Shown: piece by piece, positions 1 to 64,000 of the stretch | Layout: each line of letters starts with the position of its first letter | How positions within the stretch are numbered: the stretch's first letter is position 1 | Source of the DNA: Chrysomallon squamiferum | Lineage: Eukaryota; Animalia; Mollusca | Reading direction: 5' to 3' | Assembly: GCA_012295275.1 (NCBI GenBank) | Contig: CM022677.1 | Location: 12,152,001-12,216,000, forward strand | DNA length: 64,000 bases | Position numbers and translations under genes: made by a program | The notes under the pieces: generated by a model | Told to the model about the DNA's origin: nothing | What the model saw: the letters and a program-made list of their open reading frames with translations, nothing else | Databases searched by the model: none

Positions 1-1227
1 GCAATGAGTACGAACAAGATTTGGATTTTTTTTCTGTGCTAGTGATGCAAAACCTTTAATGCAGCTACCATATATGGTGCACCATCAGTACAAATACCAA
101 CACAAAACTTCCACGTCAAATTCATTTTTTTATGTTATCATATCAAAAATATCTTACCTCTAGTAGTTGTTGGCATTTCTTTACAACACAAAAACTGATT
201 GATTATTTCATCATCATTAATGAAACGAACAAATACAAGCAACTGAGCACTGTTACTGATATCGGTCGATTCATCAACTATTAAAGCAAATTTAGATCCT
301 TCAAGTTTTTTCTGAACATTAGTTTCAATGTTTTCAGATAAATCTACAATTCTCCTGTGTATTGTATCATTTGAAAGCAGAATTTTACTAATTTCTTTTT
401 CAGCTGTTTCACCTAACATGGATTTCACCATCTTTTTACAAGCGGGAAGGATAACTGACTCAGCAAGAGTGTGGGATTTGGATTTCATTGCTATTATTTC
501 AGCTACCTCAACTGAAGTGAGTTGAGCCTGTTCAGACACGGCCATTGTTTTCTGAAAAACATTGCGTTGCTTCGATTGCTGTTGTAACAGTCTTTGAAAA
601 TAATTAAGATATTTATCTTATAGGTAGTAATGTTTAGTCGTGAAATGTCTTTGTAATTTATTTGATACCATGGATTCATTGGCCATTTGTTCACAACAAA
701 CTATACATAATGGACACGGTTGAGCAACATCTCCTGACCAAGAAAATCCAAACTTCAAATAATCATCATAATACCGTCTATTATGGTGAACTTTTGCCTT
801 TTTTGTGCTGGATTTTGTGGGCTTTATTCTACCAATGCAATAACAAAAACTGAATATCCTTATTTAATTAATTCACCATATGATTTAACTAAAGTATTTA
901 AAACAGTGAAGTTAATTCGGCAATGGGCATTACGCACGCGCACACACGACCAGTGCGGAACAACACCACACACACAACCTATCACACTGACGTCTCATGG
1001 GCAACTTATCGACCTTCAGCGAAAGGAGCAAAGGTTGGTGGCCGCCACTGATTGGTGGACTTTGAATGTGTGCATATTCATTGGAGAAAGGAAGTTGCTT
1101 CCTCCAAGGCATATTAGTAGAACATGAAACCGAGATTTATGCACATTGTCCGTGTTTTCAGGTGTTCGTCACAAAGTTTCGCGACACACCTGAGGGAGCC
1201 TCGCGACACGGCGGTTGAGAATCACTG
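1..1227 (-). mobile_element. Degenerate hAT (Charlie/ZBED5-SCAND3-like) DNA transposon, 5' end; runs off the window start
   Basis: Minus strand begins with a Charlie-type TIR, CAGTGATTCTCAACC, at 1227. Frameshifted transposase pieces: RRYYDDYLKFGFSW..CPLCIVC..NKLQRHFTTKH (~780-630), ORF 138-545 HTLAESVILPAC..SNDTIHRRI..FALIVDESTDISNSAQLLVFVRF, and GICTDGAP (~105-70). Confidence 0.92.
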
Positions 1228-1239
1228 CTCTAAGTAAAT

Positions 1240-2270
1240 GAATTCATCTACATTACAATCCATCAATAACTATCCATGCATCACCTATTCATCTTTACAT
1301 AACTACTTTACATATCTACCTTTCTCTGTTACTGTCCATTTATAACTCTCATTCACCATTCCCATATTTAGCCATCCTTATCACTGGCACACACAAACAC
1401 ATGCATTTTCTTATGCATATGCATGTGGTTATCACCTATCTACCTATCTATGTACATCTCTATATGTATGTCTATGTATTCAATTTTTCAGTCCATCAAC
1501 CTACCTAGTAGTTTATATCTGCCTATTTTTCTTTTATCGTGTAAATCCATTGACATCAATTACCATCAATACACCAATCAGTCATTTAAACATCTCCTTG
1601 CCTACATACTTACATATCCACCTTCAAATATCCCTATATTTCTGTATGTTTGCACACATATATACTCAATGTATTCACACACTTCAAAAAAGACAAGTAA
1701 ATTTACCTTTCAATACACATCTGTATACTAGTCCCTTATGCATACCTACACCTGCATGTGTGTGTATATCTACATATATCTCCATATCAAACTACTGATC
1801 TACTGACCTACCTACCTATCTGTCTCTCTGTGTGTCTGCTGTGTGACTGATAGATAGAGATAAATAGAGATAGATTACATATAAACCTACTGAACTACCT
1901 ACTATCTATATATATCTATTGAACTACTGACCTACCTTCCTGTCTGTTTATCTATCCACATTACAGATTGATAACTATCCGTCAATCATCTATCCAACTC
2001 CCTATCACACTGCCTAGCTACATATCTAACTAAGCCTACATAGCTACATTACAACCTGTGTACTTTACTGTGTGTCTACACTCTCAGCCTGGCACACATG
2101 TTTGTCTATCTGCCTAAATTCATCTGTATCTATAAATGTACTTGTTAACTTCTACTGATCTAACTATCAGTCTATCAATCTCTCTCTCTTTCTTTCTGTT
2201 TAGCTTCCTGTTTATCTCTTTACCTGTTAACCTCCCATCAGACAGTCAGTCTCATATTTGTCAATCATCT
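1240..2270. repeat. Degenerate low-complexity (CTAT/CA/CT-rich) simple-repeat tract
   Basis: Runs of tcta/ccta/caca/tctc. ORFs 1423-1731 and 1550-1798 are low-complexity translations of this tract. Confidence 0.7.
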
Positions 2271-2329
2271 TTTCATTTCTTCAAATGGTTGCTCTCAAGT
2301 TAACTTCTAATTTTCTTTATGAAAATAAC

Positions 2330-2950
2330 ATTATCTAGCTGTAAATATCATTACTCCACATCTTTTAACTTCTTCTGCACTAATTTCTAATTAGTAATGT
2401 AGAAACACACAGATCTTTTGCAGTGTCATTAGTCATTACAGTGGAAGTTTTTTGTTCCCTTCCATAATAACCAAGAACCATCCACTTTTAACTATTGGAG
2501 AATAATCAGTCAACACTGATGTGTATTGTCAACAACTTTTCTGTCTGGAAACTGCTGTGGAATGAAAAATCCATAATGTAACCTGTATAGTCTTCTCCAT
2601 ATTCTTGTAACTGAAGCTGATTCCAGAATCATGTCTTTCCTGTAGATACAATAATAAAATTTAATAGAATAATTATTTAGAAGTATTTTTTCATTGTCTG
2701 TAATGTTAGAAAGGCATTATTATAAATAAATATCATCCATCTTATTATCATAGGTTTAATAATAAATAACAGATAATTTAAATAAAAATGTAGATCTCTG
2801 AAAAAAGGATCAATACAACTAAAAAAGTGTGTTTTATAAAGATAAGTGAAAATATTTCTTTATGAATGATTTTCTAATACTAAACAAGAAGACTGCATTG
2901 ATTAGATCAAAGTGTGTTAAAGGTAATCAATACAAACATAACATGGAAAT

Positions 2951-3004
<54 letters not shown>

Positions 3005-3428
3005 TTTCTCAAGGCTGAAATCCATAACATTGTGAATAATCCTCTGAATCTTCAGCACTGACCTGCCTTGTACTGTAAGGGAGAGCGTGAGATCTGAAAA
3101 CCTCTATTTTTGACCAAGTCTTTAAAAGAAATACAAAATCTGACTTGACAGTTTCCACCTGTAAATTGAAAAGTATTCGTTATCATCAGCCTCTGAAAAA
3201 ATGTGAGGCATTTTAGTTAAATAACTAATTTTTGTACTACCTCTAATGCACTGAATATGGAAATAAATATTAAAATAAAAAATTATAAATGGTTTCAAGT
3301 ACTGTTTTACAACAACGTACTCAGAGTTGTCCGCTATGGAGTTTTAGAAGAGTAACGTGTCCACATTATGGTAATATTATCGGCCAATGTGAATGAAAAT
3401 TATTTATTTTAATTTAATTTATTTTATT

Positions 3429-3496
<68 letters not shown>

Positions 3497-3915
3497 GTTG
3501 TTGTTGTTTTTTTTTTGGTTGGCTGGTGACGTCTTAATAATAAATGGAAACAAATATATCTAAGTAAATAAAGAAATGAAAAAATAAAATAGTACGAAAT
3601 GGGTACAAGATGGTATGACGTCAAAATCACACACACACACACACACACACAATTAATAATAATTAAAAAAATGTTTCGACCTTTGCAGCAATTACTACTA
3701 AATAACAGACATCTGTATATAAGCGGCATTGATATATTTCTCCAAGTTACCTCTAATAATCCATGTATAATTGATTGCATCATGAAGAAATACCTATTTA
3801 AAAGTTTGTGAACACTGATCGGCGTTCGACGCTGCCATCTTGGTTTCCATCGGAAATTTCCGTGCACGCTCGTCATAATTTGTGCCGTTACGAGTAATCG
3901 TTCCTGATGGTCCAT
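2330..3915 (-). pseudogene. Degraded three-exon gene of unknown family
   Basis: Donor after 3794 (AATAG|gtattt), 96-nt exon 3158-3063 (ttacag| ... CAG|gtcagt), exon from 2639 (ctacag|). The phase-2 join reads ..RWQRRTPISVHKLLNR-WKLSSQILYFF*RLGQK*RFSDLTLSLTVQGR-KDMILESASVTRIWRRLYRLHYGFFIPQQFPDRKVVDNT, with stops and later frameshifts. Confidence 0.4.
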
Positions 3916-4380
3916 TTTACCATAAGTATTCTACTCGAAATTGTAGTCGAATTTACAATATTTTGACGGTCTGACTTTGCTTTTATTATTTTTTAAAGTT
4001 TTATTATTAAATAGGATTCAAATAATAATATCCTAAATATATTGTATTGGATATGTGCAAATATACCAAAAATTTCAAATAAAAACAAAATAAATGAAAA
4101 AATGAATCAAATAGGCATTTTAGAATAACACATTAAATAAATCAAAAATAAAGGAACTGGTTATTTAAAAGACAAATAAAACGCAGGGAATGTTAATAAG
4201 CCGGTTCTATTTGCTACAAAATAGTATGCAAAATTAGTTATTTTCATCTAAAAGCAGCAAATCTGAATTATCGTTACCTCGCATTTGCGAGGTGTAATCT
4301 ATTTCAGAAGTTCGTGGTCTACGGGAAATAACGCTATTTAACACATTGGTTATTATACAAAAAAGACTGAGTGTTGAGTA

Positions 4381-4440
<60 letters not shown>

Positions 4441-4653
4441 GAAAAAAAAGAAGAAATCACCGGGAATAATCATTTCTTACTCTTTTCTTTTCTCCTTGTT
4501 TCAGTATTCTTTATTAATTATTATTTTATTTATCATTTTAATTAGTATTATTGTAGTTATTGTTGTCGTTTTTATCGTTAATGTCGTTATGTAAGATATT
4601 ATTACTGTCCTCATTATAAACAAAGAAACAGTTATAATAGATAAATAGATTAG

Positions 4654-4686
<33 letters not shown>

Positions 4687-5176
4687 TATTATTATTATTG
4701 CTTTTTTTTTTTTGTTCAGTTAATTAATTTGCGTTTTAATCTCATAGAAAACTTAGCTTGTCGATGTGAAAAATGTTCTTGTTCAAATAAATGTAACTCA
4801 GTTTTCACCATCCTTCTCACGTTTTCAATTTTAACGCTATGTCTTATTTCTCTCCAGATTATTCCTAGTTGAATATTAATTGTCCAATTGTCAATTTATT
4901 TTATCAGTGGATAATAGAATATTACTTCCTTGTATAATCTCCCAATAGTTAATTAAGAATTAATCTGTAACAGCGCAGTTACAGAACTTGTCTTATAATA
5001 TACATGGTTCATCTCCCTTTTCTCGCCTTTTTACTTTATTTTTAATAGTGCCTGTTTAACGTTTCTCAGTATTCTAGACTATACAAGTATTTATGCAAGA
5101 TAAATATCAACAATATGGAGAAGCTAATTTATCTTAAAGTCGCCTGACACCTCTCGAATGCAATCTACTATCTTAA

Positions 5177-5234
<58 letters not shown>

Positions 5235-7270
5235 TAGAAGACATTCAATATTTTCCTTACAGATCCTTAATGTTGATTCCTTATTCAACTCGTTAGGTAC
5301 GTTATACCAGTTAAGGAAAAACTAAGCTTATTATTTATTTATTTATTTATTTATTTATTATGCGAAACAAAATTGTCTAATATTGTTAATTAAAAAAGAA
5401 TGCCTGTATTTTTCAATACATAATATTACCGCTACGCCTCTGTTAACAACATAAAACATGTAACATAAATAGTGATGGGGGTCTGTATTTTGAGTATTTA
5501 CTGAAACACGAAGCTTTGACGTGCAGTTTTCATAACGCCGTGTAAAATTAATCTTACTTAGCTTTTCAGTGAAACGTGTTGTGATGTTGGTAAAATGAAA
5601 CATGTTCTGATGTTAATCGAATGTCACTGAAGAGTTCTCGATATTTTTGGATTTTACATATAATTCTACTGTTATTTATAAAAACACGCTAATATCACAG
5701 TAATATCACACCTGTAGTGCTACAGTATAAACATAAAAAAAAAAAAAAACCGTACAACATCAACAACAACAACAGCAAAAGAAAAGAACATATTAATCTT
5801 TATGTGCTTTCTTTACTTTTCAGCATCCATAACTCTTGAAACGTTAACATCATCGCTCCAGTCTGGATGTCAATATATTTTATGACGTAGCTAAAGCTTC
5901 ACACAGACAAGTAACCTGGAGATATCCACTTTTCAATCCTCTTTATTGACAAACAGAACGTGATGTTGTATTTTTGTATTTATTTTTATTTTTTGTTTAC
6001 ATAAAAATAAAAACGTGAAAATGAGCGACACATTTATTTGAGAAGCTCTATGAATAATAATAATAAATAATAAAAATAAGGATGATGATAATAATGATGA
6101 TGATGATGATAATGATGATGATGATAATAAATACATTAATTAATTAATAAATAAATAAACATTACATAATAAAAAATGTATGGCGTACATTTATTGCAAT
6201 TTATTATATAGGTCAGAGGTGTATATTGAAAATATATAATGTCACATTGTTATACAATTAAAACTAAATCTCTAAAATTGAATTAATAAAAACAAAACAT
6301 AATATACTGCAGGGAAATAGAGTTATGTACCCTTTTTTCAACATTAGCTGAAGTGTTGATACTTGGCTTATATTCCACTGGAATAATTTAGAAACTGAGA
6401 AATAGAGCGAGTTAGATTTCCAGATCAATGTTTTCAATACATACTATTACCACTATGCCTCTGTTAACAAACATAAAACATGTAACATAAATAGTGATGG
6501 CGGTTCTTATTTTCATAACAACGTGTAAAATTACTCGTACTTAGCTTTTCAATGAAACATGTTGTGTTAATAAAATTTCACATTAATATGGAAGCGTTCT
6601 CGACATTCTGGATTTCACATATAATTCTACTGTTGTTTATAAAAACACGCTAACCCGAAACCCCAATCTACATTTCTGAATGTACACAGTTTTCACAGTA
6701 AAATCCTACAGTTATAAAAAAGATCGAATATTGTTTTTTCGTGTTTTATTGTGTGTTTTTTTCTCTCTTCCGGACAGTAGTAGTAATAGAATAAATTACC
6801 ATTTTTATAATTCCACACAAAGTGTTGGATGTATTTTAGAAATATACTTTTTCTAAGCAGGAGAAAGATGAAGGTGATTTTCATTAATTACACCACAGAC
6901 TGTGTTTTTTATTAGTACCTGGTAATTCAGTTTTAATAAGTATATTTTAATAAATGTGGTACTTTATACAACTGCTATTGTTTTGTGAAGAAATGTTTGG
7001 GTGAAACTTGTGAAGACAAGTCGGGTTGTGCAGACGTGTAGCTGACTGTCTGAATAACACGTGATTCAGTAAAAATACCGCTGGCCAGTTTTGTTCTTCT
7101 AAAAATCAGTGTCGAGACATAATAAAACTTGTATCTGAGTATTTACTAAAACACGAAACTTTGATGTACTACGAAATTTTCTAGACATAATTTGTGACGC
7201 TGGACAAAGTTTATGTTCTATAAACAAATAAAATTTCAGTTTTATATGAATAAACTGAGGTTCAACCAAA
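3380..7270. repeat. Segmental duplication, inverted copy of ~53470-56730
   Basis: Reverse-complement matches: 3815-3860 vs 56330-56378, 4240-4320 vs 55900-55980, 5840-5960 vs 54325-54445, 6985-7100 vs 53612-53730. Confidence 0.9.
5410..6652 (+). repeat. Local direct duplication (~5410-5692 vs ~6430-6652)
   Basis: Both copies share cctctgttaacaa(a)cataaaacatgtaacataaatagtgatgg and end with ataattctactgtt..ttataaaaacacgctaa. Confidence 0.8.
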
Positions 7271-7558
7271 AATAGAATGATGTAGAACAAAAAATAACTA
7301 TTTTATTACTGATTATTTTTCTTAAATAAATAAATTAATTAATTTAATTTTAAATCATGGATGTTGGATATTAATGTTATATGCATTACATATGTATCTT
7401 TCCACTGAAAATTAATAACAAGATTCAAAAATTAAGAGAAAACGATTTTTAAAAAACCATTGATAATATTTTACATTATTCAAACAGTGGTAAATTCTGT
7501 AAACGAAATAATAGTGAAATAAATTCAAAATATCTGTTTATTGATATGAATATTATTA

Positions 7559-8127
7559 CCGTATATACTTGTGTATAAGTCGAATTTTTGGGAGACTATA
7601 TTAAGGTAATATCTTGGGGTCCACTTATACATAGGTAATGCTTTTGTAGCTGAAGAGTCGCCATTTTGACTATTTTTTGCATCTAAAATAATCGCGGTCT
7701 TTCAGCTTTTTAAAAATATAATTTTATCGTATAAAAATTTTTTAAAAATTAAATAACAAAACCAAATATGAATGTAAAACATGATATTCTTCCGTTTAAT
7801 GACATAAAAATACATCTTAAAGCGAGAAAACCGTCAGTACGGCGTTATGCCTTACGGCGTCTTGCAATGATTTAGGCTATAGCTCGTGTAATACATGCAT
7901 TTACGTTATTATGGTATGTTCGTGCAAGTTACAGCTCGTGCACGTTATGTTACAGTAGGCGTACAATGTAGGCCTTCATGGCACTGTCACACTGGTCTAA
8001 AAATAGTGACGGTGCCTGGAATCTACAGTCGACTTATACACAAGTAATACCTAAAATGACACAATTTTTGGTCTTAAAATACACATCGACTTATACATAA
8101 GATCGCCTTGTACACAAGTATATACGG
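7559..8127. mobile_element. Non-autonomous Tc1/mariner (Tc2/pogo-like) MITE, 569 bp
   Basis: TIRs CCGTATATACTTGTGTA / TACACAAGTATATACGG flanked by TA on both sides; subterminal cgacttataca repeats; no ORF. Confidence 0.9.
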
Positions 8128-8499
8128 TATGTTTTTGTAATATTTTCTAATTTCTTTCTAGATTTGCTTTAAGTTCTAAAAGTGAATAATGTGTTACAGA
8201 AATGTGTAATAAACTTTAGTTCAATTAAGATATTCTATATTTAGGTAATGTTCTATGAATTTGTGAAGGAAAAATAGTACATAATACAAATGTTGATGAA
8301 CTTCTCACAAACACAGATTACTAATATATAACTGTTAAAACAAATATAAACAGAGTATAAGCAACATTAAAATGTGTAAATATGTGTGCATAATAATTTA
8401 GTTAGGAAAGAAGTACGTATTTGTAAAACATTTATCTATTTTATTTCTGAAATAACTAAACATAAACACTGGGTAATGTAAAATAGATGAGTTATAACT

Positions 8500-11470
8500 G
8501 GAGTGAAATGATGGTTAAACATGCTCTAGTCTAGCTGATTGTATTGTACGTTTGTTATAGGACTGTAGCATGTACATTTTCCTTCTATCTATTTTGCTAT
8601 AGCAGAAATGTGATCTGTGATGTCCACATCTTCTCAAATAGATGTTACATATATCCCTCATAACAAGCCAGCTTAATTATTATCATATACAACTTGAAGT
8701 TAGTAATGTTAACGAATATTGTAAATTACAATTTTAATATTTAATCTAATCACAAAAATCTATAATTATTATTATTATTATTATTTTAATTTTCTTTTAT
8801 TAACAGGAATAAAGCATGGAGTAAAATGCATAATATACTAGACAAGACAAACAGTCGATGCTGACTCAGTTATTACATCTACCTATTTCACTATGTTTTA
8901 GTATCATTATCAAACTGAACTGAAGATTATGTATAATTATATTCACCATTATCATTCTATTTAATGTGATCCTTCTAATTACATGATTTCAGTTTTGCCT
9001 CTGTATTGTGTGAAACAAAAGATGGAATAAAACATTGACACAGAACAAAATTATAAATACAATCTATTACTTAAATAATCACAAGTTTGTTAAAGGAAGG
9101 AGTGGAGTACACACATGTATATATGTATACAAACACTTACTGACTGACTGTTGTTTTTGCTGTTGTAAATTCTATTACAATACATTAAAACATTTAAAAA
9201 AGGTATATAAAATTAGCAGTAAACAGAAAAATAAATGAAAAAGTAAGCTAACTTAAAAAATAAAGACATAAATCTAAAAATGACATATCAAAATAATTTT
9301 GAGTAAATTTCCTAAAAGTAGAAAAAAATTAAATAAAACATAAAAAGTCTGGGCTTCATGTTTTGCTAAAATTGGAGTTAGTAACTTTAACAAATGTATT
9401 AAAGTATAAGATTAATGTAATAACAAACATTTTTTTTTTTTTTTTTTTTTTTTAGGAGTAAAGTAAAGGATGAGGCATAACAGTTGGTAAAACTCCAACG
9501 AAGAGACAATTATTTAACTAACCTAAAATACACATTATATATTTATTTACAATTACCTATTAATATAATAATATTAACGCAGTTTTATACCTAAATAGTA
9601 AAGTAATATTAAAAATTATGTAAATTTTCAAACTGGACTTGATCTGAAAAATTATACATTTGTCAGCAACACCAGTATTATAATAATTATCATTATTAAA
9701 TTTACATTAATGATTTTGTGTTATAAGATTTTAGAGTCTTTATATTAAGACCAGTGGAAGGTGAATTTGAATGATTAGCACAGGGTCAGGGGGAGAAATG
9801 GGATGTATGCAACTTACTGCTTGATGGTGTTGTTCCTGTTGTTGATTCAAATATAAACACATTAAAATAAATAAAATAAGAAATGCAAATCAATTAAGCT
9901 TTTGTACAGTTGAAAAGTCAATAAATGGAGTAAATGCATTTTAAAAATGAAAAACAAAAATCTCCAACAAATAATAATATTATTATTACTATTATTATCA
10001 TTATGTAATATCAAAGGACAAGCTAATGTGAGAAGTGAATCTGGTTACTAAAACTAGACAAGTAACAGTAATATCTAATTTACAAACTATAATTTCAGAT
10101 AATAAATCAGGATTATAATCATATCAAATGTAAATATTCTGCTTAGACTCATTAAAACATTCATACAGAACATTCCACAACAAAATACACTGACAGCACA
10201 TGTCAACAATTCCATGTTGGTAAATTCTGAGTTCAGGCCAAAAATACTCAAAAGGGTTTATTTGGAAAAAGAAAAAAAAAAGAAAAGGAATCTCTACATT
10301 ATATAAAAAACAAAGTATGTAATAATAACAATGATGTTCTATCATCTATGGGGGGAAATACAAGAAAAAGAAAATAAACTGGGGTTTGAAGTTACTCACA
10401 ATTTTAGTTAATATATTGTTAATCTGTTATAGAAGTTCTTAATGCAAACATAATCAAGACCGCACCGCTAAAAAGGTCTTACAGTGTATAACAAACCTAG
10501 CAGATTTTGCAGTGTGTGTGTGTGTTTGTGAAGCATTAAGCTATACATTTATCTATGCTAATAACCCTAATAGTTTGGAATACTCAGTCTGTAAGAAAAA
10601 AAGTATCAATATAATACAGACATTTTTTAAAAACTACTGTTTTGTTATATCAGAGATAAAAGACAGAAATAAAGTGTTCCTTGCTTAGTTAAGCGGAATC
10701 CATAAACAATCAATGCATCTAGAATTTAATTAAAATAACCTTTCATGTTGTGTAGTAGCTAAGTGTGTTGATCTGAATCATACAAAAAGTTTGGAATTAA
10801 AATCAATTAAATTTGAAATTCCTTAATTTTCTTTAATCTGATGATCAACATCTTTGTGATTCTGTCTGGCAGGATGTTGGTTCACTGTTGTACTGTCACT
10901 CATATCATCAATTTCATTCAGTGAATCACTGACTGACTGTTGACAATCTTCAGATCTTGTGTGTTCTTTACAGACATCTTTACTGACTGGTTGATTTGCA
11001 GGTTGTATAGTGATTTCATTACGTGAGTAATCTTCAGACCTTTTAACTTCTTCATCATTCCCTTTGTAAGTGGGTGAAGATTCATTAGCAGTCCTAACTT
11101 TGACAGATGTGAACTTTCTACATCTTCATTGTGACGTTTTTTGAAAACGTTCTCTTGGATGTTAGAATTTTCTTCTCCTTTGCTAACAGTAAAAGCTGTT
11201 GTCTCAGTTTGACTCTTTTCAATGTTCTTTTCACTGCCCAGTTCAACATTTTCAGTTTTATTTGTTTTCTTTGTGTTTTGGTTTCTCAGTGATATCAAAC
11301 AATATGTTATGATTATACAAAGACCTGTGATAACTGTAATGAGGATAATACAACCTAAAATACTGGAAGAACCTGATCCCAGGTTTGGAATTGTTGTAGG
11401 AACATTTGTTGAACTTCTTTCTTCTGCTAAAAAGGAAATATGCCATTCACTGATTCATCCATAACTTATA
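8500..11470 (-). repeat. Inverted paralog of the gene A TM exon and 3' flank (~22940-26320)
   Basis: Reverse-complement matches across ~3 kb, e.g. 8521-8546 vs 26256-26281, 9340-9362 vs 25392-25412, 11400-11460 vs 22945-23005. Confidence 0.9.
10823..11426 (-). pseudogene. TM plus cytoplasmic-tail exon of an inverted Ig-receptor paralog
   Basis: Acceptor ttag|CA at 11426, phase 1: EERSSTNVPTTIPNLGSGSSSILGCIILITVITGLCIIITYCLISLRNQNTKK. A 1-bp deletion near 11108 relative to gene A shifts the tail (stop at 10918); the ancestral frame ends at 10823. Confidence 0.8.
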
Positions 11471-12117
11471 GTAGCTCACAGTTTTAATTTGTTTATTTGT
11501 GTTTTTCAGGATCATACATGTTTTAAAGTATTAACAGAAAGTTTTAAAATAGGAACATCTAAGTGATAACATTAAAAATAATTAATATTGTAGGAATTTG
11601 GATTATTGTCATATTAAACAATCTGGAGGTTATTTGATATAACACTAAAAAAATCACTCATATGAATTATTAAAAACATTCATGTTAATGAATAATATGA
11701 GCAGAATGTTCATCATAGTAATAATGAATTTTTTGTTTTAAAAGTTCAATATACAGCTTTAAAAATTACATAATTTTATAATAATGTTTAATTTACAGAC
11801 ACACACACACAGACACACACAACCACACACACGCACATCAAAATAATTCTACATTAAATGACTCTTGTAAATAGCAATTGTCTTTTGTTTCAGTTTCAAA
11901 ATAATTCTCCACTAACTGCCACTTTTAGTGATACCAACATGTCTTACTTAGTTTAGTCATCCACCACAACTAAAGCTTATTTGCCAATAATTAATGTGTT
12001 GAAATACGAAAACAATGTGTTTCTTTACTAATTAAAGAAGTACAAGACATTTACTGATAAGTCTTTGGAAATCAAACAAAAATAATGATACCAAAGAAGG
12101 CCTATAGATAGCATCAA

Positions 12118-12184
<67 letters not shown>

Positions 12185-13099
12185 AAAAAAAAATAGTAAT
12201 AAATAAAAATAAAAATTATATTACACAGATGCAGACACACACAAACGGTCTGTATTCACTGGGAAATAACTCTATTGATATGTATAAATTTGGCTATTGA
12301 ACCGAAGTCGGAAAATAGATTTTTATATAATTAATTAGATTAGTAGGTTAGCATCACTCTTCACTAGCCAGCTTGAAGTTCATCTGACTGCAAGCAGCAT
12401 AAAAACTAATCTTGGTTATTTGCTTTTAGAATGTGTATTCAGAGTTATTGAAATTAATAAACACAATCATGTTTATTAGTTACAAACATCAAATATTGTT
12501 TATCACTGTTATTGCCATAGTAATTTGTCAGCGATGGCCCAAATGCAGATTCAGAAATGTGTTGCATTGTGTTGTTACTAAGAAACATATACGTGCTAAT
12601 TAAACAGTTAAACATATTACATTTTATTTGTGATTACTTCTAGAGCAAACCCAATTCCGTATACTGATAGAATCCCTGTGACACTGTCTTGAAAAAAAAA
12701 AAATTTTTTTTTAACAATACCATTCTCTTAAAGGCTCGTTTCTTTTTCTCGAAATTTCGTCACATCAGCAAGATAGAGTTTCTTCACCCGTACTTTCGAT
12801 GTTATCTTTTACAAAAAAAAATTAAAAGTTAAATAAGGAGAAATAAAACAGCAATTTAGACATAAACGATTTAATAGATGATAAATATTAAACAAACAGT
12901 AAATCACTTACTAATCCAATTTAAACAAAAACGATTTAATAGATGATAGATATTAAACAAACAGTAAAACATTTACAAATTCAATTTAGACAAATAGATT
13001 AAGAAATAATTGTATTTCATAGTGGGTTCATTAATCGAGGTTTCATTCACACTCCCACTTGGTTCACTTGAAATATGAGGTCTCGTTTTGCTTTATGAA

Positions 13100-15534
13100 A
13101 AAATGAATGATTCAAAAGTTCCTTGCTTCCAAAGAAATGTTTATTTTTTCATTGTAAATTTCATGATAGCAAGCACGTGCTTCATTTGAAATTCATATCT
13201 TGGGCCTCAAAAATCTTGATTGCTTTTTTAATGTCCAAACACCTCACTGAGCCCTTTGAGATAAACAGGATTTTCCTCTGTTTTATGTTCTTCTTCAGCT
13301 TTTTCATGATGTTCTTTCATTTCAATGAGATCTTCATTTGTGAGCTCTTGGTCCTGTGCTTGAAACAGATCATTTATGTCATTAGTAGAAACATCAGGCT
13401 GCAATTTATTAGCGATACTAATGATCGTTTCCATTTCATTTTGACCAGTATCTACTGACTCTTCAAATCCATGAACATTCTAAGTAAACTGAGGGCACAG
13501 TTTGTGCCAAACTCCTTTCATAGTTTTCTCTGTATCTTTGTTCCATGCTCGTTTTATTTTGTTTTACTGCATCTAGAACACTGAATGATTTCCAGAATCT
13601 TTTTGTGTGGGCCCTCCCTTTTTTATCAATAGCAGTTGTTAAGGTATCAAATGTTTGCGAAAGATAATAGGCTTTAAATGCTGCTATGATGCCTTGGATT
13701 ATTGGTTGGAAAGGTGATGTTATATTTGGTGGCACAAATACTCATCTAACATTAGGATGCTGATGTTGTAGGAATGATGGATGACCAGGAGCGTTATTTT
13801 CAAGCAGTAGCATGTGGAATGAAAGATATTTGTCTTTACAATACTTTTTAACATCCGGTACAAAGTGATGCATAAACCAGTTTTCAAATAGTGAAGCAGT
13901 AACCCAAGCATTTTCATTTGCTTTCCATATGACTGGAAGTGTAACCTGTCCAGGCCTTGGAGTTTTGGGGTTTTGGGCAGGATGCACAAGCAGGAGTTTT
14001 AACTTACAGTCTCCAGCTGAATTACCTCCTATCTTTAGCTATATTAAAACCAGGCATTGATGACACTTCTTTTGCAATGTAGCTTCTTGCAGGCATTTGG
14101 TTCCAAAGTAGTCCAGTCTCATCCACATTACAAATGTGTGCTGGTGTGTAATTATGCTCTTCTGTGATTTCTTCTAAAAAAATCTGGGAACAATTTTGCT
14201 ATTTCAATATTAGCATTTGCAGCATCTCCTTGTATTTTTACATTATCATTATGCCAATCAGATTTATATATATATATATATATATAAAAGCAGCAGTTGC
14301 TTGCAATACATTTTTCTTCACTGCCACCTTCATATTTGTCTTTAAGAAATAGATACTGCTTTAGCACATATGACAGCTTGAGTCATAGGGATGTTTAATC
14401 TTTGTGCTAAGTCTAATAAATTTACTGGTTATGCTTTCATTTAAGACAGCATATTTTTGTTTCTAAAGTTCCCTTGTTCCGTTTCTTTTTATCATTAGCA
14501 TTCACCAATGTAATATCTATTTGTTTTGACATATTTGGTAAATTACAAAAACACTAAGCAGTGGTCTCCCCAGCATTTTTGAAAGGGACGGGGGGAATCG
14601 GCGTAACTGGTGCAAGTTAAACGAAGTGATGGTACAGAACAATGTTCAAATTATTTGTTTGTCAAAAATACTCCTATAAATAATTGCATCAAATGCATTA
14701 AGTGTTATTTTATTTGCAGTCAAATAAATCAAAGTCTGTTGCAAGCGAGTTTTCTTTGGTTGTTCTGTGAATTATATTCTTTACAAAATTATGTATATAT
14801 ATATAGTTTTGTAACCTTCTGTATATATTATGTATGCATGTGTGTTTGTGAAATGTGAGATCATTTTTATTGCTCTAAAATAAAAGATATTCGTGCAGTT
14901 TGATAATGAATATGAGAATGTGACGAGTTGGTGATGCGCTGTTAATAATAAATAATAATCTGTTTTTGAATTATTATACAGTTGCATGTTAAAAAACGTG
15001 TAGTGATCATGTGCAATAATTTAGCTCTGCAAAGCCTGCTGCAGTAGCCTTGATTACACAGCCATACAGTTAGCATTTCAGACAAATCGGATTGCGTCCC
15101 TTTGAAATACTAGAGGGGGTAATTTGTAAACATGACAGTCATTGCTTACATCTATTTTGTTTAAGAACAAGACAGGTGAACTGCTGACACCAAAGGTGTA
15201 AAACAATGGCATGACAGCCAGTCTAAATAAACGGGTGGTGGGTGTTGCTGCTGTTGCTGACGAATAGCAGGCGAACTCGTCATAAGCCATAAGTGATGCC
15301 AGCCTGCCATCTCTTACAGTATGTAGCGAGACCTGTGCTAAGTCTAAATGGAAGGAGAAGAGAAGAGAATCTGAACACCACATGCACATATGGTGTCTGC
15401 ATGCCAACTGATCAACACAGCTGAGGGAAACTTTAGTGCATGGCTGAATGAAAAATGAACAGACACATGCATTGTTAAAAAAAGATCATTAAAGTGGGAT
15501 ATCAGAATATGTTAAGCTAAGGGAGGTATTACTG
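13100..15534 (-). mobile_element. Degenerate Tigger/pogo DNA transposon
   Basis: TA|CAGTAATACCTC TIR on the minus strand at 15534. Fragments VDETGLLWNQMP, HPAQNP..LPVIWKANENAWVTASLFENWF..LLLENNAPGHP, PPNITSPFQPIIQGIIAAFKAYY and ELTNEDLIEM. Left end not located. Confidence 0.88.
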
Positions 15535-15812
15535 TAATATATTGTAATATGCACATACATACATAATAAAAATCACCACATGGGCAGAATATCTGTAATA
15601 AGCAAACCATGTATTTGATTATGCAACTGGTATACAATGACAACAATAACGAAAATATGAAAATAATATATTTTTTTTTAGTTTTTAACTTTAACTTTTT
15701 AACTTTTTTTTGATTTGTAAAAGACAGTGATTTGTGTGTAAATGATATAATCATTTTAAACAGCATTTAGTTCCACATAAATTTAGGTCAATCTCACAAT
15801 GCAGAAATTCAC

Positions 15813-15926
15813 TTTATATCAAGCTCCCCTATTCAGCGATAACCTTGGTGATATCATCAGACAACATAAATGCAATTTCTGCTGTGCATAGATTGCCTTG
15901 TAGAGATCACCCTTCTGCACACTCAT
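15813..15926 (-). pseudogene. Remnant 3' half of an Ig C2-like exon belonging to the inverted paralog
   Basis: Minus strand reads MSVQKGDLYKAI(fs)CTAEIAFMLSDDITKVIAE*..ELDI|gtgaat, which aligns with gene A TASREHDGQKVFCAAENNLMIDQSIPAV..ELHIQ|gtgatc. It lies upstream of the 11426 TM exon. Confidence 0.55.
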
Positions 15927-16611
15927 ACATATATATAAAATATATACTATTTCAAGTTAAAATAAATTATCTGTGGTGAACTTTAATTCATATTTTGGTA
16001 CAATATTTTGATAAACCACTTGTGATGATATAGAAAGGGCATATAAAGCTGCATAAACTCATGTAAGATTATGTCTTGTTACTCGACCAATTGCTAAAAA
16101 GTAATGGGTCATTCCATGAAAAATCAGCCAATTAGTGGAACATTATAAACCAACCAGTTCAGATTTTTATAAAAATTAGTACAAATATTTCCAAAATGAT
16201 CTCACTACAGGCAAAATACCTTTAAATTCCATTTCCTGCATAGCTTTTATGAGCAGCTGGAAAGGACCACCAGTGCTTAAAATGATTATAGGTATTAAAA
16301 TACCTTAATCAAGTTAATGTAAAAACTGGTTATCATTCAGTGCATGTTATTTATTTTTAATAACTTTTAGTTTGAACATTGTTCTTCTCTGTTCAGACTT
16401 CTACCATATCTAACATATGAAAAGGTTCAGAAATGAACAAATTATGAGAAATATTTCATTGCCGTTAATTCAGTTTGAGACAAGTTCTAAATAAAACTAC
16501 AATTAAATAGAAAAAAAGAAAAAAAAAGACTAAAGGTTTTGGGGCACATGGTTCAGTTCATCCTGACACTGTCTAGGACAAGCTGTGCTTGCCTCCTAGG
16601 CAAAAACCTGT

Positions 16612-16860
16612 GGGTTATTCTGTGTCAAATTACCCAATGGGTTAAACTGGACCATCTCAGATTTTTATGAGTCTTGGTATACTTGTTGATTGGGAAAAAT
16701 TTTAGTGGTTTGGGAGATACGGCTCACCAAATTTTGAGATTTTTGGCCACCAACCTTTGAACCCTCATATCTCAGGAACTGCTGGGCTAATCTTCATAAA
16801 ATTGGTATTTTTTGAAAAGGCAATATGACAAGGATTCCAAATCTGCCATTGTTGTTCAGT
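16612..16860. mobile_element. Partial copy of the GGGTCATTCC-terminated MITE family (another related end at 16107)
   Basis: gggttattctgtgtcaaattacccaatgggttaaactggaccatctcagatttt matches the left end of the 19845 element. Confidence 0.7.
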
Positions 16861-17016
16861 TTGAAGACTATTGCGGTATACTGACCTTATGACATTGTGG
16901 AGCATGTGACCTTGAGATGACCTTTCTTGAAATTTGATCTCCCACATGTTAACTAAAACATATAAAAGGTTTTTTTTATTTAGCCACATTATAGATTTTG
17001 TAAGATATTAAATAAT

Positions 17017-17047
<31 letters not shown>

Positions 17048-17435
17048 TTAAATAATGTTTGTGCTGTATTTTTTGCATACAGTGTCAACAACTATTCACT
17101 GATTTTCATTTTTACTAATGTTTGCAGCTTCAGGTTTTTCATAGGTCAAAATAATAAAAGAGAAAAGAAATAAACCACACCCCCAAAAAAAAAGTCGAAA
17201 ACCCCATCACAACAAACCTGAATATTTTCAAATATATATAAAAGAGAGGGGAAATAAATATAATTAACAGAAATATTTTTGATTATAAGTAAATGTTAGT
17301 ATTAGCAGTTTCTGTTCTAACATTGAAATAAAATTGTTTAACAATAATTGATTCAACAAAATAAAAAAACAAATGAATGGAAAACAAAACAAGAACAACA
17401 AACTGAAACAATTATATATTTTTTTTTTTTTGCAG

Positions 17436-17741
17436 GTTTGACGATATTAGCAGATGCAGCCAGTGGTGTTATCAGTCAAAGTTACACATTCCAGTGTTCT
17501 TCAACCGACACTATCACTTACCCTGTGTCATTTGTGAGGGACGGACATTCTGTGTGTTCAGTCCTGCCAAGCTGTGCTGAAGCCGGTGCTCTTCCTGGTT
17601 ACTCTTGTAAATGTGCTGGTGACACAGGAATTTCCAAATTCTTCAATATGACAATCAACAATGTCAGTCTTGTAGATGAAACTAGCTGGACATGCAACCA
17701 TGATAGAAGTATTAGCAAGCTAGTTTATTTCCAAGTTGACA
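17436..17741 (+). CDS. Gene A exon: Cys-rich V-like Ig domain
   Basis: Polypyrimidine tgcag| ... GAC A|gtaagt, 306 nt, phase 1-1. YTFQC..VSFVRDG..NMTINNVSLVDETSWTC; six Cys. No leader exon found upstream. Confidence 0.88.
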
Positions 17742-18499
17742 GTAAGTTATTTGTTTTTAATTTGATAAAGTAATAGATTTTATTTATTTTAAATTATATT
17801 CTTTGTTCCAGTTGTGTTTTTATATAATAATTATTCCATTAAAGAATTATGTGGTATGTATAACTGTAAAATTAGGAAAGAAAAAATAATTTTCTATTTT
17901 AATATCACAGTTTTATATTTTTATATATAAAATGTCAGCAGTGCTAATCATTATGGAGTTTTAATCTGATATATGAGATAGGCTATTTCTTAAGTTGGTG
18001 ATGTAGTTCCATATTGGCATATCTCTGTTTTACATTAGTGATGGTGACCATCTTGGATTTTGGGCTTAAAAATGTGTTACCTAAGATTTTTATTTACTTC
18101 TGAACCAAGCGAAGTCAAAATGATCACTCACTATCGCAATTTTGGCATCTGATTCCTATGGAACTGTGAAATTCATGCATGGTGGTCTAAATTATACAAA
18201 AAAGACAAGCGTAAATTTCTGGCCTGAAGTATGGAACTTTGCCCATTTGTTTCCTTATTCCGTAAAATATATTGTCAAGTTGAAATATGTGAAAACTTCA
18301 AGCATTTACTTACATCCTAGTTAAATGAAATGAATACAGAGTGTGTATGTTTGAGTGATAATCATATTTCTCTACACCTTTATATTTTGTGTTAAGAACC
18401 ATGTCCAGTTTGTATTAGGCATATTTGTTTTAAAATGTCATGTCAAAAATGAAGAATGATGGTAACAGCCTTTGCCTTTTCTTTCTTGTAATTTGAGTA

Positions 18500-20340
18500 A
18501 TGCTTACCTGTTGGAATAGACAGCTTAATTTTTCCTCCCATATTTTAGTTCAGTTCTTCAACTGATCTGTCAGTATAAACATGTCTGCAATGATCTTGAG
18601 AATAGGCACTGTCATCTATAGTTCTCTCTGTGTTTTCATCTGGTATATAGCCTTTTGAATATCTGGAAAGTACTCTCTTCCATGCATGAAATACAAAGTA
18701 CATGCAGACGTTTTTTTATCTTGTTGTTTATGAACTATGAATTTTTTCTTTTTTGTTTGTATCGTTCATGCCTGATGGATTTGTTGTTGTTTTGGCATTT
18801 TTTGGCTATGCTAGTGCATTTGATTACCTGTGATTCACAGCTCAGACTGCAGTCGAACATGATCCACAGAAAGTTGGCTCTTTATCTAGAGGTAATATTT
18901 CCTTCAGTTATGAAGCTGAGTTTTATTTCTTTGTTGGCCAAGCTAATGATATATGTAATTTTCATTTTATTTGAATATCCCAGCAATGTCTTTGAATTTT
19001 TCAGTTGTGTGCAGAGCTTCTCACATTTGCTGTTGTAACTCGTTCTTCTGAATATCATATAACCAGGTAGTCTGCATATATTGCTCCATAAATCCAAGTG
19101 GGGTATCCTTTAATCTATCATTATTATAAAATGTTCAAGAGAGTTGCTCCGAGAAGTCCATGTACAAATTTTTCTTTCTACATTCTTGGTCTTTTGAACA
19201 TGTACAATGTTAGCATCTTTAGATTCAATTCCTCATTCCAGTCTTTGTCAAAAGACTGCAAATGTAGGATATCTTCTTTTTTTTTTTCTCTCTCTCTCTC
19301 TCTTCTTTGAATCCACTCTTAATCTTGTCATATGGAGGGATCTGATCTTTAGTGGATCCTTTTTATCAGCTTTCCTACAGAGCGTTTTAAATTGATGGTG
19401 CTGAAGTGGTTTTAATTTATACTTTCCTATTTTGTGGATTCATATAGTGTTGATTTTCTCTCAGATTGTGCTACAGAGCTATTGACTCAGCTAGCACTGA
19501 AGATCTCTAAAAGAATGTTTTGGTATCTTTTCCCTGATACTAGAGCATTTCATTAGTGATATCCATTTGGGGTGGCAAATGTTTGCTTGGTCAAGGACTT
19601 TTCATTTAATAATTTCTGTTATATCATCATCTTCTTTTATCATAGACTTCTCTCTTTCAGTGTGATTGAATGTTTAGATAATTCATTCTTTCAAAGCTAT
19701 ATATAAGATGATTAGATGCTTTGTTGCCTGTAAGTAATTTCTGATTGTATTGAACAACAGCTGTTGCAGATACACAGGCTCAAAAACTTCTTTCCTTCTC
19801 TGTCCAGATTCAGTTTTGTCTTTCTTTTCTAGTTTCGACAAACAGTCATTCCGTGTCAAATCACCCAATGGGTTAAACCTGACCATCTCAGATTTTTAAA
19901 TGTGGTTTATTTGAAGATTGGCCCAGTAGTTCCTGGGAAATGATGGTTTAAAGGTTGATTATTTGCCCATTTTGGCCAAACAATCTAGAATTTTGGGGAC
20001 CATATCTCCCACACCACTGGTTCACTTGGTGTAAAATTTGTGGCTGTGGAATCCCAATCAACAAGTAATACCAAGTTTCATGAAAATCTGAGATTGTCAG
20101 GTTTAAAATATCTTTTCTGGGGGGTGATTTGACACGGAATGACCCAAACGCTGTTTTGGGCTTTGCAGTTATTGCCTTCAGTTGCATGTTGTTTTTGACT
20201 GTTGGTTCCAGTTCCACTATTTCTGTAGCTTCATATAAGAGACATCTAAAAACTGTAGGTCATCTGTCCAGTGAGGTGTACACTTTCTTCTGGCTCTTCT
20301 TCAGATGATTTCCTTTGCCATTTATTACCAAGAACATCTT
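18500..20340 (-). mobile_element. Highly degraded LINE (CR1/L2-like) remnant in a gene A intron
   Basis: Minus-strand scraps LPGYMIFRR (endonuclease-like) and RTIDD..QD (RT-like). The segment is absent from the homologous gene B intron. Confidence 0.4.
19845..20145. mobile_element. ~300-bp MITE
   Basis: TIR GTCATTCCGTGTCAAATCACCC / GGGTGATTTGACACGGAATGAC, plus inner inverted tctcagatttt / aaaatctgaga. Confidence 0.85.
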
Positions 20341-21935
20341 ACAAAATAAATGGTACCTATGTGATCTGTTAAACAATCATTATCACTAAGCACATAAATC
20401 ATTTCACACCATTGTTGATTTCACCAAAGATTTCTGTCAAATTTGCTTTGTTACTGGTATTATTATTATCTTTTTTTAAACAGTGGGTTTTAATATATTT
20501 GACCAATTATCATTGACACTGTGCTCTGATTTTACATAATGCACATATCAGTTTTGTGTGACAACCACATTGAAATAAGAATTACAATTGTATATGTTAC
20601 AGGAATTTAGATGGGATTTCAAAATTAAATCGGTTTTCAGACACAGGTTAGAGTAACTTAGTGATTAATACTGTTGACTCAGTTTTGATGGTAATGGCAT
20701 TTATCAACATTTGTGTCTGAACTGTTTAGTGTGTAAATATGAGGGGTGTTCACCTGGTTTTATTTCATCATAAATATACGAGTGTAAACAAGTGTTTGGT
20801 AATATTTGCAGTGCCACTTTTCATTTATTCAAATTGGAGTTACCCAATTGCATTGCAATATAGTTTACACTATCTGTAGATCCAGAATCCATATTCTAGC
20901 AATTTAGAGCAAGTTTTATCTGACAGCTATCTCATAAATATGCAAATCATATTGTTATATATTTCAAATTAATTTTGGACCTATAATGCTGTATCTTACC
21001 AATTTAAAACAGTTTAGTGTTAGGTAGATGGCATTGGAAAAAAAAGACAACTGGGAAAAGTCAGCTGAAAAAACAAAACAAAAACCAACCAACAAAAACA
21101 ATGACTGGAAATATGAAAAAAAAAGAACTGTGCCACATATTACAACCATTATAACACTTGAGACATATCTTATATAATAAAAGTTTTTACAATCTACATT
21201 TAATAGATATTGCCAGATATTTGTATTTTGTGTGTAAATCAAATATTTTTCATGGTGTAATGAAAATGAAAACCATTACAATAAAATCATATAAAATGTA
21301 TTAATAACTGATTTGTTAAAAAAATACAAGAAAGAAAACAACAAAAATTCATATTTTACACACAAAATTTATTTTAAATAAAATGACACTTGTTTAAACA
21401 AGAGGCTGATCATTGTAAATTAGGAGATTTAAAAAAAAATATATTCTGAATTTTACACTGGAAATGTCTTCAAGTGTTCATAAAAGAAATATGTTAAACT
21501 GAAGATCTAAAATTAATTCTAGAAAATGTGTATTTAATTAGTAATAAATAAACAAAAAAGAAAGCAAAAACAATAATTACATAAAAATCATGTTTAGAAG
21601 GCAACATCTGTACACTCAGAAATGTTTTAAAATTACAGAGGTAAAGGTTTCCTAGAATAATTGTATATCCCAAGTAGAACATTATAACAATATAACAATA
21701 TATATAATCTAGTACAATTTTTACTAAATTGTCTTAAACACTTCTTTTGCTGACTTTCTTATTTTCTGCAAAAATAACAAGTTGCCCATTTTTGTGACAT
21801 ATCTGCTTCATTGAAATAGGGATTCTTTATTTCATTATTATTTTTTTTATATATATATATTTTCATTTAAAATCTGATAAATTTTTTACACCATAAGGAA
21901 TAGTACAGTGAATTTTCTTTATCTTCATTTTCCAG

Positions 21936-22274
21936 CTCCAGTTAATTATACAATCACAGAAGTTTCTGGTTCAAGGCCAAACTCATTTAACATGACCGAG
22001 GGAGACTCTGCTGTTTTTACCTGTGTTGTACAGGGAGCCAAACCAGCACCAAATGAGACACAGATCTTGTGGTACGTAGACAGTAACAAGCTTCCTGTCA
22101 GCATCACTGGATCTCCCACTACTACTGACAGACTGACAACATTAAGTGTGACGTACACAGCCAGCAGAGAACATGATGGTCAGAAAGTTTTCTGTGCTGC
22201 TGAAAATAACTTGATGATTGACCAAAGTATCCCTGCTGTCAGCTCAAGTAACAAAATTGAACTACATATACAAA
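21936..22274 (+). CDS. Gene A exon: C2-like (CD80/nephrin-type) Ig domain
   Basis: tttccag| ... CAA A|gtgatc, 339 nt, phase 1-1. EGDSAVFTCVVQGAKPAP..ILWYVD..REHDGQKVFCAAEN. Confidence 0.9.
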
Positions 22275-22346
22275 GTGATCACCATTTTTTCTTTGTATTT
22301 TATTTCTTACCTTGTGTAAAATGAAGAAGTAGTTTCAAATGTAATA

Positions 22347-22415
<69 letters not shown>

Positions 22416-22976
22416 TATGGTTTTTAGTAACAAGTCTGAAAGTAACCAGCACCTAACAAATACTGTTTATTTGAAATGTATGATTTGTAACATTTTGATA
22501 TTAACGATGATTTAGATTTGTTGTACAGAATTGATTCGGTGTGTTAACTGTAAAATAGTGTGCATGTGCTTTAAGATTAATTAAATCTCACTGTAATGGA
22601 ACAAATATCAGGAATATTCTTCAGAGAATGATTTGTTGACCTATTCAGAAATTATTCAGGCAGCGAGATCTTGAAACATGACCAGATGAATAATTATGTC
22701 CCAGTCAGTAAGTTAATTTTGATACCAGAGTCTATTCTTACTGGCTTCATTGCAGAGTTTTATTTGGCTTTGAATAACATAAACAAATTAAAATATGGCA
22801 AATTAGAAACAGTTTGATCAAATTTAGTGACAGGTCTGGTATATTTTCATTTATTGACATAGAAAATGATAGATCATTTTGATAGGGACAGGAACATTTT
22901 TTATTTCAAGACTTTAATTTTTTAAATAAAACTGCAAGTGGTGGATGGACCAGTGAATTACATTTTTCCTTCTTAG

Positions 22977-23614
22977 CAGAAAAAAGAAATTCAACAAATG
23001 TTCCTACAACAACTCGAAACCTGGGATCAGGTTCTGGCTGTAATGTAGTTTGTATTATCCTCATTACAGTTATCAGTGTCACAGGTCTTTGTATAATCAT
23101 AACATGCTGTCTGATACCACTAAGAAACCAAAACACAAAGAAAAATGATAAAACTACAAATATTGAACTGAACAGTAAAATGAACACTGAAAAGTCTGAA
23201 ACAGGTTTCTGTTGATATCAAAGCAGAAGAAAAGTGTAACATTCAAGAGAACACAGACAAAACACATGACACTGAAGGTGTAGAAACTTCACAGTCTGTC
23301 AAAGATAGGATTGGTAATAATCTTCACACAATATGCCTGGTAACCATGGAAGTGATGAAGATAATGAAAGTTCTGAAGATTACTCATATAATCAGACAAA
23401 TGTAAAACCTGCAAATCAACCAGTCAGTAAAGATGTCTGTGAAGAACACACAAGATCTGAAGTTTGTCAACAGTCAGTCACTGATTCACTGAATAAAACT
23501 GAAGTGAGCAACAATACAGCAGAGAGCCAACATCCAACCAGACAGAATCACAATAATGTTGATCATCAGAAAACAAAACGTATTACTACTATTGATGTGA
23601 AAATCAAATTATAA
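22977..23614 (+). CDS. Gene A terminal exon TM1: stalk, TM and cytoplasmic tail (tail disrupted)
   Basis: tcttag|CA, phase 1: EKRNSTNVPTTTRNLGSGSGCNVVCIILITVISVTGLCIIITCCLIPLRNQ. A 2-bp deletion relative to B gives TGA at 23213-23215. After a further 1-bp deletion near 23320 the acidic ancestral tail resumes as ORF 23333-23614. Confidence 0.8.
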
Positions 23615-23917
23615 ACAAATGAAGCAGTTTCAAAGTTAATTTGTTTTTTATTCCAGACTTTTTATTTGCTTCAGCTCAGTACACTTAGCTACATTCTTCA
23701 TTATTTCAGATAATTTCTAGAAGCCAGCGATTGTATTGTGGATTCTGCTTAACTAATCAAGGAATAGCTTTATTTCTATCTTTTTTGCTAATTCTGATAT
23801 AAGCAAAATAAAAAAGCTTTTAAAAGAAGTTTATACAATGTTGACTGTTTTAGTTCCACTCTGAGTAATATGCTTATTAACATAGATAAAGTTACAGCTT
23901 AATGCTTGTCTTTCACA

Positions 23918-23952
<35 letters not shown>

Positions 23953-25488
23953 GAGATAAATGCAAGTCTGCTGCTTTATTATACTGTAAAACCTTTTATA
24001 AACACTTTTTAACAGTTTTGAATATAATGTTTGCAGTAAGAACTTCCATGACAGATTAAAATATATTAACTAAAATTGAGAAAAACCTTGAAACAAATTT
24101 ATTTTCTCTTTCATTCTTTCTTTTCTTCTTCACTAGATCATAGAGCATCACTATTACTGTTATATACCTGGTTTTTATATATGTAAAGTTTCACCAATAC
24201 ATATGTTGAGTATGTATGGTTTGAACCCAGAAATTACCAGTTGTTGGCCTGCTCTGACAGTGTGTTTTGTTGTGGAATGTCCTGTATGGATGTTTTAATG
24301 AGACAGACCAGAATGTTTACATTTGATCTGATTATATTTCTGATTTATTATCTGAAATTATAATTTATAAATTAAATATTAAGGGTACTTGTCTAGTTTT
24401 AGTAATCACTGTTTGCATCACCTTGTCCTTTGATATTATAGTAATAATAATTTTATTATTAATATTAATATTTATTGGATATTTTTCTTTTTCTTTTTTA
24501 AAATGTATTTTCTCCACTTCACTTGTTTTTACCATACTAAAGTTTAATTCATAAACATTATTTATTTTATTCATATTAATGTGTTTATATTAGAATCAAC
24601 ATGAACAGAAACAACACCATCAAGCAGTAAGTAACGTAATCACATTGTTAGCCCTAACCTTGTGCTAATCATTCATGTAACCTCAGTTCCCCTTCCACTG
24701 GTTTTAATAAAAAAAACTGAAATTTTATTTTGCAAAATCACTAATTAATTTTAATAAAAATAATTATTATAATTATAATATTTGTGTTGGTGATTAATAT
24801 AATTTGTCTGATAAAGTCCAGTTTGAAAATTTACATAATTTTTTATATTATTTTACTATTTAGCTATAAAACTGTGTTAATTATTATTATATTAATAGGT
24901 AATTGTATATGAATACATGAAGTGTATATATAGATTAGTTAAATAACTGTCACTTGGTTGGAGTCTTACATATTGTTACATCTCATCTCCTCCTTTACTC
25001 CTAAAATAAAAATAAAATATTTTTTATTACATTAAACTTATACTTTAAAATTAATAACTTCAAAATCTCCTTTTTAAATTAGCTTTATTTACAATAATAC
25101 AATTCAGTATTGCTAATCATTGGATGTGAGTAATTTTTAGCCATGCTTTCCCATCATACATGTGTTCAAGCATGCTTGTATTGGTCACTAATTGTATTTA
25201 TAATTAATGCTGTGGCATATTTAGCTGCTTGTTTCTAAGTTTCTGGCTGTTTTAAAATATTAAGATCATACAGTTTATCTTGCTGAATAAAAGTCTTTAC
25301 TCAGACCTCTGTTTAAAGTTCTATATCATGGCCAGTGTAGTTATGACTATACAAAATGTTTCCTATATACATGAAGTCCCTGTTAAATACAAAGCATGAA
25401 ACCCAGACTTTTTATTTTTTTTTTTTTTTTATTTTAAGATATTTACTCAAAATTACTTTGAAATGTCATTCTTAGATTTATGTTTTTG

Positions 25489-26568
25489 TTTGTATCTGTT
25501 AGAGGATGAGTCATTACAATATTTACATGGGTGAAACTTCATGTTAATTCATTCATTACAATAGCAGTTTAGGAAGCTGGTCATATTTGGTAACTACCAG
25601 ATTAGTATTCCTTTTTACTTATTTTTCTATTTATTGATAGTTTTCATATAGTTTAAAAATTGTGTTCATTTTTAAATGTTTTAATGTATTGTAAAATAAT
25701 TTACAACAGCAGAAACAAGACAGTCAGTCAGTAAGTGTTTGTATACATAGATACATGTGAGTAATCCTTCCTTTAACAAGCTTGTAATTATTTAAGTAAT
25801 AGATTGTATTTAGAATTGTTTTCTGTGACAATGTTTTATTCCATCTTCTGTTTCACACAAAACAGAGGCAAAACTGAAATCATGTAAGTATAAGGATCAC
25901 ATTAAATAGAATGATAATATAATTAAAAATAATCTTCAGTTCAGTTTTGAACTTTGATAATGATACTAAAACATCATCAAATAAATAGATGTAATAATTT
26001 TCTTTATTAAGTCAGCATTGACTGGTTTTGTTATATTATACATTTTACCCCATACTTTATTCCTGTTAATTTTTTTATTTTTTTTTTTTTTTTTTTTGTT
26101 AACTATTACTAACTGCAAATTGTGCCTGAGAATAATTAAGCTGGCTTGTAATGAGGGATGCAGATAACAACTGGACATCTATTTGACACGATATGGCCAT
26201 CAAAGGTCACATTTCATTATAGCAAAACAGAGGACAGAAAATGTACATAAACTAACAATACAATCAGCTAGACAAGAGCATTTTTAACTATCGTATCAGT
26301 CCAGTTATAACCACTGAAAATGATGCATCTAAAACTGTGTTACTGTCCTTGTTGTCTATTAATAACATTTGCAGTTATAACTCAGTTATAAGTTTTATAT
26401 TTGGTATTTGGAACATGATTAATGGTATTTACACAACGTTTAAGAATTTGTAGATTGGTAGTGTTACCAAATATGACCAGCTTCCTAAACTGCTATTGTA
26501 ATGAATGAATTAACATGAAGTTTCACCCATGTAAATATTGTAATGACTCATCCTCTAACAGATACAAA
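25489..26568. repeat. 106-bp inverted repeat pair (25489-25594 / 26463-26568)
   Basis: tttgtatctgttagaggatgag...catatttggtaac is the reverse complement of gttaccaaatatg...ctctaacagatacaaa; no mismatch seen by eye. Confidence 0.9.
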
Positions 26569-27051
26569 ATCTGTTGTGAATTATTATTACTTTTACTCTT
26601 AAAAAACACATCCAATTAAATTTAACAACTACAATATCTCACTTTCTAGCATAGAGAGAGAGAGATAGACACTTTTAAATATCTGTTAACAATAGACCAA
26701 TGTAAAGTTATAAAGTTATATAGAAAAACTATATAAAAAATTGTTCAAGATTTTTTATTTTTCAAGGAGCAGTGTAAAAGAATTGTTTGAAATTTAAATA
26801 GTGGAACTTTTAAAATTTTGTTTGATGTAAAGAATGTATTTTGATTTTCTCAGTTGCTGATTTTAAATCCTATATTAAGATATTTTAATCATTTTTCTTA
26901 TCAGCTTTTGTTGCACAAATAATGTTTTCATTTTAGATGTGTGACTTGTTTATGGAGTAAAGCTGATATTCACTTTCACTGTATAAACTGAAAACAGTTT
27001 AAAGCAGTATTACTACACAGTTAAATAACAAAAGTTTTTTATTTGTTCCAG

Positions 27052-27325
27052 ATGCTGCAGGCAGCATTCACTCAGATTGCTCAGATTCACTCATGTTTTG
27101 CATTTTAGGTGTTGGTAGCTAAATACAGAACATTCACACCCATTTTATTGATTTTATTTCAATTTCTTCATTGCATGAAAATACAGTCAGATTTATTAAT
27201 GTTGTGTTTTCAAATTTACTTTTTTATCACCACCTAAAACTGCATCTCTGTTGCAGATAATCTCTCTGTCAGGCACATCAATTAGTTCACAGTCTGTCAG
27301 ATTACAGAATTGGTTGAAAATGTAA
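27052..27325 (+). CDS. Candidate alternative C-terminal exon pair (27052-27110 + 27257-27325), GPI-signal-like
   Basis: ttgttccag|AT GCT GCA, phase 1; GGT|gttggt; ctgttgcag|ATA ATC. Joined reading: NAAGSIHSDCSDSLMFCILGIISLSGTSISSQSVRLQNWLKM*. The donor choice is ambiguous. Confidence 0.4.
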
Positions 27326-27570
27326 AACCTTGTTCTGTTCTTCTGTACAAACAAAAATGAAACTACACTTTTAATACTGAAGAGCTTTTTTGAAAAATTG
27401 ATAAATAAACTGGTTACCTTTTGTATCTAAAAGAAAATCTGGTCCTTAAAATATCAGTCTAAAACAGATGTGGGTTCGCTTAATTACAGATAAATACGTG
27501 TTTCAGTTGTTTTCAACATTTTAAATCATATTCCTGAGATAAGATTTGGAAGATAAACATTAAAACTACC

Positions 27571-27648
<78 letters not shown>

Positions 27649-28260
27649 CAGTGCCTTTGTTTTTTGGATCATATTTATTTAGATTTTCTAACTATACACA
27701 GTATCTATATGCATGAACCACCTATATATCACTATTAACAAATATAAACAACTACACTTACTAAGACACTCTTTAAGTTAAGAGGTAAGGCAATGTATAT
27801 AGTGTATAATATTCTGAAATATGATATAGAAATATTATAGGATTTGCTTACATAATATTGAATTGTTTCAATTGAAGTGTTCTAAACAACAAGAACATTT
27901 GAAATGTTTATAATATTTTTACATGAGTCCCGTAAATTATAACGGCACAGAAATACATCCAGCATTGGAATCTTTTTTTTTTTTTTTTTGTTTTTAGCAT
28001 TTAATTCTTTAGAGAAATTAGATGTATATCATTTTTAAAAGTTATATCTGATTAGAAATTCACAGGATATACAAATTACTGGTTTGTTTAACAGCATTCT
28101 ACTTGGTATCTTGTCTAAGAAGATGTCTGTTTAAAAAATAAGAGTAATCCATAATATGATCAGCTTTCTCTAATACTAATATAAGTATGATTAACATCTG
28201 GTAACTGCTAATGTATAAAATAAATGTTAAAGATGTAAACTTTTAATGTTTTATTTTCAG

Positions 28261-28362
28261 CTGAAGTCTGTGTTTGTGACTGCACAGTGGTTCTTAGTGT
28301 GGTTCTGGCTGTCTGGATGGTTGTTGTAGTTGTCTACTTATTTCTGTGTCTGACCCTCCTGA
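28261..28362 (+). CDS. Candidate alternative TM exon TM2
   Basis: ttattttcag| ... CTG A|gtaagt, 102 nt, phase 1-1: EVCVCDCTVVLSVVLAVWMVVVVVYLFLCLTLL. Confidence 0.75.
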
Positions 28363-28859
28363 GTAAGTATAATTTTAAAAACATTTCATAAAGCCAAGTA
28401 ACTGGTTACAAACCAGTTTCATTATGGAAGACAGTTTTCTATTTGTTTATTTTAGGTAACATACATAATATAGGTTTGGCTGCCTTTAAGACTACTTGAA
28501 AATACAGTATCAGTTAATCAAATTTAATTTTTATTTATTTATTATTATTATTTTTCAAGTCTTTTGGGGATAAACTATTTAATGTAGAAATGAAATAACT
28601 AAACAATGATATATTAGTGGTGTACACATTTTATATCTGTTTCAGAAGATTTTAAAAAACGATGGATTGTCCTTGTGGTTTTTGGTTTCATACAAATTGT
28701 TCTTGGGCTGATTTCTGTGGGCTGTCTTAATATGGAACATACATGTAAGTAAATGCATATTGACTTACCTATACTGCAGATTAGGTTTGAATTAAATGTT
28801 AGAATGTCTGTCCTTATCAATTCGACAGTAATATTTCACAGTGAATGGTTTCTGGTTTG

Positions 28860-29290
28860 AATATCACTTAAACTTTAACAAATTTGTATTTAAATGTCAC
28901 AGTTCTAGTTAATTTAAACTTTATAAAATTTGCATTTAAATGTCACAGTTCTAGTTAATTTAAACTGTAACAGTTGTATTTCAATATCACAGTTCTAATT
29001 GATTTAAACTGTGTAACACATTTATATTTATATATTACAGTTGTAGTTAATTTAAACAGTGTAAGATATTTGTATTTAAATATTACAGTTCTAGTTATTT
29101 TCAACAGTTGTAACAGTTGCATTTGAATATCAAATTAATTTAAACTGTGTAACACATTTGTATTTAAATATTACAGTTGTAGTTAATTTAAAGTGTAACA
29201 TATTTGTGTTTGAATATCACTTAGTACTAGTTAAGTTAAACAGTGTAACACATTTGTATTATCATAACTGTGCTAGTTAATACAAAAAGT
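28860..29290. repeat. Minisatellite, ~45-50-bp unit, roughly 9 degenerate copies
   Basis: Repeated tgtatttaaatat(c/t)acagttctagttaatttaaactgtgtaacacatt. Confidence 0.85.
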
Positions 29291-29321
29291 GTTACTGATT
29301 TCATAATTGTGTTGATTTCAG

Positions 29322-29423
29322 GCAGTTCGTGTAAAAGCGATGTTTATGTGGCAGGGGCAGTTTTCTGTGCTTTGTCTCTGCTCTGTGGAGCAGTGGTTGT
29401 CATTGTTGTACTGTTACGGAGAG
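29322..29423 (+). CDS. Candidate alternative TM exon TM3
   Basis: gatttcag| ... AGA G|gtaggt, 102 nt, phase 1-1: SSCKSDVYVAGAVFCALSLLCGAVVVIVVLLRR, with a basic stop-transfer motif. Confidence 0.8.
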
Positions 29424-30172
29424 GTAGGTGGTTTACCACTGATCCAAGCTTTAGACGTACACGTTAAATGTTCAACATAACGTTAATTGAAAAGAAACAA
29501 AATCTTATTTAAGAAATTTCTTCAGTTTGACAACAAAATCAAATACATGAATAAAAAGAATGAAATATTATAATAATGATGATGATGAAATATGAAATAT
29601 TAAATGTATTTTTTAAATACAAAATAAAATGAAAGTTAATTCTTTTGGAATATTTTTTTTATCCTGTTCAAGCTATTTTAATCTAAATGTGTGTGTTAAT
29701 CTTGAGACAAAGTTTTGAGAATGGGTGTAGATTTTTGTTTTTATTTTAAATTGAGCATCATTTTTTAATTATTGTTTTGTGACATGCATATGTCAAATAT
29801 TAATTTCATATTTATACATCTGCTTTGATAACTTTGTATTAGTGATTCACATTTCAAAAGTTCTTTTGCTACTTTGACTTAAAAATTCACATATGTATTT
29901 TAATAGTTAAGTTTTTGTTATATTTTTTAATTTTTTTAAATTATAATATATCTAGGTTAGTTGATCTGTTTGTTTTAAAAAATATGTTTACATAAAAACG
30001 AATTTAAAAAGAGGAAACAGCTGCCCTGTAAACCTAGCTTACTTAATTTAGAAATGTTTGTAAGTTAAATCAGTGAAACCTGGAAACATTTTGAAGTTTA
30101 AATTCATTTTAATTATTTTATTTAATTTAATTTATTTTAAAGTACTTTAAATATTCAGTTTACACTTTTCAG

Positions 30173-30206
30173 ATTCCTGGAATCTTACAGGTCAACCATC
30201 AGATGG
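30173..30206 (+). CDS. Candidate short cytoplasmic micro-exon
   Basis: cttttcag|AT TCC TGG ... GAT GG|gtaagt, reading DSWNLTGQPSDG. A possible terminal acceptor ttttcag|T TAG lies at 30591. Confidence 0.5.
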
Positions 30207-30250
30207 GTAAGTGTGTAAGTCTGTGACTAAATGTATAATTCAAACACGCA

Positions 30251-30290
<40 letters not shown>

Positions 30291-32899
30291 GACAGATTAA
30301 ACAGATGCTCACAAATACACATAGATAAACTTTATTTTGTCTTTCTTTTGTTTGTGATGAAAACACCACGTAGGCTGCCACCATTTGAAAAAACTATAAC
30401 AGAAACTGAAAAGCAAAAGAAAAAGAAATCGAAAAAGGAGCAGGGAAAAGAGAAAGGATTCAGAGGAAGGAAATAATGATAACGAGAGAGAAGAAAAATC
30501 TAAAGAATGAACAGAAAATCAGAAACTTTAAAATGTCAGTTACTTATGATCAGAGATTGATGATCATCAATCTTTTAAACTTATTTTCAGTTAGCAAATA
30601 CATTAATATTATAAATTTTAAATGATACTTCTCAGTTAAATCATTTTGTTAAGGCATCCAAGGCTTGTAATTTAGTTTATTGATTGGAAGCTAAATTCCT
30701 GTTAAAATGAAAAGGCAAATGTCAATGCTAAGTGAAAATTAAATTTAAAAAAATGTATTATCATCTGAAACAAAAATATCAATTAAAATGTCTTACATAT
30801 GTCATCATTTTTGTCGGTTAGTTTTGAGTAGTGGAAAACTCAGATCAGATTTGATGATACTGACGATGCAAAACAAAGCTGATTCTTGTCAGTTAACATT
30901 TTTTAGTTGTGTTTTTTCTGCTACCTGAACATTTTTATCTTTTAATGTTTTAATAATTTAACTCAGAAGTTGGTATTAAATTTTTATTTTATTTATTTTT
31001 TCTAATACTATATAAAGTAATCAAGGAAGTAAAATCTAAACTGAAAATAAAACTGACAAATACTGCTTTGTCATTATAACAACCTTAATAATAGTGATAA
31101 TAGAATAACGTTCGTTGTACAAGTCTTTAACAACGGTACTTTCATCATTTCTGATGTAAGTGACAGGTTGACAATTAGAGCGTAATGGTGTAATTGTGTG
31201 GGTGTGTATTTATATATGTAATGTATTTGTTATGTTTGTGTTTGTCATGGTGTTGCTTGTGAGTGTATGCACACGCGTGAACATATATATCTATGCATAC
31301 AAAATGTTAACAAAAGTAATTACTGAAATAAAATTATAACTAGAAATTATGTTAGGAGGTTGGTGGAAATTATATGGAAGATATAGCAACTCCCCCAGCT
31401 ATGTTACCCACCACTATTAAAGTGTGTTCCCATGAGTATAATGTCAAATGAGTATAATTGCAAACTGAAGGTTTTTTAAAGTGTTAGACAGAAAAGCTTC
31501 AAGCACTGACTGCTGCACGTTATATAGTTCAATAGTATAGTTCAAGACACTACGCCCAGCATACAGTGTTACTTACTGCTGTGTTTTGTATAGCAATTAC
31601 TTCAAATAACGCAATTCAGTATGAATAAAGACTTTTGTAGACTACTACGCCAGAAACCTTTTTGGATCCAGCACTGATTTTAAAATGTTATCATTTCGTG
31701 TTGGGTAGATTGTACATAATGTGACTGCGCCCTTTCATATTTTCACATCAAACTTCTGTTTCTCATGAACTAACTGAGAAAATGAAATATTGTATTTGGT
31801 GCTTCGTAAACCAAATATAAAATTTCCCACTGAATTGTTTAATTAATATTATGTCACGACTTTAAAAAGAAAACAACAATAATTAACAACTGAGGTTACA
31901 AGTGTAAATCACAAAATATTGTTGGATCAAAAGAAATTATCTTTACACCAAAACTAGCATGTAAGTAAACTAAGCTGAAATCAATAACATGACACCGAAT
32001 CAATTTGTTTATCAAGTTTAAATGTTCTACAGAATTATCCAAACTGCAGTTAGAATTAAAATCTGTTTTCTTTGAAGATTCAGGTTTGTATTTTTTATAA
32101 AATCAGGAGCGTATTAATGGACTTTTAATGTTTTAACCATTCTGTGGTGTATACAATAAAGATCAGATTGTTTTGATGATTTAGGTTTACTTAAGATATT
32201 TGAAATGTAAAACATACTAGGATGTATTCTAGAAGAAAAGAAATGGTTTAATTTCTTGTGGACAAATCAGCTCCCTTCTGTACCATTAGATATATTTTAC
32301 AGTGATTTAGGGTAAGGCTTTCCTTGTGAAATGCTGTCTGTTACCTGTATTAATAATTTCAGTTTGCCTTCGAATTAAAAAAAAAGTCAGAAATTAGTTG
32401 TCATAGTTCTCCTTTTCATATCCAGTGATATTCCGAAACATAATAAATGATCTCATTAGACATAATTTTACAAGTTATGGATTTTCAAGTTATGTTTGTA
32501 AATTGGTGGTATACTATTCATTCAAATAACTGAGAATATGTAAACTTCTGTATCAGTACTTCAAGTATTAAATCTAACGAAAAGAGAGATTAAGAAATAA
32601 AAAAATAGCAAAATGTGGATGGTTGATTATTAAGGACAATATTAAAAAGCTAGTGTTTTCAAAAATCTGGATATCAAAATAATGCAATATGCTTTCACAT
32701 TATATAATGTTCTTTGAAGTTTGGACATACAGCAATTATATGATATTGCATAAAATGCTAGAAACACAAACATTTTTGGTTTAGAGTAGTTTCATAATGC
32801 GTATGTAGTGTATATGAATTGTCGATGATTATTGCTATTTTATTTTGGAGAAAAAAATTTGAACTTGCAACAAAAAATATGATTGACATATTTACTGAA

Positions 32900-33096
32900 A
32901 TTTCCTTCACCACATATTGTCAGAAGCATATGGTTTAGAAATGGAACAAACATTCAACACACAGGATTTAACTTGTCGTTGACACCTACACATGAAGACA
33001 ATGGAGTCTGGTACAAATGTTCAGCTGGGAATCTCTTCACAGACAGAAGTGGACAACAAAGCCCTGAATCTAATTCTCTTCACATCAATGTATATT
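32900..33096 (+). CDS. Module C: 3' part of an Ig C2-like exon (first Cys not found)
   Basis: FPSPHIVRSIWFRNG..LSLTPTHEDNGVWYKCSAGN..SNSLHINVY, ending T|gtaagt in phase 1. Confidence 0.75.
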
Positions 33097-33495
33097 GTAA
33101 GTTGTTAACTAAATTTTGTTTTAATTCTTTTATATTTACTTATTTATTTATTTATTTATTTATAATGTTATTTGTTTGTTTGATTGTTTGTTCATTATGA
33201 CTTTCACATTAATTAAATAAGTAAGTAAATAATGTTAAAATTATTTATAAAGTTAGTTGAAGTAATATTTGATACTTCCATTGGATATGCTGATCTCATC
33301 CCTACAAATATTAAACAGAAACACGTACATACTAATTCATCTGCCTTTGATAATACTTTCTCATTATGTAATAACTGTTATTCTGGCTTCACGTTTATAG
33401 TTTTCTGTGGAATAATTCAAGTTCTGTACATTGTAAACTATGTTTTCTGTTTCCTCTTAGTTTATATTTTGTTACTTTTATTTCAATGTGTGTAG

Positions 33496-33756
33496 ATGCA
33501 CCCAGAGTGAGAATTTTATCAGAGAGTCACATCAGAGTTGAACTGGGAAAACTTGTGATACTACGCTGTACAGCTGACAGTAATCCAGACAGTGTTGTAT
33601 TTGAATGGCGAACTGGTACAAAACACCTCACTGACGGTTCTCTGTTTCAAATCTCCTCATTTCAACAGTCAGACCAAGGAGAGTACACGTGTTCAGCAAC
33701 TTCAAAAACTTCTTTTAACACTTCAATGTCAGGATCTGCCAGTGTCATTGTTACAG
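33496..33756 (+). CDS. Module C: I-set/C2 Ig exon
   Basis: tgtag| ... ACA G|gtaact, 261 nt, phase 1-1. YAPRV..VILRCTADSNP..FEW..FQISSFQQSDQGEYTCSA. Confidence 0.9.
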
Positions 33757-34035
33757 GTAACTTTATTTACACTTTTTTCATGTCACCTTTGTTAGCAAGT
33801 ACAACTGATTTTGTTATTGTTTCCATACCAGTCAGAACTAGCCAGTGTCAATTTTTATATTAGGACTTTACTAAAATGTGGGTGCAGGTCTGTCTATATA
33901 TAAATATAAACACACAAACACGCACACACACAAACACACTCATATGCATGTTATTCCCAACATAAATTTTATAATATTTAAATGAAATTAAAACAGATGA
34001 AATTAAAACAACATAAATCATTTTCCATGTTTTAG

Positions 34036-34338
34036 TTCTTGAATCAGCTCCTGAATGGTGTTACTGCACAAATGTGTTAGAAACTTCAGTAGATCTCAAG
34101 TGGAAGTACGACACAAACAAGTTCACTAGATTCACTGTTGAACAACGCTTGTCTACTGAAGACCAGTCTATCAGTCTGCAAGTGTCAGACAATAAGACAC
34201 ACGACAAGACTTTTTCTTTACACATTTCTCATCTCAAGTCCAATTCTTCCTACCACTTTCAAATTTACTCTTCTGCAAATAAAAATGACAGCCGTTACTG
34301 TTTGACTCTTTGTACCACTTTAACAACAATAAATTATA
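34036..34338 (+). CDS. Module C: fibronectin type III exon
   Basis: tttag| ... TAT A|gtaagt, 303 nt, phase 1-1. SAPE..NVLETSVDLKW..FTVE..ISHLKSNSSYHFQIYS. Confidence 0.85.
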
Positions 34339-34646
34339 GTAAGTAAAATAGCATATACAGTTTTCGATTCTTCATCTAAACTTTCAGCAAAATATTTACT
34401 TTTATTTTTTTTTATGTGTTTTTTGTTTGTTTGTTTGTTTCTTTCTTTCTTTGGTTTTGTTGGTGGTTTTTTGCAGTACTTATTTACAGGTTCTGGTGAA
34501 TCTAACATTGTCTAACTGTTTACGTTATTTAGTGAAAGATCTTTAGAAGAAAGAATTGTAATAATTATAAAAACAAATAAAGCAAACTTAAACGTTAAAG
34601 CGGATCTTTTATTTATGTGTTGAACTTGTTATTGTAATTACTGTAG

Positions 34647-34753
34647 AAGAATCTTCGTCCATGGCACAATTGGAACTGGAATTGGTCTAGTAGCAGGAAT
34701 ACTTCTGCTCTGCTTTCGTGCAACAATTATTCTACTTATCCTCAGGAGAAGAG
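34647..34753 (+). CDS. Module C: TM exon, out of frame with the FN3 exon by 1 nt
   Basis: Acceptor ctgtag|. TM frame reads GTIGTGIGLVAGILLLCFRATIILLILRRR. Phase-1 entry instead reads KESSSMAQLELELV* (TAG 34688-34690). Donor position uncertain. Confidence 0.7.
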
Positions 34754-35066
34754 GTTGCACCATCCGTAGTCAGTTAAATTTTGAACTCATTCAGTAGTTA
34801 TTATTTTGTTGTTTTGAATATTTCATATTTATTTTATTGTAGTTTTTAATTATTTATTTTAAAATTATCTTCTTTCTTACTTTTTATTTTTAATATTTTT
34901 TCTGTCTCAAACTTTATGTGTGTGTGTGTGATTGTGTTCATTTATTTATTTGTATAATTGTTTCTTTCTTTTATCATTGGCCGTTTTAAAACAAATCAGA
35001 TCCTATTATTTCAATGTAAGAGTACTTATTTAGCTTGTAAAATACAACTATAAATATATCTTACAG

Positions 35067-35096
35067 GTTCAGACAGCAAAAATGAAAATGAAATAA
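35067..35096 (+). CDS. Module C: 30-nt cytoplasmic micro-exon
   Basis: cttacag|GT TCA GAC ... ATA A|gtgagt, phase 1-1: GSDSKNENEI. Confidence 0.7.
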   Translation, partial: VQTAKMKMK

Positions 35097-35603
35097 GTGA
35101 GTACTTTGTTAAAATATCTTTTTTAGCTCCTAGTTTTACTAGAGCACTTTCCTTTGCATAGAAGCTGTCTCTTTAATACATAAAACGATACAAATTGAAG
35201 TAGATCTTGAAACACAAGTCAAGATGATTGCGGAAATTCAAAATGAGATGCCAATTTTTCATACACATCAACGAATCTTATGCTTAAACCCATACACACA
35301 AAGAGGGAGGCAGGTACATACAATCATATATTTTATTCACTTCGTGAAGAGCTTGAACAATTAATAAGTAATTTCAACAAAGACTGAAATAACATTATCA
35401 GGTTTGTTTTATATACAATAGTTTTGTAAATTCAAAGAAACTTTGGTAAATTAAATGAACTAAAAATAAGCGCTTAAGATTTTTTTTCCAAATGCCGGTA
35501 ACAATTGCTGTAATAAATATTTTCTAGAAAATATAACGGAAAAATACTATATCAAAATGTGTACAAAGAAAATGTGTTTATGAAAATATTAATAAATTTA
35601 TAG

Positions 35604-35702
35604 AACATTCTCAAATACCTACAACTCAGTACGAGCGTCTACAATCACGTGATGCACCTGCGTATGAAAAGCTGAAGGTGTCTGATAACAGACCGAGTTC
35701 AG
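35604..35702 (+). CDS. Module C: cytoplasmic exon encoding an ITAM-like motif
   Basis: tttatag|AA CAT ... TCA G|gtaata, 99 nt, phase 1-1: KHSQIPTTQYERLQSRDAPAYEKLKVSDNRPSS. Confidence 0.8.
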
Positions 35703-35856
35703 GTAATAACATTTATTTAGAATTATTCACTTTTATTTATCATATTAAAATTTATCCAACTACGATGACAATTGATAATAACTTATTCCTATGTTGAAAT
35801 AAAATTTGTATTTGTAAAGAAAATCTGAAATGTTTTTATTCCCTATTCGTTATCAG

Positions 35857-35942
35857 GAGTTTTGTATGCCAATAATAATAATAATAATAATAATGATGAT
35901 GATGATGATAATAATCATAAGCATATTTTTGAAACGTGTTAG
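35857..35942 (+). CDS. Module C: candidate terminal exon
   Basis: ttatcag|GA GTT TTG TAT GCC AAT, reading GVLYAN; then read-through of an (AAT)/(GAT) microsatellite to TAG at 35940-35942. Confidence 0.55.
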
Positions 35943-38376
35943 AAATCAGACTTGAAGCTATACATAACAAATGGATTTTCATGTGCTGAGAACGATACAA
36001 AACTAAAACAGCATCTAAATCAGCACTTTGATTTGTTGTAACTTTTGTTTAATTAATCTCTTATCAAGACGATAGACCTAAAGGGATGCAACTCTTGTCT
36101 GATATATTACAACGTTTTCAAGTTAACTGGAGATTACGATTTGCCTGATCTAGAAGCATATTCTATAATTATAACAAAACCCAAAAGTTTTTATTTTGGT
36201 TTTCTCTTTGTACCATTGAATATGTGTGGGCTTTTTTTTTAAGACAAAATTCAAACAAAATATATTGTCCATTATAAAGAAAGTTTCTATGGTATGTATG
36301 TGTTCAGAATGTGTACACGTGCATGTCAATTTAATAATTTTATATTATTATACAAATACAAACACGTCACATGGAACGGTTATCATAAATATGATACGTG
36401 ATGAAAGATGAAAAGAACTCCACTGACAAATAGAAAGAATATAATAAACCAAATTATAATTAGATTATTTATTAATATTCAAAACATTTAAATTTAAATT
36501 TTATTTAATAAATAGAAACGTTGCAGATAAAGTTGTATGACTTTAAGTAAATCAATTAATAACAAATGAAATTTGGCAATTGTGTTCTGTTACTTAAACG
36601 AAAGGATATAATAAAATAAAGTGGCGCTAAATAATAACTAAAGTGAAATGAATAATATATGAAAATTGTATCGCTTTTATACAATGACAGCGTGTACTAA
36701 TGATGTGACACAATAATTTAACATATTTACTTAACATGTTTACTGGGGGGCTTTCCGCAACAGTCATGAAACAATGATACTATAATACGTACTTCCCTTC
36801 ATTCTATAAACATGTGCTTAATTAATTTCCATAGCTAACACTAGACTGACCGAGAATAATTTTATCAAAGTCAGAAAGAAATAGTCTGTCTATAATAGAG
36901 AGAGCGCTGTAGTAATAACGTGACACAATAAAATAACGTACAGAGAGCACAAACTCATTCACCCGTAGAAAAGAGGTTTTGTCACAACATACTAAACATT
37001 ATTGTGAATAAAATTCATGTACACAAAACGCAAAACCTTCATTCAGTTTGTGTCCCGGTTAGAGCTGGTTTTGTGTTCAAACAGCTTAAACTTTTGTCAC
37101 TGTATAATTATGTAAACTGCACGACATATCTGTGACAAGTGAGTGAATCGTGCTGTGAAAACCCAGTTTTAACTAAACTGTTCCGAATGAGGTAAATATT
37201 ACAGTATGCAACGTATTTGAATATTTTAAAAAATGATCTTCATTTCGTAAAATACAATGTTGACTCATTACTATAATTGTCGATCTTTTTAAACAAATGC
37301 CATTTTTAAAATACCTCGATTCTTATAGGGACCGTTCTGAAATGAGATTATCTCTAACAAAACATGCTTCATAATAATTATATCATTCCTTGTATTCCAA
37401 ATACTAAGTCTCAGTTTTCTAAATGATGATATATATTTAGAAGGGATACATTATAAAAATCTGGTCGGTAATTCGTCTTTTTTCTGTTTTTTCTTCTTTT
37501 TTTATCTGAACAGTATAAAATAAACTCCTCAAAATCTTCACAGATTTTTTGCTCAAAGCCTTCAAGACACAGTCTATACTTATGATCATGCCGAGAAGTG
37601 ATATGGCTAAACAACTTTGATTATGATTAACAAAGGTGGAGGTAAAGTGAGACAGTGTAAACTGCTCCCTCAATGCGGATTTAATCACTTAAATATAAAT
37701 ATAAACCAATGAGACAGTAGCAGCTACAATAAATTATACAATGGGCGCACTGGGAAGAATTTGTCTTGTTATCTATGATACCTCGGCTCTGCACTTTCCG
37801 TCAATAGCCCCTTTCTACTTACAACACTTGTAGCATTGCTATATTGTTAGGAATCTCAAAACGCTCTCCTAATTACCTATGAGAGCGGTACGCTTTGCTC
37901 GCTCTATAAGTTATACGCCTCTTTTCGCTCTGCAAATAATCACATGAAAAGATTTCTTCGCGCTGATCTATAGAAATAGCCTGAATAGTGGACACACCGA
38001 AGTTCTTTTGCAAATTATCGTTTAGAAAAAAATGTATGTCGTAAACCTATTTTATTTTATTTTTATTTTACGAAGATCAGTTAACGTATCATTAATTAGT
38101 AATCACATTTGTAATATGACTCATCAATAATTTTATTTTATGACAACGACAACAACAACTGTAATAATAGATTATGCAGTATCATATTCAGATGAAAACA
38201 GGTCAAGATGAGCTTTTATTTTTTATTACGAGCTTGTGAAATTCAGTGTTCTGCAGTGCTAGAGAAATGTACAGTGGCAGTTTGAGATGGTGTAGTGTTA
38301 CAACTCACTGACACTCAGTGCTGAATTTTACAAAGAGCAAAGCAAGGCAGTGAGAAACTAGGTCAGATTCCAGAAA

Positions 38377-38455
38377 ATGTCAGTTTGGATCGTTTCTACA
38401 GTAATGTTATTCCAGATAATGGTGATCTTCTCCCTGACTGTGAAAAGTATTTTAG
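38377..38455 (+). CDS. Gene B leader (signal peptide) exon
   Basis: aaaATG TCA ... TTA G|gtaaag, reading MSVWIVSTVMLFQIMVIFSLTVKSILG. Phase 1, joins 44045 in frame. Confidence 0.75.
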
Positions 38456-38971
38456 GTAAAGTATTTGTTCATTTTGTAGCCTCTTCTTCAGTAATTATTT
38501 TCTCTTTTTTTTTTTTAATTTATTTTCTTCTAGATTTAGTTTAAAAAATTATTGTCAGCTAATGAGGTCGCATAATTAGACTCGATCCAGTTAAAAAAAG
38601 ACGAGTATGCTTTGGTACCGAGACTAGAAAAAATCATTTAATAATGCAACTTTATTGTGTGTTTTTTCATATCAAAATATCAGCAAATTACAAATAATTA
38701 TCACAGACATCCACCGCAAGTCTAACTTCACTTTCGTCTACAAACTAAAATAGATCTACTTGCTATTATTTAAAATTTATCTGAAATTATACAAAATACT
38801 TCTAGCATGTATATGAAAACATGTTCAAACAAGTGTTTATAGTAAACATAGTTTCGCTATGTTTGGATAATTTTCGTGGAAATTCTGATTCGTCAGTTCT
38901 AATCATTTTAAATAAATCTAAAATTAAGATTATTATCATCCTCCTCCTTCCTCTCCAGCTCCTCCTCCTCC

Positions 38972-39048
<77 letters not shown>

Positions 39049-39439
39049 TCTGTCGAAGATAAAAAGTCATTGTTTATCTATAAGACAGTTTCATTAGACA
39101 CATTTCTTTTCCGCAAACTTACTAAAGATTTTTGTTATCATACTGATTCTTACATATATGCAATCCTGAGATTATCTAGTCTCTATATATTAAATACGAA
39201 AAGATAAAATAACGACAAATATTAAATAAATATGTCTTCATAATTATAATCAGTAAATAAACTTAGCTGCCGATATATGCAAATCATTAAAGATTTCTCA
39301 CTGTCCAAAGGAAAATATGCGATGAGGAATTCTAAAGGAAATTTTTAATGTTTTAGTTACGTTAATTAGCGGCCAAGATAAGACACGTTTTGTGTGACAA
39401 ACTAACTCAGCTCTGAAATGTGTCTGCCCGAGTAGCTAC

Positions 39440-39660
39440 TTCTTTCTTTAATTCCGCGGATTTCACCGACGTCCGCAGTAATCTAATACACGGGCTTCGC
39501 GGCTGAGACGAGGCGAGTTCAAGTCTGGTTCGGGAAGCGACAAGCGGGCGGTTGACAAGTTTGATGAACTTGGAGGTCAAGGGACAGACCTTGACACTGT
39601 GGCCTTTCTTTGACACGCAGTGATAGCGTCATTAGGTAGCGTAAGTTAAGTTGTATAGGC
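39440..39660 (+). mobile_element. GC-rich island, possible tRNA-derived SINE (copy at ~57810-58040)
   Basis: CpG-rich stretch with a B-box-like GAGTTCAAGTC, followed by a (TA)(TG) tail. No convincing cloverleaf. Confidence 0.35.
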
Positions 39661-39661
39661 C

Positions 39662-39715
<54 letters not shown>

Positions 39716-39887
39716 TGTGTGTATGTGTTAAATATACATAAATAAACTGCACTCCTTCTGATGTATTATTTATCTATTATTATACATACATCGCACAATT
39801 TATAACTGACCAGTCCTTGTCACACTGTTTTATTCCCCTAGACAATTAGCACTTTAAACACTTTATTATCAGTAACTATTATTATTA

Positions 39888-39970
<83 letters not shown>

Positions 39971-40868
39971 TTCTTTATTTTTTCTTTATTTGGCATGATT
40001 ACAGTGGTAAAGTTGTTCACTGTAGTGCCTCTTTTCCTTAATGTCATAAGAATGTTTTTATTTTATTTAATGGTTAATCCAAGTCTGACTGATGAACTTT
40101 ATACAGCTTAGATTAAAATAGAACCTACACTATGGCTAGAGTGCTGTAGTAATAATGTGACACAGCAAGTTAACCTAGATAAAGTACAACTCGTGTACCG
40201 GGAAGAAACATGTTTAGTCACAACATTCACAATGGCGCTGTTGAGATATTTACTTGTTTCTCTTACGATTATCAGCACAGATAGGTTTTTTTAAAGTTTT
40301 ACACTAGAAAAGTCGCCTGACATTTATGTAACACTAGCCTGTACGCTGAGACTCAACCTGTGTTATTTATTTCAAATAATTAGTGTTTGGTTCTTCATTG
40401 TAAAATAATTTTTGTGATATTAGAGAGACATATTCAAGTTTTCCGAATGTTTCATACTTTGGATAAAAACTTGTATGTTTTTTGTTAGTGTTATTTGTCA
40501 CGGACCGTTCTCTGTACGCCTACAGAACAGAGAAATAATAATCACTATTTCCTATTCTACGACTGTCAGTATTTAGTATTAATTTATAAAGTAATCTGAG
40601 GTGAGTATGTTCCAACAAGATAAATTAAGATTACTGCCTCCTGCTCGGAGCTTTGTTAAAACTGGTAACTCTATTGTCATGTAATATGACCATATATGGC
40701 AACTGCTACCTGGAGTTTATAGGAAACATTCTCAGAATATAGAGGTTATTCTCTGCCCTTTATAGTACAAGACTTTAGTTAACTGTTAATGAAGATGGTG
40801 ACACTTTTTGTGAGGTTTTTGTTTTGGTTTGTTATGATATTTCAATTTCGTATTGATTAAATATAATA

Positions 40869-41525
40869 CAGTGGTACCTTGACTTACGAGTTTAATTGGT
40901 TCCGTGACCGAGCTCGTATCTCAGTTTGCTCGTATATCCAATCAATTTTCCCAACTGAAATTAATTGAAATACCATTAATCCGTTCCAGACCTTCCAAAA
41001 CCACCCCTATGTTTTGTAACGTGTTTTTAAATAAGAAAAATGTATTTATAAATGACAAATTTTGTTTCAAACCAAAATAAAAGAGAGTGTAAACTGGATT
41101 TAACTTAGAGATCAGACAAATTATTTTAACGCCTTTGGCTGGAGTTACAACCTTTATCGACTCTTTTAGCTTCAGCATGGTGCATATCGTAGAAGTACTA
41201 CGCTCGTGCTGCCTAGCCAAGTCGACTACATGCACACCTCGCTCATGTCTCGCTTCTTCTTCTCAGCACCGTCCTTTTCATTCACTTTCTTAATAGCCAT
41301 GTTCAGAAAAAGAAATTTGGTATAATACTGCACAACACGCGAGCAGAACACAACAAAGATGCTTCCGCGCCGAGGTAACCATGTGAAGTGAGACGCTGGA
41401 TGCTGGCCGGATATTGTGTTGTTCGCTGCGCCTACTAGCGACGGCGTCTCTGAAACTCGCTCGTAACTCGGATTTTGGCTCGCAACTCAAAGCATCGAAT
41501 CGACCGGACGACTGCTCGTAAGTTA
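40869..41525 (-). mobile_element. Internally deleted Tigger/pogo element
   Basis: TA|CAGTGGTACCTTGACTTACGAG end, partial inverted ctcgtaagt at ~41515, and a psq-HTH fragment VVDLARQHERSTSTICTMLKLKESIK. Confidence 0.85.
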
Positions 41526-44044
41526 CTTCAGTATTTATGAAATTTAGTAAATACAATATTCTTTTCTCTCTCTCTACATTAATCTTTCCATAGTCAGTGG
41601 TTTCATACTGAAAAATGAACTAGATCTGATTTATAAGTGGTTAAGAAGCAATGACCAGAAAATAGGTTGACCGAATACACAACGCCTAAATCCTAAATAC
41701 GGAAGTCGTTATTTGATATCGATATTCTAAAGAATGAAGTTGTATTATTAATTATTCATTATCATTACAAATAAATCAAATGTTTAAAAAACATTTACGA
41801 TAATATCGGCTCGAAATACAGTTTCAACGGATCTGATGTAAATATGTCTGTCCATCCATAGTCTATCTGTATGTCTGTCTCTCTGTATTTATACCAGTTT
41901 CTTTGTTAATTTTTATATGTTAATATGTGAAGTGCATTAATTGTGAGATCTTCGGTACTGACAGATACGCGCAGTGTACACATCCGGCCTGACTCAGTAT
42001 CGTCGCAGGCTCAGTCTAAGAGTGAACAAACAAACTACACCCGCCTGACACCATTACATAGCATCACAAGTACCACAGACTGACCAGTTTAACAAACGTA
42101 TACACTTTTTATTGAAACTTCTGTCTTCTGGAACGTACTTGTAATGTGCTCGCTTTGGATATAAGATAATGTACAAGCAGAACATAATATATTCTTTTAT
42201 CAGGGATTATCTTAATTAAATATCTGCCTAAATTAGAAATGCTACAGCAAGAGAGAATAAAATGGCACAAAGAGCAGGACCTAAGATCATCAGTCAGCAA
42301 ATATGTGTGGTCACTACTTCGAAATGTCTGTCAGTGTGCCTTGTGATTAATGATTGAATTCATTTGAACAATGCACTTTCCAACGCTGATACCTGTAGAA
42401 TGATAACTCCTAATTAAATCATTATCAATCATGCTAACATTGCATAAAATGTTTGGTATTTGGCAAAAACTGTGTTACTGATGCAGTTGAAAAAAGGATG
42501 CTCTCAGCTTGTATCAACACAAAATTACTACAAAGCCTTAAGATTGGTCTATTTGGAGGGTGTCAGGTGTGTGTTTACTTAAGGTTTGTTTTCTGAACTT
42601 TTTAAAAGAGTATCTATGACAACAAATATTCAGGTCGCCATTAGCAGGTAAGATTACAATTTAGGTAGGACAGACATTAAGAATTAAAAAACAATAATCA
42701 GTAATAAATAAACAGCAACCATGTTACCATCAGTCAAAGTCCTTCAGTAGCAAACCCATCAAATACTTCTGTGAAAAAAAAAAAAAAAAATTAAGTTGCC
42801 ATGGTGCCTCTACTTTAAGGGAAATGTTTGCATTGATGCAATTACAACATTCGTCTTTAAAAAAAATTAAAATTCTCCCCTGTGTGTATGTAATTTTTTT
42901 CAATGCAGGCCTTATTACAAATGAAATGTCCACTATTTCACAGTTATATTATAAGAACTGAGGTGTCTTCCACCTGCAGAAAAGACTTCACTACTATATA
43001 ATAACATTTGGCATGTGTGTGGCAGTTTTAAGGATCCAAAAGTGGGTCTTGTTGGCATTAAAATGTAAATCAGTTACACTAGGACATTTCTTTGATCATT
43101 TAATATTAGTAGAAAGATGCTGAGGTATCTCCTCACCTTTTAATTTTGTAAAATATAAATACTACGGTTTACTCAACCAAACAAAATCCCAACCTTTCAG
43201 TTTCATTTGTATATCCAATATAAATGTATTTGCATACCAAAAGCATTAGAAAACCTTGATGAACTATTTCAGTAAAGTTTCTTAAATATTTCTGTGCAAC
43301 AGAATGTTTTCACAGGAAAGAGCACTCAACAAGTCATTTTTATTATTATAAAGTCATCAGAGGAACTAAGACTGTTCCTCGATGCTGAGGAAAAATGCGG
43401 CTGCTTTTTTTTTTTTTAAAGTTTTATCCCCTGAATATTTAAGATTTTCTAATTTATCCCTTTCATCATTTAGATCTTTTCACTAATTAATTTGGTAAAA
43501 CAACTTTTCATAGTACAAAGAGAAGGGAAGTTTTGAGTTCTCAAAGATTTAAATTTTAATCATGTGAATGGTCTAGCAGCAATGGATATTTACCAACTTG
43601 GGTTCACTTAACAATGTAAGTGTACTTTGCAGATATATGGAACAAAATTGAGATTTGTTTGAAATGGTAACAGCATGCAAATCGCAAATTAAGTATTAAT
43701 ATCATGGAATTATTCTACTGAAAACCTAGAAATTGTGATCACTGAAATCAGGATAAAAAGATCTACAGTTATAGTTAGGTTGTATTTCCAAAACAGAAAG
43801 TCACTTTGGAATTATCTACTACCGGTGCTTACACTACAAAATTAAATTTGGAATCCAGTGAATGTTAGAAAATGGAATCCATTTCTTTTATTTTAAATAA
43901 AATTGACATGTGACCTATGGAAATGGCAATACTCCCTTAGAAATAACTGTATTAGCACATTTTTTTTCTAATATTGAAATAATTTAGCAAAATGTAGAAA
44001 AATAACAACCAACTGAAAAAATTGTATTGTGTATATTTTTGCAG

Positions 44045-44350
44045 GTTTGATGACCTTAACAGGTGTTGCCAGTGGTGTGTTGAGTCAGATCTACACATTC
44101 CAGTGTTCTGTATCAGGCAGCATCACTTCACCTGTCAGCTTTCTAAGAAATGGAAATACTGTGTGTTTACTCCTGTCACACTGTGGTGAAGTCAGTGTTC
44201 TGCCTGGTTACCCTTGTACATGTGCTGGTCAGACTGGAACTTCTAAACTCCTCAATCTGACAATAAACAGTGTCAGTCTTGAAGATGAAGCTACCTGGAC
44301 ATGTACCTATGATACAAGTGCTAGCAACAGATTTGATTTACCAGTTTTGA
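44045..44350 (+). CDS. Gene B exon: Cys-rich V-like Ig domain
   Basis: tttgcag| ... TTG A|gtaagt, 306 nt, phase 1-1; same six Cys as gene A. Confidence 0.9.
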
Positions 44351-44951
44351 GTAAGTTATTTGTTTTTAATATGATAAAATAATACATTTTATTTATTTTA
44401 AATGTTATTCTTTGTTCTAGCTACCATTTATTGTGGGGTTCTTTTATTCCATTAAAGAATTATGTTTTATGTTACAGCAAGTTGGATATAAAATGAAAAT
44501 ATGTGAAACTGTAAAGTCAGCAAAGACAACATATTTTTTTTTAATTTTAATTTTTTATACAGCCTTTACAAAGAAGGAAAGAAAAAAAACTTACATCAAG
44601 GTATTAATTTATTATATATATATATATATAAATGTCAACAATGTTAATCATTATGTAACTTGAATTGATATATATATATATATAAATGATATATACAAGA
44701 TAGAGGCTAACATCACTGAAGTTGGTGAAGTAGTTCCAAAGATAGGCCATTTTCAAAAATGTATGGCATCTGATTACTATAGGATTTCATATTTGGTGAT
44801 CTACAACATAACAAAAAATAAAACAACAAAATATTTCTGTTCTAAGAATGGAACTTTAACCATTAGTTTACTTATTCTGTAAAATACATGAGTTGAAATA
44901 TGCAAAAAATCCAAGCACTTATTTACATCCTAATTAAATAAAATGAATACA

Positions 44952-45046
<95 letters not shown>

Positions 45047-47002
45047 GTTAATCATATTTGTCCACCTCTGTATATTTTGTGTTATGAACCATATCCAGTT
45101 TCTATTACACACATTTGTTTTAAAATGTCATGTTAAAAAAAGAATGATAGTTGTTAAATGTAACATATGGTGCTGGTGTTTGTGTCTCTTCATTCTGTAC
45201 CATGTTTAATGATGGTAACACTCACATTAATGTTTTCAGCAGATGTGCCATTTGATGAAACCACACCTACTGATAAAATTTAATGTTACTGTTATTTTCA
45301 AAATTTTACCTTCCTGTCAGTTATGTGGCCTAGCTCCTTCAATTTTACAATACTTTTTTTTTCTTTCAAATCTTTAATAACCCCTAGATCTTTTGGTTCA
45401 CTTATATTACAGCCTTTACAAAGAAGGAAAGAAAAAAAACCTCGTCTTTGTTGAAAGTTCACAGAAGAATCCTCAGTAGCTTGAATAAATGATGATATGT
45501 ATCCTATAAGTTATCCTTCAGTCTCTTTCACAAGTTTTCCTGAAGTGTGTAAATATGGGGGTATTCAGCTGATTTTATGGCATCATAAATATATACTAAT
45601 TCATGTCATTCCCCTAAAGTATAAAAAGTGTTTAATAATATATGTAGAGCCATTTTTCATTTATTCAAATTTGGAATTACCCAATTGCATTGCAATATAT
45701 TTTGCACTATCTGTAGACCAAGAATCTATATTCTAGCAATTTAGAGCAAGTTGTAACTGGCAGCTATGTAATAAATATGCAAATCACATTGTTATATATT
45801 TCAAACTGTTTTTGGCCTATAATACAGTTTAATGTTAGGTAGATGGCACTGAAAAAAAAGACAACCAGGAAAAGTTAGCTGAAAAAACAAATAATAAAAA
45901 AATAAAGCAACAAAGAAAAAGAATGACTGTGGAAATAAGGAAAAAAAGAACTGTGCCACATATATATATTATATGGGACATTATACACTTGAGACATATC
46001 TTATAGTAATAAAAGTTTTTAGTATCTGCTTTTAATAGATATTGCCAGGTATGATAATATTTGTATTTTGTGTGTAATACAAATATTTTTCATGGTGTAA
46101 TGAAAATGAAAAACAATACAATAAAATCATGTAAAATGTATTTAATAACTGATTTGTTAAAAAAAAAAATACAAAGAAAACAACAAAAAATTCATATTTT
46201 ACACACACAAAATTTACTTTAAATAAAATGGCACTTGTTTAAACAAGAGGCTGATCATTGTAAATTAGGAGATTTAAAAAAATATATATGTTCTGAATTT
46301 TACACTGGAAATGTCTTCAAGTGTTCATAAAAGAAATATGTTAAACTGAAGATCTAGAAAATGTGTATTCAAATTTAAATTATAATAAATAAACAAAAAA
46401 AGCAAAAACAATAATTACATAAAAATCATATCATGTATAGAAGGCAGCATCTGTACACTCAGAAATGTTTTAAATTTACAGAGGTAAAGGTTTCCTAGAA
46501 TAATTTTATATCCAAAGAAAAACATTATAACAATATATATAATCTAGTACAATTTTTACTAAATTGTCTTAAACACTTCTTAATGCCAACTTTCTTACTT
46601 TCTACAAAAGTAAAAATTTGCTTTTTTGTGACATATCAGCTTCATTGAAACAGGGATTTTTTTTATTTCATTATTATTTTTATATACATATTTTTTAATT
46701 CATCAATTGTTTAATTTTTATATATATATTTTTGATCTGATTGAAGACAAACCTATTTGAAATTATTAAAATGTGCAGTCATAAGCTGATAATAATATAG
46801 TTTTGCCATTGTAGCAGATACATTCAGCATTTTTACCAATTAATTAAAATAACTGTTTTAAGATCATTTAATAAGAAATATATCTTGTTTTCTGTTTATT
46901 AATATTTGCTATTTGAAACAAACTTAATAATTATCTGTGCTTTATGGTTTGATTACATCATAAGGAATAGGACAGTGAATTTTCTTTATCTTCATTTTCC
47001 AG

Positions 47003-47341
47003 CTCCAGTTAATTATACAATCACAGAAGTTTCTGGATCAAGGCCAAACTCATTTAACATCACCGAGGGAGACTCTGCTGTTTTTACCTGTGTTGTACAG
47101 GGAGCCAAACCAGCACCGACTGTTTCACAGATCTTGTGGTACGTAGACAGTAACAAGCTTCCTGTCAGCATCACTGGATCTCCAACTACTACTGACACAC
47201 TGACAACATCAAATGTGACATACACAGCCAGCAGAGAACATGATGGTCAGAAAGTTTTCTGTGCTGCTGAAAATAAGTTGATGATTGACCAAAGTATCCC
47301 TGCTGTCAGCTCAAGTAACAAAATTGAACTACATATACAAA
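47003..47341 (+). CDS. Gene B exon: C2-like Ig domain
   Basis: tttccag| ... CAA A|gtgatc, 339 nt; 8 aa differences from gene A. Confidence 0.9.
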
Positions 47342-47407
47342 GTGATCACCATTTTTTCTTTGTATTTTATTTCTCACCTTGTGTAAAATGTAAAAGTAGT
47401 TTCATAT

Positions 47408-47458
<51 letters not shown>

Positions 47459-48059
47459 ATCTTTATGTTTGTATATGTGTGTGTACATGCATGTATGGTT
47501 TTTAGTAACAAGTCTGAAAGTAACCAGCACCTAACAAATACTGTTTATTTGAAATGTATGATTTGTAACATTTTGATATTAACGATGATTTAGATTAATG
47601 TACAGAACTGATTCAGTGCTGTTAACTGTAAAATAGTGTGCATGTGCTTTAAGAATAAATCTCACTACAATGGAACAAATATCAGGAATATCTGAGTTTT
47701 CTTCACAGAATGATTTGTTGACCTATTCAGAAATTATTCAGTGAGATCTGGGTTTACGCCTTAAAACATGACCAGATCAATAATTATTCCCAGGCAGTAA
47801 GTTAATTTTGATACCAGAGTCTATTCTTACTGGCTTTGTTGCAGAGTTTTATTTGGCTTTGAATAACATGAACAAATTAAAATATGGCAAATTAGAAACA
47901 GTTTGATCAAATTTAGTGACAGGTCTGGTATATTTTCATTTGTGACAGCCATGACAGATCATTTTGATAGGGTGAAGAATTTTTTTTTTCCAGACTTTAA
48001 TTTTTTAAATAAAACTGCTAGTAGTGGATGGATCAGTGAATGACATTTTTCCTTCTTAG

Positions 48060-48359
48060 CAGAGAAAAGAAATTCAACTAGAAATGTTCACAACAACTCG
48101 AAACCTGGGATCAGGTTCTGGCTGTAATTTAGTTTGTATTATCCTCATTACAGTTTTCACTCTCACAGGTCTTTGTATAATCATAACATGCTGTCTGATA
48201 TCACTAAGAAACCAAAACACAAAGAAAAATGATAAAACTACAAATATTGAACTGAGCAGTAAAATGAACACTGAAAAGTCTCAAACTGAGGTTTCTGTTG
48301 ATATCAAAGCAGAAGAAAAGTGTAACATTCAAGAGAACATTGACAAAAAAGCTCAATAA
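48060..48359 (+). CDS. Gene B TM1 exon, frameshifted before the TM and 3'-truncated
   Basis: cttag|CA in phase 1 reads EKRNSTRNVHNNSKPGIRFWL* (TAA 48125-48127). The TM frame survives as ORF 48084-48359. Homology with gene A ends near 48350. Confidence 0.75.
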   Translation, partial: QRKEIQLEMFTTTRNLGSGSGCNLVCIILITVFTLTGLCIIITCCLISLRNQNTKKNDKTTNIELSSKMNTEKSQTEVSVDIKAEEKCNIQENIDKKAQ

Positions 48360-49472
48360 AATAGTTTAACTTTCAGGGAACTTCAAATATTTACAGCAGT
48401 TTCTTCTAATGAATATACATGTACAGGCCTATATATATGAGCATATATCTATATATCTAGCTATCTATCTATATATGAATGTATGTATGTATTCAGATTT
48501 ACAAAAATAATTTACACAGTTCTCTTAACTCACATTTAAATTGCAAATAACATGTTTCTCACAATACACTTCTTTGTAAATACAAAGAAACACCAATGAA
48601 TAAGAGTTAATGGTTTACTATGGCAGTTCTTTGAAGACTGTATGCAATTATATATTATGTAACGTAGCACTTTTGTTTTAGCTCAACAGTGAAAAACCAT
48701 GTTAAATATTGTGCAAGCATTAGGCTCTGGCTGCTTTTAGCTCCATTGGAAAGCTAATAAAATATGTAGCAAGATGGGAATAAAAGTAAAACCAACATAT
48801 TTTTTTTCCCCAAAAAATATATTTCAAGCATAAATTACAATATATTATAATCAGTCTAATTACCACTGTAACATTGTGTCATAGAGGTAACTGAATATAT
48901 ATTCGGCAGAACTTAGTTATAGTTGCAAATAGTGAAAAGCTGTGACCATTATAGTAGGTTCAGTTGATTATTTTCAGTGAAAAACATTTTCTGCTGGCGG
49001 TTATAAACCAGTGACTGTACAGAACAGCTCATTTAAAGAAGGAAAGGCTTTTGTGTGAATTTGTGGTGGGATTTTGAACAGGTGACTGTTAGACGAGTTT
49101 CGACTCTTGTCTGTGTGTATGTATGTACAGGTAGATAGCCAAACAGACAGACACAGATACACTTTGATAATTCAATACTGAAAAGTATCAATAAAATAGT
49201 TTAACTTTCAGGGAATTCAAATATTTACAGCAGCTTCTTCTAATGAATATACATGTACAGGCATATATATCTAGCTATCTATATATGTATGTATGTATGT
49301 ATTCAGATTTACAAACATAATTCACACAGTTCTCTTAATTCACATTTAAATTTCAAATATCATGTTTCCCACAATACACTCCTTTGTAAATACAAAGAAA
49401 CACCAATGAGTAAGAGTTAATGGTTCACTATGGCAGTTCTTTCAAGACTGTATGCAATTATATATTATGTAA
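48353..49472 (+). repeat. ~300-bp direct duplication (48353-48662 vs 49188-49472)
   Basis: Both copies start tcaataaaatagtttaactttcaggga and end gcaattatatattatgtaa. Confidence 0.85.
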
Positions 49473-49796
49473 AGAAGCCCTTCGCTTTACATAGGCAGAT
49501 GACCTATAGCAAGTTCATTTTATTCTGCTTAAAGAACAACTTACTATTCTCTGCTTTGAGTTTTCAGAGGCTAATTTCAATTAAATCAGTAGTCTAGGAC
49601 CGCAAAGAAACTTTGAGAAACAGGTTTTTACTGTTGTCAGCAACTGAATGTTTGAAAGTCATTAAGAACGAATATAAGAGCTTGGTACAAGACTTTCACT
49701 TCTGGAGATAGACGTGCTTGAAAGATATGAGTATATGTGTGCTGCCTGAAAATTTGGTAGTAATTAAAGGATTATTTATTTATTTATTTATTTTAG

Positions 49797-50266
49797 ATGA
49801 TACAAACGGAAGCGATTCCATATTTTCTTCAATGATTTATGTAATAATCACGTAAGTAATCTTGGAACTATTTTCTTTTTATTAGTTATTTTATTGTAAG
49901 ATTAATTGCATCAGCTTTCCTCTCAGAATATCTGCATGTATCATTTGTACCGCTCATGTATCGCTCAGTCTGTTTGTTTTGTGATTCTGTATATCTACTT
50001 TTCTGTCGGACCGTCTTCAAGTATTTTGTGTGTGTGTGTATATATATTATCTATATATACACATGTAAAGATGTGCCTGTATCAGTGTATGTAATGATGT
50101 CTATCTACATATATTGTCTTTTTGATGTCTGTGTGCCTTTCTTGTCTGTGTCTGTGTTTATCTATTTCCGTGTGTCTAATAATTCTTTGTTTATCATTTT
50201 TATTTCATCTTTATTTTATCTTTCTTCAGGTTTATCAACACTTTAGTCATCACTGGTTTGCTGTAG
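49797..50266 (+). CDS. GPI-anchor-signal exon pair (49797-49851 + 50230-50266)
   Basis: ttttag|AT ... AC|gtaagt and tttcttcag|G ... TAG, phases 1-2 then 2. Reads NDTNGSDSIFSSMIYVIITFINTLVITGLL*: small-residue omega site followed by a hydrophobic C-terminus. Confidence 0.7.
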
Positions 50267-50368
50267 ATCTACAGACTCCTCAGATATAGATAAACACGGA
50301 GATATGAGATGTATAAAATATTGACAACTATCTAAATTATATTCTTGTTTCTTTTTGGGGATTTTATC

Positions 50369-50418
<50 letters not shown>

Positions 50419-53385
50419 TTTGTATATTTATATATGTATTAATATGATTGTATTTATTTATTTATTTTTTTAAGTTTTTCTAATTATATATCCCTAAATG
50501 AAATATATTACATATGTATGGTTCTAGAATTTAATTTGTAAGTAAATACAATATTTTATTTAGTGTGAAAGACTGATCTTATAACATTTTGACAGTTATT
50601 TTTAGAATAATTGGATAGAATTTAAAAACTGTTTTACTGATGGTAATAGAATGTTTGTTAAGCAGATTATAATTATTAGTTACGTAATAATTACGAGTTT
50701 CTTTTTATCATTTGTAAGTAAATAGTGAATTAGTATACATCTGCCAAATACTTGTTAGAATTACAAATCAGAAGTAAGTGATCAGTTAGAATGCTGGTAT
50801 CTTTTCAGTACAGATATAAATCTTGAAACTAAAAGCTGTTATTCATATTACATATATATAAATATATTACTTACATAGTTTTAGAGTTTGAATTTAAAGT
50901 AACAATGTATTCTCTGAACAGCATCATGACTGAGAGAACAAGTAGGAATCATCTCGTTTAGCGAAGACGAAATCAAATTTCTCTTCCTAAAATTTGACAT
51001 ATTTCCACATTGTTTGACTGATGTATAAGATACAACGTGAACTAAAACTGGATACAACTCAAATCTGTCATGTTGACTTATGTCTTCAACACAGTGAGAT
51101 CTCCTAAAAAACGAAAAAAGAAAAACATTTTAATATGAAATTAAGTGGAGGCGTTGTAATATTTTATTCAATACTGAAATCTGTTTTCTCTGTTATACAC
51201 AAATTCATACAAAGACTTGCAGATTATTCAAATATAAGGAAGACATTTATCAGTTTAGCTAAATCTTATGTAAAGCTGTCTCTATGCTGCTGCAAAGGTC
51301 AACTCATTTTTCCTAATCTTAATTTCCTTCAATGACAGGGTTTTCCTAGGTTGTGTTTCTGTTTTGTTATTTTCTAAAAAAGCAAATATCATGATGTATT
51401 ATATATATTCAGCTTCATTTTCATATTCGTTTCTAGATATGTGAACTTTGATAAACAATTGAGAAATGACAGACAAGTTTACAGTTTCCTTTATAGTCTG
51501 CCAAATTTCATACAAATAAATGAATTAACAGTTACTTAAATTGTGAAATTAATAATTAAACTGTAAGGTACATCTGAGCTATTTAGTGTAATTAATTAAA
51601 ATTTGTTAATTTCTGCATCATGCTTAAAAATACTGTTGAGCTTTAGAAATCATCATTTTGATATAAAACGTGTATACTGGTTTGAAACTGTATGATATAT
51701 TCAGTGTTCTGTTTGCTAAATGACTGAAATGCATCTCAGATTTTCCACAGATTATGAAGGAAAAATACCAAGCAAATTTTATTCAGATAAAAATTCGTGA
51801 CTTCCTTCACATCAATCATATTTTCGTTTAATTTTAATCTCTTTTTTATTTTGTCATTGTATAGTTATAAGTTATATATTTTAAAAGATAATTATATTTT
51901 GAAAATACTATTACAGAGCTGCTAAATAAAATTACACAATAATTTAAATGAAAAGCAAAATATAACTGATTACTCTGTTGATTGATGAATAAAAATTCAG
52001 CTAAATTTCTCCAAAAAAAAAACCCCCAAAATTACACTCGAGTCTTCTGACAAGATTCTACATTGTATTGTTTAATAATTCGTTATCGGTTATCTGCCCT
52101 TGAAAACTTTCAATAAAGCAGACGACGAAATATTTTACAAACTAAATTACAAACATGTACTCCAAAGTATATAAAGAATAATAATAAAAAAAAAAAAAAA
52201 AAAAAAAAAACATTTCAAGAAAGTAATATTCTACCATTACCTGTATATATAAAGGAGTCAACTCTTCGTGATTCTTAGAATCTACATTTAACTGAAAAAA
52301 CCCATATAAATAACAAATACCGCAAATAAAAGAAAAATCGCGCCTCCCCCGAAGTAATATATTATATGAAATTATATGAGAGTAATCTCCCTTCAGCTAT
52401 AGTTTCTTTCTTTCTTCTGTTTGAGGGGTTCTCGGTGTAAGTCATTGCGCACCACAGAAAATCGCTGATAACGAAACGTCGTATATAGCTGTATAATGAG
52501 TAATAAATGTAAATGTGTAGGTATTTCCAGGAATATCAAATATCAATTTGCTATAAACAATATACTGTATCTATTAATATGTGATAAATAACTAAAATAT
52601 AAACAATAAAGATAAATACAGTGGACGCTGTCAAAACCGGATGATTCATTGAGACCAACGTGATATACCGTTTTAGACAGAGTGCAGATTTCTAAATACT
52701 AAAATAACATAAAACTGGAATATTTTTTTATTACAAATCAGTTGTCAGAGGATAAACAGTCTGTCATTGATGACTCCTTGTAGAATAAAATGTACGTGAA
52801 ATTATCAGTATTTTTTATGATGCAAAATATAGAGAAAAATAAAACAAAACATCACGTTATTTTCACTCAGTATCAGTTTATAATATAAACGTCGCTGGTT
52901 TTATGTATTAACGTGAATTAATGTAATCTGTTCTGCTGTTAATCAAATATCACATTTATATGGATCTGACCTTTTATTTTATAGTGGCATTCAGCGCTGG
53001 ACTACTAAATTCAGAATTAAATAACTTAATGACTAGATATACAGGGGAACCCTCTGTTGTGAAATATTTTTCTGTAAATCTCAATTACAATTTCTTCTCA
53101 ACAAAAAAAAATATATAAAAAAAAAATACTGAAAAAAGTTAACTTTACTTGAATGACAAAATTTGACAAACGAACATTAAAATTAAAATTCACAGATTAG
53201 CTAAGTTTTCACATTTTATATATAAACTGCGACGTTTATTGATACTTAGTGAAAATAATGAATTATGTTTTATCTCTATTTTGCATAAAAATTTGAATAA
53301 AATTCAAAAACTAGGAAATACATATATAATGATACATTAAAATCCATTAAAAATTGTGCAGTCGGTATTAAAATTAAAATTATAT

Positions 53386-53416
<31 letters not shown>

Positions 53417-53469
53417 TATATTTATTTATTTATTTCAATTAAAGATAATCTATTTTTCATAATATTTCA

Positions 53470-56400
53470 AGGTTTTTTGAATCTCAGTTTATAAAACTGA
53501 AATCTTGTTAATTTATAGAACGTTAATTCCGTCCAGCAATTTGTCCATAGTAAACTACACTGTACGTCAAAGTTTCATGTTTCAGTAAATACTCAAATAC
53601 GATTTGTATCATGGAAGAACAAAACTGGACAGCAGAATTTTTACTGAAACACGTGTTATCCAGACAGTCAGCTACACGTCTGCACAGTTCGACTTGTCTT
53701 CACAAGTTTCACCCAAACGTTTCTTCACAAAACTCACGCCGTTGTATAGGACGAGCAGGTACCACATTTCTTAAAATATTCTGGTTAAATGCTAACTCGC
53801 TATGTATCAATTCTACAGCTACTGTTGAAAAAAGGGTACATAACTCTATATTTCGCTGCAGCATATTATGTTCTGTTTTTGATTCACGGTTTCAGATATT
53901 TAGTTTTATCTGTAATAATAATGTGATTTTTTTTCTTGTATAATCTGTAATACAGTCTATAAAAAATGACGTTAATCCATAAGCGCGCGCTATAATTCTG
54001 ATTATCCACTGATCTTCTATAAAACAAAATATTTATCTTGCGCATTCTGCGTTAGTAAATGTAAGTAATGTATCAAGTTATAAAATGTCATTTTATTAAT
54101 CTATCATCTTCTCACCTTTTCAAGTATACTCCTACATTGGTAATTAAAAAAATAAAAAAATAAAACTCCAGAAGCCCATTTAATATGTTCAATACACCCC
54201 TCTCACCTACATACTAAATTATAAAAAAAATGTTTTTATTATACGATGTAAATATTTATTTATTTATTTATTTATTATTATTATTATTCTCAAATAAGTG
54301 TCTCGCTCATTCTCTCTTTTTTTTGTTCTGTTTGTCAATAAAGAGGATTGAAAAGTGGATATCTCCAGTGTACTTGTCTGTGTGAAGCTATAGCTACGTC
54401 ATAAAATATATTGACATCCAGACTGGAGCGATGATGTTAACGTCTGAAGTCTTATGGATATTGAGAAGTAAAGAAATCAAACAAAGATTAAAATTTTCTT
54501 TTCTTCTATTGTTGTTGTCGATGTCGTTGTTGTTGTTGTTTTATGTGTGAACTGTAGCATTATAGTAAACACTACAGGTGTGATTTTACTGCGAGTAAAG
54601 TGAAAAGGCGAGGATGCGCGAGATGAATCTTGTTTATTATAACACAAGTTCTGTAAATATACTCTGTATCTATCTGACTATTATTTAACTGTATACATAA
54701 ACACCGTCTCACTGATATGAACTTTCGTATATAACTATCCTCTAAGGCAAACACGTATACCAAACTATTTCTTTTCTATATGTGTCTGTCTCTGTGTGTG
54801 TGTCTGTGTATGTGTGTGTGTCTATCTCTCTATCTGTTTATTTGTTGATAATTGTTTCTTTATTTATGATGACGACTGCAATACTGACATAACGACATTA
54901 ACGATAAAAACAACAACACTAATTGCAATAATACTACTTAAAATGATAAATAAAATAGTAATTTGGTCCTCAAATATGTTGTACTGATTATTGCTATATA
55001 ATCATTGTTTACTACTAATAATAATTAGTCCTAATCACAATACAAGTCAAATTCAAAATTTCAATAAACTAAACTCCTTGACAAATATCACACAAGAATA
55101 CAATATCTTCAAAGTCTGCACCAGTTGGGATTTCAAGGTTTGTGCAAGGATGAAGACAATACCAATTTGGGCACCCGTCACATCCTATGAAATCGTCAGA
55201 ATTCATTCCATCAACTCTGCCACAGAGTTTACATCTTTCTTGTGTATCTACAACATCTCTGTCTTCTAGTTCAGGCTCATCACCGTCAACGTTTTCTTTG
55301 GCTGCATCCACCGGTTCTGCTGTAGCATTCAAACTGAACTGCCGTTTTGACTTTGGTATCTTCTATTTTTTGTTGTTGTAATTTTGCCTCTAAAACATTT
55401 GCTTTCTTTGCCTTTTCTTCCTCCTCCTTCTTCTCCTCTGCCAGCTCTTCTTCATACCTCTTGACACGTTCTTTTTCTGTCAATGCCTTTTGATTTTATT
55501 GCCCCAAGTGGTGGAGTTAAATAAAAAGCATATTTCTTGCCTAATTATCACATATTAATCACGTTTCTTCTGCTGAACTTAAAAACCGATTATATGTTTA
55601 CCTGTTATAACTTAACACTAACCTTATGTCTATAGGACTAAAAAATAACACTCACTTTTGGAACTTCAAAATACAGTATAGCGGCTGCAAGTCATAATAT
55701 ACCTCGGAGGCCCGAATTGCCCTGAGGCCAGAATTACACCAACTTACTACTAGTTTTAAATCAAATAATTTTAGTGAATTTAGTAAATTCAGTGAATGAT
55801 CAATATTCAGGCGACTTGAATTATTTTTCTATTTTATATAATTTTTTTAATTTTACTCAACACTCAGTCTTACGTGTGTGTTAAATAGAGTTGTTTCTCT
55901 TAGACCACGAACTTCTGAAATAGATTACTCCTCGCATATGCAAGGTAACGGTAAATTAGATTTGCTGCTTTTAGATGAAAAGAACTAGTTTTGTATAATG
56001 TTTTGAAGCAGACAGAATCAGCTTATTAACATTCCCTGCATTTTCTTTTTCTTTTAACTAACCAGTTTCCTGTATTTTTGGTTTATTTAACGTGATATTA
56101 TTATTTGATGAATTATTGTAAAATTGCTATTTCATTTAATGTTTTTCATTTAATTTTATTTATTTATTTAATTAATTTATTTCATTTATTTTTAGTTGAA
56201 AATGTAGTTCGGGAAGGCGCAAGAGATCACGGTTTTGAACAAACATCTTTATCAGTGTAAATCATAAAAAGTTCAGAAAGTAGACGTAAAATAATTGTAT
56301 TTGGAAGTTTAAAAACTTCAGTGACCTCATGGAAACTTCCGATCGAAATCCAAGATGGCAGCATCGAACGCCGATCAATATTTACACACTTTTAAACATG

Positions 56401-56730
56401 TAGACCTTTATAATGCAATAATTCTACATGGATCATTAAAAGTAATTTGGAGAAGCCGCTTATACATAGATGGCTAAATCTGTGTAGCATTTGCTGAAAA
56501 TGTGGTAACATTTCTTTTTTATCCTTTTTTTCCTTTTCTGACGTTTACGTAATATGCCTTCTCGTACCCATTTCGTACTTTCTTTTTTTCACTTTTTATT
56601 ATGACATCGTCAGCCAAGAAAAAAAAAAAAAAAAAAAAAAATTAGTAAATCAATAAAAATAAAATAAATTAATTGAAATAAAATAAATTAAAATGAAATA
56701 AATAATTTTCACTGTCGCTGGTTCGATGGA
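53470..56730. repeat. Segmental duplication, inverted copy of ~3380-7270
   Basis: See the matches listed for 3380-7270; interrupted by the 54958-55750 insertion. Confidence 0.9.
54958..55750 (-). mobile_element. Deleted pogo/DDE_1-type transposon retaining a coiled-coil plus PHD-finger C-terminus
   Basis: TEKERVKRYEEELAEEKKEEEEK (frameshift) ..CKLCGR..FIGCDGCPNWYCLHPC..FLCDIC*. Inverted terminal motifs aatttggtcctca vs tgaggccagaatt / ggaggcccgaatt. Absent from the paralogous 4400-4560 segment. Confidence 0.65.
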
Positions 56731-56739
56731 TGGATATAT

Positions 56740-57593
56740 CCATATAGATATACACACATACATACATACATACATACATACACACACCCGTGTATAGGAA
56801 TGATAATGTATTTGTATGTTTAGAAGATGATTAGCACGTATATGTACATAAAAGGATAAGTAACTACGTGTGCCTGTGTGTGTGTGTGTATAGAAAAGAG
56901 TGGATAGATGGTAGATGATAACAGACAGGTAAATTGATAGACAGAAGAAAGGTAGATAATTTACTAGAAAGATAGATAGATGCAAGGAGGCATGAGTATA
57001 TACCTGCACATCTGTAAGAACGACGGACTCCGTTGCTTATGTATACTTATAGATAAATCACTAGATATATAAATACTTAAAAAGGATGTAAATAGATAGA
57101 GGGGATATACGTACGTGTGTGTGCGTGTGTGTGCGTTTGTGTTTTGTGTGACTGCAAGATAGACTGTGGCTATGTATAACTGAGAAGGTGAGATAGATTG
57201 ATATAGAGATAGACATCGCTTCAGAGATAGATTGATATGTTAGGTAGACAATAATTAGGTACATATATAGATAGATATATACAGCTAACATAGATACATT
57301 GATGTGTATCTGTATGTTTTACAGAGAACTGGTATGAACTGATGTGTATGTGTGTAATAAATATATGTGTTAGAGAGAATGAGTATATAAATGGGTGTCA
57401 ACGATTTTTGATAGAGTCAGATGATTGATAGAGAGATAACAGATTAAATATTAGTAAATAAATACATGAGTGAATAGATGTATGTGTATATATATATATG
57501 TGTGTGTTAGAGAGGGTAGATATAGATGGATGGATGGACACACACACAAACAAATATACATAATAAACTATACAAACAACATAAATAGATACA
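56740..57593. repeat. Degenerate (ATAG/TG/CATA) low-complexity tract
   Basis: Runs of taga/tgtg/cata up to the gap. Confidence 0.7.
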
Positions 57594-57793
57594 NNNNNNN
57601 NNNNNNNNNNNNNNNNNNNNNNNNNNNNNNNNNNNNNNNNNNNNNNNNNNNNNNNNNNNNNNNNNNNNNNNNNNNNNNNNNNNNNNNNNNNNNNNNNNNN
57701 NNNNNNNNNNNNNNNNNNNNNNNNNNNNNNNNNNNNNNNNNNNNNNNNNNNNNNNNNNNNNNNNNNNNNNNNNNNNNNNNNNNNNNNNNNNNN
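57594..57793. other. Assembly gap, 200 N
   Basis: Run of N bases. Confidence 0.99.
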
Positions 57794-58041
57794 TGACAAA
57801 CTAACTACCCGAGTAGCTACTTCTTTCTTTAATTCCGCGGATTTCACCGACGTCCGCAGTAATCTAATACACGGGCTTCGCGGCTGAGACGAGGCGAGTT
57901 CAAGTCTGGTTCGGGAAGCGACAAGCGGGCGGTTGACAAGTTTGATGAACTTGGAGGTCAAAGGACAGACCTTGACACTGTGGCCTTTCTTTGACACGCA
58001 GTGATAGCGTCATTAGGTAGCGTAAGTTAAGTTGTATAGGC

Positions 58042-58097
<56 letters not shown>

Positions 58098-58254
58098 AAT
58101 ATACATAAATAAACTGCACTCCTTCTGATGTATTATTTAGCTATTATTATACATACATCGCACAATTTATAACTGACCAGTCCTTGTCACACTGTTTTAT
58201 TCCCCTAGACAATTAGCACTTTAAACACTTTATTATCAGTAACTATTATTATTA

Positions 58255-58316
<62 letters not shown>

Positions 58317-59201
58317 TTCTTTATTTTTTCTTTATTTGGCATGATTACAGTGGTAAAGTGGTTCACTGTAGTGCCTCTTTTCCTTAATGTCATAAGAATG
58401 TTTTTATTTTATTTAATGGTTAATCCAAGTCTGACTGATGAACTTTATACAGCATAGATTAAAATAGAACCTACACTATGGCTAGAGTGCTGTAGTAATA
58501 ATGTGACACAGCAACTCAACCTAGATAAAGTACAACTCGTGTACGTTTAGTCACAACATTCACAATGGCGCTGTTGAGATATTTACTTGTTTCTCTTACG
58601 ATTATCAGCACAGATAGGTTTTATTAAAGTTTTACGCTAGAAAACTCGCCTGACATTTATGTAACACTAGCCTGTACGCTGAGACTCAACCTGTGTTATT
58701 TATTTCATATAATTAATGTTTGGTTCTTCATTGTAAAATAATTTTTGTGATATTAGAGAGACATATTCAAGTTTTCCGAATGTTTCATACTTTGGATAAA
58801 AACTTGTATGTTTTTTGTTAGTGTTATTTGTCACGGACCGTTCTCTGTACGCCTACAGAACAGAGAAACAATAATCACTATTTCCTATTTTACGACTGTC
58901 AGTATTTAATATTAATTTATAAAGTAATTTGAGGTGAGTATGTTCCAACAAGATAAATTAAGATTACCGCCTCCTGCTCGGAGCTTTGTTAAAACTGGTA
59001 ACTCTATTGTCATGTAATATGACCATATATGGCAACTGCTACCTGGAGTTTATAGGAAACATTCTCAGAATATAGAGGTTACTCTCTGCCCTTTATAGTA
59101 CACGACTTTAGTTAACTGTTAATGAAGATGGTGACACTTGTTGTGAGGTTTTTGTTTTGGTTTGTTATGATATTTCAATTTCGTATTGATTAAATATAAT
59201 A

Positions 59202-59858
59202 CAGTGGTACCTTGACTTACGAGTTTAATTGGTTCCGTGACCGAGCTCGTATCTCAGTTTGCTCGTATATCCAATCAATTTTCCCAACTGAAATTAATTG
59301 AAATACCATTAATCCGTTCCAGACCTTCCAAAACCACCCCTATGTTTTGTAACGTGTTTTTAAATAAGAAAAATGTATTTATAAATGACAAATTTTGTTT
59401 CAAACCAAAATAAAAGAGAGTGTAAACTGGATTTAACTTAGAGATCAGACAAATTATTTTAACGCCTTTGGCTGGAGTTACAACCTTTATCGACTCTTTT
59501 AGCTTCAGCATGGTGCATATCGTAGAAGTACTACGCTCGTGCTGCCTAGCCAAGTCGACTACATGCACACCTCGCTCATGTCTCGCTTCTTCTTCTCAGC
59601 ACCGTCCTTTTCATTCACTTTCTTAATAGCCATGTTCAGAAAAAGAAATTTGGTATAATACTGCACAACACGCGAGCAGAACACAACAAAGATGCTTCCG
59701 CGCCGAGGTAACCACGTGAAGTGAGACGCTGGATGCTGGCCGGATATTGTGTTGTTCGCTCCGCCTACTAGCGACGGCGTCTCTGAAACTCGCTCGTAAC
59801 TCGGATTTTGGCTCGCAACTCAAAGCATCGAATCGACCGGACGACTGCTCGTAAGTTA
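59202..59858 (-). mobile_element. Duplicate of the 40869 Tigger-derived element
   Basis: Same TIR; ORF 59275-59568 is identical in translation to 40942-41235. Confidence 0.85.
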
Positions 59859-62519
59859 CTTCAGTATTTATGAAATTTAGTAAATACAATATTATTTTCT
59901 CTCTCTCTGCATTAATCTTTCCATAGTCAGTGGTTACCTGTACATTTTTCATACTGAAAAATGAACTAGATCTGATTTATAAGTGGTTAAGAAGCAATGA
60001 CCAGAAAATAGGTTGACCGAATACACAACGCCTAAATCCTAAATACGGAAGTCGTTATTTGATATCGATATTCTAAAGAATGAAGTTGTATTATTAATTA
60101 TTCATTATCATTACAAATAAATCAAATGTTTAAAAAACATTTACGATAATATCGGCTCGAAATACAGTTTCAACGGATCTGATGTAAATATGTCTGTCCA
60201 TCCATAGTCTATCTGTATGTCTGTCTCTCTGTATTTATGCCAGTTTCTTTGTTAATTTTTATATGTTAATATTGTGAAGTGCATTAATTGTGAGATCTTC
60301 GGTACTGACAGATACGCGCAGTGTACACATCCGGCCTGACTCAGTATCGTCGCAGGCTCAGTCTAACAAGAGTGAACAAACAAACTACACCCGCCTGACA
60401 CCATTACATAGCATCACAAGTACCACAGACTGTCCAGTTTAACAAACGTATACACTTTTTATTGAAACTTCTGTCTTCTGGAACGTACTTGTAATGTGCT
60501 CGCTTTGGATATAAGATAATGTACAAGCAGAACATAATATATTCTTTTATCAGGGATTATCTTAATTAAATATCTGCCTAAATTAGAAATGCTACAGCAA
60601 GAGAGAATAAAATGGCACAAAGAGCAGGACCTAAGATCATCAGTCAGCAAATATGGAAAGATATCGCGTTTTTTCAGGTACAAGTGATCTGAATAAATAT
60701 ATTTCATTAGTTATTGGCCATAATATAGCTATTGAACTTCAAAGATTAGACATATTGGTTGTGTGGTCACTACTTCGAAATGTATGTCAGTGTGCCTTGT
60801 GATTAATGATTGAATTCATTTGAACAATACACTTTCCAACGCTGATACCTGTAGAATGATAACTCCTAATTAAATCATTATCAATCATGCTAACATTGCA
60901 TAAAATGTTTGGTATTTGGCAAAAACTGTGTTACTGATGCAGTTGAAAAAAGGATGCTCTCAGCTTGCATCAACACAAAATTACTATAAAGCCTTAAGAT
61001 TGGTCTATTTGGAGGGTGTCAGGTGTGTGTTTACTTAATTATCATATACAGGTTTGTTTTCTGAACTTTTTAAAAGAGTATCTATGACAACAAATATTCA
61101 GGTCGCCATTAGCAGGTAAGATTACAATTTAGGTAGGACAGACATTAAGAATTAAAAAACAGTAATCAGTAATAAATAAACAGCAACCATGTTACCATCA
61201 GTCAAAGTCCTTCAGTAGCAAACCCATCAAATACTTCTGTGAAAAAAATAAAAAAATTAAGTTGCCATGGTGCCTCTACTTTAAGGGAAATGTTTGCATT
61301 GATGCAATTACAACATTCATCTTTAAAAAAAATAAAAATGTTCCCCCTGTGTATGTAATTTGTTTCAATGCAGTCCTTATTACAAATGAAATGTCCACTA
61401 TTTCATAGTTATATTATAAGAACTGAGGTGTCTTCCACCTGCAGAAAAGACTTCACTACTATATAATAACATTTGGCATGTGTGTGGCAGTTTTAAGGAT
61501 CCAAAAGTGGGTCTTGTTGGCATTAAAATGTAAATTAGTTACACAAGGACATTTCTTTGATCATTTAATATTAGTAGAAAGATGCTGAGGTATCGCCTCA
61601 CCTTTTAATTTTGAAAATACAAAAACTACGGTTTACTCAACCAAACAAAATCCCAAACTTTCAGTTTCATTTGTATATCCAATATAAATGTATTTGCATA
61701 CCAAAAGCATTAGAAAACCTTGATGAACTATTTCAGTAAAGTTTCTTAAATATTTCTGTGCAACAGAATGTTTTCACAGGAAAGAGCACTCAACAAGTCA
61801 TTTTTATTATTATAAAATCATCAGAGGAACTAAGACTGTACCTTGATGCTGAGGAAAAATGCAGCAGCCTTTTTTAAAAAAAAAATTCTATCCCCGGAAT
61901 ATTTAAGATTTTCTAATTTATCCCTTCTAAATGTGTTTCATCATTTAGATCTTTTCACTAATTAATTTGGTAAAATAACTTTTCACAGTACAAAGAGAAG
62001 GGAAGTTTTGAGTTCTCAAAGATTTAAATTTTAATCATGTGAATGGTCTAGCAGCAATGGATATTTACCAACTTGGGTTCACTTAACAATGTAGGTGTAC
62101 TTTGCAGATATATGGAACAAAATTGAGGTTTGTTTGAAATGGTAACAGTGTGCAAATCGCAAATTAAATATTAATATCATGGAATTATTCTACTGAAAAC
62201 CTAGAAATTGTGATCACTGAAATCAGGATAAAAAGATCTACAGTTATAGTTAGGTTGTATTTCCAGAACAGAAAGTCACTTTGGAATTATCTACTACCGG
62301 TGCTTACACTACAAAATTAAATTTGGAATCCAGTGAATGTTAGAAAATGGAATCCAATTCTTTTATTTTAAATAAAATTGACATGTGACCTATGGAAATG
62401 GCAATACTCCCTTAGAAATAACTGTATTAGCACATTTCTTTTCTAATATTGAAATAATTTAGCAAAATGTAGAAAAATAACAACCAACTAAAACAATTGT
62501 ATTGTATATATTTTTGCAG

Positions 62520-62825
62520 GTTTGATGACCTTAACAGGTGTTGCCAGTGGTGTGTTGAGTCAGATCTACACATTCCAGTGTTCTGCATCAGGCAGCATCA
62601 CTTCACCTGTCAGCTTTCTAAGAAATGGAAATACTGTGTGTTTACTCCTGTCACACTGTGGTGAAGTCAGTGTTCTGCCTGGTTACCCTTGTACATGTGC
62701 TGGTCAGACTGGAACTTCTAAACTCCTCAATCTGACAATAAACAGTGTCAGTCTTGAAGATGAAGCTACCTGGACATGTACCTATGATACAAGTGCTAGC
62801 AACAGATTTGATTTACCAGTTTTGA
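62520..62825 (+). CDS. Gene B' V-like Ig exon
   Basis: Same splice sites as 44045-44350; one visible aa change (CSVSG to CSASG). Confidence 0.88.
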
Positions 62826-63031
62826 GTAAGTTATTTGTTTTTAATATGATAAAATAATACATTTTATTTATTTTAAATGTTATTCTTTGTTCTAGCTACC
62901 ATTTATTGTGGGGTTCTTTTATTCCATTAAAGAATTATGTTTTATGTTACAGCAAGTTGGATATAAAATGAAAATATAAAGTCAGCAAAGACAACATATT
63001 TTCTATTTTAATTTTTAACATCAAGGTATTA

Positions 63032-63065
<34 letters not shown>

Positions 63066-63380
63066 GTAAATGTCAACAATGTTAATCATTATGTAACTTG
63101 AATTGATATACAAGATAGAGGCTAACATCACTGAAGTTGGTGAAGTAGTTCCAAAGATAGGCCATTTTCAAAAATGTATTGCATCTGATTACTATAGGAT
63201 TTCATATTTGGTAATCTACAACATAACAAAAAATACAACAACAAAATATTTCTGTTCTAAGAATGGAACTTTAACCATTAGTTTACTTATTCTGTAAAAT
63301 ACATGAGTTGAAATATGCAAAAAATCCAAGCACTTATTTACATCCTAATTAAATAAAATGAATACAGTGTGTGTGTGTCA

Positions 63381-63450
<70 letters not shown>

Positions 63451-64000
63451 GTTAATCATATTTGTCCACATCTGTATATTTTGTGTTATGAACCATATCC
63501 AGTTTCTATTACACACATTTGTTTTAAAATGTTATGTTAAAAAAAGAATGATAGTTGTTAAATGTAACATATGGTGAAGGTGTTTGTGTCTCTTCATTTT
63601 GTACCATGTTTAATGATGGTAACACTCACATTAATGTTTTCAGCAGATGTGCCATTTGATGAAACCACACCTACTGATAAAACTTAATGTTATTGTTATT
63701 TTCAAAATTGTACCTTCCTGTCAGTTATGTGGCCTAGCTCCTTCAATTTTACAATACTTTTTTTTTCTTTCAAATCTTTAATAACCCCTAGATCTTTTGG
63801 TTCACTTATATTACAGCCTTTACAAAGAAGGAAAGAAAAAAAACTTCATCTTTGTTGAAAGCTCAGAGAAGAATCCTCAGTAGCTTGAATAAATGATGAT
63901 ATATATGCCATAAGTTATCCTTCAGTCTCTTTCACAAGTTGTCCTGAAGTGTGTAAATATGGGGGTATTCAGCTGATTTTATGGCATCATAAATATATAC

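Follow-up and report, generated by a model that had tools for sequence, protein, structure and literature searches.

Hydractinia Alr2 is described as an invertebrate transmembrane (TM) protein with three Ig-like domains and an ECS that is polymorphic among alleles and has been shown to bind homophilically, and in which the V-set-like N-terminal domain is the most variable; its domains lie on single exons, which conversion or unequal crossover shuffles between alleles and neighboring pseudogenes, and its selected sites fall on the C–C' side (PMC8282982). CEACAM1 paralogs and bovine CEACAM32 are reported to combine a V-like N domain, a constant-like domain, and a TM segment, and to evolve in concert by gene conversion that the ligand-binding exon escapes; in CEACAM32, the introns around the N exon are homogenized and the exon is not, a direct pointer to selection (PMC7042247). 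The gastropod VIgLs (FREP, CREP, and GREP) pair IgSF with a lectin domain, diversify by conversion and point mutation, and have variable IgSF domains poorly caught by automated scans (PMC9334734, PMC7588048). In the literature that we searched, the variable molluscan Ig proteins described are these lectin-linked VIgLs.

We analyzed a 64,000-nucleotide stretch of Chrysomallon squamiferum DNA, hereafter the window, holding the tandem copies A and B of what is likely a gastropod Ig-superfamily surface receptor gene with predicted V domain, C2 domain, membrane helix, and tail (Table 1). As far as the accounts above describe the known systems, A and B resemble Alr2 in plan, by analogy, with a variable N-terminal V domain, single-domain exons, and probable exon swapping, a process already known from Alr2 and the CEACAMs. 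They differ in having a single C2 domain (V, C2, and TM only) and in showing variation between paralogs, not alleles; the Alr hallmark of three Ig-like domains and an ECS before the TM segment is absent from both. The CEACAMs are a vertebrate family and serve as analogy only. Unlike in CEACAM32, the V-flanking introns of A and B are almost as old as the V exon, and one breakpoint therefore explains most of the A/B pattern. Unlike in the VIgLs, the exon after C2 encodes a stalk and membrane helix rather than a lectin, and none of the eight peptides scanned with Pfam matched the fibrinogen, C-type lectin, or galectin families.

Table 1. Features of genes A and B and copies C and D, in positions of the window
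Feature	Positions	Strand	Details
Paralog A V-like Ig exon	17436-17741	+	306 nt, phase 1-1, 101 whole codons, 6 Cys; splice sites, translation
A intron 2, V-side part	17742-18470	+	17% diverged from B: 105 mismatches/602 aligned columns
Mosaic breakpoint interval in A	18470-20820	no strand	noncoding change point and self-BLAST
A segment without counterpart in B	18470-20728		self-BLAST
Paralog A C2-set exon	21936-22274	+	Pfam C2-set_2 30.2 bits
Paralog A stalk/TM/tail exon	22977-23614	+	frame broken as assembled
Paralog B V-like Ig exon	44045-44350	+	306 nt; Pfam Ig families score below cut-offs
Paralog B C2-set exon	47003-47341	+	Pfam C2-set_2 34.2 bits
Paralog B TM exon	48060-48356	+	homology to A ends at 48348
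Copy C V exon	62520-62825	+	inside 6.2-kb copy of B's 5' region
Copy D TM/tail exon, orphan	10823-11426 (approximate ends)	-	tblastn

The V domain is predicted to form an Ig V fold with four extra cysteines (model pLDDT 91), C20 and C86 lying on strands 16-22 and 83-88, with extra strands at 37-42 and 48-51; the best structural match of this model is a TCR V domain (Z 14.8, rmsd 1.6 over 96 residues). The hallmark of the Ig V-set is a conserved C-strand Trp together with a D-x-x-x-Y-x-C motif. In A and B, the C strand carries Phe32, Trp replaces the Tyr of the F-strand motif, and neither reaches the Pfam V-set gathering score of 26 bits, B scoring 17.7 and A matching no family. Judged by the model, the domain is V-like in fold and of a divergent mollusc subtype. 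The CD80-like C2-set domains of both genes exceed their cut-off of 21 bits. Upstream, the homology between A and B ends after ~170 nt; no convincing signal-peptide exon was found there for A, and weak candidates only for B.

Two divergence ages within one gene

The V exons of A and B encode the same residue in 55 of 101 whole codons (56/102 with the split first codon) and are identical at 229/303 nucleotides without indels, whereas the C2 exons agree at 104/112 residues and 323/336 nucleotides (amino acid contrast, Fisher p=5.7e-11). These counts reproduce the original prediction, which had put V identity at ~55% without indels and C2 differences at 8 of 112 residues. Its claim that the introns around C2 are also highly similar holds as well, the last 50 nt of intron 2 having 2/50 mismatches and intron 3 having 42/683. 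The label "hypervariable" that it gave to the V domain is based on just two diverged sequences.

The two halves differ in age. Synonymous divergence is 0.31 in V (95% CI 0.17-0.48) and 0.059 in C2 (0.013-0.119), and noncoding divergence is 17% (138/794) up to a change point in the V–C2 intron (intron 2) and 6.6% (109/1660) beyond it. The change point brings a log-likelihood gain of 32, and none of 100 permutations exceeded 6.2; silent and intron divergence thus each drop ~3-5-fold within intron 2. Past the breakpoint, divergence is intermediate (~10%) and then ~6%, but adding a second change point there, within the stalk side, brings no significant gain (3.7), and repeated conversion is therefore not needed. 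Codon models reject a single divergence time for V and C2 (p=4e-4 to 9e-4) but not a single dN/dS (p=0.50-0.57), and the contrast between V and C2 is thus mostly one of divergence time. The V-side intron divergence of A and B equals that between A and the paralogous copy D (16-17%), and in the TM region 43 sites unite A and B against D, vs 18 sites otherwise.

The step in intron 2 and the rejected single divergence time strongly support the recombination half of the original reading, and A and B are most likely mosaics produced by unequal crossover or conversion. The V halves would have separated long ago and the C2-membrane halves would descend from a much more recent ancestor, with either the V half swapped in or the stalk half overwritten across a breakpoint in the V–C2 intron; single-domain exons of phase 1-1 may have let varied V tips sit on a common stalk. 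A "variable tip, conserved base" pattern can thus be mostly a signature of recombination, and selection should not be deduced from the amino acid contrast by itself.

Substitution patterns in the V exon

Diversifying selection, the other half of the original reading, does not appear in the exon as a whole, where dN/dS is 0.88-1.0 by maximum likelihood and 0.94-1.24 by counting and never significantly above 1; it is suggested at 21 positions. The prediction had held that a V dN/dS well below 1 with equally diverged flanking introns would leave only recombination as the explanation. The introns come near to this (17% vs 24% in the exon, composition-corrected p=0.087), but dN/dS does not fall that low. 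The three segments that it named as roughly CDR1/2/3-equivalent, after the first Cys, around Cys2-3, and after the last Cys, are present, with 23/30 positions differing, and map to BC, C'-C'', and FG of the predicted fold. They had been picked after the differences were known, however, and a blind scan and runs tests found no clustering of V differences above chance (p=0.44-0.87). A dN/dS of 4.4 within these segments was rejected as circular. Loops defined by DSSP alone differ at 13/21 positions vs 33/80 elsewhere (p=0.14).

All seven Cys/Trp residues are kept without a stop codon, an outcome seen in a fraction of 1.5e-4 of 20,000 neutral simulation runs. The core is constrained, and a mean dN/dS near 1 then requires faster sites elsewhere in V. 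We took as test positions the 21 that are hypervariable among 16 Lottia V domains, defined independently of A and B; the domains come from 15 of 18 Lottia proteins, with P0021, P0023, P0032, and two partial domains left out. A and B differ at 15/21 of these vs 29/76 elsewhere (p=0.012; rank test p=0.014). The enrichment varies with the entropy threshold (five thresholds gave p=0.012-0.22) and might stem from structural tolerance that the domains share. The dN/dS is 1.9-2.0 at the 21 positions vs 0.72-0.75 at the rest (p=0.004-0.006), although the test against 1 gives p=0.08-0.13 and that against the exon pS p=0.10; their pN is 0.41 vs 0.20 expected from the introns (p=0.0025). Between B and copy C, the V exon differs at 1/306 nucleotides vs 71/2897 in the near flanks (p=0.013; flanks 1.0-2.8% diverged), V here being more conserved than its flanks. 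The substitution patterns are suggestive of selection that may also have driven the V tips apart. The C-C'-C'' segment and nearby loops would then form a putative binding surface, weakly constrained and probably diversified by selection, with which the products of A and B may recognize variable microbial or self/non-self ligands outside the cell.

Competing explanations

A single recent duplication with strong positive selection on V, purifying selection on C2, and no recombination would look attractive if one divergence time were forced, dN/dS then being 1.8 in V and 0.19 in C2, but we regard it as extremely improbable: codon models reject a single time (p<0.001), introns, which protein-level selection should not shift, show the same step, and 5/24 fourfold sites have changed in V compared with 4/50 in C2. 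An assembly artifact, in which V and C2-TM halves of different paralogs were joined in a multi-copy array or errors mimic frameshifts, seems improbable too. Such an artifact would be consistent with the short deletions that make up the frameshifts in A and D, with the start of the near-copy of B just past an N run (57594-57793), and with sequencing contigs compared with A's C2-tail region, where many are near-identical and several A-specific C2 letters occur in none of the four runs. Nevertheless, the stalks of A and B differ at 6.6% of noncoding sites with many indels and are thus not one collapsed sequence, divergence past the breakpoint is ~10% before ~6%, and a chimeric join would still presuppose paralogs that resemble each other in the stalk but not in the tip.

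Recombination without diversifying selection, acting on a V surface that was weakly constrained or on a copy that decayed for part of the time, deserves more serious consideration, though we think it unlikely. Neutral change at the A–B distance leaves on average 52.5 identical V residues, close to the 55 observed (p=0.26); the exon-wide dN/dS is indistinguishable from 1, the blind tests are negative, and the frameshifts of A and B and the orphan copy D fit birth-and-death decay. What argues against it are the faster sites demanded by the constrained core, the excess pN at independently chosen positions, and a V exon free of indels and stops between flanks with 26 gaps in 706 columns. We consider it probable, with some reservation, that A and B are tandem IgSF receptor genes with old V halves, younger C2-membrane halves, a breakpoint in intron 2, and a V surface that has probably been under selection. 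Weighing against this view, besides the negative blind tests and the conserved V exon of B and C, are the TM-exon frameshifts of both assembled copies, the search for a signal-peptide exon that found no convincing one, the A-specific C2 letters missing from the contigs of the four runs, and the RNA contig joints listed, none of which links C2 directly to TM.

Gastropod relatives and further copies

A profile search recovered homologues of the V domain, the named relatives being mostly gastropod proteins; of eight hits from another search, two, P0002 and P0006, were dropped as they did not match the V profile. Ig receptors of Lottia, Patella, and Haliotis (P0004, P0008, and P0013-P0032; uncharacterized) are multi-Ig TM proteins whose N terminus is a homologous V-like domain, extra cysteines included, with many paralogs in Lottia. 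Their V domains are only 25-34% identical to those of A and B, the domains that follow vary in number and show no clear homology to C2, and several of the proteins end in tyrosine motifs, which were not seen in A's distal tail frame. P0004 has the database name "CEACAM5-like," a label only. Searches for single-exon homologs among longer proteins found none (0/111 and 0/347 candidates), and metagenome scans confirmed 0/214 pattern matches for C2 and 0/593 for V, with no locus. High-entropy columns make up 15/103 of the Lottia V domain vs 2/85 of the next domain (p=0.004), which was available for nine of the V domains and is not a clear homologue of C2; 17 of 23 variable V columns are packed into 28, as in 0/10,000 permutations. 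The comparison points to a family of gastropod membrane receptors with V domains that has expanded in limpets and whose variation centers on one V surface in two lineages.

We found no published description of this family in the literature searched (main texts, with few subscription journals). It is a tentative and rather doubtful proposal that A and B belong to an undescribed, expanded gastropod family with a TCR-like V domain, diversifying selection on C-C'-C'', germline exon swapping that places different V tips on a shared stalk, and both soluble (B-type) and membrane-bound products; it would parallel, in molluscs, the Hydractinia allorecognition complex or the variable innate receptors of vertebrates. 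A variable family bound to the membrane would offer a candidate, open to test, for the recognition of pathogens, symbionts, or self.

The window also contains a third V exon (copy C), the orphan exon D, and frameshifts in the TM exons, all absent from the original prediction. By its sequence, copy C appears to be a recent duplicate or second haplotype of B; no V or C2 exon accompanying copy D was found in the window. As assembled, the frame of A's TM exon stops 79 residues past C2, with the remaining tail in shifted frames, and at position 23202 contigs of all four sequencing runs have two additional bases; in B, the frame shifts ahead of the TM helix when the first acceptor is used. That acceptor would yield a soluble V-C2 product, and acceptors ending at 48069 or 48081 would preserve the TM frame. 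On the C2-tail region of A, 284 variant contigs came from one DNA run and 339 from another; RNA contigs splice the C2 and TM exons to exons outside the window, and together these observations indicate a larger family with rearranged exon sets. No direct C2-to-TM joint is among the RNA contig joints listed, and the loose ends of these contigs hint at longer family members.

Two ages within the A and B paralogs

The tandem paralogs A and B, putative Ig-superfamily surface receptors, have the same residue at 55 of 101 positions of the V exon, without indels, and at 104 of 112 positions of the C2 exon (P = 5.7e-11), confirming the identity counts behind the original prediction of a variable V tip on a conserved C2 base. 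By counting, dS and dN were 0.31 and 0.29 in V and 0.059 and 0.034 in C2, the silent divergence of V being fivefold that of C2. The aligned non-coding sequences of A and B mismatched at 138 of 794 positions on the V side and at 109 of 1,660 on the C2-TM side, and gapped alignment of the AT-rich introns probably underestimates their divergence, a bias that would only favor the mosaic reading. The non-coding change point lies between positions 18470 and 20820 of A (gain 32 log units, at most 6.2 in 100 permutations); a second change point in this divergence was not significant, so one breakpoint suffices. Under maximum likelihood (ML) codon models, a divergence time common to V and C2 was rejected (P = 4e-4 and 9e-4) and a common dN/dS was not (P = 0.57 and 0.50). 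Silent sites, introns, and codon models thus indicate that the contrast is mainly a mosaic of two ages, and recombination, which the original prediction had offered as one explanation, can be regarded as established from these comparisons. The V-side intron divergence between A and B equals the distance from A to D, an orphan TM/tail exon (16–17%), and in the TM region 43 site patterns place A and B together against D and 18 do otherwise.

A tandem array of single-domain phase 1-1 exons would recombine within the long V–C2 intron, joining, in either direction, old V tips to a recently shared stalk, as the mosaic shows. The V core is constrained and one surface is fast-changing, as seen between two site classes, the fast change probably reflecting binding of a variable ligand. 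Some products would decay or lose the membrane anchor, as seen in the assembly, where assembly error is possible.

Exons of the receptor copies in the window
Feature	Position	Strand	Phase	Remark
A V exon	17436-17741	+	1-1	
A C2 exon	21936-22274	+	1-1	
A TM exon	from 22977	+		
B V exon	44045-44350	+	1-1	
B C2 exon	47003-47341	+	1-1	
B TM exon	from 48060	+		
C V exon	62520-62825	+	1-1	inside copy of B's 5' part, after N gap
D TM/tail exon		-		no partnering V or C2 exon found in window

Selection on the V exon

Across the whole V exon, ML dN/dS was 0.88–1.0 and never different from 1. Neutral simulation gave the observed identity (mean 52.5) but kept all seven Cys/Trp with no stop in 1.5e-4 of runs, so the exon is not freely drifting. 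Equally diverged introns together with a dN/dS well below 1 had been named as leaving only recombination; the introns are nearly as diverged (74 V-exon differences, 62 expected from introns, P = 0.087), but dN/dS is not low. The three stretches of differences originally described as CDR-like do map to BC, C'-C'', and FG, having been selected post hoc, but blind scan and runs tests gave no clustering beyond chance (P = 0.44–0.87), and enrichment in the model's three loops had a P value of 0.14.

As an independent site guide, we took 16 Lottia V domains, supplied by 15 of 18 proteins. Variation among them focuses on one 28-column segment, with 15 of 103 columns variable in V versus 2 of 85 in the next domain and mean identities of 80% versus 88% (36 non-independent pairs). 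A and B differ at 15 of 21 Lottia-variable positions versus 29 of 76 elsewhere (P = 0.012), an enrichment that weakens under other cut-offs (P up to 0.22). At the 21 matched positions dN/dS was 1.9–2.0 versus 0.72–0.75 elsewhere (P = 0.004–0.006), its excess over 1 reaching only P = 0.08–0.13. Between B and C, the V exon has a single difference in 306 positions and the near flanks have 71 in 2,897 (P = 0.013), which counts against ongoing hypervariability. The two site classes of V differ in dN/dS; diversifying selection, as originally proposed, is likely, on suggestive evidence. Judged from sequence, the A/B feature is real, its receptor function putative.

Hydractinia Alr2 is variable in its V-like domain 1, its sites under selection lie on the C-C' side, and its exons are shuffled with neighboring pseudogenes (PMC8282982); the Ig exons of bovine CEACAM32 escape conversion while introns are homogenized (PMC7042247); the V-side introns of A and B are not homogenized, a weaker signature. 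VIgLs have a lectin domain (PMC9334734, PMC7588048), whereas A and B have none. The limited literature covered yielded no published description of this gastropod receptor family.

Domain identity and relatives

The C2 exon exceeds the Pfam C2-set_2 cut-off in both A and B, and the V exon reaches no Pfam family cut-off in either. An AlphaFold model of the A V exon, built on a nine-sequence alignment (pLDDT 91), has strands A, B, C, C', C'', D, E, and F and resembles V domains of antibodies and TCRs, the best match being a TCR V domain (Z 14.8, rmsd 1.6 over 96 residues). The exon carries six cysteines, and Phe occupies the C-strand site, where canonical V domains have Trp. Among 1.84 billion representatives there were eight V matches, five of them named: four were gastropod (Patella, Haliotis, Gigantopelta, Lottia), and the fifth, a fish protein failing the V profile, was dropped. 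The profile search found 21 proteins (17 Lottia, 3 Patella, 1 Gigantopelta), and the top ESM Atlas clusters were unnamed and mostly mollusc, followed by V-set clusters. These matches suggest, but do not prove, that the window comes from a gastropod. In Patella (P0003, P0011, and P0012, our handles), a protein annotated as an adhesion GPCR has two N-terminal copies of the V-like domain, so the domain is mobile between receptor types.

State of the copies and their surroundings

From the first acceptor, A reads 79 residues past C2, including a TM helix, before a stop, and B reads 22 without a TM. Contigs of four public runs (two DNA, two RNA) were compared with A's C2-to-tail region. All four had contigs with two extra bases at 23202 and a further one at 23318, so the tail frame runs longer in other copies; the contigs lacked several of the C2 letters specific to A. 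At 85% identity or more, 284 and 339 contigs of the DNA runs match the A region, figures that hint at a larger family and are not copy numbers. In both RNA runs, contig depth was higher on the C2 exon than on the next intron, though the libraries may contain DNA and contigs are not assignable to transcription of A or B. Loose ends in the RNA contigs showed other variants of C2 whose three preceding letters agree with the ends of V exons and not with the intron; they also showed C2 running into additional exons, and a TM exon with the end of an Ig-like exon before it. A search of the window for two of these exon pieces found neither, and no direct C2-to-TM joint was among the joints listed for RNA contigs.

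Five of the 13 C2 nucleotide differences between A and B are packed into eight bases (22051–22058), resembling a micro-conversion tract; the B form is present in contigs of all four runs. Between 39424–45596 (B) and 57805–64000 (C), divergence is 1.0% far upstream (28/2833) and 2.0–2.8% beside the V exon, whose lone difference is a Val/Ala change adjoining the BC loop. The region 3567–11467 forms older inverted duplications with 22936–26311 and 53477–56600 (~70–83% identity), D included.

The window is AT-rich and intron-rich (~30% GC), with a single N gap at 57594–57793. A separate receptor-like gene (32883–34770, +) has Ig, Ig, and fibronectin type III exons and, by eye, a probable TM exon near 34650–34770; tblastn found no homology to A/B. 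Consecutive short phase 1-1 exons at 28261–28362, 28646–28744, and ~29323–29425 (+), each with a hydrophobic TM-like stretch (the third by eye), may belong to one multi-pass protein or be TM exons used alternatively. Broken minus-strand frames at 141–863, 13231–14038, 40945–41619, and 59278–59976 resemble DNA-transposase remnants, which we take to be hAT-like and pogo/Tigger-like.

Follow-up and report, generated by a model that had tools for sequence, protein, structure and literature searches.

Immunoglobulin (Ig) receptors that bear an ITAM of their own are, to our knowledge, already known in oyster and in Hydractinia, while the ectodomain of Draper is built of EGF repeats. In the oyster Crassostrea gigas, CgIgR combines five Ig domains, a transmembrane segment (TM) and an ITAM ending in PYEKL, and the accessible text of the source reports that it dimerises, interacts with CgSyk and drives ERK and phagocytosis (PMC6994640); the available portion of a review equates it with CgIgIT2 (PMC11999971). 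For Hydractinia, the accessible text on the Alr genes describes clustered members of the IgSF with Ig, Fn3-like, TM and tail portions, of which 6 bona fide and 8 putative ones carry ITAMs, together with 12 pseudogenes, some of which are expressed (10.1101/2022.03.04.482883). Here, we describe a locus of related layout in the mollusc Chrysomallon squamiferum, within a window of 64,000 nucleotides (contig CM022677.1, positions 12,152,001 to 12,216,000; coordinates below are window positions). We consider it probable that a YxxL-x7-YxxL pair, likely an ITAM, is conserved in a multi-copy gastropod Ig-FN3-TM family, and that the copy in the window is frameshifted ahead of the motif and likely a pseudogene.

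The motif lies on the forward strand in a 99-nt exon with AG/GT bounds (35604-35702), at which RNA contigs begin at 35602, the same position given a 2-nt AG ambiguity. Translation of 35630-35674 (+) in phase 1 of this exon gives YERLQSRDAPAYEKL, bearing out the sequence-only reading of an ITAM-type pair, since YERL-x7-YEKL has the two YxxL/I half-sites at a spacing of 6-8 residues that identify an ITAM. That reading also held that the exon was missing from the open reading frame track, whereas it lies inside an open stretch of the stop-to-stop list (35537-35797). The YxxL pattern of the first half-site holds in other copies, but its Arg does not: position 35636 is T in every contig compared across the four runs, giving Cys. 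The ITAM consensus quoted in the accessible text of PMC6994640 is D/ExxYxxL/I; where it calls for an acidic residue, at -3 relative to the first Tyr, the window copy and two homologs from Gigantopelta aegis (P0003 and P0004) have Thr. A Pfam search with the exon returned no families.

The pattern by itself proves little, as the six frames of the window, AT-rich animal DNA with a GC content of 25-36%, contain 64 strict matches, mostly in AT-rich or simple-repeat DNA. That count is what would favor a chance pattern in AT-rich DNA. When the exon itself was shuffled, however, the strict pattern was rare, appearing in 53 of 30,465 open nucleotide shuffles (out of 200,000 made) and in 165 of 200,000 codon shuffles. 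Together with the conservation of the pair in homologs from G. aegis and abalone and the occurrence of the exon in spliced RNA contigs, this makes chance an extremely improbable explanation.

A search with the Ig exon returned 5 proteins at 55-59% identity, every one of them from the vent snail G. aegis, and the ectodomain exons are 50-60% identical to P0003 (XP_041379358.1) and P0004 (XP_041379354.1), which share the Ig-Ig-FN3-TM layout of the window and have tails with YxxL-x7-YxxL. The Tyr and Leu pairs and the 7-residue spacing are thus kept in G. aegis homologs, the outcome expected if the motif proposed from the sequence is real. For these two close paralogs, identity to the window exon is concentrated in the motif (core 10/15 versus flank 3/16; Fisher p 0.009 each), with no significant excess in the core for P0024 and P0027 (5/15 versus 3-4/16). 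All four proteins carry the ITAM in their cytoplasmic tails, read in the same frame as the TM. Searching a representative set with the FN3-TM-tail portion of P0004 gave 53 matches, most to the FN3 part only and without a TM. A TM was present in 6 (P0003, P0016, P0024, P0027, P0050 and P0059), two of which lack a strict ITAM (P0050 and P0059), and three TM matches (two from G. aegis, one from Haliotis rufescens) align across the tail. In an alignment of 5 homologs from G. aegis and H. rufescens, obtained with a query that contained the tail, four tail Tyr, both Leu and the Asn of a YxN are invariant, in the order membrane-proximal Tyr, two YxxL and YxN just behind. The spacer of H. rufescens in this alignment is 12 residues, and two abalone proteins have spacers of 9 and 12.

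To limit selection on the tail, we also ran a search in which the query was confined to the P0027 ectodomain, which yielded 38 proteins, 27 with a TM and 18 with tails of at least 40 aa. The strict ITAM occurs in 5 of the 18 tails versus 0.06 expected from shuffled tails, where all 5 are G. aegis paralogs, not independent, and include the query and P0024, the latter first found with a tail-containing query. One of the 18 tails has a spacer of 9 residues, and none has a strict ITIM. Among the C-termini of all 38, which are mostly paralogs of one species plus the query and hence not independent counts, YxxL/I-x7-YxxL/I occurs in 6 (including P0087 of H. asinina), YxxL-x7-YxxM in 7 and a trailing YxN in 15; most members fall outside the strict motif. 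Individual tails are more elaborate: P0076 of G. aegis carries four tandem Tyr-pair/YEN repeats, the last one alone forming a complete ITAM, and a subfamily of seven G. aegis proteins (P0066, P0068, P0069, P0071, P0081, P0083 and P0086) has YEGL-x7-YAKM followed by YEN, with His in place of the membrane-proximal Tyr, so that its SH2 specificity is possibly retuned. Beyond annotated proteins, a metagenome scan with the FN3 exon found 2 loci at 35% identity among 174 candidate stretches, and the TM and tail of P0004 reached a best score of 0.83 in the ESM Atlas, at the level of a lead (structure rows TM 0.30-0.40).

Given the known preferences of SH2 domains and sorting motifs, paired tyrosines of this kind can serve other partners. 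Rather than being a Syk-activating ITAM, the conserved pair might dock a different SH2 protein, of SHP2 type or, in the YxxM variants, PI3K p85; it might act as a tandem endocytic YxxPhi signal or engage Syk to inhibitory effect. Met in the second half-site of 7 of the 38 relatives, spacers that range from 7 to 12, the missing acidic residue at -3 and the suppression of NF-kB by amphioxus SYK, as given in the accessible text of PMC13344425, would all fit such a role. Yet the 7-residue spacer is kept in 13 of the 38, even where the second half-site has changed, and the pair closely resembles the oyster ITAM that is reported, in the text available, to recruit CgSyk (PMC6994640). We therefore consider a function other than that of a Syk-activating ITAM unlikely, though far from negligible, and retain the ITAM as the preferred reading for the family.

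We next turn to the gene that precedes the motif. The Ig-Ig-FN3-TM layout proposed from the sequence is correct insofar as all of its exons lie upstream, but the first Ig is truncated and the TM exon is frameshifted. Only the 3' half of the first Ig exon is present (32931-33096, +): its N-terminal half, including the first Cys, is absent, an in-frame stop lies just upstream, tblastn aligns it with G. aegis proteins only from the Trp onward (58-62%) and an X2 RNA contig diverges from the window ahead of 32931. An I-set-like Ig exon of 261 nt in phase 1/1 (33496-33756, +; Pfam Ig_3, E 1.2e-10) and an FN3 exon of 303 nt with a GTAAGT donor (34036-34338, +; Pfam fn3, E 1.2e-7) follow; one of the two Ig exons is weak in Pfam, below the cut-off. 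The TM exon (34647-34768, +; 122 nt) has a readable hydrophobic TM frame but is one base short, with a frameshift near 34665 and a stop at 34688-34690 in the default frame, and is followed by a juxtamembrane cytoplasmic exon of 30 nt (35067-35096, +; AG/GTGAGT). Further upstream, a stretch reading YxC...NIVG (31894-31960, +), preceded by an in-frame TGA and ending at a GTAAGT donor, is probably the remnant of a decayed Ig exon; tblastn with P0001-P0005 gave no match to it, so we infer its Ig identity, and X1 RNA contigs depart from the window sequence behind 31960. None of the homologs' earlier exons, including the leader exon, was found nearby by tblastn. Domain searches identified only Ig and FN3 in the ectodomain and no EGF repeats. 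A charged TM residue for adaptor pairing was considered and rejected, as neither the RNA contigs nor most of the X5 depth keep the Arg at 34718 in the TM frame.

Splicing was assessed in contigs, those of four RNA runs from a single study and those of a further run, X5, of unrecorded type. The Ig-Ig junction (33096-33496) is present in RNA runs X1 and X3, the Ig-FN3 junction in all 4 RNA runs and the junction from FN3 to TM exon (34338 to 34647) in X3, while X2 and X3 contigs use the juxtamembrane exon. An X2 contig of 804 nt runs through FN3 to 34321 and then through 131 nt of other sequence, 35067-35093, a further 55 nt and 35602-35708. Its mismatches to the window, 8 over 288 FN3 bases and 7 over 107 ITAM-exon bases, mark it as a paralog or allele. 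By arithmetic, the distance between the starts of its FN3 and ITAM exons is 501 nt, a multiple of 3, where the frame is judged by length across 186 unaligned letters (131 + 55). The direct junction 35096/35604 that had been predicted does not appear in this contig, where 55 letters of different sequence separate 35093 from 35602; the contig has an additional tail exon of ~51 nt with no counterpart in the window. Two 17-nt motifs from the RNA loose ends had no window matches at 3 mismatches, and the intron (35097-35603) holds ten AG..GT in-frame candidates, none resembling the missing exon. By position, the extra exon would correspond to the segment of the homologs with the first tail Tyr. X5 contigs have loose ends at 35113 (35097-35113) that resemble a splice donor and intron missing from the window, which suggests that a genomic deletion removed the exon from this copy.

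Behind the ITAM exon, contigs from X1, X2 and X3 continue to 35708, one X3 contig ends at 35702, and the loose ends of X1 and X2 contigs 3' of 35708 are sequence that is not in the window. A candidate last exon (35857-35942, +), encoding VLYAN and then an AAT/GAT repeat, has an AG acceptor and an open frame and is without RNA support: its junction 35702/35857 was not seen in the RNA contigs, a weak negative as the repeats at 35863-36000 were skipped. RNA contigs likewise give no cover over 35725-35785, which is weak evidence in that contigs show presence and not absence. VLYAN had been read as a Grb2-type YxN motif in the next exon. Such a YxN is indeed conserved in the family, but the homologs place it inside the ITAM exon, 3 residues behind the ITAM, and the window copy has SDN at this site (35681-35689, +; codon TCT), where Y364 and N366 are invariant in the 5-homolog alignment. 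The only X5 contig covering the site agrees with the window, so the SDN change may be common to several copies.

These observations converge on a copy that is likely a pseudogene. X3 splices from the consensus donor at 34338, and a TM exon of 122 nt joined to this donor brings translation to a stop at 34688, ahead of both TM helix and ITAM, so that the ITAM of the window copy is not in frame with a TM under default splicing. The frameshift, the truncated Ig exon and the missing tail exon, with introns retained, are lesions that a duplicated pseudogene would show. One extra base behind 34665 is found in one X3 RNA contig, at a low depth of 4.9, and in 5 X5 contigs (depth 485/851), and this longer form of the TM exon is evidence for an intact paralog. 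An activating receptor made by this gene copy, as originally proposed, is thus not supported: with a TM frameshift and a truncated Ig exon, no membrane receptor with an ITAM is expected from it.

Two other accounts of the frameshift were weighed. It could be an assembly error in a gene for an intact ITAM receptor, as frames are broken elsewhere in the window too, a near-duplicate adjoins a gap, and the window bases at 34260, 35159 and 35636 are absent from all of the X5 depth compared. The short TM form is nevertheless matched by an X5 contig over 34545-34836 (292 nt, depth 160, 1 difference, 0 gaps), and the truncated Ig exon has cover in the X1 RNA library. Since both the short form and the one-base-longer form occur in X5, taken as a DNA run, an assembly slip is improbable, although the X5 library is off record, possibly the window's own source, and so maybe not independent; we judge an assembly error very unlikely. 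Alternatively, the copy could be functional, with a weak donor 4 bases downstream of the one at the FN3 exon end (34342) or a cryptic acceptor at 34691 restoring the frame and distant upstream exons supplying the leader and Ig. Both routes leave an open frame through the ITAM, and an X1 RNA-library contig that spans 32789-33096 (3 differences, 1 gap) indicates that a like copy may be transcribed. These rescues, and skipping of the TM exon, work on paper and none was observed; X3 shows the junction from the consensus donor at 34338, and against a working copy also stand the truncated Ig exon, the failure to find a leader exon, the missing tail exon and the TM-frame Arg, which is replaced in RNA contigs. 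Moreover, DNA or read-through might account for the X1 cover, and one X1 junction joins the Ig exon out of frame. A functional copy is accordingly improbable, if somewhat less so than an assembly error, and the pseudogene remains our reading of this locus.

The out-of-frame X1 junction joins an upstream multi-TM gene (30206) to the Ig exon at 33489. As the equivalent splice in the window meets a stop at 33539, some transcripts may carry the Ig-receptor exons as 3' UTR. The upstream gene is itself expressed and spliced, with three TM-like, hydrophobic exons in succession followed by a short tail (28261-28362, 28646/28649-28744, 29322-29423 and 30173-30206, +); its junctions occur in X1-X3, and two exons tested matched no Pfam family. 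Elsewhere, the window holds a second tandem family with V-like Ig, C2 Ig, TM and polar tails (17348-23614, +; 44017-48359, +; 62492-62857, +; 10823-11454, -), whose tails at ~23200 and ~11130 differ in frame, so that some copies look frameshifted. The near-identical duplicate is formed by 39424-45596 and 57805-64000 (95-97%), the latter right after a 200-N gap (57594-57793), and represents either a recent tandem duplication or an uncollapsed haplotype. Older inverted duplications at 71-83% identity pair 3567-7265 with 53477-56600 and 8491-11467 with 22936-26311. Decayed ORFs at 138-863 (-), 13111-14038 (-), 41226-41619 (-) and 53554-55495 resemble DNA-transposon remnants.

While the proposal of an activating receptor with its own ITAM fails for the flagged copy, it carries over to the family, where conservation of the pair, an RNA contig in frame by length and the oyster precedent make an activating receptor set plausible. 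In intact members, the receptor would cluster once its Ig domains bind a ligand, a Src-family kinase would phosphorylate both tyrosines, and molluscan Syk could then dock on the phosphorylated pair through its tandem SH2 domains and lead to ERK and phagocytosis signalling; members with YxN, three residues downstream, might in addition recruit a Grb2-type adaptor. Binding of the tail pair by a Syk-family kinase, like the phosphorylation and output in this scheme, is extrapolated from general ITAM biology and from oyster CgIgR. A molluscan Syk is known from the accessible texts of PMC6994640 and PMC13344425, and Syk with CgIgR is a closer model than Draper/Shark, the one first suggested.

The G. 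aegis homologs are annotated only under uncharacterized, hemicentin-like or CEACAM-like names, with several relatives bearing the automatic name CEACAM5-like. In the available text of Lan et al., a 'CEACAM5' orthogroup (OG0000013) comprises 130 G. aegis genes and 101 of Chrysomallon squamiferum, but Lottia has 59 as well and Bathymodiolus 103, and four CEACAM5-like genes of G. aegis are enriched in its oesophageal gland (PMC7895826). The snail ITAM family may be this orthogroup, a link made by names only. The word ITAM has no occurrences in 10 supplementary files of PMC7895826, the accessible part of PMC7736800 has nothing on this receptor family, and a survey confined to the open-access literature showed no description of a gastropod Ig/ITAM receptor. 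As a tentative and rather doubtful extension, the 'CEACAM5-like' Ig expansion of vent snails could be a germline repertoire of dozens of activating ITAM/YxN receptors, with birth-and-death turnover, YxxL/YxxM tuning and no obvious ITIM partners, that would share its ITAM ancestry with CgIgR and serve Syk-dependent symbiont recognition and phagocytic control in the oesophageal gland. More immediately, the conserved tail offers a signalling hypothesis for a family that is now only generically annotated; should the family prove to be the one that expanded in symbiotic vent snails, it would bear on the policing of symbionts. As the flagged copy is likely dead, an intact paralog is the relevant one for function.

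Of the known systems, Draper/Shark shares with the snail family a receptor-intrinsic ITAM in an invertebrate, but the snail receptors lack the EGF repeats by which a Draper/MEGF10 relative would be recognized. The Alr proteins, as far as the accessible text describes them, are likewise ITAM-bearing Ig receptors in a pseudogene-rich cluster, although they are cnidarian and have ITIM members, as opposed to none with a strict ITIM among the 18 snail tails. No Alr protein was recognizable among the named search matches, and nothing here links the snail family to allorecognition. CgIgR is, like the snail family, a single-pass mollusc receptor with an Ig ectodomain and its own ITAM, whose second half is similar (PYEKL versus AYEKL in the window); named search matches included no oyster protein. 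The snail family has the CgIgR-type layout of Ig ectodomain, TM and ITAM tail, with FN3 in addition. It differs from CgIgR, for which the accessible text describes no FN3 and a spacer of 8 residues (PMC6994640), in its membrane-proximal FN3, its mostly 7-residue spacer, its trailing YxN and its many paralogs. Together, these comparisons suggest that the snail family would work like CgIgR and the ITAM-bearing Alr proteins, a likeness of layout and motif.
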